Virus record (IMG/VR): IMGVR_UViG_3300044825_003036
Length of the DNA stretch: 20,000 bases
Direction: 5' to 3' (one strand)
Source of the DNA: an uncultured virus (IMG/VR IMGVR_UViG_3300044825_003036)
Taxonomy: Duplodnaviria > Heunggongvirae > Uroviricota > Caudoviricetes
Shown here piece by piece: positions 1-20,000 of the stretch (within the stretch, counting starts at the first letter, position 1; the number at the start of each line of letters is the position of its first letter). The notes under the pieces were generated by a model. That model searched no databases and had not been told where the DNA came from. It worked only from the letters and a program-made list of their open reading frames with translations. A program made the translations under genes and the position numbers.

Positions 1-2
1 GC

Positions 3-1160
3 GCCAAAACCGATCTGGTTGGCACAGGCTTCACGTCGAAGGAGCTCGATCGGATGCTGAGCAAGGCGAAGGTCTCGGCAGTCGAACAGCAGGGCGAGCC
101 GGATGCGGGGGAGCTGCCGACCGAGCCGATTTCCAAGGCCGGCGATCTTTGGCTGCTCGGGGACCATCGGCTGGTGTGTGGGGACTGCCGCGACTCGACG
201 GTGATGGCGCGCCTCATGGACGGCGACTTGGCGGACGAGCTGTTCGCCGATCCGCCGTACGGCATGGGCAAGGAAAAGGATGGGATCGTGGGCGACAACC
301 AGTACGGCCCGAAGCTTGACCAGTTCCAAAGCGAGTGGTGGCGTGCTGTGCGTCCGCACCTCAAGTCGACGGCGGCGGCGTACATCTGGGGCAATGCGCC
401 GGACTTGTGGCGCTGGTGGTTTGGCTGGCTGTCGCTGAGCGAGACGCTCACGTTCCGCAACGAGATTGTTTGGTACAAGGGGGATTACGCTAACGGGCAA
501 CGAACCGCGGTGGCCCTGCAGTACCCGGTTCTGTCCGAGCGCGCGCTTTTTTTCGTTCTGGGGAACCAAGCTGCTGGAGCGCGTAACCAGGCCCGCTATT
601 GGCAGGGGTGGGAACCGATCCGTAGTTACTTGGCGGAGGAGGCCAAGGCGGGCGGGCTCAACGCGGGCAGGGTCAAAGAGCTCACGGGTGCGGGGATGTG
701 GCAACACTGGTTTTCCAAGAGCCAGTGGCTATTCCTGCCTGAGGACGCCTACCAAGCGCTTCGGGCCGCAACTGGACGTTTCGAGAGGTCCTATGCGGCG
801 CTTAGTGCCCAATATGAGGCGCTCCGGTTTGAGTTCGAAAAGCTGCAGACGGCGGAGCGCGCCTACCACGACAACACCCACGAGAAGATGGGCGACGTGT
901 GGGAGTTCCCGCGGCTCGTGGGCGCCGAGCGGCATGGGCACGCGACGCCGAAACCCGTGGCGCTCGCCAAGCGCGCGCTGCTCACGTCGTGCCCGCCTGG
1001 CGGCGTCGCGGTGAGCCCTTTCGGCGGGACGGGCCCCGAGCTGTTGGCGGCGGAGCAAACGGGGCGTAGGGCTCGCCTGGTGGAGCTCCAACCGGCTTAC
1101 GTGGACGTCGTGATCGAGCGGTGGCAGCGATTGACTGGAGGGAAAGCGAAGCGGGGCTGA
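3..1160 (+). CDS. Phage DNA amino-methyltransferase (N6-A/N4-C, beta class; probably ParB-fused), 5'-truncated by the window edge
   Basis: The frame is open from the window start (AKTDLVGTGFTSKELDRML). It has GDLWLLGDHRLVCGD, catalytic DPPY, HATPKPV and the SAM-binding PFGGTG, and ends in ELQPAYVDVVIERWQRLTGG, the usual tail of phage ParB-MTases. Confidence 0.93.
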   Translation, partial: AKTDLVGTGFTSKELDRMLSKAKVSAVEQQGEPDAGELPTEPISKAGDLWLLGDHRLVCGDCRDSTVMARLMDGDLADELFADPPYGMGKEKDGIVGDNQYGPKLDQFQSEWWRAVRPHLKSTAAAYIWGNAPDLWRWWFGWLSLSETLTFRNEIVWYKGDYANGQRTAVALQYPVLSERALFFVLGNQAAGARNQARYWQGWEPIRSYLAEEAKAGGLNAGRVKELTGAGMWQHWFSKSQWLFLPEDAYQALRAATGRFERSYAALSAQYEALRFEFEKLQTAERAYHDNTHEKMGDVWEFPRLVGAERHGHATPKPVALAKRALLTSCPPGGVAVSPFGGTGPELLAAEQTGRRARLVELQPAYVDVVIERWQRLTGGKAKRG

Positions 1161-1166
1161 GACCGC

Positions 1167-1194
1167 TTGCGCGCCGCTCCGGTCCTGATAGTCT
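1167..1194 (+). promoter_or_regulatory. Putative sigma70-like promoter
   Basis: TTGCGC (1167-1172), 16 nt, then TAGTCT (1189-1194) with TG at 1186-1187 (extended -10). It shares CCGCTTGC...CCGCTCCGG with the motif at 5546-5563. Confidence 0.45.
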
Positions 1195-1241
1195 CGACGG
1201 GTAGCTACGGCATGGCTACGCCTCGTGTGTTGAGTGGAGCT

Positions 1242-1278
1242 CCCCCGTCTGGTAACCCCAGGCGGGGGTTTTCTTTTT
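1242..1278 (+). terminator. Intrinsic terminator
   Basis: 11-bp stem CCCCCGTCTGG/CCAGGCGGGGG (one G-U) with a 5-nt loop, followed by TTTTCTTTTT. Confidence 0.88.
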
Positions 1279-1312
1279 GGGGGTGACGAAACGTGCCGGG
1301 CTCTTGTTGGAC

Positions 1313-1792
1313 AGATCCCCCCCATTCTTCCCTGGTAGTGACTAGGGAAGGTGTTGGATCTTGGGGACCAGGGGATCCGGGGTCAGTCCTGCTACGCTCT
1401 CCGAACCTGCGAGACCAGGGGTTCTGTGGTGCGCTCTTGGGGACCTATGTCGCTAGCCTGAGGCGGCAGTTACCCCGCCTCGGATACCGAGTGCCTACCG
1501 AGGGGGGGTTGTGCGCGTGGGGCCGTTCGAGCCCACGAGCGATCGGCTGCCTGTTCGAGGCGCGAGAGAGCGCCCCTTGCCAACATGCGGCTGGGTACTG
1601 ACTAGGGTTGCTGACCATTTCGGCTCACGCCGCACACCGGTCCCGCGGGTGCAATGGGGCGCCATCAGCGAAAGCGCTTGGCCCGAAACCGCTTGGCGGC
1701 TGCAGGCGAACAGGGTAGACCTGTGTCCGGGACTGGACTGATACACCGCCCAACCCTACCTCGGACGTAATGCCCCTGGGGTAGGGTTTTTT
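1313..1792 (+). ncRNA. Candidate large structured RNA or attenuator leader (family unknown)
   Basis: No convincing ORF. Helices at 1327-1336/1341-1350 (extended by 1313-1318/1356-1361), 1460-1466/1475-1481, 1516-1521/1532-1537, 1559-1563/1570-1574 and 1586-1591/1629-1634, plus long-range pairs 1547-1557/1707-1718 and 1498-1515/1747-1764. It ends in a terminator. Confidence 0.55.
1752..1792 (+). terminator. Intrinsic terminator, potentially conditional
   Basis: 13-bp stem AACCCTACCTCGG/CTGGGGTAGGGTT (two G-U) with T6 at 1787-1792. Its 5' arm can alternatively pair with 1498-1515. Confidence 0.8.
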
Positions 1793-1927
1793 GATCCAAT
1801 TTGGGGAGCTGCCGGCTGTCCCGTTCTGGGGCTGTGGACAAGTCAAAAAGTCCTAGCGTTCGGCTCTTGCTTCTGTCAGAAGCCCCCTTGCCAGCAAAGC
1901 CGCCTGAGGGGTGGGGCTGGCCCCTGA

Positions 1928-2001
1928 TGCGGTTTAGAGCAGCTCGGTAGCTCGCTAGGCTCATAACCTGGAGGTCGTTGGTTCAAATCCAACAGCCGCA
2001 A
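1928..2001 (+). tRNA. tRNA-Met (CAT), initiator (fMet)-like; CCA not encoded
   Basis: Cloverleaf: acceptor TGCGGTT/AGCCGCA, D arm GAGC-AGCTCGGTA-GCTC, anticodon arm CTAGG-CTCATAA-CCTGG (CAT at 1962-1964), T arm GTTGG-TTCAAAT-CCAAC, discriminator A2001. The D arm, CTCATAA loop and TTCAAAT loop match bacterial initiator tRNAs. Confidence 0.96.
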
Positions 2002-2003
2002 CT

Positions 2004-2216
2004 GAAACGTCCAGAGTCCCTGCTTTGACTTCTCCCCCGCCGGGAACACCGATGGGAAGGGGAGCAAGATGGTGCGGGATGATGCAGGATCCTGTTAAAC
2101 GCAGGGAATTGACCCTGAGTCCGGCGAGTATGGGCGGCCAGCCTTGAGCCGCACCGCGATGACCCGGGCGATTTGTGCGCCCGCCAGCGGGAAGCTGGTG
2201 GGACTCTGGACGGTTC
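2004..2216 (+). ncRNA. Candidate structured RNA domain downstream of the tRNA (family unknown)
   Basis: Perfect 13-bp long-range helix CGTCCAGAGTCCC (2008-2020)/GGGACTCTGGACG (2200-2212). It encloses helices 2032-2037/2059-2064, 2071-2077/2149-2155, 2102-2106/2113-2117, 2166-2170/2178-2182 and 2183-2188/2194-2199. Confidence 0.55.
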
Positions 2217-2258
2217 GCCCAAGGGCCTGGGGCAGGTGGCACAGAAAAAACCTGCCCA

Positions 2259-2305
2259 CCAAAACTTTTCCTTGCCGATTTATTCTGGCTAAGGGAAGTT
2301 TTGGG
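2259..2305 (+). promoter_or_regulatory. Repeated promoter/operator-like motif, copy 1
   Basis: AAAACTT...CTTGCC-N13-TAAGGGAAGTTTTGGG, with the same spacing and the same 16-mer at 5538-5583. Contains TTGCCG-17-GAAGTT and is flanked by the inverted repeat CCAAAACTT/AAGTTTTGG. Confidence 0.7.
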
Positions 2306-2307
2306 CA

Positions 2308-2337
2308 TGCCGCGGTTGGCGGCAACGAAAGGACAAG
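2308..2337 (+). promoter_or_regulatory. Hairpin + ACGAAAGGACAAG leader/RBS element, copy 1
   Basis: TGCCGC-GGTTG-GCGGCA-ACGAAAGGACAAG, 3 nt before ATG 2341. Confidence 0.85.
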
Positions 2338-2340
2338 ATC

Positions 2341-2541
2341 ATGGACGCAGTATTCAGCAAGATCGGCACGACTCGTGCGGGCAAGCTCACTCACTGGATC
2401 AAGGGTGAGGTGCGCGGCCACCAAGCCCCAGCTTGTGGCCAGAATCGTCGGGCTTGGGGTGCTGGGGACATGAGGACCCTGGCAGCGGAGACCCGCCCAA
2501 CCTGCGCTCACTGTCGCAAGATTCAGGCGGCGAAGGCATGA
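2341..2541 (+). CDS. Small hypothetical protein, possible Zn-binding (H...CG...CxxC)
   Basis: Preceded by the leader element. Contains THW, PACG and TCAHC. Its stop overlaps the next ATG (ATGA). Confidence 0.75.
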   Translation: MDAVFSKIGTTRAGKLTHWIKGEVRGHQAPACGQNRRAWGAGDMRTLAAETRPTCAHCRKIQAAKA

Positions 2542-2639
2542 GCGACGCGACAGCAGCAGCCCCGCTGTTCGCTGTCGTCTCGCTTGCGATGTTGGCGTGC
2601 CTGGTGGTGGCCTGGTGGCTCGAAAGGCCCCGGTCATGA
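2538..2639 (+). CDS. 33-aa single-TM membrane peptide
   Basis: MSDATAAAPLFAVVSLAMLACLVVAWWLERPRS, with ATGA overlaps at both ends. Confidence 0.6.
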   Translation: MSDATAAAPLFAVVSLAMLACLVVAWWLERPRS

Positions 2640-2800
2640 CCAGGCTGCAGCAGCAAACGAACCGACTGGCGGCGCTGAATGACTTGGTGGAGCTGCGCAA
2701 GAGCGCGCGGCAGTTGGCGGCGGAGCGCAGCGCGGAGGAGATCCGGCAGTTGCTCCGCGAGTGGCGACGGAGACAGCGGGATGCTCGCGTTGGTGCGTAG
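2636..2800 (+). CDS. Small helical hypothetical protein
   Basis: Start is ATGA-coupled to the previous stop. MTRLQQQTNRLAALNDLVELRK... reads as an amphipathic helix. Confidence 0.6.
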   Translation: MTRLQQQTNRLAALNDLVELRKSARQLAAERSAEEIRQLLREWRRRQRDARVGA

Positions 2801-2987
2801 AATTCTTGGGCGGTGCCTGCGGTGCAGTCAAAAGCTCGGAGAACTAGCGCCGAGGCATCATGCCTACTGCCAGCGGTGCTGGCTTGGCTACGAGTGGCCG
2901 CGCCACTGCTATGAACGCATTCTGAGGGCTGACAAGGAAAGGGAAAGGGGTGGGGATCATGGGCACAACGGCAAAGATCAGGCATAG
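2781..2987 (+). CDS. Small Zn-finger-like protein
   Basis: MLALVRRILGRCLRC...YCQRCW has two CxxC pairs. Short overlap with the upstream ORF. Confidence 0.55.
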   Translation: MLALVRRILGRCLRCSQKLGELAPRHHAYCQRCWLGYEWPRHCYERILRADKERERGGDHGHNGKDQA

Positions 2988-3174
2988 ACGGGCGCGAGCC
3001 CGACGGCTCACGGCTCAGCGGTGGTTCACCGAAAAGGAGCTGGTTGAGTCTGGGCTATACCGCGAGATCCGAGTGATCTCGGGCGATGAGCTCAGGCAAC
3101 GGTTTTTTTTGGATGCGCGATCAGCTGAGCGCGTCAGGGCGAAATTGGCGAAGTTGAAAGCGGAGGTGGTGTGA
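2959..3174 (+). CDS. Basic hypothetical protein
   Basis: ATG 2959 follows a G-rich RBS. The stop overlaps the next start (GTGATG). Confidence 0.6.
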   Translation: MGTTAKIRHRRARARRLTAQRWFTEKELVESGLYREIRVISGDELRQRFFLDARSAERVRAKLAKLKAEVV

Positions 3175-3806
3175 TGGTCTGGGATCCAGAGGCAGCAAAA
3201 AAGAAAGAGAGCGAGATTCGGCAGCGGCTCAAGGCGGAAGCCGAGGTTCTGTTGGAGTTGGTGGTTGCGGAGCTCGTAAAGCGTGGTTTCAAGGCCGAGC
3301 CGATTGCCTTGGGCCAGCGTGCAGGGGTTGGCTCAGGATCCGCTAGGCGGCGCGCGATGTTGCTGATCGGGCAGCAGCGTGTCCCGTTGTGGATTGAACA
3401 GGACCGCGAAACTGGCACCCTTGGCCGCTCCATATGGCAAGATTGGTTGCGGGTTTCGTGCGATGGGATTTACGGCGGTTTTCGAACCCGCGAAATCCCG
3501 ATGCGAAGCAAGACGTTTGCTCGGTCGAAGTCGCGAGAAGCGACCTACGGTTTTGACGTCGAGAAGATTGCAGACCACTGCGAGGCGTGGGCAGCGCTGG
3601 ATGTCTCCACTCGCCTGAAAGAAGAGCTCAGTGACTCGGCCCTGGAAGCCTGGGAAAAGGCCAAGGAGCGCCTCGTGTTACAATTCCCCTCGGCAGAGGG
3701 ACACCTGAGCGCGACGGACAAGGGTTTGAGCTTGAAACTGTTGGTAAACGAGGGCCAGGCGGTAGCGTTGCTGGAGCTCCTGAAGTTGAACGAAAAGGGC
3801 CGCTGA
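3174..3806 (+). CDS. Hypothetical protein
   Basis: ~210-aa ORF coupled to the upstream stop, with plausible composition but no recognised motif. Confidence 0.75.
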   Translation: MVWDPEAAKKKESEIRQRLKAEAEVLLELVVAELVKRGFKAEPIALGQRAGVGSGSARRRAMLLIGQQRVPLWIEQDRETGTLGRSIWQDWLRVSCDGIYGGFRTREIPMRSKTFARSKSREATYGFDVEKIADHCEAWAALDVSTRLKEELSDSALEAWEKAKERLVLQFPSAEGHLSATDKGLSLKLLVNEGQAVALLELLKLNEKGR

Positions 3807-3826
3807 GGCGGCAACGAAAGGACAAG
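3799..3826 (+). promoter_or_regulatory. Hairpin + ACGAAAGGACAAG leader/RBS element, copy 2
   Basis: GCCGC-TGAG-GCGGC-AACGAAAGGACAAG upstream of ATG 3832. The loop contains the upstream gene's TGA stop. Confidence 0.85.
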
Positions 3827-3831
3827 AGGAA

Positions 3832-4809
3832 ATGACGACGACGAAAGAACAGGTGGGCGCGGTGTTGGCTTCGGGCGGCACCCAAACGATTGGAGCTTTG
3901 GTGTTCTGGTCGCTGGCTTCGGTGAGAGTGAAGCGAGACGAGTTCCGCGAGCGGCTGACCTCCCTCGGACTGGACAGTGCCATGGGCAAGGACCCGTCCC
4001 CCCGCAGCGCGCTGAGCAAGGCCGTTGCGGCGGCCTTCACTGGGCGCAAAGGCGTGATGGCGCGGCGTTTGGCGAACGGCAACGTCGGGATCGTGCTGGA
4101 GCGAATTACGGCCGGGCACGCCAAGTATCGGCACGTCGCGACGGTTTCGGCACATTCCGGGGCTTTTCAAACAGACGCTGAGGTCGAACCGTTGCCAGCA
4201 ACCAGCTCCGGCCCCGTCGTGTCCTATGAAGGGGAGACTGAGGGAGTTCCCGCGCGTGAAGCGCTCACAGCTGTGGCCCCGTCGCTCTTGGCTGAGCTGG
4301 GCGCGGCGTACGAGACCGCCAACAGCTACCTGCTCACCAACGACCTGAGTGAGGTGTTGATTTCGGCAGTCAACGGAAGCCCGCACCGTGGGCTTCTGGC
4401 GGGGCTCAGCCTGCGCGAGCGGACCGGCGGGCTCTACTTCATTGCTGGGCCCTACGTGGAGCGGATGCAGCAGCTCCAGCACCTGATCCAGGACGTGGCA
4501 CCGTCGTGTGTCGTGTCGGTGATGACCATCACTGGATCCAAAGAGAACCTTGGCGAGGCGGCTCGCGCGGCTAAGCTGACGTTTGCGGCGCAGCTCGACG
4601 AGCTGAAGACCGAGCTGGTGGACTTCAAGGCGGGGCTGCAGATGAAGGGCAAGGGCGCGTCCGAGTATTCGATCGAGACCCGGATCGAGCGGTACAAGGA
4701 CTTGGCCGCGCGAGTGGCGGTGTTCAAAGACTTGCTTGGGGTCGATGACCTGGAGCGTCAGATCGAGGCGGCCAAGACGGAGATGGTCAAAGAGCTGGAG
4801 GGCCTGTGA
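3832..4809 (+). CDS. DUF6744/DUF3150-like protein with C-terminal coiled coil
   Basis: N-terminal GALVFWSL...LTSLGL...PSPRSALSKAV and internal LRERTGGLYFI recall this mobile-element family; the C-terminus is helical. The ORF is solid, but the family call is from memory. Confidence 0.65.
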   Translation: MTTTKEQVGAVLASGGTQTIGALVFWSLASVRVKRDEFRERLTSLGLDSAMGKDPSPRSALSKAVAAAFTGRKGVMARRLANGNVGIVLERITAGHAKYRHVATVSAHSGAFQTDAEVEPLPATSSGPVVSYEGETEGVPAREALTAVAPSLLAELGAAYETANSYLLTNDLSEVLISAVNGSPHRGLLAGLSLRERTGGLYFIAGPYVERMQQLQHLIQDVAPSCVVSVMTITGSKENLGEAARAAKLTFAAQLDELKTELVDFKAGLQMKGKGASEYSIETRIERYKDLAARVAVFKDLLGVDDLERQIEAAKTEMVKELEGL

Positions 4810-5057
4810 CGCCACGGCAGCAGCTGGTTTGGGCTCGCCGGTGGCTCCAGGTTCATAAGTTTTGGCTGTTGGTGTTTTCCTGCATTCATCAGCCACGTTG
4901 CCTGCTCCTGCGAGTTGCTGCAGTGCTTGACCGTCATGGGCACAAGGCTCTCGACCGAGCCGGAACCGCGAGAGCCAAGGCGCAGTTTCTGCTCGATGAG
5001 ATCGCGAAGAACCCAGAACAGCAGGCCTTTTGGGCTGCAGAGAAGGATCGAACGTGA
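4806..5057 (+). CDS. Hypothetical protein
   Basis: GTGA overlaps at both ends. Confidence 0.6.
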   Translation: MTPRQQLVWARRWLQVHKFWLLVFSCIHQPRCLLLRVAAVLDRHGHKALDRAGTARAKAQFLLDEIAKNPEQQAFWAAEKDRT

Positions 5058-5275
5058 ACGACGACCGGGAAGTGTTTTGGACTCGGATGGTGGTTGCCGC
5101 GCTGTCGAATCCCGCGGTGACGGACGGGCCAGCGGCGCACGTGGCGGAACGAGCTGCCGATCTGGCGGATTGTGCGCTAGTGGAGTTCGATGCCCGTTTT
5201 CGCAGGGACAGCAGCTCGGACCAAGGTGATCCTGAGGAGGCACAAGCCGATCTACCAGATCAAGAACTTCCGTGA
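5054..5275 (+). CDS. Small phage hypothetical protein
   Basis: GTG start overlaps the upstream TGA. AERAADLADCALVEFDARF is a helical pattern typical of small phage proteins. Confidence 0.65.
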   Translation: MNDDREVFWTRMVVAALSNPAVTDGPAAHVAERAADLADCALVEFDARFRRDSSSDQGDPEEAQADLPDQELP

Positions 5276-5570
5276 GAAGTTCCTCTGGCGGCTCGCTGAG
5301 CTTGGGCTGGACCAGGTGGACGTCGCTCAGCGAATGGGCGTGATCCATCGGCGGGTGAAAGCGATCCTCCATGCAAGGCGGATCGAGGAGGCTACTCTGG
5401 CGCGGGTGAGCGCGGCGCTGGAGTGGCCGATCGAGCGGTGGCAGCGCCGGCTACGGGTGCCTAAGTCGCCAGCCAAGACGGCGCTTCGGCACCTCATGGC
5501 GCACGCCGAGCAACAAGCAAAAAAACTGGAGCAGCCGAAAACTTTCCGCTTGCCCCGCTCCGGCGAGTAA
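5226..5570 (+). CDS. XRE/Cro-like helix-turn-helix transcriptional regulator
   Basis: LAELGLDQVDVAQRMGVIHRRVKAIL...EATLARVSAALEW matches the HTH_XRE pattern. The start is uncertain (GTG 5226 or ATG 5190). Confidence 0.8.
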   Translation: MILRRHKPIYQIKNFREKFLWRLAELGLDQVDVAQRMGVIHRRVKAILHARRIEEATLARVSAALEWPIERWQRRLRVPKSPAKTALRHLMAHAEQQAKKLEQPKTFRLPRSGE

Positions 5571-5583
5571 GGGAAGTTTTGGG
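5538..5583 (+). promoter_or_regulatory. Repeated promoter/operator-like motif, copy 2
   Basis: AAAACTT...CTTGCC-N13-TAAGGGAAGTTTTGGG, containing TTGCCC-17-GAAGTT. It overlaps the end and TAA stop of the XRE gene. Confidence 0.7.
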
Positions 5584-5584
5584 G

Positions 5585-5614
5585 GTCGCGGTTTGGCGAC
5601 AACGAAAGGACAAG
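5585..5614 (+). promoter_or_regulatory. Hairpin + ACGAAAGGACAAG leader/RBS element, copy 3
   Basis: GTCGC-GGTTTG-GCGAC-AACGAAAGGACAAG before ATG 5620. The stem has a compensatory C-G to T-A change relative to copies 1 and 2. Confidence 0.85.
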
Positions 5615-5619
5615 CGGAA

Positions 5620-5835
5620 ATGGCAGCTGAAAAGGCACAGGTTGTTGTGGGTGGGTTCGTTCAGGCTCACGTCATGCTACATGCGGACGCGAACGTTCGA
5701 ACGATGTTCCCCTTGCTCCGTCGCAAGGGCTGCCTGGACTCCCAGATCTGGGACTCGATCCGTGAGCTCCGCGCTCGCGGGCTGAACTACGACGCGGTCA
5801 CTGGGGCTTTGCAGTTCGTCAAGGTGGCTGGGTAA
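5620..5835 (+). CDS. Small hypothetical protein
   Basis: ATG 5620 follows the leader element; MAAEKAQVVVGG... Confidence 0.7.
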   Translation: MAAEKAQVVVGGFVQAHVMLHADANVRTMFPLLRRKGCLDSQIWDSIRELRARGLNYDAVTGALQFVKVAG

Positions 5836-5853
5836 AGAAGGGGCCGGGGGGCT

Positions 5854-6036
5854 ATGAGCGAGGACGAGCGAGACACGATTCGCTGCAGTCCCGAGGAGCC
5901 GACGATCCCTGCGCAAGCGCCAAGCTGCGCGGCGGAGCCGGAGGTTCCACGGGACTCAGAGTGGGCAGGTTTTTCAACTGAAATGGCCGCAATTTTGGCC
6001 GAGATACTGGAGGCAGAGTGCAAGATTTGTTCGTGA
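5854..6036 (+). CDS. Small acidic hypothetical protein
   Basis: 60-aa ORF with a G-rich RBS, filling the gap before the ATPase. Confidence 0.5.
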   Translation: MSEDERDTIRCSPEEPTIPAQAPSCAAEPEVPRDSEWAGFSTEMAAILAEILEAECKICS

Positions 6037-7151
6037 ACTTGGGGAAGTCATTGGGTGCTACGTTTCGTGAACGTGACGAAGTGATCAATGGGCTGATGTG
6101 TGCGGCGCTGGCGCAGGAGCACGTGCTTCTGCTCGGGCCACCTGGTACGGCCAAGAGCGCGCTGGCGCGAGCGTTTGCGGAGTCGGTGGGCGGCCACCAT
6201 TTCGAGTGGCTGCTCAGCAAGTTCACCGCGCCGGAGGAGCTGTTTGGGCCGATCTCGTTGCAGGGGCTCAAGGCAGATCGCTACCGTCGAGTGACGACCG
6301 GCAAGCTGCCCGAGGCGGAAACGGTGTTCCTGGACGAGATCTTCAAGGGCGGTTCGGCGATCCTGAATACGCTCCTGGCCGCGATCAACGAACGCGTGTT
6401 CCACAACGACGGCCAGGTGCAAAAGCTGCCGCTCCGAATGGTGATCGGCGCGTCCAACGAGCTACCCGAGGGCCCCGAGCTCGGCGCACTCTACGACCGG
6501 TTCTTGTTGCGCTACTGGGTGGGTTACCTGCAGGGCCCGACCCAGTTTATTTCGATGATGCGTTCGTCGGAGCAGCTGTTCTCTCGGGTCATTTCGACCG
6601 AGCAATGGGACACGGCGCGGGCAGAGGTCGCTAAGCTTCCGGTCGATCCGGACTTGTACCAGAGCTTTTTCAAGCTCCGCACCGAGGCGCAGAAGGTCGG
6701 TCTAGCGCTCTCGGACCGACGTTGGATGCGGATGATTCGCCTAGTCAAGGCCAGCGCTTGGCTTGCTGGGGACAAGGTCGCCGACCTGGAGCATTTCGAC
6801 GTGTTGAAGGCGGCGCTGTGGAGCGACCCAGGCGAGCGCGACGCAGCCAACAAGCTCGTGGAAGACACGGTCGGCGGCGTGCTGACGCTGGCGGCGTCGG
6901 TGAGCCAGACGATCGAGCGGCAGGTGCAGAATGCTCAGCTGGACTTGGCTATTCCGGCGCGTGATGCTGAGTGGCAGCGGAAGCTGATCACAGCGCAGCA
7001 AGAAACGTCGCGCGGCGTCGCGCGGCTCAAAGAGCTGCAGACGCAGGCGGCAACCAAGAGTCAGAAGGCCAAGCTGGCGGCGCTGGTCGAGAAGGCCGAG
7101 CAGACCGTGGCCCCGGTGAAAGCCACCCTCAAGGCATCGCTGGAGATCTGA
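6018..7151 (+). CDS. MoxR-family AAA+ ATPase (RavA-like)
   Basis: HVLLLGPPGTAKS (Walker A), FTAPEELFGP, VFLDEIFK (Walker B), ILNTLL..INER, GASNELP, LYDRF and LSDRRW are all RavA-like signatures. Confidence 0.95.
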   Translation: MQDLFVNLGKSLGATFRERDEVINGLMCAALAQEHVLLLGPPGTAKSALARAFAESVGGHHFEWLLSKFTAPEELFGPISLQGLKADRYRRVTTGKLPEAETVFLDEIFKGGSAILNTLLAAINERVFHNDGQVQKLPLRMVIGASNELPEGPELGALYDRFLLRYWVGYLQGPTQFISMMRSSEQLFSRVISTEQWDTARAEVAKLPVDPDLYQSFFKLRTEAQKVGLALSDRRWMRMIRLVKASAWLAGDKVADLEHFDVLKAALWSDPGERDAANKLVEDTVGGVLTLAASVSQTIERQVQNAQLDLAIPARDAEWQRKLITAQQETSRGVARLKELQTQAATKSQKAKLAALVEKAEQTVAPVKATLKASLEI

Positions 7152-9028
7152 TGACGCATCTTATTACTGCGGGCGATGGTACCCAAATGACGGTTGCTGA
7201 CGATGCCTTCGATCCAGACCCTGGGAGCTCGATTCGCCGAGACCGCTTTACGGTTCGGTCCGCTCGACGGGTTGAGATCGGGGGCCGTTTCTCCGCTTGC
7301 CTCGATCTCAACGGCGGTGGCTTTTGGGCGGTGCAAAACACCTCCAATTCCAAAGGCGGTCCGCCGGTAGCGACTTTGGCTGGTAGTGTTTGGAGCAAGG
7401 AGCACTCGCGCCAACTCGCGGCCTTGGCTGACGGCGTTCCCTACGTCCCTGGGGTGCCCGCTTTTGGCAAGCCTAGCCAGAGTCCCGAGGATATCGCCAA
7501 GGCGATGCTGGAGGTGCTTGTGCAGAGTCGCGACGCCACAGTGGAGTCAACGGACATGGTTCGTTACTTGGTAGGCAACGAGGCAGCGGCAGGAGGGACT
7601 TTTCGCGAGGCGTGCCTGCGCCACGAGAACGAGACATGGCCAACGTTCGCGCGTGAGCTGTTCGCCTCGCTCTACGATGAGCCAAAGCCAACAGACAGCA
7701 GACCGCAAGGACCCGAGTGGATAGTTACGTTGCTGCAGGCCGCCAAGAACAGCGCAAGCTGGCCCGATCTGCAGCGCCTAGCCAAGGGCGAGCCGTGGTC
7801 GGCGGGAGTAGGCGCCGCGGAGATCGTCCAGGCCCTGGGCGAGACAATCAACGATCTGCTGGAGGAGCTCCCGAAAGAGGACCCACAACGACTGCAGGAC
7901 CAGGCGGACCAGCTGGCGGAGATGGTCGGAGAGGACCACGAGGCGACGACGGAGGAGCAAGCAAAGGCGGACGCGGTGCAGGCAGCCCAGCTGAAGGTCG
8001 CGGAGGCGCTACAGACGCTCGATTTGGCCAGCGTCCCGGCGGCTGTGACGGCCGCTGTCCAAGCTCTGGCTGGCATCGATGGGCAGCTGCAGGCGCTTGG
8101 AGCGGGGAGCAACAACCCCAACCCGTTGCTTGCCAGCACCCCTCACGAGGTGCGCGAAGCCCTGGCAAAGAACCCCGTCCTGCGGGGGATTGCTGACGTC
8201 GCGGGGCGACTGCGCGTCGCGGCGCGCGCTGTAAAACGGAACAAGGTTCGGTACCTGCCCGAGCAGATCGTGGACGTGTCGTTGGGGGCAGAGCTCTCGC
8301 GGCTGCTTCCTGCTGAGCTGCTCCAGTTGGCTGAGCCTGACGTCGAGGACAACCTGTTGCGGAAGCTGTCGGAGTCCCAGGCGATGGTCTACGACCTGGA
8401 AGGGTCAGAGCCGGTCAAGATGGGGCCGATTGTGGTCGCCATCGATTCGTCCTCCTCGATGGCTGGCCAGCGTTACGAGTGGGCAATGGGCGTGGCGCTC
8501 GCGCTGGTTGAGCGAGCGGTGTCGGACAAGCGGCCTTTCCGGCTCTTCACGTTCGCAATGCGACCCAACACGGTCTACACCGTGGACAAGCCGCGGGACA
8601 TTACCGTGCATCTGCTCCAGGAAATGCTGACGACATTCTCGGGCGGTGGGACCGACATTGGTCGAGCGGTGCGCCAAGCGGCGGAGCTCACTCGGGACAA
8701 GACGTGGACCAAGGCGGACCTGGTGCTGATCTCCGACGGTGAAGACGGCGATTTCTCGCCCAGCTTGTACGAGCTTTCTGAGCAGGGCGTCTGCGCTTAC
8801 GGGATCTCGATCGGATCGACGTTCTCGGAGCCGGTCAAGTCGGCGATGAGTGGCGTAGCGGCGGTCTCGGACCTACAGATCCAAGATGGCAGCGCCAACG
8901 TGGACGTGGTGTTTGGGCTCGATGGGGTTCCCAGAACGCTCCCAACACCTGCAGTTGTGAGTAAAGTGGATTCACTTGCAGCGGAGACAGCGGCGGCTCG
9001 TAAGCGAGCGATGGACACTCCGTTTTGA
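7151..9028 (+). CDS. VWA-domain protein (ViaA-like partner of the AAA+ ATPase)
   Basis: TGATG coupling to the ATPase. It has LGAELSRLLPAELL, the MIDAS motif GPIVVAIDSSSSM, GGGTD and ADLVLISDG. Confidence 0.92.
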   Translation: MTHLITAGDGTQMTVADDAFDPDPGSSIRRDRFTVRSARRVEIGGRFSACLDLNGGGFWAVQNTSNSKGGPPVATLAGSVWSKEHSRQLAALADGVPYVPGVPAFGKPSQSPEDIAKAMLEVLVQSRDATVESTDMVRYLVGNEAAAGGTFREACLRHENETWPTFARELFASLYDEPKPTDSRPQGPEWIVTLLQAAKNSASWPDLQRLAKGEPWSAGVGAAEIVQALGETINDLLEELPKEDPQRLQDQADQLAEMVGEDHEATTEEQAKADAVQAAQLKVAEALQTLDLASVPAAVTAAVQALAGIDGQLQALGAGSNNPNPLLASTPHEVREALAKNPVLRGIADVAGRLRVAARAVKRNKVRYLPEQIVDVSLGAELSRLLPAELLQLAEPDVEDNLLRKLSESQAMVYDLEGSEPVKMGPIVVAIDSSSSMAGQRYEWAMGVALALVERAVSDKRPFRLFTFAMRPNTVYTVDKPRDITVHLLQEMLTTFSGGGTDIGRAVRQAAELTRDKTWTKADLVLISDGEDGDFSPSLYELSEQGVCAYGISIGSTFSEPVKSAMSGVAAVSDLQIQDGSANVDVVFGLDGVPRTLPTPAVVSKVDSLAAETAAARKRAMDTPF

Positions 9029-9123
9029 GGGCCGATCAGGTTCTACCCGGTGACCAGGTAGTTGACCCTGGCACCGAGGGGCCGCGCCAAGGATGCACGG
9101 TCCCTGCAGGACGAAAGATGCGA

Positions 9124-9150
9124 GGGCGCAGGCCCGTACGAAAGGACAAG
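9124..9150 (+). promoter_or_regulatory. Hairpin + ACGAAAGGACAAG leader/RBS element, copy 4
   Basis: GGGC-GCAG-GCCC-GT-ACGAAAGGACAAG before ATG 9155. The stem sequence differs but pairing is kept. Confidence 0.8.
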
Positions 9151-9154
9151 AGCG

Positions 9155-10447
9155 ATGCGACGACTACAGATCCTCACGAATAGCGAGGTCGAGACCTACC
9201 GCAATTGCGGGGCAAAACATGGGTTTGCCTACCAGCAGTTGCTCCGGCCGCGAATCGATGGCGAGGCCAAGCCCGCTGGCTCGATCCTCCACGCTGGTAT
9301 CGAGGCGGGCTGGCGTGCAGCGTGGGAGCAACCCGACACGCTCGACGGGCGCCTGCAGCGGGCGATCGCGGCGTCGGCGGAGACGATCGCGTCGGCGACG
9401 CTGGACGAGTGCAAACGCGTCGCGCTGCTCGGCGGCGAGGGCTCGGACGAGCTGATCGCGAAGCTGGAGGGGCAAAGCGAAGCACTTCGCTGGAGCGTGG
9501 AGAACTACTTTCGGGCGACGCGTCCCGATCTGGACTACGTCCCGGTGTGCATTGAGCGGCAGTTCTCGTTCCTTGTGCCGACCGACCGCGGCAACGACTC
9601 GATGGTGTCCTATCAGGGTAAGACGGACCTGGTGTTGTGGGACCGCGAGGCGAACCGTTTGATCGTCCAGGACCACAAGGGGACGGGGCTCGGCGTGCGG
9701 CAACTGGAGCGCAAGATCCCGCTCGACACCCAGCTTTCTGGGTATGTTTTTTGGGTTCGGAAAGCGCTACGTGACCTTGCAGCACAGCCGGAATCCCCGT
9801 TGCTCGCGATGGCCGTAGGCGCTCCGGTTCACGCCTGGGAGACGATTCGGGATAACCCACCAATCACGGCCCCAGTGGTTGGCTCGATTGCCTTCAACGT
9901 GCTCCGTCGCAAGCAGCCGGAGACGCCCGGGATCAACATCCTCAAAAAGAACGAGGCAGTGACCGAGTGGCAGCGAGAGCTGCTGGCGTTACAAGCCACG
10001 GACGGCAAGCCGCGGGGGTTGGTCTCTGTTGCCGACTGCGACACCACGCCAGGCATTTACGGCGACGCGTTGACGGAGCAGCTGGTGGGTCGCGGGCTAG
10101 AGATCACGGACAAGCAGCGCGAGCGGCTGGAGAAGATCCGTCACAAGGCGGGGTTCTTCGCCCAGCTGGAGTATTACCGAGGCGAGGCGGAGCTGGAACG
10201 CTGGCGCCGCGAGTTGTTGCTGGACGCCAAGAAGATCCGCGACGACGGCCGAGCCGGGCAGCGCTCGCGCAATCCCGGGGCGTGTGCCCAGCCGTGGAGC
10301 CCGCCGTGCGCATACGCGACCGTTTGCCAGGCGCCGGCCGATCCGGTAGCACTGGCGCAATACGTGGTGGTGGACAGGCCCCACCAGGAACTGGAGCAGC
10401 AAGACCATGGCAGCGAAGAAGACCAGCAAATCCACGACTACATCTGA
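9155..10447 (+). CDS. PD-(D/E)XK exonuclease, AddB/Cas4-like with putative 4Fe-4S ligands
   Basis: N-terminal NSEVETYRNC, GSILH, E in CIERQF, GKTDLV...VQDHK, QLSGY, and C-terminal C-x7-C-x5-C (CAQPWSPPCAYATVC). The start was chosen at the ATG after the leader element. Confidence 0.88.
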   Translation: MRRLQILTNSEVETYRNCGAKHGFAYQQLLRPRIDGEAKPAGSILHAGIEAGWRAAWEQPDTLDGRLQRAIAASAETIASATLDECKRVALLGGEGSDELIAKLEGQSEALRWSVENYFRATRPDLDYVPVCIERQFSFLVPTDRGNDSMVSYQGKTDLVLWDREANRLIVQDHKGTGLGVRQLERKIPLDTQLSGYVFWVRKALRDLAAQPESPLLAMAVGAPVHAWETIRDNPPITAPVVGSIAFNVLRRKQPETPGINILKKNEAVTEWQRELLALQATDGKPRGLVSVADCDTTPGIYGDALTEQLVGRGLEITDKQRERLEKIRHKAGFFAQLEYYRGEAELERWRRELLLDAKKIRDDGRAGQRSRNPGACAQPWSPPCAYATVCQAPADPVALAQYVVVDRPHQELEQQDHGSEEDQQIHDYI

Positions 10448-10838
10448 CGCGGCGGAGGCAACGGAGAAGCTCTCCAAGCGAGCAGCGAGCGGCGACAAGG
10501 GCGCGCTAGCCGCGGTGACGGAGATCGTCACCAGTTACAACCAGGTCCAAGACGCGAAAGAGCGCAAGGTCAAGGTGGCAAAGACGACGAAGTCTCGCGA
10601 GGAGCAGGAGTTTGCCGCGGTGAAGAACGCGATCGAGGACTCGCTTCCGACGGATGCAGGCGCTCAGACGGTGCTCGGTAAACTGCAGACGATCGAGCAG
10701 TCTTGGCAGGACTACCAGGAGGCGCTCGCGCAGGGCGTCGAGGAGCGCAAGGAGTCCAAGGAAGCGCTCAAGGCCGCGGAGAAGCGGTTCGAGCGGGCTG
10801 TGAAGGATTCGGCGCAATTGGCGCTTGATTTCGAGTGA
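10407..10838 (+). CDS. Coiled-coil hypothetical protein
   Basis: 143-aa charged helical ORF with typical high-GC codon usage, ending in QLALDFE. Confidence 0.8.
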   Translation: MAAKKTSKSTTTSDAAEATEKLSKRAASGDKGALAAVTEIVTSYNQVQDAKERKVKVAKTTKSREEQEFAAVKNAIEDSLPTDAGAQTVLGKLQTIEQSWQDYQEALAQGVEERKESKEALKAAEKRFERAVKDSAQLALDFE

Positions 10839-10858
10839 TCTGGATGCTTGATTGAGGC

Positions 10859-10888
10859 TGCCGCGGTTGGCGGCAACGAAAGGACGAG
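10859..10888 (+). promoter_or_regulatory. Hairpin + ACGAAAGGAC(G)AG leader/RBS element, copy 5
   Basis: TGCCGCGGTTGGCGGCAACGAAAGGAC is identical over 27 nt to 2308-2334; ATG at 10895. Confidence 0.88.
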
Positions 10889-10894
10889 GACGAA

Positions 10895-11968
10895 ATGAAA
10901 CGGTTGGACGATCGGGAGTCGGTGTGGCTGAAAGCGGCGATCTACGGAAAGCCAGGCACGGGAAAGACGTCTATCGGGGTTAGCGCGCCCAAGCCGCTGA
11001 TTCTGTTGGCTGAGGCGCAAGGCCTGGTCCATGTGCGGCAGGCGGCGAAGCGGCTGGGGGTTCCCGTGCCACCCACGTTTTTGATCGAGAGCGTGGACGA
11101 CTACCGGGCTTGGCTGCGCGCCCTCAACGGGGACCGGTCCAAGCCGCTAACGGTGCGCGAGCGGCACACAGTCGACGGCAAGATCGAGGAGATCGTTGTG
11201 GTCCAGCTCGACGAATGGCCCGAGACGGTGGTGTTGGATTCGCTGACGGAGGCAGGGACGCTGATCGTCCGTGAGATCCGTTGGTTGTCGCCTCCGACGA
11301 AGGGTAAGGACGGGCTCCCAACGGATTCGCAGCGCTTTTGGAACGTGCTGGGGGACCGTTTCAAAGCGCTCGTCCATGGTTTCCGCGATTTGCCAATGCA
11401 CGTGCTTTTCCTGGGTCTGATGGACGACCGCTCGGAGGGCGAGGAGGACGCAAAGACCCGCAACGTCACGATGGATCTGCCGATGCGCAAGCTCCCAGCG
11501 CTTGTGAGTTCGGCGGTAAACGTCGTGGGGTATTCGTACCGTCGCGAGGTGCGCAAAGCGAACAAGCCCACCGAGCTCCAATATGGCGTCATGACCTCCG
11601 GCCCGGAGTACATGATGCTAAAGCCAATGAGGCCGCTCCGCGACACTGAAGTGCCCAACTTCGCGCGATGGGTTGCGGCTGTTCGTGGGCACTTGGCTGA
11701 CGCGAGTCCAGCGCCGGAGCCGTCTGGGGAATCCCTGATGGCCGGAGACCTGGAGCCGCAGCCGCAGCCAACGACGGCAGAAGGCGAGCCGGTTCAAGAA
11801 GGGGCGGCGCCCGACGGTGAACCACCGCGCGCTCAGGTTGTTGATTTGTTCGATGCCCAGACCAGCCTAGCTGGTGTGGGCGAGGCAGAGGAAGGGGCTG
11901 AGCCCCAGGCAAAGAAGGCCAAGAAAGGAAAAAAGAACGATGCCCAAGATGGGTCCGAGGGGAACTGA
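10895..11968 (+). CDS. AAA_24 / Sak4-like phage recombination NTPase
   Basis: IYGKPGTGKT (Walker A), VVLDSLT (Walker B) and LPMHVLF. It sits between a nuclease and an SSB-like gene, as in Sak4 modules. Confidence 0.85.
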   Translation: MKRLDDRESVWLKAAIYGKPGTGKTSIGVSAPKPLILLAEAQGLVHVRQAAKRLGVPVPPTFLIESVDDYRAWLRALNGDRSKPLTVRERHTVDGKIEEIVVVQLDEWPETVVLDSLTEAGTLIVREIRWLSPPTKGKDGLPTDSQRFWNVLGDRFKALVHGFRDLPMHVLFLGLMDDRSEGEEDAKTRNVTMDLPMRKLPALVSSAVNVVGYSYRREVRKANKPTELQYGVMTSGPEYMMLKPMRPLRDTEVPNFARWVAAVRGHLADASPAPEPSGESLMAGDLEPQPQPTTAEGEPVQEGAAPDGEPPRAQVVDLFDAQTSLAGVGEAEEGAEPQAKKAKKGKKNDAQDGSEGN

Positions 11969-12614
11969 AAGCAACAACGAGCAGCGCGAGCAGCGCGGCG
12001 CGGTACCAGGCGGGCGCTATCCCAGCGCCATGGTGTGGTTCAATCGGCGGCAGGCCAAGAGCAGCGGAAACGACTTCCTTCGTGGGACGTTCGAGATCTG
12101 CGGTGGGCCGCTCAAAGGGCGGCGCTACTACGCGATGCTTTCGTGTGACATCACTCGCGCCGGAACCATGAAGCGCTGGGAAGTGCTGATGGAGAGTTGC
12201 GGCGTAACCGAGGAGTTCGAGATCGGTTCCAATCATGAGGGCAACGCTCGCGAGGGCGACCGGAACATCAGATCTCGGTTCTTGGGTCGTCCGTTCGTGG
12301 CGATCGTCAAGCGAGAGCGCGACGGCAACTACGAGAACAACGATATCGAGTCGTTGGTGTTCCCGAACCGGTGGACGGACGAGGAGCGCGAGCAGATGGC
12401 CGAGTGGGCGCACGCCTACCAGTGCGAGCAGGAGAAGAAGGGCTACAATCGAAACCGCTCACCCGAGGCGAGCGCTCAGCGTCCAGAGGACGACGGCGGA
12501 GAGTTCACCGGCGAGGGTGAGGATCGGTACGATTCGTTCGAGGATGCCGGACAGTATGGTGACACCGAATTCGACGACAGCGGCGACAGCCCCCCTCCCC
12601 CCGACGAATTCTAA
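11940..12614 (+). CDS. Phage single-stranded DNA-binding-like protein (DUF669-like)
   Basis: AVPGGRY...SSGNDFLRGTFEICGGPLKGR...FLGRPFVAIVK...YENNDI, then a long acidic tail ending PPPPDEF. It follows the Sak4-like gene. Confidence 0.78.
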   Translation: MPKMGPRGTESNNEQREQRGAVPGGRYPSAMVWFNRRQAKSSGNDFLRGTFEICGGPLKGRRYYAMLSCDITRAGTMKRWEVLMESCGVTEEFEIGSNHEGNAREGDRNIRSRFLGRPFVAIVKRERDGNYENNDIESLVFPNRWTDEEREQMAEWAHAYQCEQEKKGYNRNRSPEASAQRPEDDGGEFTGEGEDRYDSFEDAGQYGDTEFDDSGDSPPPPDEF

Positions 12615-13275
12615 GCCCCGAGAGATCGCGATCCGAGTCACGGGGCTTCTGCATCGGTTTCTGTCGTCCAAGTTGACGGCGTCAAAGCTGGCGCAGGAGC
12701 TCCGGGCTCTAGCCGACTGGATCGAGCCGGCGGTTGGCTCCAAGGCTGTCCAGCAGCCGGTGGAGGCCCCAACCGGTCAAGAGGTGGAGCTGTTCCGCTA
12801 CTGGCAGACGGCGATGGGCAAACCCCAGGCCAAGCTCACGCCAGAGCGGCGCGCGAAGCTCCGGGCTCGGCTCAAAGAGGGCTACACTCCCGAGCAGATT
12901 AGGCTAGCGATCGACAACGTGGCGGGGTCTTCCTACCACCGAGGCGAGAACACGAACGGCCAGGAGTACGCAGATCTTACGTTGATCTGTCGAAACGGCA
13001 GCAAGCTGGAGCAATACGCGGCAATGGGCGCGGGGACGATCCAGCTTTCAGAACCAGGCGGTCGCGAGTCGGCCGTCCCACAAGGACAAGAAGCGCTGAT
13101 CCAGCGTCTACAGCGAGAGGCGGCTGCGCAATTGGCGGCCGGTGACGTGAATGCCTACAATGCGACCCAGCAACAGATCCTCGCGCTCCGAGGAGGCGGC
13201 TCAAGCGCTGTCGACCGTCGGGGCGCCAACGGCGCTGGCCGATCGAGTTCGGCAGGCGTTGGACGTGGTGCGTAA
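12556..13275 (+). CDS. Phage replication-initiator-like C-terminal domain protein
   Basis: ELFRYWQ...KLTPERRAKLRARLKEGYTPEQIRLAID...YADLTLICRNGSKLEQY resembles the conserved C-terminal domain of phage replication proteins. The start is uncertain (ATG 12544 or 12556, or TTG 12673). Confidence 0.65.
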   Translation: MVTPNSTTAATAPLPPTNSKPREIAIRVTGLLHRFLSSKLTASKLAQELRALADWIEPAVGSKAVQQPVEAPTGQEVELFRYWQTAMGKPQAKLTPERRAKLRARLKEGYTPEQIRLAIDNVAGSSYHRGENTNGQEYADLTLICRNGSKLEQYAAMGAGTIQLSEPGGRESAVPQGQEALIQRLQREAAAQLAAGDVNAYNATQQQILALRGGGSSAVDRRGANGAGRSSSAGVGRGA

Positions 13276-13783
13276 CCTCGATCGGTTCGCGCCCCAGGCG
13301 TTCCCGTTGCGTCCTGAGATCGTGACGTACGACGACAACCAGCTGGTCGAGGCCTACCAGGCCAAAGACCACGGCAAGCTGGGCAAGGCGGCGTCGGAGC
13401 AGCTCCGCTACTTCGCGGCTTGGCGTGTCGCGGTGTGGCGCGTCGAGGGGATCCACGAGGGTAACCTGATCGTGTTGGCTGCAGCAATCGGGGCGCTGGA
13501 GCTGGGTGGGGACCACCACCGAGAGGTGACGCAGCTGCGCGCTTTCGTTCGGCAGCACTGGCGCTGCTCGCTGCCCGATCCAGTCCCGGGAAACCGGCTC
13601 TGGGTCGAGCGGTGGGCGGTGCGCTTCGCCCAAAACCGTCGAGTACTCCCGCTTTACATGCGAACAATGACCAAGCCCCCACTGGGGGCAGGCGGGCAAC
13701 GGAGCGGCGTCAACCCCCAACAGTACTTGGACTACGGAGCAGAGAACGACGATGACCGAGACGAAAACGAACCGGGTTTCTGA
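13151..13783 (+). CDS. Hypothetical protein
   Basis: 210-aa ORF with plausible composition and an acidic tail; the start is uncertain. Confidence 0.65.
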   Translation: MPTMRPSNRSSRSEEAAQALSTVGAPTALADRVRQALDVVRNLDRFAPQAFPLRPEIVTYDDNQLVEAYQAKDHGKLGKAASEQLRYFAAWRVAVWRVEGIHEGNLIVLAAAIGALELGGDHHREVTQLRAFVRQHWRCSLPDPVPGNRLWVERWAVRFAQNRRVLPLYMRTMTKPPLGAGGQRSGVNPQQYLDYGAENDDDRDENEPGF

Positions 13784-14090
13784 GGCCGATCTTGATCGGA
13801 TCCGTGAGTTGGCGAAGGCAAAGCCCGGCGACGCGCTGGCGCAACGAGAGTGGATCGCGCGCGCTCGGCATGAACTGCTGTTGCTGGTCGACGACCTGAC
13901 CGACCGGCAAGCGGCGAGCGGCGGCGAGTTTGCCACTCGCTTGCGGGAGGCCCTGGAGGCCAAGGTGCTGGAGCAGGTAGGCGAGCGGGCCGCCTTGACC
14001 AACCAAACCGAGATCCACAGCCTGAGCGTGCATTTGACGGCGCAGGCCGCGTGGGTCGATGTGCGGCTGCGGCTAGGGGTCGGGCAGTAG
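13752..14090 (+). CDS. Hypothetical protein
   Basis: 112-aa ORF whose TAG stop overlaps the next GTG. Confidence 0.7.
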   Translation: MTETKTNRVSEADLDRIRELAKAKPGDALAQREWIARARHELLLLVDDLTDRQAASGGEFATRLREALEAKVLEQVGERAALTNQTEIHSLSVHLTAQAAWVDVRLRLGVGQ

Positions 14091-14617
14091 TGGAGCGCTG
14101 GGACTGGAAGCAGAAGCGGCACGTGGCGAAGTTCCGCGGCGAGCGCTTCGCGGCGCTAGACCCAGGGCAACACGGTTGCCTGATGGTGTGCGACTGGGAG
14201 CTCGGCGTCCTGCCAGTTCGTTTGGCTAACCCGCTCCACGTCGAGGTCTGCGCCAAGATGCTAGCGGCGCTGGACGTCCACGTGTTGGTGGCGGAAACGC
14301 AGTATGTCACCAATCCGCGGCTTGCGCGCGCGGTGACGGAGTTGACGTTCTCGATGGGGATCTTGGTTGGGTTTGCGGCGGCGCGGTTGGAGTGGCCGCT
14401 CCAGCTGTTCGAGGTGGCCCCAGCGTCGTGGCAGGCGGAACAGAAACGTCGGCACGCCCCAGAGGAACCCAAGCGCAAGGGGTTTGCGGCCGATCTGATG
14501 ATGACGGTAGGCAAGGCCCAGCTTGGGCAGACGCTCGATTGGCGGCAGGCGGACCAGTCCGCGCAGACGGGACTTGCCGCGGCATGGGCGATCGCAGAAT
14601 GGTGGCGGGCGCTGTGA
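14090..14617 (+). CDS. RuvC-like (RNase H fold) resolvase homolog, possibly inactive
   Basis: FAALDPGQHG (motif I), VLVAETQY (motif II), SMGILVG and EVAPASWQ. The C-terminal acidic motif reads TGLAAAWAIA. Confidence 0.7.
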   Translation: MERWDWKQKRHVAKFRGERFAALDPGQHGCLMVCDWELGVLPVRLANPLHVEVCAKMLAALDVHVLVAETQYVTNPRLARAVTELTFSMGILVGFAAARLEWPLQLFEVAPASWQAEQKRRHAPEEPKRKGFAADLMMTVGKAQLGQTLDWRQADQSAQTGLAAAWAIAEWWRAL

Positions 14618-14910
14618 ACATCTACCAGCAACGCGCCGAGCTGCGCCGCAGCTACCATCGGTTGGCGGCGGCGGCGGTGTTCTACGAGCTCAGCTCGCGC
14701 CCAGCTTTTCTCTGGGTGCATGTTGAGCAGCGCGGCCCACGGCTGACGGTGACGTTCTGGCTGGGCAATCGCGCTTGGTTGGGTCTAGGGTTGGTGCACG
14801 TTTACAGGTGGGTGCAATGTCGGAGCGTAGCAAAGCGGGCGATCAAACGAGTTCGGGTTCCAATGGGGCTCAAGGTGAAGATCCAGAGCCGACGCCCCAA
14901 GAGCGGATAG
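14614..14910 (+). CDS. Basic hypothetical protein
   Basis: GTGA-coupled start; overlaps the next ORF by ~90 nt. Confidence 0.45.
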   Translation: MNIYQQRAELRRSYHRLAAAAVFYELSSRPAFLWVHVEQRGPRLTVTFWLGNRAWLGLGLVHVYRWVQCRSVAKRAIKRVRVPMGLKVKIQSRRPKSG

Positions 14911-15224
14911 ACGCGACGATGTGGCGCGTGATTCGAGACTTGGCGCTCGTGGTCTGCTTGCAAGGGAGCAACAAGCGCCCCAGCGATCTGACGACGCAGG
15001 CACAGAACGAGCTGCTGACCCCGTTCATTTCGACGCTGGTGGGAGCCCACGGCATGCTTCGAGAGTGTGGGCAGCAGTATGTCCTGCTTGGGTTGCGAGA
15101 GGTGCACCAACGCCTCCACGGTCAGCCCGGCGTGGACCACGAAATGCTCGATCAGACGCTGGAGTTTCACAGCAACCAGAACGGCGCGGAGTACGAGGAC
15201 GAGCCGTATATTTTGGAGAAATGA
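14817..15224 (+). CDS. Hypothetical protein
   Basis: MSERSKAG... ORF with plausible helical composition and an acidic C-terminus. Confidence 0.65.
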   Translation: MSERSKAGDQTSSGSNGAQGEDPEPTPQERIDATMWRVIRDLALVVCLQGSNKRPSDLTTQAQNELLTPFISTLVGAHGMLRECGQQYVLLGLREVHQRLHGQPGVDHEMLDQTLEFHSNQNGAEYEDEPYILEK

Positions 15225-15232
15225 GGACAAGG

Positions 15233-15988
15233 ATGAAAAGGATTAGCTTGTTTTTACTGCTGTTTTTGGCAGCGGCGACACCGGCCCCAGTGGCGCCGGA
15301 GTGGACGGCTGTGCACGCTGTGGTTCATGGGTTCGCTCGGTCCAATTCGGACCTGAAAGAGGACACTGCAGATCTGGCAGAGGCGCGCCGCAACGTCACC
15401 AACGCAGTGTTTGCCGCCACCGCGGTCACGACTGAGCGCGCCGCGCTGTTGGCTGCTGGCCACGCTGAAACGCTTTTCGCTCTGCGCCTCGGGCTCGATG
15501 AGTGTCGGCCAGGGGAATGTGACGATGGCCTAGCTCGTGGTTACTGGCAGGTGCACGAGCCGCTTTGCCCTGACGCTTGGGCGATGGACCCCGGCGCCGA
15601 GCGCGCGAAGCTGGAGGCCGTTTGCGCGCTCCGGTTCCTGCGCTACAAGGCTGGTCAGTGCGGCTCACTCAAAGCGGCCGTGTCTGGCTTTACGGGGGAT
15701 TGCCGCCCAAGGGACCGAGCGATTCGGGATCGAGCCTATGAGGTGGCGCTGGATGTGCTGACGCGTGGGGAGTGGCCGGCGGCGCCGCAGTTCGCCAAGC
15801 CAGCGGGCGACGTGCCTCGGGCGGTGATCGCTCGTGGGGTCGAGTTGACCAAGCGGCTTTCCATGGGCGATACGGTGGTGGTGGACGAGACGTTCGGCGC
15901 GATGGTCGACTGGCACTGGCACGATCCATCGGGGGAGCATCGCCCCAAGGGCTGGCATCGAGGCGTCACGTTCTACCGGCACCCCTAG
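15233..15988 (+). CDS. Signal-peptide-bearing lysozyme/lytic-transglycosylase-like protein with a His/Trp-rich C-terminal domain
   Basis: AGGACAAG RBS and an MKRISLFLLLFLAAA signal peptide. AALLAAGHAET supplies a Glu at a helix end, and DDGLARGYWQVH resembles the SLT GxMQ motif. Several Cys. Confidence 0.6.
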   Translation: MKRISLFLLLFLAAATPAPVAPEWTAVHAVVHGFARSNSDLKEDTADLAEARRNVTNAVFAATAVTTERAALLAAGHAETLFALRLGLDECRPGECDDGLARGYWQVHEPLCPDAWAMDPGAERAKLEAVCALRFLRYKAGQCGSLKAAVSGFTGDCRPRDRAIRDRAYEVALDVLTRGEWPAAPQFAKPAGDVPRAVIARGVELTKRLSMGDTVVVDETFGAMVDWHWHDPSGEHRPKGWHRGVTFYRHP

Positions 15989-16551
15989 TGTATGTCTTGG
16001 ATGTGCCACAACCCCGCGCGGCGGCGTTGATTGCGGGACAGTTGGAGGCCTTGGATTTCTACCGAGCGCCTCCAGCTGACGTTTTGGGTCGGCGAGTAGC
16101 AATCCGAGCTGGCGAGATGGTTAGTTTCGATCTGTGGGCGTTGCGAGTGGGGGCCAAAGTGACCTGGGGCCCAAAGCAGACGTTTGGGCGGGGGATTGTT
16201 GGCACAGCCGTCATAGAAGGGTGGGTCGAGTGGGAGCGCGGCGAGATCGTGAGGCAGACCAGGCCGGGGAATAGTCGGCCTTTCCGCAAGCCTCGGGGTG
16301 TGTGCGGACCGTTCTCGTGGATCTTGCGGCACGCGTCGCTTTCAGGCGCGCCGCCTGGGCCTGATTTGGTGCCGCTTCGCGCTGGATATTGGGACTTGCC
16401 AGAGGTGCAAGAGCACCTGCTATGCTACGCTGAGCGCTATGGGGTGTCAGGACTGGCACCCGATCTGCTGGCGAAGCTGGAGCAGCTGAGGGCGGAACGA
16501 AAGGACAAGACGAATGAAGACGGCAGTCCCCAAAGAGGGGGTTTGGTTTGA
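15988..16551 (+). CDS. ASCH/PUA-like domain protein (divergent)
   Basis: TAGTG-coupled start. VLDVPQPRAAALIAG, GRRVAIRAG, GIVGTAVI, GPFSWIL and GYWDL follow the phage ASCH layout. Confidence 0.7.
   Translation: MYVLDVPQPRAAALIAGQLEALDFYRAPPADVLGRRVAIRAGEMVSFDLWALRVGAKVTWGPKQTFGRGIVGTAVIEGWVEWERGEIVRQTRPGNSRPFRKPRGVCGPFSWILRHASLSGAPPGPDLVPLRAGYWDLPEVQEHLLCYAERYGVSGLAPDLLAKLEQLRAERKDKTNEDGSPQRGGLV
16482..16509 (+). promoter_or_regulatory. ACGAAAGGACAAG leader/RBS element, copy 6 (weak hairpin)
   Basis: GCAGCTGAGGGCGG-AACGAAAGGACAAG before ATG 16514. It resembles copy 2 but lies inside the upstream CDS, and the stem is degraded. Confidence 0.7.
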
Positions 16552-16825
16552 TTGTGAAACTGACGCGGAAGGGAGCCTCCGAACGTACTGGAAGGGCGGG
16601 GTGGTTGTGCTGCGGATCGCGGTCAAGCGAGCCAGGGACCATTTGGGTTGGGCGGTTCTGATTGCTTGGGTTGGGCCTGAGAAGGCTCACACCCACGAGT
16701 CGGGCCCGTTCATCCAGCGCGAGACGGCGGAAGCTGTGGCTATCGCGGCGGGGATTGGTGTTCAGGTAGTGATGCCAGCTCGGCACGTATCGACGATCCC
16801 AGCGACGGGCATCAGTGGGGATTGA
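16514..16825 (+). CDS. Hypothetical protein
   Basis: Preceded by the leader element; TGATG coupling to the next gene. Confidence 0.7.
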   Translation: MKTAVPKEGVWFDCETDAEGSLRTYWKGGVVVLRIAVKRARDHLGWAVLIAWVGPEKAHTHESGPFIQRETAEAVAIAAGIGVQVVMPARHVSTIPATGISGD

Positions 16826-17073
16826 TGAGCGAGCTAACAGCAGCGCCGGAAGATGCGGCGCCAGAGACCTACATTCTGAGCGACGAGGAGCACTTGCGCT
16901 GCCTGATCGCTGGCGCAGCCCAGTTGGGGTTGGTGCCGGCTGAACGGTTGGCGCGAGTAAGCCGGGCTCGGTTCGAGCAGGTGGCCAACGGGGCAGTGTT
17001 GGCGCTCTGGGTTCGGCCGGCTCCAGTTGAACCGCGAGCACCACGCCCAAAGCGGAAGCGGAACACCCAATGA
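16825..17073 (+). CDS. Hypothetical protein
   Basis: Coupled at both ends (TGATG, ATGA); basic C-terminus. Confidence 0.65.
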   Translation: MSELTAAPEDAAPETYILSDEEHLRCLIAGAAQLGLVPAERLARVSRARFEQVANGAVLALWVRPAPVEPRAPRPKRKRNTQ

Positions 17074-17363
17074 TCGAGCCCCAGCGGTCGGAGCCATACC
17101 TGACGTTCATTCGTCAACTGCCGTGCTTGTTCTGCAAGCGTGCACCTGGCGGGCAGGCCCATCACGAGGGCAAGCGGCAAGGCGGCGGGGTGTCGCTCAA
17201 GGGCTGCGACTTCCACACGGTGCCGCTGTGCGCTGGCTGTCATGCGGAGTACCACCAACGAGCTCGGATCCAATTCTGGTCGGTCGAGGAGACTCAGCGG
17301 CGTTTCGCGCGCTCAATCGAGCGGACAATGAAGCGCTGGAGGACAGAGCATGGCAGCGCGTAA
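17070..17363 (+). CDS. DUF968-like His-Me finger (HNH-like) Zn nuclease
   Basis: RSEPYLTFIRQLPCLFC...AHH...GVSLKGCDFHTVPLCAGCHAEYH is typical of the phage DUF968/Ref-like family. Confidence 0.85.
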   Translation: MIEPQRSEPYLTFIRQLPCLFCKRAPGGQAHHEGKRQGGGVSLKGCDFHTVPLCAGCHAEYHQRARIQFWSVEETQRRFARSIERTMKRWRTEHGSA

Positions 17364-17850
17364 GAAGAAAATGTCCAAGCGGGAGCAGCTCCTGGCTCGG
17401 CACGTCGCGATCCGTCTGCTCGCTTCGATGGCGGAGGACGATGAGGTGATCGAGGCGCTGGTCAAGCAATACAACATCCAGGACGCGCTAGCGAAACGGA
17501 TCGTGGTGTCGGCCTGGGACGAAATTATCAGCGCGGACGACGGTATGGTGACGAGCCAAAAGAAGGGGCTCCTGCTGATGGCGACCCGAGAACACTACCG
17601 CCGCTGCCTGGAGGCGAAAGACCTAGCGCAGGGGACGGCGTCGCTCCGGCTCTTGGCGCGGCTGTTCGGCGTGGACAAGAGCGATCCAACGTCGATCGAC
17701 CCATCGCAACCAGCGAAGGACGAGTTCGCGGGACGGAGCCCCGCAGATCTGCGGTTCTACGCTCAAAACGGCCATTTCCCGGAGGAGGCACGGGCCCCTC
17801 AGGCTAAGAAGTCAACGAAAACGGAGGACCCCCTTTCGGGGCTACACTGA
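17350..17850 (+). CDS. Helical phage protein, possibly terminase small subunit-like
   Basis: N-terminal HTH-like segment, then YRRCLEAKDL...SLRLLARLFGVD, reminiscent of small-terminase-like helical proteins. No large terminase is adjacent. Confidence 0.45.
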   Translation: MAARKKKMSKREQLLARHVAIRLLASMAEDDEVIEALVKQYNIQDALAKRIVVSAWDEIISADDGMVTSQKKGLLLMATREHYRRCLEAKDLAQGTASLRLLARLFGVDKSDPTSIDPSQPAKDEFAGRSPADLRFYAQNGHFPEEARAPQAKKSTKTEDPLSGLH

Positions 17851-17853
17851 CCA

Positions 17854-18216
17854 ATGAACGAAGTCGCTACAGACCAACACGGCCGCCCGCTGCTCAAGGG
17901 GCTGGCAAAAAAACTGATCGTCCTAGAACGCCGTCGGGAGTTCCTGTTGGAGTCGCTGGATCGTCGGACCGGGCCCGGCGGAAACAAGGGCCGGCAGTTT
18001 GCCGAGCAGGAGGCGGACGCGCTGGGCACCGCGATTGTGGCGCTAAGATACCACCTTGCTGTAATCGAGGGGCTCGACACTCCCATTTCTGTGTTGCGGG
18101 AGGTGGTTACTGCCTACGACGGACCACCAAACGGAGAAGCGAAGTTGCGCGCGGCGGTGCGTCGCGGTAGGGCTGTCGTGGACGAGTTCGAGGCTCTTAC
18201 GAGGACGACGGCATGA
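17854..18216 (+). CDS. Hypothetical protein
   Basis: 120-aa helical ORF with ATGA overlap downstream. Confidence 0.7.
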   Translation: MNEVATDQHGRPLLKGLAKKLIVLERRREFLLESLDRRTGPGGNKGRQFAEQEADALGTAIVALRYHLAVIEGLDTPISVLREVVTAYDGPPNGEAKLRAAVRRGRAVVDEFEALTRTTA

Positions 18217-18371
18217 CTCAACGACGGCGCGCAGTGGTGGTGGAGTTCCCCAACGGGGTCGAGACGAAACCCACGTTGCAGCGCCGACGACGTCAGTCGG
18301 GGGTGGTGGCTGTTACGTGGCAGAAAAGAAAAAGGGGGCCGACAGAAAGTTTCCCTTTGCTGCGCGGATGA
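18213..18371 (+). CDS. 52-aa Arg/Lys-rich hypothetical protein (not in ORF track)
   Basis: ATGA-coupled start; MTQRRRAVVVEFPNGVETKPTLQRRRRQSGVVAVTWQKRKRGPTESFPLLRG. Confidence 0.45.
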   Translation: MTQRRRAVVVEFPNGVETKPTLQRRRRQSGVVAVTWQKRKRGPTESFPLLRG

Positions 18372-18413
18372 CCAGAGCTAGGTTTGCGGTGGGCTAGGGC
18401 CCGAACGAAAGGG
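18346..18413 (+). promoter_or_regulatory. Putative promoter followed by a variant hairpin + ACGAAAGG element (copy 7)
   Basis: AAAGTTTCCC, then TTGCTG (18357-18362)-16-TAGGTT (18379-18384), then GGGC-TAGG-GCCC-GA-ACGAAAGGG (18391-18413). Confidence 0.55.
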
Positions 18414-18453
18414 TTAGTGGGATGTTGACGAGAAAAACCCAAAAGGTGGGTCT

Positions 18454-18627
18454 GTGAAGTGCCTGTTTTGCAGGCAGTGGTTTGAGTTGTCGTCGCTGCC
18501 AGACCCGCGGATCGCTTGTTGTGCGCGCTGTGGGCAGCAAACCACGCGGAGCGAGCAGCGCGATACGGTGCAGATCCCAGCGTCGCTACAGCGGGCGCTG
18601 GTAGCCGCTAGTCGGGGTGCACAGTGA
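18454..18627 (+). CDS. 57-aa Zn-ribbon protein (not in ORF track)
   Basis: GTG start; MKCLFCRQWFEL...ACCARCGQ has two CxxC pairs. The TGA overlaps the ATG of the LexA-like gene. Confidence 0.65.
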   Translation: MKCLFCRQWFELSSLPDPRIACCARCGQQTTRSEQRDTVQIPASLQRALVAASRGAQ

Positions 18628-19109
18628 TGGCCGACACGCGCAAGCCGCCGAGCCGCCGACAAGGCGACGCGCTCAAGGTGATCCGCACCTACGTGGCGGA
18701 GCGGGGCATGCCGCCCACGTTGCGTGAGCTTGGGCAGGCACTAGAGATCCGCTCGACGCAAGGCGTGTCTTGCCTGCTGGATGGTCTGATCCGCAAGGGC
18801 TGGCTCCGTAAGGACGAGATGAAGTCCCGCGGGTTGCAGCTCGTGAACGAAGCTGGCGAGATCGAGCCGGGCGGCATGGCATCAGCCGTGATGGTGCAGC
18901 CGGTGGCCAAGTGGCTGGACTTTCGCGACAGCCCGCCGATTGGGCTGTCGATCTGCTTGCGCGCCCCGGCGAAAGACAGTCGGTTCCTGCTGGGCGGCAT
19001 TCGTCGAGGGGCTTACGACTACATTCTGGTGGTCGCGGGCTCTCGGCGGATGCTGTACCTGATGGGGCTTGGCTTCAACGAGTGGAGCTCAGTGGAGGGC
19101 TTCCTATGA
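18627..19109 (+). CDS. LexA-like winged-HTH DNA-binding protein lacking the S24 peptidase domain
   Basis: RRQGDALKVIRTYVAERGMPPTLRELGQALEIRSTQGV..LDGLIRKGWL...KSRGLQL matches the LexA N-terminal domain. The C-terminal half looks unrelated to LexA. Confidence 0.85.
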   Translation: MADTRKPPSRRQGDALKVIRTYVAERGMPPTLRELGQALEIRSTQGVSCLLDGLIRKGWLRKDEMKSRGLQLVNEAGEIEPGGMASAVMVQPVAKWLDFRDSPPIGLSICLRAPAKDSRFLLGGIRRGAYDYILVVAGSRRMLYLMGLGFNEWSSVEGFL

Positions 19110-19300
19110 GCCGAGTTGATGTGGTGTGCGTGGCGGCGTGCGTAATCGTCGTGGCGATTGTTTTGGGCTGGCTCATTCAAAAGAGTGAGGAATGCGAGCA
19201 GCGGCGATGCCCAGGAGCTCAGCATGCGGAGTTGTTAGGTGGCTGGCGCGCGCGCGAGTGGCGCTGCCTTTGCGTCCAAGAACCGGAGGCCAGCCCGTGA
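19106..19300 (+). CDS. Small membrane-anchored Cys-rich protein
   Basis: ATGA-coupled; N-terminal hydrophobic helix followed by CEQRRC...CLC. Confidence 0.65.
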   Translation: MSRVDVVCVAACVIVVAIVLGWLIQKSEECEQRRCPGAQHAELLGGWRAREWRCLCVQEPEASP

Positions 19301-19509
19301 TCCATGGGTTCCTTGGTCGCAAGCTGTCCATCGGGCGGCGCGCTTCCGTTACGGTGGACGGCGTGAGGTATTCGCTGCTGGTCACGGATGAACCGGATAA
19401 CGGATTCGTTGGCGTTCCGTGGGCGAAGGTCTGGAGGATCGAAAGCATCCCGGGAAGGGATTCGTTTGAATCCGCGAAGTTAACAACCGGAGAATTTAAC
19501 GAGCCATGA
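19297..19509 (+). CDS. Small hypothetical protein
   Basis: GTGA and ATGA overlaps, with GGAGG upstream of GTG 19297. Confidence 0.6.
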   Translation: MIHGFLGRKLSIGRRASVTVDGVRYSLLVTDEPDNGFVGVPWAKVWRIESIPGRDSFESAKLTTGEFNEP

Positions 19510-19739
19510 AACTCTGCATCCACGTAAGACCGCGAGATGACAACCAAGGTTGGGCCGTTGACGTGTTCGACGGACGCCACGCTTGGGCCAAAACCCACCT
19601 CGGAGAGAGTCCTTTGAGCAAGGTCGAGGCTCACAGGCTGGCTCACAAACTCCGCGACCCGAAATTTTACACCGCGCGAACGAAGCGCGCGGTTAACAGC
19701 CTGACCGTCGAGCGCGGGCCGAAGGGTGGTGCCGCATGA
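19506..19739 (+). CDS. Small hypothetical protein
   Basis: ATGA overlaps at both ends; ends in KGGAA, which carries the next gene's RBS. Confidence 0.65.
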   Translation: MKLCIHVRPRDDNQGWAVDVFDGRHAWAKTHLGESPLSKVEAHRLAHKLRDPKFYTARTKRAVNSLTVERGPKGGAA

Positions 19740-19993
19740 GTAGCCACGGACACGACGAGTTGCGCCGGTGGCGAGAGCAAGGACGGGCTCCGGCCGGTAG
19801 TTGCCCGTTTTGCGCATCGCGTATCTGCGTGATCGAGCGCGATGGCGTCTTTGTGGCTCGATGCTCGCACAGGGGATGTGGGGCAAGAGGGCCGAGGCAC
19901 CATGACCTGACTCGTGCATGTGATCTCTTTTGCTGCCCCCCACAGCGAACGGCCGGCGGCATGGGTGGCCCCGATGTCGGAGGTGCGCTGTGA
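19736..19993 (+). CDS. Lar (restriction alleviation)-like Zn-finger protein
   Basis: CPFCAS...FVARCSHRGCGARGP matches the Lar-family pattern CPFCG...V.C..CGA.GP. Confidence 0.6.
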   Translation: MSSHGHDELRRWREQGRAPAGSCPFCASRICVIERDGVFVARCSHRGCGARGPRHHDLTRACDLFCCPPQRTAGGMGGPDVGGAL

Positions 19994-20000
19994 CCGACGA

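Follow-up and report, generated by a model that had tools for sequence, protein, structure and literature searches.

Just upstream of a tRNA gene in a contig of an uncultured phage, several short segments can pair with one another in alternating registers, and the last of them form an intrinsic terminator. This arrangement raises the question whether the helices are a switch that controls the tRNA or whether the terminator belongs to something else. The window (the whole stretch of 20,000 nucleotides that was analysed) is part of a phage contig with genes for a DNA methyltransferase, a DUF6744 protein, a MoxR AAA/vWA pair, a PD-(D/E)XK nuclease, Sak4, a replication initiator and a LexA-like protein, and its closest protein relatives (P0002-P0004) show 51-53% identity. 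The longest contig that encodes the DUF6744 protein measures 64 kb, and the protein is best represented in freshwater metagenomes, a possible source of the phage. From 1161 to 2340 the order is a terminator (1242-1276), the candidate RNA discussed below, a second terminator (1752-1792), a tRNA-Met, a structured stretch and, ahead of the genes that follow, their leader. The features are:

54-1160, plus strand: DNA methyltransferase gene (N6_N4_Mtase), the upstream neighbour; a 52% identical ortholog lies beside the homolog in the related phage contig L025
1242-1276, plus strand: intrinsic terminator of the methyltransferase transcript, an 11-bp stem with a T-run
1277-1378, plus strand: non-coding stretch with a long hairpin at 1312-1361, either a promoter region or a 5' portion of the RNA that varies
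1379-1792, plus strand: candidate stand-alone phage ncRNA of ~410 nt; homolog in L025 at 2550-2133, minus strand
1460-1466, plus strand: segment A, the partner of B, for which L025 showed no counterpart
1466-1515, plus strand: B:C hairpin (B 1472-1483, C 1498-1515); in L025 the corresponding place (2471-2431) holds a long hairpin that differs in sequence
1747-1792, plus strand: segment D and the terminator D:E with T6; in L025 a 14-bp terminator (2168-2138) of unrelated sequence at the same end
1928-2002, plus strand: tRNA-Met (CAT), with no encoded CCA; absent from L025

The original prediction named five segments, A to E, and their pairings could all be traced. A (1460-1466) pairs with 1475-1481 in 7/7 positions, B (1472-1483) with 1498-1509 in 11/12 (one G.G), and C (1498-1515) with 1747-1764 in 16/18, including one G.U; the terminator stem joins 1752-1763 to 1777-1788 in 12/12 positions, including two G.U, and is followed by T6 (1787-1792). 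B and D, which had been said to resemble each other, are identical at 10 of 12 positions. Against shuffled sequences C:D beats chance only modestly: C is the best duplex partner of D within 1277-1745 (-28.2 kcal/mol) and was matched by 18/1000 shuffles, and a looser chain, in which a partner of D at or below -25 also pairs with a 5' neighbour at or below -18, arose in 91/1500. The terminator hairpin D:E beats 196/200 shuffles (4/200 as good), and the folding of 1440-1800 as a whole is no better than that of shuffles (z -1.28; 12/100 as good). Duplication of a hairpin as the origin of the likeness between B and D was rejected, because the likeness of the B:C and D:E hairpins (26/39 columns) is not significant (332/2000 shuffles). 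Three pairs of near-perfect 13-nt direct repeats occur in 1277-1800 (0/200 shuffles), and L025 is without such repeats.

The nested multibranch domain that had been proposed as a sensor exists in part. The helix 1550-1557/1707-1714 has 8 bp but needs a bulge to reach 1547/1718, and the helices at 1516-1537, 1559-1574 and 1586-1634 have 5-6 bp each. As a sensor the domain fares poorly, since two of its helices stay below P 0.1 in the ensemble (1550/1714, P 0.00; 1559-1574, P <=0.09); the helix 1586-1634 is mostly at P 0.65-0.98, with one value of 0.19.

We examined the switching logic by stepwise equilibrium folding of the growing transcript, with the RNA starting at 1277 or at 1375. When the transcript holds D and not yet E, C:D is populated, as had been predicted (P 0.99/0.98 at transcript ends 1764/1775 for start 1277, and 0.65/0.45 for start 1375); a kinetic anti-terminator is therefore physically possible. 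At transcript end 1790, C:D has fallen to P 0.00 and D:E has risen to P 1.00. C:D and D:E are mutually exclusive, as they share arm D, and three states lie within 4 kcal/mol: A:B with D:E (-191.5 kcal/mol, the lowest), B:C with D:E (-188.9) and A:B with C:D (-187.5). The two-state scheme, in which A:B with C:D would give read-through and B:C with D:E termination, does not agree with these values, because the best fold, C having other partners, combines A:B with D:E. Nor does A gate the terminator as proposed: with the RNA starting at 1277, C:D stands at P 0.99 while A:B stands at only 0.01. The statement that no known riboswitch or T-box signature is present held up, in that a scan with the T-box antiterminator motif found none and no Rfam family matched. 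The features of a leader-peptide attenuator were likewise missing here, with no SD, no Met-rich leader peptide and no codon signal in a stretch holding four ATG triplets.

A homolog allowed these pairings to be compared between phages. Loci were gathered with a DUF6744 alignment, and blastn was run over 26 loci (363 kb) before any model existed. This blind search gave one match, in L025 (E 0.015). The gene order of L025 is as in the window, with the methyltransferase (52% identical), a gap, small genes and DUF6744, and the homolog occupies the syntenic gap that separates the methyltransferase gene from DUF6744, on the opposite strand, spanning 2550-2133 (minus) and ending in its own terminator. 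Local alignment of 1379-1683 scored 58.5 against a shuffle maximum of 50.5 (0/300), and alignment to the other strand of L025 remained at chance level (184/300). The part 5' of the core (1615-1679) is significant alone (3/500 shuffles); by sequence the part 3' of 1684 is not (87/500), and neither is 1277-1378 against its L025 counterpart (33/500). Global identity amounts to 243/451 columns. The L025 terminator, a hairpin with a T-run equalled by 0/200 shuffles, has the same sense as that of the window copy, and no tRNA lies downstream of the element. In another relative, L021, both flanking genes are present and the element is absent; the element is carried by one of the two relatives with both flanking genes in view.

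This single homolog changes how the locus is read. No anti-terminator is seen in it, the best duplex being -20.3 with 661/1000 shuffles as good, so the predicted C:D helix is not conserved between the two copies. For C:D this is an outcome that the original prediction had itself named as refuting, here on one homolog. A long hairpin does occupy the place of B:C, but no counterpart of A:B was seen. The position upstream of a tRNA, which had suggested control of that gene, is not kept in this one homolog either: the L025 copy is inverted, lacks the tRNA and is directed into the methyltransferase gene's end. The reading of the chain as a switch is thus mostly not supported. Because the element keeps its own terminator while its orientation and its downstream neighbour differ, it seems to behave as a gene and not as a leader.

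The two copies are homologous and non-coding, and each carries a strand-specific terminator. Codon periodicity was absent from all six frames of either copy and present in control genes, no recorded protein matched any of ten frames looked up, and searches with two frames returned no credible protein homolog. A hidden protein gene was rejected, as there is no codon signal and the two phmmer matches were repetitive or of low complexity. We favour, at somewhat better than even chance, the explanation that 1379-1792 is a self-contained phage ncRNA gene of ~410 nt (up to ~515 nt if 1277-1378 is included) that ends at D:E and acts in trans. To judge from the sequences, the two copies are probably the known members of a new phage ncRNA family with a predicted structure. 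Three elements of that structure are:

1382-1742, plus strand: predicted closing helix P1 (1382-1389 with 1735-1742), P 0.94 in 1375-1790 and 0.17 in 1277-1790
1615-1679, plus strand: best-conserved core, 74% identity over 66 columns to L025
1710-1724, plus strand: small hairpin in common with L025 (2219-2204), the two differing by one double change at the base; P is >0.96 in almost every fold, one value being 0.56

L025 has a 7-bp helix in the register of P1 (2548-2542 with 2189-2183) with two double changes, and the candidate shared helices with double changes are P1, 1635-1651 and 1710-1724. Since P1 crosses C:D, the two cannot both be nested. Within the core, the blocks 1615-1624, 1651-1662 and 1673-1679 are identical in L025. 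The core can fold either as a three-way junction or with 1651-1662 pairing to 1570-1580, and a junction or an alternative long helix around it could be drawn by hand for both copies; in each of them, folding predicts the junction for the strand opposite the terminator and not for the strand that bears it. Whole-RNA folding did not exceed that of shuffles on either strand (terminator strand, z -0.4 and -0.1 for the two copies; opposite strand, z -0.9 and -1.7). The strand assignment therefore rests on the terminators. Relative to the best fold, a shared model drawn by hand is less stable by 22-28 kcal/mol for the window copy and by 14-15 for L025. For these two sequences the shared structure stayed within an identity-preserving null (alifold 26/60, Sankoff 9/40, shared-helix counts 16-48 of 50), also with the terminator left out (15/30 sense, 23/37 antisense); the Sankoff score of 427 exceeded all plain shuffles (0/22), which reflects sequence homology and not structure, and the Sankoff alignments shifted with the parameters. 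Self-complementary motifs occur in both copies, at 1452-1457 and 1672-1679 in the window; the first is aligned in the structural alignment, not in the sequence-only alignment.

Variants of the phage gave a further view of the element. The contig X7 (depth 3.4) has C1633T, C1703T and G1718A, and among the 5 of its 9 differences that are listed none falls in D or E. A loop pseudoknot of 1392-1395 with 1715-1718, possible in both copies, was dropped as it is broken by G1718A in this low-depth contig. The near-identical variant X4 has no listed change in 1161-1821 and likewise none over 3976-5883, so it is uninformative on constraint. A sigma-70 promoter consensus was found neither for either copy, nor in 1277-1378, nor between the terminator and the tRNA; the scan, which used this consensus, finds almost no promoters anywhere in this phage.

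After searches for further members the family stands at two divergent sequences, the window copy and L025. With the exception of the tRNA and of matches at chance level, Rfam covariance models found nothing in either copy up to E 10, and they found nothing at the gathering threshold on 10 family loci. A strict core pattern had 0 matches in viral contigs and 0 in genome contigs; a loose one found at least 117 stretches, and none among the matches listed scored as a homolog. The 9 matches of a 5' motif pattern were not homologous. Blastn yielded nothing or short chance pieces, both from phages, searched with either copy, and from plasmids, searched with the window core. The covariance model R1 ranked L025 first among 96 loci (E 1.9e-5, next 0.046), a value that is not independent as the R1 structure was drawn with L025 in view; the match at E 0.046 lacks the core. 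R1 found two partial matches (E 0.02 and 0.089) in 50 virus records searched whole, and its best match in a set of 78 loci had E 0.87. No description of the element was found in the literature. A fragment could be among the 10,006 candidate RNAs of 29-151 nt reported in the excerpted text of PMC10690425.

The tRNA said to follow the terminator is real, a tRNA-Met with anticodon CAT. It looks initiator-like and an initiator identity is plausible, but two features count against it by the criteria for initiator tRNAs: only two G-C pairs are present at the end of the anticodon stem, and the first position is paired. The spacer just before it is variable, as 1912-1923 is replaced in X4 by 133 different letters, which may be a small insert or one more tRNA. 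An 8-mer with the hexamer TTGACT is found only at window 1847 (-) and 2024 (+) and at L025 2120 (-); it forms an inverted pair around the tRNA in the window and lies just past the RNA terminator in L025, with no -10 box after it. Directly behind the tRNA is a second non-coding stretch (2003-2220), which an inverted repeat of 17 bp (2004-2020 with 2200-2216) closes. Its fold is far more stable than those of shuffles (z -4.0, 0/100; reverse strand z -4.3), and it has no Rfam match and no phage match; it is a candidate for a second ncRNA or a small IS-like insert at the tRNA 3' end. The idea that 2003-2240 is a paralog of the upstream candidate RNA was rejected, as the two are unrelated.

Several observations concern the wider gene set. 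The module DUF6744, MoxR AAA, vWA, PD-(D/E)XK nuclease, Sak4 and DUF669 (window 3832-12611) is common to at least 12 virus loci fetched, and we found no literature on DUF6744 together with phage. A leader is repeated before five ORFs (2308-2337, 3807-3827, 5568-5614, 10859-10888 and 16491-16510), consisting of a GC hairpin (three copies) and then a purine-rich ribosome-binding tract, with up to 29/30 letters identical; a translational or transcriptional regulon of the phage is possible. An A-run with the motif CCTGCCC occurs once at window 2245 (+) and once at L025 2642 (-), beside the early-gene leader region, and is possibly a promoter element. At an unrelated methyltransferase locus (L015 761-911), ARAGORN reported a tRNA with anticodon TTA (ochre-suppressor-like) adjoining a tRNA-Leu.

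Comparison with known RNAs gave likenesses of context. GOLLD and ROOL (RF02032 and RF03087) share with the candidate RNA that they are phage-encoded and, in the window though not in L025, the nearby tRNA, here a tRNA-Met 135 nt downstream. According to excerpts of PMC12286853 and PMC5737381, both are large phage or prophage ncRNAs of unknown function that are often near tRNAs, and one GOLLD sits downstream of a Met-tRNA. In the same excerpts, self-complementary loops make intermolecular bridges in GOLLD and OLE; in those of PMC12286853, kissing loops, of which some are palindromic, serve the assembly of GOLLD and ROOL. Unlike these RNAs, the candidate RNA has no Rfam match and is shorter, at ~410 nt where ROOL averages 581 nt and GOLLD often exceeds 800 nt; the likeness is one of context. 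The covariance models of GOLLD, ROOL and OLE matched neither copy.

A structure followed by a 3' terminator is also seen in the DUF3800-I, drum and FuFi-1 RNAs, as well as in skipping-rope. Parts of PMC5737381 describe these as riboswitch-like RNAs with an intrinsic terminator that are unlikely to be riboswitches as they are rarely in 5' UTRs. The same argument against a riboswitch applies here; the candidate RNA differs in having no Rfam match and no DUF3800 gene among the ORFs scanned. With attenuators and T-box leaders it shares a terminator before a downstream gene and an upstream segment that can pair with the 5' arm, and 3' terminators exapted as attenuators, including 'mobile' attenuators, have been described (PMC2965389, in the part available). 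It differs from them in that T-box motif, leader peptide and aptamer are missing and neither the anti-terminator nor the downstream gene is conserved in L025.

Other known classes were considered as well. A heptamer resembling the boxA/nut consensus occurs in both copies (window 1433, L025 2502) and again at 1300 and 1863, but it has 13 occurrences across the two strands of the 20-kb window, with no boxB or N-like partner identified, and it may be a hairpin arm instead. Sponges of the CsrB/RsmZ type have a high density of GGA motifs; this class was rejected, because each copy has 10 GGA and 470/500 and 269/500 shuffles have as many. Type I toxin mRNAs enclose a conserved short hydrophobic ORF in a structured RNA, and this class was set aside since there is no shared or hydrophobic ORF with an SD and no credible protein homolog. 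ARAGORN found no tmRNA, and RNase P, SRP, 6S, group I-II introns and small ribozymes were rejected with no Rfam match and no hammerhead core.

We then weighed what else the conserved stretch could be. A ligand-sensing riboswitch or attenuator in which A to E toggle the terminator to control the tRNA would be new, as Rfam holds no match, and it can call on pairings that all exist and on three states close in energy. It is nevertheless very improbable: A:B coexists with D:E in the best fold, C:D forms without A:B, the pair probabilities of the A-E helices flip with the choice of folded window, two of the proposed sensor helices are hardly populated, no T-box motif, SD or leader peptide is present, and the homolog is inverted, with no tRNA, no A:B seen and no anti-terminator. 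A hybrid would keep the ncRNA gene and have its terminator co-opted in this lineage, with C:D as a constitutive kinetic anti-terminator that lets partial run-through reach the tRNA-Met without any ligand. The population of C:D before E is complete speaks for it from either start, as do the 18/1000 shuffles that match the C:D duplex, the missing sigma-70 consensus before the tRNA and the precedent of terminators exapted as attenuators (PMC2965389, in part). This hybrid is still unlikely, because the anti-terminator is absent from L025 (661/1000), D:E wins once E is made, C:D excludes a nested P1, the missing promoter says little where almost none is found in the whole phage, and the spacer before the tRNA is variable.

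The conserved stretch could also work as DNA, as a protein-binding, packaging, recombination or replication site, with terminators that merely insulate it. The homology at the level of sequence, with structure conservation not above the identity-preserving null, the unremarkable folding on both strands and the short direct repeats of the window copy would all agree with this. We regard it as an unlikely alternative, since the element keeps a terminator at the corresponding end and on the corresponding strand in both phages despite unrelated sequence, L025 has no such direct repeats, the likely replication initiator is ~11 kb away, and a relative with the same gene order does without the element, as would be expected of an accessory gene more than of an essential cis site. 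That two phages carry the element at one locus in opposite orientations, the patchy presence and the pairing of the 5' and 3' ends recall a small non-autonomous mobile element or a ribozyme-derived insert that landed in either orientation. This origin seems quite improbable: the ends pair over a short length, with G.U among the pairs, the element is not bordered by a long terminal inverted repeat, the window holds one copy, Rfam gave no ribozyme or intron family and no hammerhead core was seen, and the 25 ORFs scanned include neither transposase nor reverse transcriptase.

If the stretch is a self-contained ncRNA gene, the candidate RNA would be transcribed as its own unit, stop at D:E and fold as a multibranch domain closed by P1. 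By analogy with GOLLD and ROOL, it would most likely work in trans while the phage infects, providing a host or phage protein with a structured scaffold or a decoy, and the invariant core (1615-1679) might be its working surface. The alternating helices would largely be a by-product of two similar C-rich/G-rich hairpins, B:C and D:E, whose arms cross-pair because of this similarity, and the window copy abounds in short internal duplications. There is also a slim chance that the RNA is a new large ornate phage RNA that self-assembles via 1452-1457/1672-1679, its terminator co-opted as a folding-dependent gate on the initiator-like tRNA-Met; if so, synthesis of the tRNA-Met would be coupled to the fold of the RNA or to what it binds.

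This case shows that mutually exclusive helices before a terminator, in DNA rich in G/C runs, are weak evidence for a switch; one homolog was enough to change the reading. Only a few large RNAs of phages with no known function have been described, GOLLD and ROOL among them, and recent structures of these revealed cages made of RNA alone. Another family unrelated to them, from an uncultured phage group and only ~410 nt long, would lend itself by its short length to direct transcription, probing and imaging.

Follow-up and report, generated by a model that had tools for sequence, protein, structure and literature searches.

What does the DNA directly behind the tRNA-Met gene of an uncultured phage encode, and does it act as an RNA at all? 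The window in which this question arises, i.e. the whole 20,000-nucleotide stretch of DNA analysed here, is part of a ~64-kb phage-like contig. The features on which the following argument is based are compiled in Table 1.

Genomic context of the tRNA-Met gene

A DNA methyltransferase gene (54-1160) is followed by a non-coding stretch (1161-2340) and small genes, after which DUF6744, MoxR ATPase, vWA, exonuclease, Sak4-like annealing protein and replication initiator genes are all located on the plus strand. Related sequences belong to uncultured phages, including UFOVP650, and to a contig from a Deltaproteobacteria MAG; the DUF6744 proteins of such relatives are 45-53% identical. The MAG contig hints at the host group, and the hosts of these phages are probably Deltaproteobacteria/Myxococcota-like. 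Near-identical DNA is present in freshwater runs, from which the phage may originate, and in one animal gut run from another study.

The tRNA shares 82% identity with a tRNA-Met from G003, a Deltaproteobacteria genome. Judged by what are presumably initiator identity elements (A11:U24, a weak U1:A72 pair and two instead of three anticodon-stem G:C pairs), it is initiator-like. CCA is not encoded at its 3′ end, which is ordinary, since the G003 tRNA-Met lacks it as well and CCA follows only 21 of 80 similar viral tRNAs (approximate frame). No terminator was called between the tRNA and gene 2341, which opens a long plus-strand run of early and replication genes. The same purine-rich leader of ~19 nt precedes this gene and the DUF6744 gene (2317-2340; 3807-3831). 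Related phages with the same gene module have neither a tRNA-Met at this place nor the unit behind it.

The unit behind the tRNA had been read as devoid of a credible ORF, which agrees with the searches made: there was no Pfam match for the three ORFs tested and no PHROGs match for the eight tested, and in an exact look-up in a collection of 15 billion proteins none of the six ORFs overlapping the unit was present, gene 2341-2541 being present. No RNA run was listed as containing the stretch, and in the one RNA run examined, coverage was restricted to the tRNA and came from the tRNAs of other organisms. A near-identical strain (run X4) is represented by a contig covering 1924-3566, with three differences from the window: G2062A inside the unit, one at 2258, and 133 other letters replacing 1912-1923. 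The first converts a U.G into a U-A pair of the predicted hairpin P2 on the plus strand, which as a single change is weak evidence. The 133 letters upstream of the tRNA might represent a further small RNA or tRNA. The strain also lacks 3620-3763.

Table 1. Features of the tRNA-Met locus and of comparable viral loci
Feature	Position	Strand	Basis or remark
tRNA-Met(CAT)	1928-2001	+	ARAGORN; Rfam RF00005, 63.2 bits
P1, 5′ arm	2004-2020	+	perfect in 2008-2020; GAA 2004-2006 beyond one mismatch; mean pair probability 0.96
P1, 3′ arm	2200-2216	+	pairs with 2004-2020
P2, predicted hairpin, GAACA pentaloop	2024-2068	+	pair probabilities 0.66-0.98
P3, predicted hairpin	2074-2095	+	overlaps 12-nt self-complementary stretch 2084-2095
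P4, predicted hairpin, 5 bp, both strands	2102-2117	+	probability 0.91 on +, 1.0 on -
tRNA-complementary stretch	2116-2153	+	pairs with tRNA 5′ half
P5, predicted hairpin	2131-2156	+	probability 0.74-0.96
P6, predicted hairpin	2165-2183	+	probability 0.60
P7, predicted hairpin, GGGAA pentaloop	2183-2199	+	probability 0.95
8-bp hairpin outside P1	2230-2257		not called by terminator scan
18-nt imperfect inverted repeat (2259-2276/2287-2304)	2259-2325		repeat and promoter pattern scans
First downstream gene, 66 aa, purine-rich ribosome site	2341-2541	+	ORF scan; exact match in protein collection
Stem-closed unit of L207	about 1067-1169	-	no Rfam match
Stem-closed unit of L215	about 1263-1354	+	no Rfam match
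First ~70-nt family			L137, L142, L159, L178, L182, L189, L198, L199
Second ~70-nt family			L138, L149, L153, L157, L163, L165, L168, L170, L173, L186, L200

The closing helix and the fold of the unit

The sequence-only reading had described a perfect 13-bp helix (2008-2020/2200-2212) starting 7 nt past the tRNA and extendable by GAA/TTC. Both parts were confirmed; with the extension, which spans one A.G mismatch, the helix has 16 of 17 pairs. The core of this helix, P1, consists of Watson-Crick pairs only, with no G.U pair and no bulge. P1 is the sole perfect 13-bp helix with arms within 260 nt in the whole 20 kb. A helix of this kind appeared somewhere in 15 of 200 shuffled 20-kb windows, i.e. 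it is moderately rare as such. When the 330-nt trailer of the tRNA was shuffled, 13 bp starting at most 10 nt from the tRNA never occurred in 5000 trials, and a start within 40 nt was seen once in 1500; 12 bp were reached in 2/5000 (the window's own trailer). Long helices by themselves are not rare in such DNA, as 8 of 13 related phage loci possess a helix of at least 12 bp with at most one G.U in the stretch (up to 4.5 kb) upstream of the DUF6744 gene. P1 was retained in folds with the tRNA attached, up to position 2310 (probability 0.84-0.96); upon addition of 2311-2345 it was dropped from the predicted fold (probability 0.19). P1 is real, and its position is plausible for an RNA. A non-coding, stem-closed unit adjoining the tRNA, as initially proposed, is supported by the helix statistics together with the position.

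Comparison of the folding energy with shuffled controls gave a divided result. On the plus strand, the whole unit (2004-2216) folds better than shuffles (z -3.8), and it ranked first among 93 tiles of 213 nt, which were placed in register with it and evaluated with 20 shuffles each. By contrast, the interior (2021-2199) by itself is at chance level (z -0.98; 35/200 shuffles equally good). When the arms were fixed and only the interior was shuffled, 42 of 300 sequences were as stable on the plus strand. The same holds for the at least five nested helices that had been suggested: the minimum free energy structure comprises six hairpins (P2 to P7), but this does not exceed chance, as at least five hairpins were also predicted in 36% of the shuffled interiors. 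Hence, the folding signal is mostly due to the closing stem. The inner multibranch part constitutes no independent evidence, because it folds no better than shuffles. In the predicted structure, P6 and P7 stack against P1, and in P2 a Shine-Dalgarno-like GGGGAG, which precedes a 9-codon ORF at 2068, is paired with a pyrimidine tract.

Downstream of P1, the 8-bp stem proposed at 2230-2237/2250-2257 was found as well; it is followed by no U-tract on either strand. The adjacent inverted repeat region (2259-2325) carries two promoter-like sites facing each other (TTGCCG-18-hexamer; +2272 and -2325), which were detected by a loose pattern of our own and are absent from a stricter scan. The repeat with its mirrored sites could be an operator/promoter switch for early genes.

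Comparison with known RNA families

The unit had been judged by eye not to be a tmRNA, SRP, RNase P or 6S RNA, and no Rfam match at E values up to 10 was obtained for any of them. In the covariance scan, only the tRNA reached the gathering score, and nothing relevant up to E 10 emerged from 1100-2450 and 2002-2310. Look-alikes of group II introns, the cobalamin riboswitch, T-box, attC and RNase P, noticed by eye from their motifs, found no support in Rfam either and were dropped.

GOLLD (RF02032) and ROOL are also large structured phage RNAs encoded near tRNAs. GOLLD, however, comprises ~800 nt with a conserved 3′ domain of ~400 nt, compared to ~215 nt of the unit. The env-38 GOLLD is reported to sit 3′ of a Met-tRNA, with self-complementary loops connecting GOLLD monomers (10.1101/2024.12.08.627333). 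A site beside a phage tRNA, often tRNA-Met, is thus shared with the unit, but this trait is not specific. The unit is not a GOLLD RNA by the searches made: there was no RF02032 match, and nhmmer with two 3′ domains (L215, L314) gave no match in the window. An alignment to the upstream parts of these two loci, where the 5′ domain is expected, was at shuffle level (best 8/150, on the minus strand), a comparison that is weak since 5′ domains are variable. Among 80 viral tRNA-Met loci, ten, several of them near-identical, have a GOLLD 3′ domain at most 1.2 kb from the tRNA (L215 by Rfam, nine more by nhmmer), indicating that ncRNAs cluster at phage tRNA-Met genes. L314 (1045-1492, from genome G035) contains a GC-rich GOLLD-like RNA of 93 bits, below the gathering score, with a tRNA-like insert read as having a TCA anticodon; it was seen in a single genome out of 151 from the phylum of G003.

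Small ribozymes were considered as well. The minimal HDV fold is several times shorter than the unit. On the plus strand, the consensus P3/L3 loop pattern of HDV-like ribozymes, part of their nested double pseudoknot, is absent, and on the minus strand there is one unpaired look-alike. Theta ribozymes are described as structured RNAs beginning at the 3′ end of mostly CCA-less phage tRNAs (PMC10879173). The unit resembles theta and HDV-like ribozymes in its position, as these start within ~5 nt of the tRNA end and its stem begins at +3 when the extension is counted or at +7 for the core. A further difference is that the phage analysed here is not of the gut Bacteroidota type. A hammerhead ribozyme, with a core of CUGANGA and GAAA, was dismissed, as CUGANGA does not occur in 1881-2320 on the plus or in 1991-2320 on the minus strand. 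A bacterial Y RNA is less likely too: no TROVE/Ro60 protein was detected among the scanned ORFs of the window or in five related phage records (four of them at least 90% complete), and there was no second tRNA-like match.

A precedent is provided by phage T4. Its species I and II RNAs are shorter than the unit, and we know of no function assigned to them. Like the unit, they are non-tRNA RNAs from a phage tRNA region, but they are demonstrated transcripts, whereas the unit is a prediction in an unrelated phage. Both are reported to be produced from the T4 tRNA precursor (PMC2330249). Neither Rfam nor the phage collection gave any match connecting the unit to them by sequence.

Homologues and recurrence of the layout

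Blastn with 2002-2260 yielded no match in 50,697 phage records and, in 72,556 plasmids, seven matches of 22-32 nt, none of them credible. In 401 genomes of the phylum of G003, 26 short matches were obtained, of which the best 15 were judged to be chance. Exact-pattern scans of IMG/VR returned 3 and then 11 loci, none with a tRNA or similarity. A covariance model built from the single sequence, which is insensitive, recovered the window itself only in 89 + 100 + 80 sources (2.48 Mb), and three matches of ~20 bits, all without P1, in 3 + 151 + 5 genomes or records. Nhmmer over all 314 loci detected no homologue of the unit. A homologue may nevertheless exist, since the DNA of the closest relatives (52-53% protein identity; UFOVP650) lay outside these searches. 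Because none was found, no covariation was observed; X4 is a single near-identical strain with one change inside the unit. The literature searched did not describe this RNA. A relative could be present among the 10,006 candidate viral RNAs aligned in the supplement of PMC10690425.

The layout of the unit was compared in 80 loci fetched out of 83 matches to this type of viral tRNA-Met, with 62 distinct trailers. Two of the 80, L207 and L215, possess a perfect 12-bp stem 5-6 nt after the tRNA-Met, closing ~95-100 nt. Both are unrelated in sequence to the unit in the window. The stem-closed layout appears to recur beyond chance (2/80 versus 2/5000, the control representing the composition of the window only). 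The same loci revealed two conserved families of ~70 nt directly behind viral tRNA-Met genes (Table 1), which could be tRNA-adjacent ribozymes or small RNAs.

Neighbouring non-coding elements

The region upstream of the tRNA (1161-1927), which is non-coding too, contains terminators as well as a conserved element. The latter (1290-1792, plus strand) aligns with ~2120-2680 on the minus strand of L009, a metagenomic contig from a distant phage in which the flanking genes are the same (methyltransferase 52%, DUF6744 34% identical), and is inverted relative to these genes. None of 200 shuffles reached the alignment score under three scoring schemes. Within a 70-nt core (1614-1684), two blocks of 10-12 nt are equally spaced in the window and in L009, and a terminator-like hairpin is located at the same end of both copies. 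By eye, a three-way junction and a hairpin can be drawn for the core. As a whole, 1290-1792 folds no better than shuffles and has no Rfam match, and no third copy was found. The element is possibly a second, better supported ncRNA, or else a DNA signal. Having a true homologue, which the unit lacks, it may be the better lead. A relationship between the two, suggestive by eye, was discarded since their similarity is at shuffle level.

A further candidate (1167-1278, plus strand) combines a promoter-like TTGCGC-16-TAGTCT with a following stretch of ~85 nt whose end is a strong terminator (1242-1278), which is reminiscent of a small RNA; it was the second-best folding tile. Similar promoter-hairpin units can be seen by eye at the same place in L234, L241, L244 and L245.

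Possible nature of the unit

The explanation preferred here, at somewhat less than even confidence, is that the unit specifies a lineage-specific, small stable ncRNA of ~215 nt, one of the products of a tRNA/ncRNA cluster of the phage. It would be released when the tRNA 3′ end is processed, and its ends would be shielded by the stem. It would thus be a discrete plus-strand transcript. The tRNA transcript would read through into 2002-2216, as no terminator separates them. RNase Z is reported to cleave CCA-less precursors at the tRNA 3′ end (PMC7479834), and the host enzyme, as the most likely nuclease, would cut the precursor after A2001, so that the new 5′ end would lie two bases ahead of the stem. 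Pairing of both ends in the 16/17-bp stem might then block exonucleases, and trimming would be halted by the stem or by the hairpin at 2230-2257. More speculatively, the RNA could work in trans, either providing a scaffold for a host RNA-binding protein or acting as its decoy, and it might dimerise via the self-complementary stretch 2084-2095.

This small-RNA explanation is favoured because of the strength and position of the helix relative to shuffles, the stability of P1 with the tRNA attached, the missing coding signal and the recurrence of the layout in L207 and L215. The GOLLD domains near tRNA-Met genes, the precedent of T4, the non-coding surroundings and the change in the X4 strain, which keeps the plus-strand pairing of P2, point in the same direction. 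On the other hand, it is weakened by an interior at shuffle level on the plus strand and better folding of the minus strand, by the lack of homologues and covariation, by long helices in 8/13 related loci, and by a P1 core without G.U pair or bulge, as in a DNA-level repeat. The loss of P1 in the presence of 2311-2345 and the related phages without tRNA and unit also count against it.

The unit may instead be functionless, an inverted repeat that arose by chance or by recent duplication in GC-rich intergenic DNA under weak constraint, its inner hairpins being due to chance. This is rather unlikely. It would account for the unremarkable interior, for perfect 13-bp repeats in shuffled windows, for the similar helices upstream of DUF6744 and for the failure of the searches to find a homologue. 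However, position and length of P1 were never jointly reproduced in the 5000 trailer shuffles, a compact phage has retained 340 non-coding bases, and the layout is seen again in two other loci.

Alternatively, the structure might function only in cis, within a transcript extending from the tRNA into the early operon, as an RNase III-type processing stalk or a stabiliser/antitermination module that never becomes a free RNA. The lack of a called terminator before gene 2341, the plus-strand orientation of all major downstream genes, the Shine-Dalgarno-like tract masked by predicted P2 and the altered fold upon addition of the leader to 2345 are consistent with such a role. Yet the promoter-like site at +2272 (loose pattern) could drive gene 2341 directly, known leader families have no match in Rfam, and 13-17 bp are short for an RNase III stalk, making this assumption unlikely.

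The strand assignment is tentative, since folding of the minus strand is at least as good. A structured antisense RNA might start at the promoter-like site -2325 and head toward the tRNA. For this strand, the z value is -5.6 (-3.8 on the plus strand), only 8/300 shuffled interiors between fixed arms were as stable (42/300 on the plus strand), and most helices have probabilities above 0.85; the mirrored promoter-like sites fit as well. A minus-strand RNA is nevertheless improbable, since an end at 2004 adjoining the tRNA 3′ end suits a plus-strand cut and G2062A converts a U.G into a U-A pair on the plus strand. Moreover, the plus-strand loops are purine-rich pentaloops of the GNRNA type whose complements are atypical RNA loops, a post hoc argument.

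A DNA element, be it the ends of a miniature transposon, the arms of an invertible segment or the a1/a2 repeats of a retron-type RNA, is very improbable. The purely Watson-Crick core, a DNA fold of z -4.05 and the variation of the region between strains (the replacement of 1912-1923) would suit it. However, neither a target-site duplication at four choices of ends nor a second copy of the arm pair was found in the window, which argues against a MITE or non-autonomous IS, and there is no full-length copy in the 401 host-group genomes. The single other contig (X4) has the same orientation, although contigs drop rare forms. No tyrosine or serine recombinase was detected in the five related records or the window ORFs scanned. 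Retron msr-msd RNAs are closed by a long inverted repeat, and the 13-17-bp closing repeat of the unit resembles the a1/a2 type; a retron is less likely since the 31 window ORFs scanned and the five records contain no reverse transcriptase and the unit no long msd-type hairpin.

The weakest explanation is an anti-tRNA RNA in which 2116-2153 base-pairs with the tRNA-Met 5′ half, either in cis, as a switch blocking phage tRNA maturation, or in trans, against the host initiator tRNA. It has in its favour collinear pairing over ~31 of 36 tRNA bases and, G.U included, 14/14 contiguous pairs with the host-type tRNA-Met versus 13/14 with the phage D/anticodon arm. It is scarcely probable, as 2-4 of 150 shuffles are as good or better, a marginal result noticed post hoc. 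Moreover, equally good pairing was seen in 7-9 of 192 native windows, and the minimum predicted for 1928-2216 consists of the cloverleaf and P1. It is just as doubtful that a co-expressed variant initiator tRNA replaces that of the host while this RNA, cut from the same precursor, pairs better with the D/anticodon arms of the host tRNA-fMet than with those of the phage tRNA; if true, it would be an antisense RNA against a tRNA.

Implications for phage tRNA loci

As a lone orphan, the unit makes no open question testable yet. No RNA of this kind surfaced for this phage group in the searches made here. Stem-closed units recur 5-7 nt behind viral tRNA-Met genes, and a simple search for this layout may serve to screen for such RNAs. 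If the unit behind the tRNA-Met of this phage is transcribed, an uncatalogued RNA of ~215 nt would join the short list of those encoded behind phage tRNAs, i.e. theta ribozymes, GOLLD and the species I and II RNAs of T4.

Follow-up and report, generated by a model that had tools for sequence, protein, structure and literature searches.

The 20,000-nt stretch of DNA analysed here (the window), from an uncultured member of the Caudoviricetes, raises the question of what is repeated in front of several of its genes: an ordinary ribosome-binding site (RBS), a regulatory RNA, or a mobile DNA cassette. We found that the repeat is a leader consisting of a G+C hairpin of 4-8 bp, a gap of 1-4 nt, the Shine-Dalgarno (SD) sequence GAAAG(GA), a purine-rich and nearly U-free spacer, and a start codon. 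Its carriers form a family of myovirus-like phages of about 60-68 kb, and we show below the leader's structure, its spacing, its conservation and its non-enrichment in host DNA. As to function, our best reading places mRNA stabilisation first and translational control second.

A preliminary description had reported a dispersed hairpin followed by a 13-nt tail in this DNA, and both the element and its coordinates proved real. A scan for the 13-mer at up to two mismatches gave seven matches against 0.51 expected, with copies counted within the 20,000-nt window only. Five of the tails match exactly (2325, 3814, 5602, 9138, 16497), the one at 10876 differs by a single base, and the seventh match, at 3841, is a look-alike in a coding region. 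All six copies lie on the + strand with the tail ending 3-6 nt before an ATG, and the copies at 2308 and 10859, which are 8.5 kb apart, are identical over 27 nt, both as first described. Every ACGAAAGG site in the window (7/7) has a start codon 3' of it, and six of the seven carry a G+C hairpin of 4-6 bp, against a background of 5.9% (394 of 6654 sampled positions). The claim that the stems keep pairing holds for the perfect Watson-Crick stems at 2308, 3799, 5585, 9124, 10859 and 18391 and fails at 16482, where the tail is present and the stem is not stable (MFE -1.0 kcal/mol). The variant at 18391 has its hairpin and ACGAAAGG as reported, but the gene that it precedes is a very short ORF. The AGGACAAG at 15224, once taken for a bare copy, drops out, and another bare AGGACAAG lies in coding DNA at 13083. 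When the window was compared with Rfam covariance models (E up to 1), a tRNA and one sub-threshold gyrA match elsewhere were returned and the element itself went unmatched; one RNA run mapped to the window gave coverage at the tRNA only.

Table 1. Leader copies and associated sites in the window
Feature	Positions	Strand	Details
Long imperfect inverted repeat (ESAS/PeSL-like) over first promoter	2259..2304	.	-21.7 kcal/mol, z -4.4, 0/200 shuffles as good
Putative sigma70-like promoter	2272..2300	+	-35 TTGCCG, 17 nt, -10 GAAGTT; predicted +1 ~2307-2308
Copy 1	2308..2337	+	6-bp hairpin 2308-2324, tail 2325-2337, SD 2327-2333; before 66-aa ORF 2341-2541
Copy 2	3799..3826	+	5-bp hairpin 3799-3812, tail 3814-3826; upstream gene's TGA (3804-3806) in hairpin loop; DUF6744 gene 3832-4809 downstream
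Second long inverted repeat over promoter-like site	5535..5583	.	z -3.5; -35 TTGCCC 5550, -10 GAAGTT 5573-5578
Copy 3	5585..5614	+	5-bp hairpin 5585-5600, tail 5602-5614; before 71-aa ORF 5620-5835; MoxR/vWA pair further downstream
Copy 4	9124..9150	+	4-bp hairpin 9124-9135, tail 9138-9150; before PD-(D/E)XK exonuclease gene 9155-10447
Copy 5	10859..10888	+	6-bp hairpin 10859-10875, tail 10876-10888, 1 mismatch; before Sak4-like annealase gene 10895-11968
Bare AGGACAAG	15224..15231	+	Ordinary SD of ORF 15233; no hairpin, no ACGAA
Copy 6	16482..16509	+	Exact tail 16497-16509, decayed stem; inside 3' end of ORF 15988-16551; 103-aa ORF 16514-16825 downstream
Putative promoter-like site	18357..18384	+	-35 TTGCTG, 16 nt, -10 TAGGTT; ends 6 nt 5' of variant hairpin
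Variant copy	18391..18412	+	4-bp hairpin 18391-18402, ACGAAAGG 18405-18412; before 11-codon ORF 18422-18457, which overlaps start of ORF 18454-18627

Related phages show which parts of the leader are conserved. Among them, a hairpin ends 1-4 nt 5' of GAAAG at 34 of 113 GAAAG starts, against 36 of 470 other starts (p 2.5e-9). Hairpin ends peak in that interval (32 counts over the 113 starts), and their distribution is flat at other positions and before GGAG starts. In 33 of 34 copies, 13-21 nt separate the end of the stem from the start codon, a distance that corresponds approximately to the upstream edge of the 30S footprint. There are 27 distinct stems among 45 copies, each pair position is seen both as G-C and as C-G, and in the leaders of the DUF6744 orthologues the stems of the window, L003, G001 and G006 are all perfect and all different. 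Loops are 3-8 nt long and variable in sequence except for a 3' G: in the near clade, 23 of 25 loops end in G (background 0.29) and 20 of 25 are closed by a C-G pair, and in the far clade one of nine loops ends in G. The count from a hairpin descriptor exceeded the shuffle maximum in the window, G001, G003, G005 and both contigs from metagenome-assembled genomes (MAGs); the complete relative G002 failed it (3 vs 2.4 expected). Every phage has its own homogenised version of the element. Hairpins are absent from 79 of the 113 GAAAG starts, and a strand test on the stems, G-U vs A-C, was uninformative (2 vs 6 among 79 starts). Since MAFFT left the stems out of register, a structured covariance model was not reached, and the model used was confined to primary sequence; over 1.26 Mb it gave 23 matches, 22 in phage DNA and one in host DNA (E 1.1). 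Other routes to relatives yielded little: an exact 20-mer search of viral contigs found no occurrence, single-protein locus searches returned none or one distant relative only, and an annotated phage collection gave no match to DUF6744 and three to Sak4, at 24-26%. The feature conserved across the family is the hairpin before GAAAG, and the 13-mer is the version particular to the window phage.

The tail itself is in large part an SD. GAAAGGA matches the extreme 3' tail of 16S rRNA over 7 bp in the candidate hosts (host assignment tentative), which accounts for seven of the 13 tail bases. The AC and CAAG flanks are constant within the window and not across relatives; conservation well beyond the SD, as first claimed, is thus real in the window and overstated for the family. 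The 13-mer might be an SD with flanks that were homogenised through copying within the window phage's lineage. That the leader is phage-specific and no generic host RBS was borne out: the 13-mer has five matches in 61 genomes of the tentative hosts against seven for a reversed control, and in 800 kb of candidate-host DNA hairpins are not enriched at GAAAG starts (3/23 vs 72/668 other starts). Both MAGs lack a 16S gene, a 16S search against plasmids gave nothing close, a search of 100 relatives of G006 found no further prophage, and cluster look-ups gave no host names. RNase E/G is encoded in all five candidate hosts, and RNase J-like genes gave matches in four of the five, two of them above the cut-off.

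The genomic context of the copies bears on function. A third of them stand directly behind sigma70-like promoters, an arrangement that the preliminary description had missed. By a lenient pattern, chosen after viewing these same sequences, a putative promoter lies 5' of 15 of 45 copies, as opposed to six of 261 other uncoupled starts; the matches are partly orthologous (5585/L003/L004, where the site is shared by all three, and G004/G005) and therefore not independent. The -10 box ends 4-8 nt 5' of the stem in ten of the 15, which places the hairpin at the predicted +1. A strict consensus sigma70 scan found no promoter at any copy, 2272..2300 included, and 30 of the 45 copies are without a promoter-like site even by the lenient pattern. 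As had been proposed, the element marks uncoupled genes: among relatives, where the gap before a GAAAG start is at least 15 nt, hairpins occur at 30 of 79 starts, and where it is shorter, at 3 of 33 (p 0.003). By hand sorting, they precede 16 of 31 genes of the non-structural arm and three of 21 core structural genes; the latter keep the SD and mostly lack the hairpin. Measured from the stem, the upstream stop is between -8 and +4 nt in seven of 33 copies and anywhere from -37 to 1147 nt overall. The small hairpin has no U-tract 3' of it on the + strand. The geometry of a hairpin-stabilised pause is unsupported, with no pyrimidine preference seen 9-12 nt 3' of the stem.

The explanation that we place first, tentatively and at somewhat less than even probability, is a 5'-protective hairpin coupled to a strong RBS, which would make each marked gene an autonomous, stable unit. 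Behind a sigma70-like promoter, the hairpin would start at or near +1; paired from its first bases, the transcript would withstand RppH/RNase E and RNase J, and a ribosome would load directly downstream of the hairpin. Internal copies often lie 0-10 nt from an upstream stop; there, hairpin and bound ribosome would together block 5'-to-3' decay once the upstream RNA has been cut. The marked gene would thereby become a separately initiated, long-lived unit. RppH and RNase E are described as requiring single-stranded 5' ends, and mRNA as being stabilised by 5' occlusion, a strong SD, or both (PMC3997798). In E. coli, hairpins 5' of the SD are reported to affect translation barely (PMC3592434), which points away from a purely translational role. 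Also in its favour are the locked position of the hairpin, the covariation of the stems, the promoter link, the distance from stem to start codon, and the RNase E/G and RNase J-like genes of the candidate hosts. A stem at the transcript's 5' end is predicted for ten of 45 copies, and, folded from the stem onward, 24 of 41 copies have a pairing probability above 0.8. Several observations count against the stabiliser. The 30 promoterless copies require an unobserved cleavage. With 40 nt of upstream RNA included, the mean stem pairing probability is 0.52 (34 copies). The 4-6-bp stems are short beside the 10-12-nt stems that gave the best transcript level in a synthetic E. coli study (PMC12743556). 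A passive barrier has no need of a loop G, and the SDs without hairpins at core structural genes and the failure of G002 also speak against the model.

Translational control ranks second and is, in our estimation, doubtful. Here either the 30S platform or an RNA-binding protein of host or phage would recognise the hairpin with its 3' loop G, raising or lowering initiation at a group of early genes; this is the regulon that the preliminary description envisaged. A narrower form we consider unlikely: that the hairpin is recognised as an RNA signal by specific features (its C-G closing pair, the 3' loop G and a fixed distance of 1-4 nt to the SD helix) and docks on the 30S platform or a phage protein. 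A spacing set by the SD and not by promoters or stops, the near-clade loop G and closing pair, and the enrichment at non-coupled starts and in the non-structural arm all favour control of initiation, on which SAS elements have also been proposed to act (PMC3203893). Against it stand the lack of any sequence common to the family beyond the SD, the loss of the loop G in the far clade, the near-neutral E. coli hairpins already cited, and an RBS accessibility equal to that of scrambled controls (0.60 vs 0.60, p 0.95; 0.72 vs 0.69, p 0.13). What survives of the envisaged regulon is a phage-family RNA leader; a search for a candidate reader protein found none. Three related candidates were discarded: an RBS insulator was unsupported by the two folding tests, with accessibility no better than scrambled; ORF 15988 as an ASCH-like reader received no support from Pfam, PHROG or Atlas; and a CsrA-type site loses its GGA context in relatives.

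The remaining explanations are less probable still. Intercistronic punctuation, as an RTS-type insulator or as a barrier at the preceding mRNA's 3' end, would suit the copies that lie close to a stop and the TGA in the 3799 loop, and RTS hairpins 3' of stop codons insulate translation (PMC7518266); we regard it as quite improbable because it leaves first-gene copies such as 2308 and the 15 promoter-linked copies unexplained, and because SD spacing is fixed while the distance to the stop runs from -37 to over 1000 nt. Even less likely, to our minds, is a cassette acting as DNA, either an operator or a repeat of the PeSL type, that spreads by recombination or gene conversion, with the hairpin as a palindromic DNA site or as a hitchhiker with a good promoter and RBS. 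The 27-nt identity, the homogenised version in each phage, the long inverted repeats over two promoters, as in PeSL and ESAS (PMC2839356, PMC11373665), and an insertion at 9076/9077 in a strain of run X4, 47 nt 5' of copy 4, would all fit. The arms (27 stems) and spacing (3-8 nt) vary, unlike those of an operator; the six listed joints (contigs only) all lie outside the copies; sharing extends over ~30 nt, compared with ~100 bp in PeSL (PMC2839356); and compensated stems do not arise from copying alone. A nut-type antitermination site, also suggested earlier, with an N-like phage protein as its reader, would be a repeated hairpin on the sense strand of the early arm, as found here. Recognition of boxB needs a conserved loop (a GNRA-like pentaloop), and nut sites are few and not known to be tied to an SD. 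The 3-8-nt loops with nothing fixed beyond the 3' G, and the lack of an Rfam match other than the tRNA, make this reading very improbable. Least credible is an ordinary strong RBS with chance hairpins in 63% G+C DNA. Seven tail bases are SD and most GAAAG starts are hairpin-free, which count in its favour, but the enrichment, the sharp positional peak, the descriptor counts above the shuffle maximum and the absence of the signal in host DNA largely refute it.

Among known systems, the nearest is probably the SAS/ESAS of Cluster K and EF actinophages, of which the window element would be a structured variant. The Cluster K SAS is a 13-bp asymmetric, SD-containing repeat located 3-7 bp before the ATG in one orientation (PMC3203893, PMC12699233), at uncoupled genes of the non-structural arm (PMC3203893). 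The six window copies likewise present an asymmetric ~13-bp motif at the RBS position, + strand only, conserved beyond 16S pairing within the window, rare in the tentative host genomes and concentrated at the same kinds of genes. ESAS add a promoter with an imperfect inverted repeat before a subset of SAS (PMC11373665), and such repeats with putative SigA-like promoters occur at 2259-2304 and 5535-5583. The sequences differ, the Cluster K consensus being far more than two mismatches from the window 13-mer (PMC3203893), and no Cluster K SAS site has an adjacent hairpin (0/13 in Anaya, 0/16 in Pixie; 0/29). In contrast to Cluster K SAS, the window family conserves structure between phages and not the 13-mer; the Cluster K authors report no support for RNA pairing of ESAS repeats (PMC11373665). 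The SAS consensus of Cluster EF Microbacterium phages has GAAAGGAC in common with the window tail (PMC7302621), and in AnnaSerena, a Cluster EF phage, a G+C hairpin lies 0-5 nt before the SD at three of ten SAS sites (background 0.053). The hairpin is a minority feature there, without mention in the accessible text of the published account (PMC7302621), and Cluster EF host and phage belong to another group than the window phage.

Other systems share parts of the layout. The T4-like PeSL combine promoter, stem-loop and SD in repeated intergenic units (PMC2839356, PMC4122927), and the window's two long repeats overlap a promoter as PeSL stems do; PeSL stems, however, are terminators inside the promoter, in ~100-bp cassettes shown to recombine (PMC2839356), whereas in the window the small hairpin is found 3' of the promoter, a U-tract is missing, and two in three copies are promoterless (promoters at 15/45, lenient; 0, strict). 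The ermC, atpE and cryIIIA leaders likewise pair a base-paired 5' end with strong ribosome binding, but they are single host leaders with measured effects, and the window element is a repeated phage module whose effect is predicted (PMC3997798). RTS hairpins lie directly 3' of stop codons at non-coupled junctions and have no sequence family (PMC7518266); the element is anchored on the downstream SD, with 7/33 copies near a stop. A literature search, largely outside the subscription journals and in part at the level of titles and abstract openings, found no description of the hairpin leader.

First reported in 2011, SAS repeats were termed ill-defined as late as 2024 (PMC3203893, PMC11373665). 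The family presented here offers what Cluster K lacks, namely natural compensatory stems and a fixed geometry to the SD. Its two contexts, predicted +1 and intercistronic, separate a role in mRNA stability from one in translation, and because the same layout recurs in AnnaSerena, which is in culture and has a laboratory host, the question is open to bench experiments. Should specific reading of the hairpin prove right, translation of the early genes would be controlled in coordination, through RNA structure, across this whole phage family, and some Cluster EF SAS leaders, as well as unrelated phages, would harbour a simpler, so far overlooked form. If it is a stabiliser, these phages would build autonomous gene cassettes from a 30-nt part, one that could also serve for expression in G+C-rich bacteria.

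All seven ACGAAAGG sites in the window, chosen by their tail alone, precede a start, and in six of them a perfect G+C stem ends 2-4 nt before GAAAG (background 394/6654 positions; p = 3e-7, or 4e-6 with the two identical copies counted once). In the relative G003, the corresponding figure for sites at starts was 6/7, and none of the 6 tail sites without a start, across all records scanned, has a stem. The tail and coordinates of the preliminary description match those found here, and its anatomy of the leader was right; the bare site at 15224, which it had listed alongside the copies, is an ordinary SD. Copy 16482 has lost its stem, and the variant at 18391 leads into an 11-codon ORF that may be a coupling leader peptide. 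The degenerate hairpin upstream of copy 4 (9124) looks, by its sequence, like a decayed tandem duplicate.

The relatives compared were five IMG/VR records, two MAG contigs and short metagenome contigs. Our descriptor required a Watson-Crick stem of at least 4 pairs, a loop of 3-8, a gap of 0-5, GAAAG, a start and an ORF of at least 35 aa. Matches are tabulated; there were none in contigs L005, L006, L007, L020 and L040. G002 fails the descriptor, yet inspection by eye shows hairpins at the Sak4 and exonuclease genes that stop 6-7 nt short of GAAAG; one of them includes a G-U pair. With starts called by a purpose-made simple gene caller, a hairpin stands at 34/113 phage GAAAG starts versus 36/470 other phage starts (p = 2.5e-9). 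Over 800 kb of two candidate-host genomes, the same comparison gives 3/23 versus 72/668 (p = 0.73). GAAAG itself occurs at 113/583 phage and 23/691 candidate-host starts. Hairpin ends peak 1-4 nt before GAAAG (9, 11, 7 and 5 counts), with at most 4 elsewhere out to 35 nt.

Features and descriptor matches (observed/mean of 10 shuffles; observed only for L003 and L004). G, relatives with genome or contig records; L, shorter or other contigs or records; X, sequencing runs.
Record	Position	Feature	Count or context
Window		descriptor matches	6/0.8
G001		descriptor matches	14/1.9
G002		descriptor matches	3/2.4
G003		descriptor matches	10/1.4
G004		descriptor matches	5/1.0
G005		descriptor matches	5/1.0
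G006 contig		descriptor matches	5/0.9
G007 contig		descriptor matches	3/1.0
L003		descriptor matches	1
L004		descriptor matches	2
G002 (L012; L013)	19202; 1024	Sak4 and exonuclease hairpins	
Window	1911-1924	133 other letters in run X4	near tRNA-Met
Window	1928-2002	tRNA-Met (CAT)	upstream of first promoter
Window	2272; 5550	promoter-like sites	
Window	2259-2304	twin of repeat 5535-5583	
Window	3832-9028	DUF6744, MoxR AAA+ and vWA genes	co-occur in most relatives examined
Window	5226-5583	HTH regulator-like ORF (phrog_1373, E 0.0004)	ends inside inverted repeat/promoter 5535-5583
Window	9100-9117	degenerate hairpin and GAAAG	directly upstream of copy 4; then immediate out-of-frame ATG
Window	15988-16551	ORF	homologues in G001, G002, G003
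Window	18422-18457	11-codon ORF behind variant leader	overlaps start of ORF 18454, upstream of LexA-type gene
Window	19454-19700	247-bp block, most of 77-aa ORF 19506	joined behind 3562 in X4; in X2 and X5, deeply covered from other contigs
AnnaSerena (L115, MH271292)	29959, 40476, 42464	G+C hairpin right before SD	three of ten SAS sites
AnnaSerena	28992	hairpin slightly further upstream	fourth SAS site
L087; L099; L103; L106	4006; 3133; 4017; 4017	one near-identical hairpin + AACGAAAGGA before gene	unrelated phages; in L103, portal gene stop appears to fall in hairpin loop, as at window 3799

The later tests drew on a set of 45 copies, made up of 41 out of 54 descriptor matches plus four additions (18391, L003-264 and two in L101, another relative), leaving out by eye 3 G002 matches and 10 unlike gene starts. 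Because this set was selected for pairing, its 27 distinct stems show diversity, not significance. The orthologous DUF6744 leaders offer a check independent of that selection: the 11 genes with upstream sequence, window included, have four perfect stems, all different. Those of G002, G004, G005, G007, L005 and L006 have no stem by the descriptor, and in L007 the sequence ends too near for a call.

The element favours uncoupled starts. Among window starts with gaps of at least 15 nt (a hand list), six have it and four do not (2959, 5054, 5854, 13151); for three of these four, an ORF omitted from the list reaches the start. An upstream stop falls -8 to +4 nt from the stem in 7/33 copies. The non-structural arm is also favoured (16/31 versus 3/21 GAAAG genes, p = 0.008; G001, G003 and G006, hand-sorted). 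Upstream of the stem, -35-like TTG boxes concentrate at a distance of 35-42 nt (13/41 copies). With an added -10 requirement, 15/45 copies qualify versus 6/261 other uncoupled starts; the p-value makes this difference look stronger than it is, since we fixed the pattern after looking at the sequences and some matches are orthologous. In 10 of these 15, the end of the -10 box and the stem are 4-8 nt apart, so that the stem lies at the predicted +1. The two tabulated promoter-like sites are each enclosed in a long imperfect inverted repeat, and the HTH regulator-like ORF is a candidate binder of the repeat and its twin. Common to the promoter-linked and intercistronic contexts is an SD-fixed hairpin ending 13-21 nt before the start (33/34).

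The 16S gene of three relatives of G006 ends in CACCTCCTTTCTA; thus, GAAAGGA forms an SD of 7 bp, spaced in the ordinary way. The flanks outside it have their own version in each phage, and purines make up 77% of the stem-to-start spacer (25 U in 576 nt). In agreement with the preliminary description, the 13-mer is not a host RBS consensus (5 in 61 candidate-host genomes versus 7 for a control). That description's further suggestion, that a phage protein reads an invariant 13-mer, is unsupported, the tail being half SD and lineage-specific. Loops end in G in 23/25 near-clade copies (background 0.29) and in 1/9 far-clade copies; shared descent may explain the near-clade G.

From the leader's structure, spacing and distribution, which are what the analysis establishes, we infer every functional step. 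Pairing of the 5' end keeps RppH and RNase E from acting, and the RNA downstream gains stability from an occluded 5' end, a strong SD or both (PMC3997798, in part). The candidate hosts encode RNase E/G, and most have RNase J-like genes. For these reasons we tentatively favour a protective 5' module, in which the paired 5' end and strong SD would stabilise the downstream RNA, although promoter-like sites are missing from most copies, stems are short and the pairing predicted in context is modest. Translational control, the main rival, seems to us rather unlikely: the hairpin is locked to the SD and the loop carries its G, but no reader was found, accessibility was negative in both folding tests, and in E. 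coli a hairpin placed upstream of the SD has little influence (PMC3592434, in part). The other readings each explain less than the protective module; RTS-like punctuation is improbable, a DNA cassette still less probable, nut-like sites, raised in the preliminary description, very improbable, and chance the least credible.

The window's gene content is that of a phage non-structural arm: DNA methylase, tRNA-Met, DUF6744, a MoxR/vWA pair, PD-(D/E)XK exonuclease, Sak4-like annealase, replication initiator and LexA-type HTH. The D-stem of the tRNA-Met has an A-U pair at the position typical of initiator tRNAs. ORF 15988-16551 resembles an ASCH protein by eye but found no support in Pfam, PHROG or Atlas, and the 247-bp block is mobile or widely shared. 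A 64,481-base contig carries the window's proteins, and numerous homologues lie on 60-69-kb contigs. Among the relatives' proteins (88 submitted for annotation, hand-chosen, mostly out of 166 listed) are terminase, portal, capsid and baseplate wedge proteins, so the family is myovirus-like. At least half of the stretch is present in three freshwater runs, all of them marked as possible sources, and in one animal gut run. Two relatives are contigs within MAGs labelled Deltaproteobacteria, and a myxobacterium is the putative host.

By the features listed for the start-associated sequences (SAS) of actinophages (PMC3203893, in part), the tail is a SAS-type element, and it has GAAAGGAC in common with the consensus of Cluster EF (PMC7302621, in part). 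The extended form, ESAS, combines a SigA-like promoter and an inverted repeat, a description matched by the repeat-wrapped promoter-like sites of the window (PMC11373665, in part). With the same descriptor, hairpins were found at 0/13 and 0/16 Cluster K SAS sites (Anaya and Pixie, right parts from base 30,000) and at 3/10 EF sites (all of AnnaSerena; background 0.053); the hairpin is therefore not part of the Cluster K SAS, yet is present at some EF sites. Some AnnaSerena hairpin sites follow a TATAGT-like -10 box. The portion of the main-text description consulted (PMC7302621) makes no mention of a hairpin at EF sites, Rfam gave no match to the element, and no published description was found in the literature searched. 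Exact-stem scans of viral contigs returned 20 stretches: five were G003 or near-identical records, one was L101, and 14 represented 11 distinct unrelated contexts, four of which clearly precede a gene, including major capsid and prohead protease genes. Such single-copy hairpins in unrelated phages may be chance. The RNA leader described here is real and under selection, it belongs to an undescribed phage family, and it is best classed with SAS/ESAS, as a structured variant.
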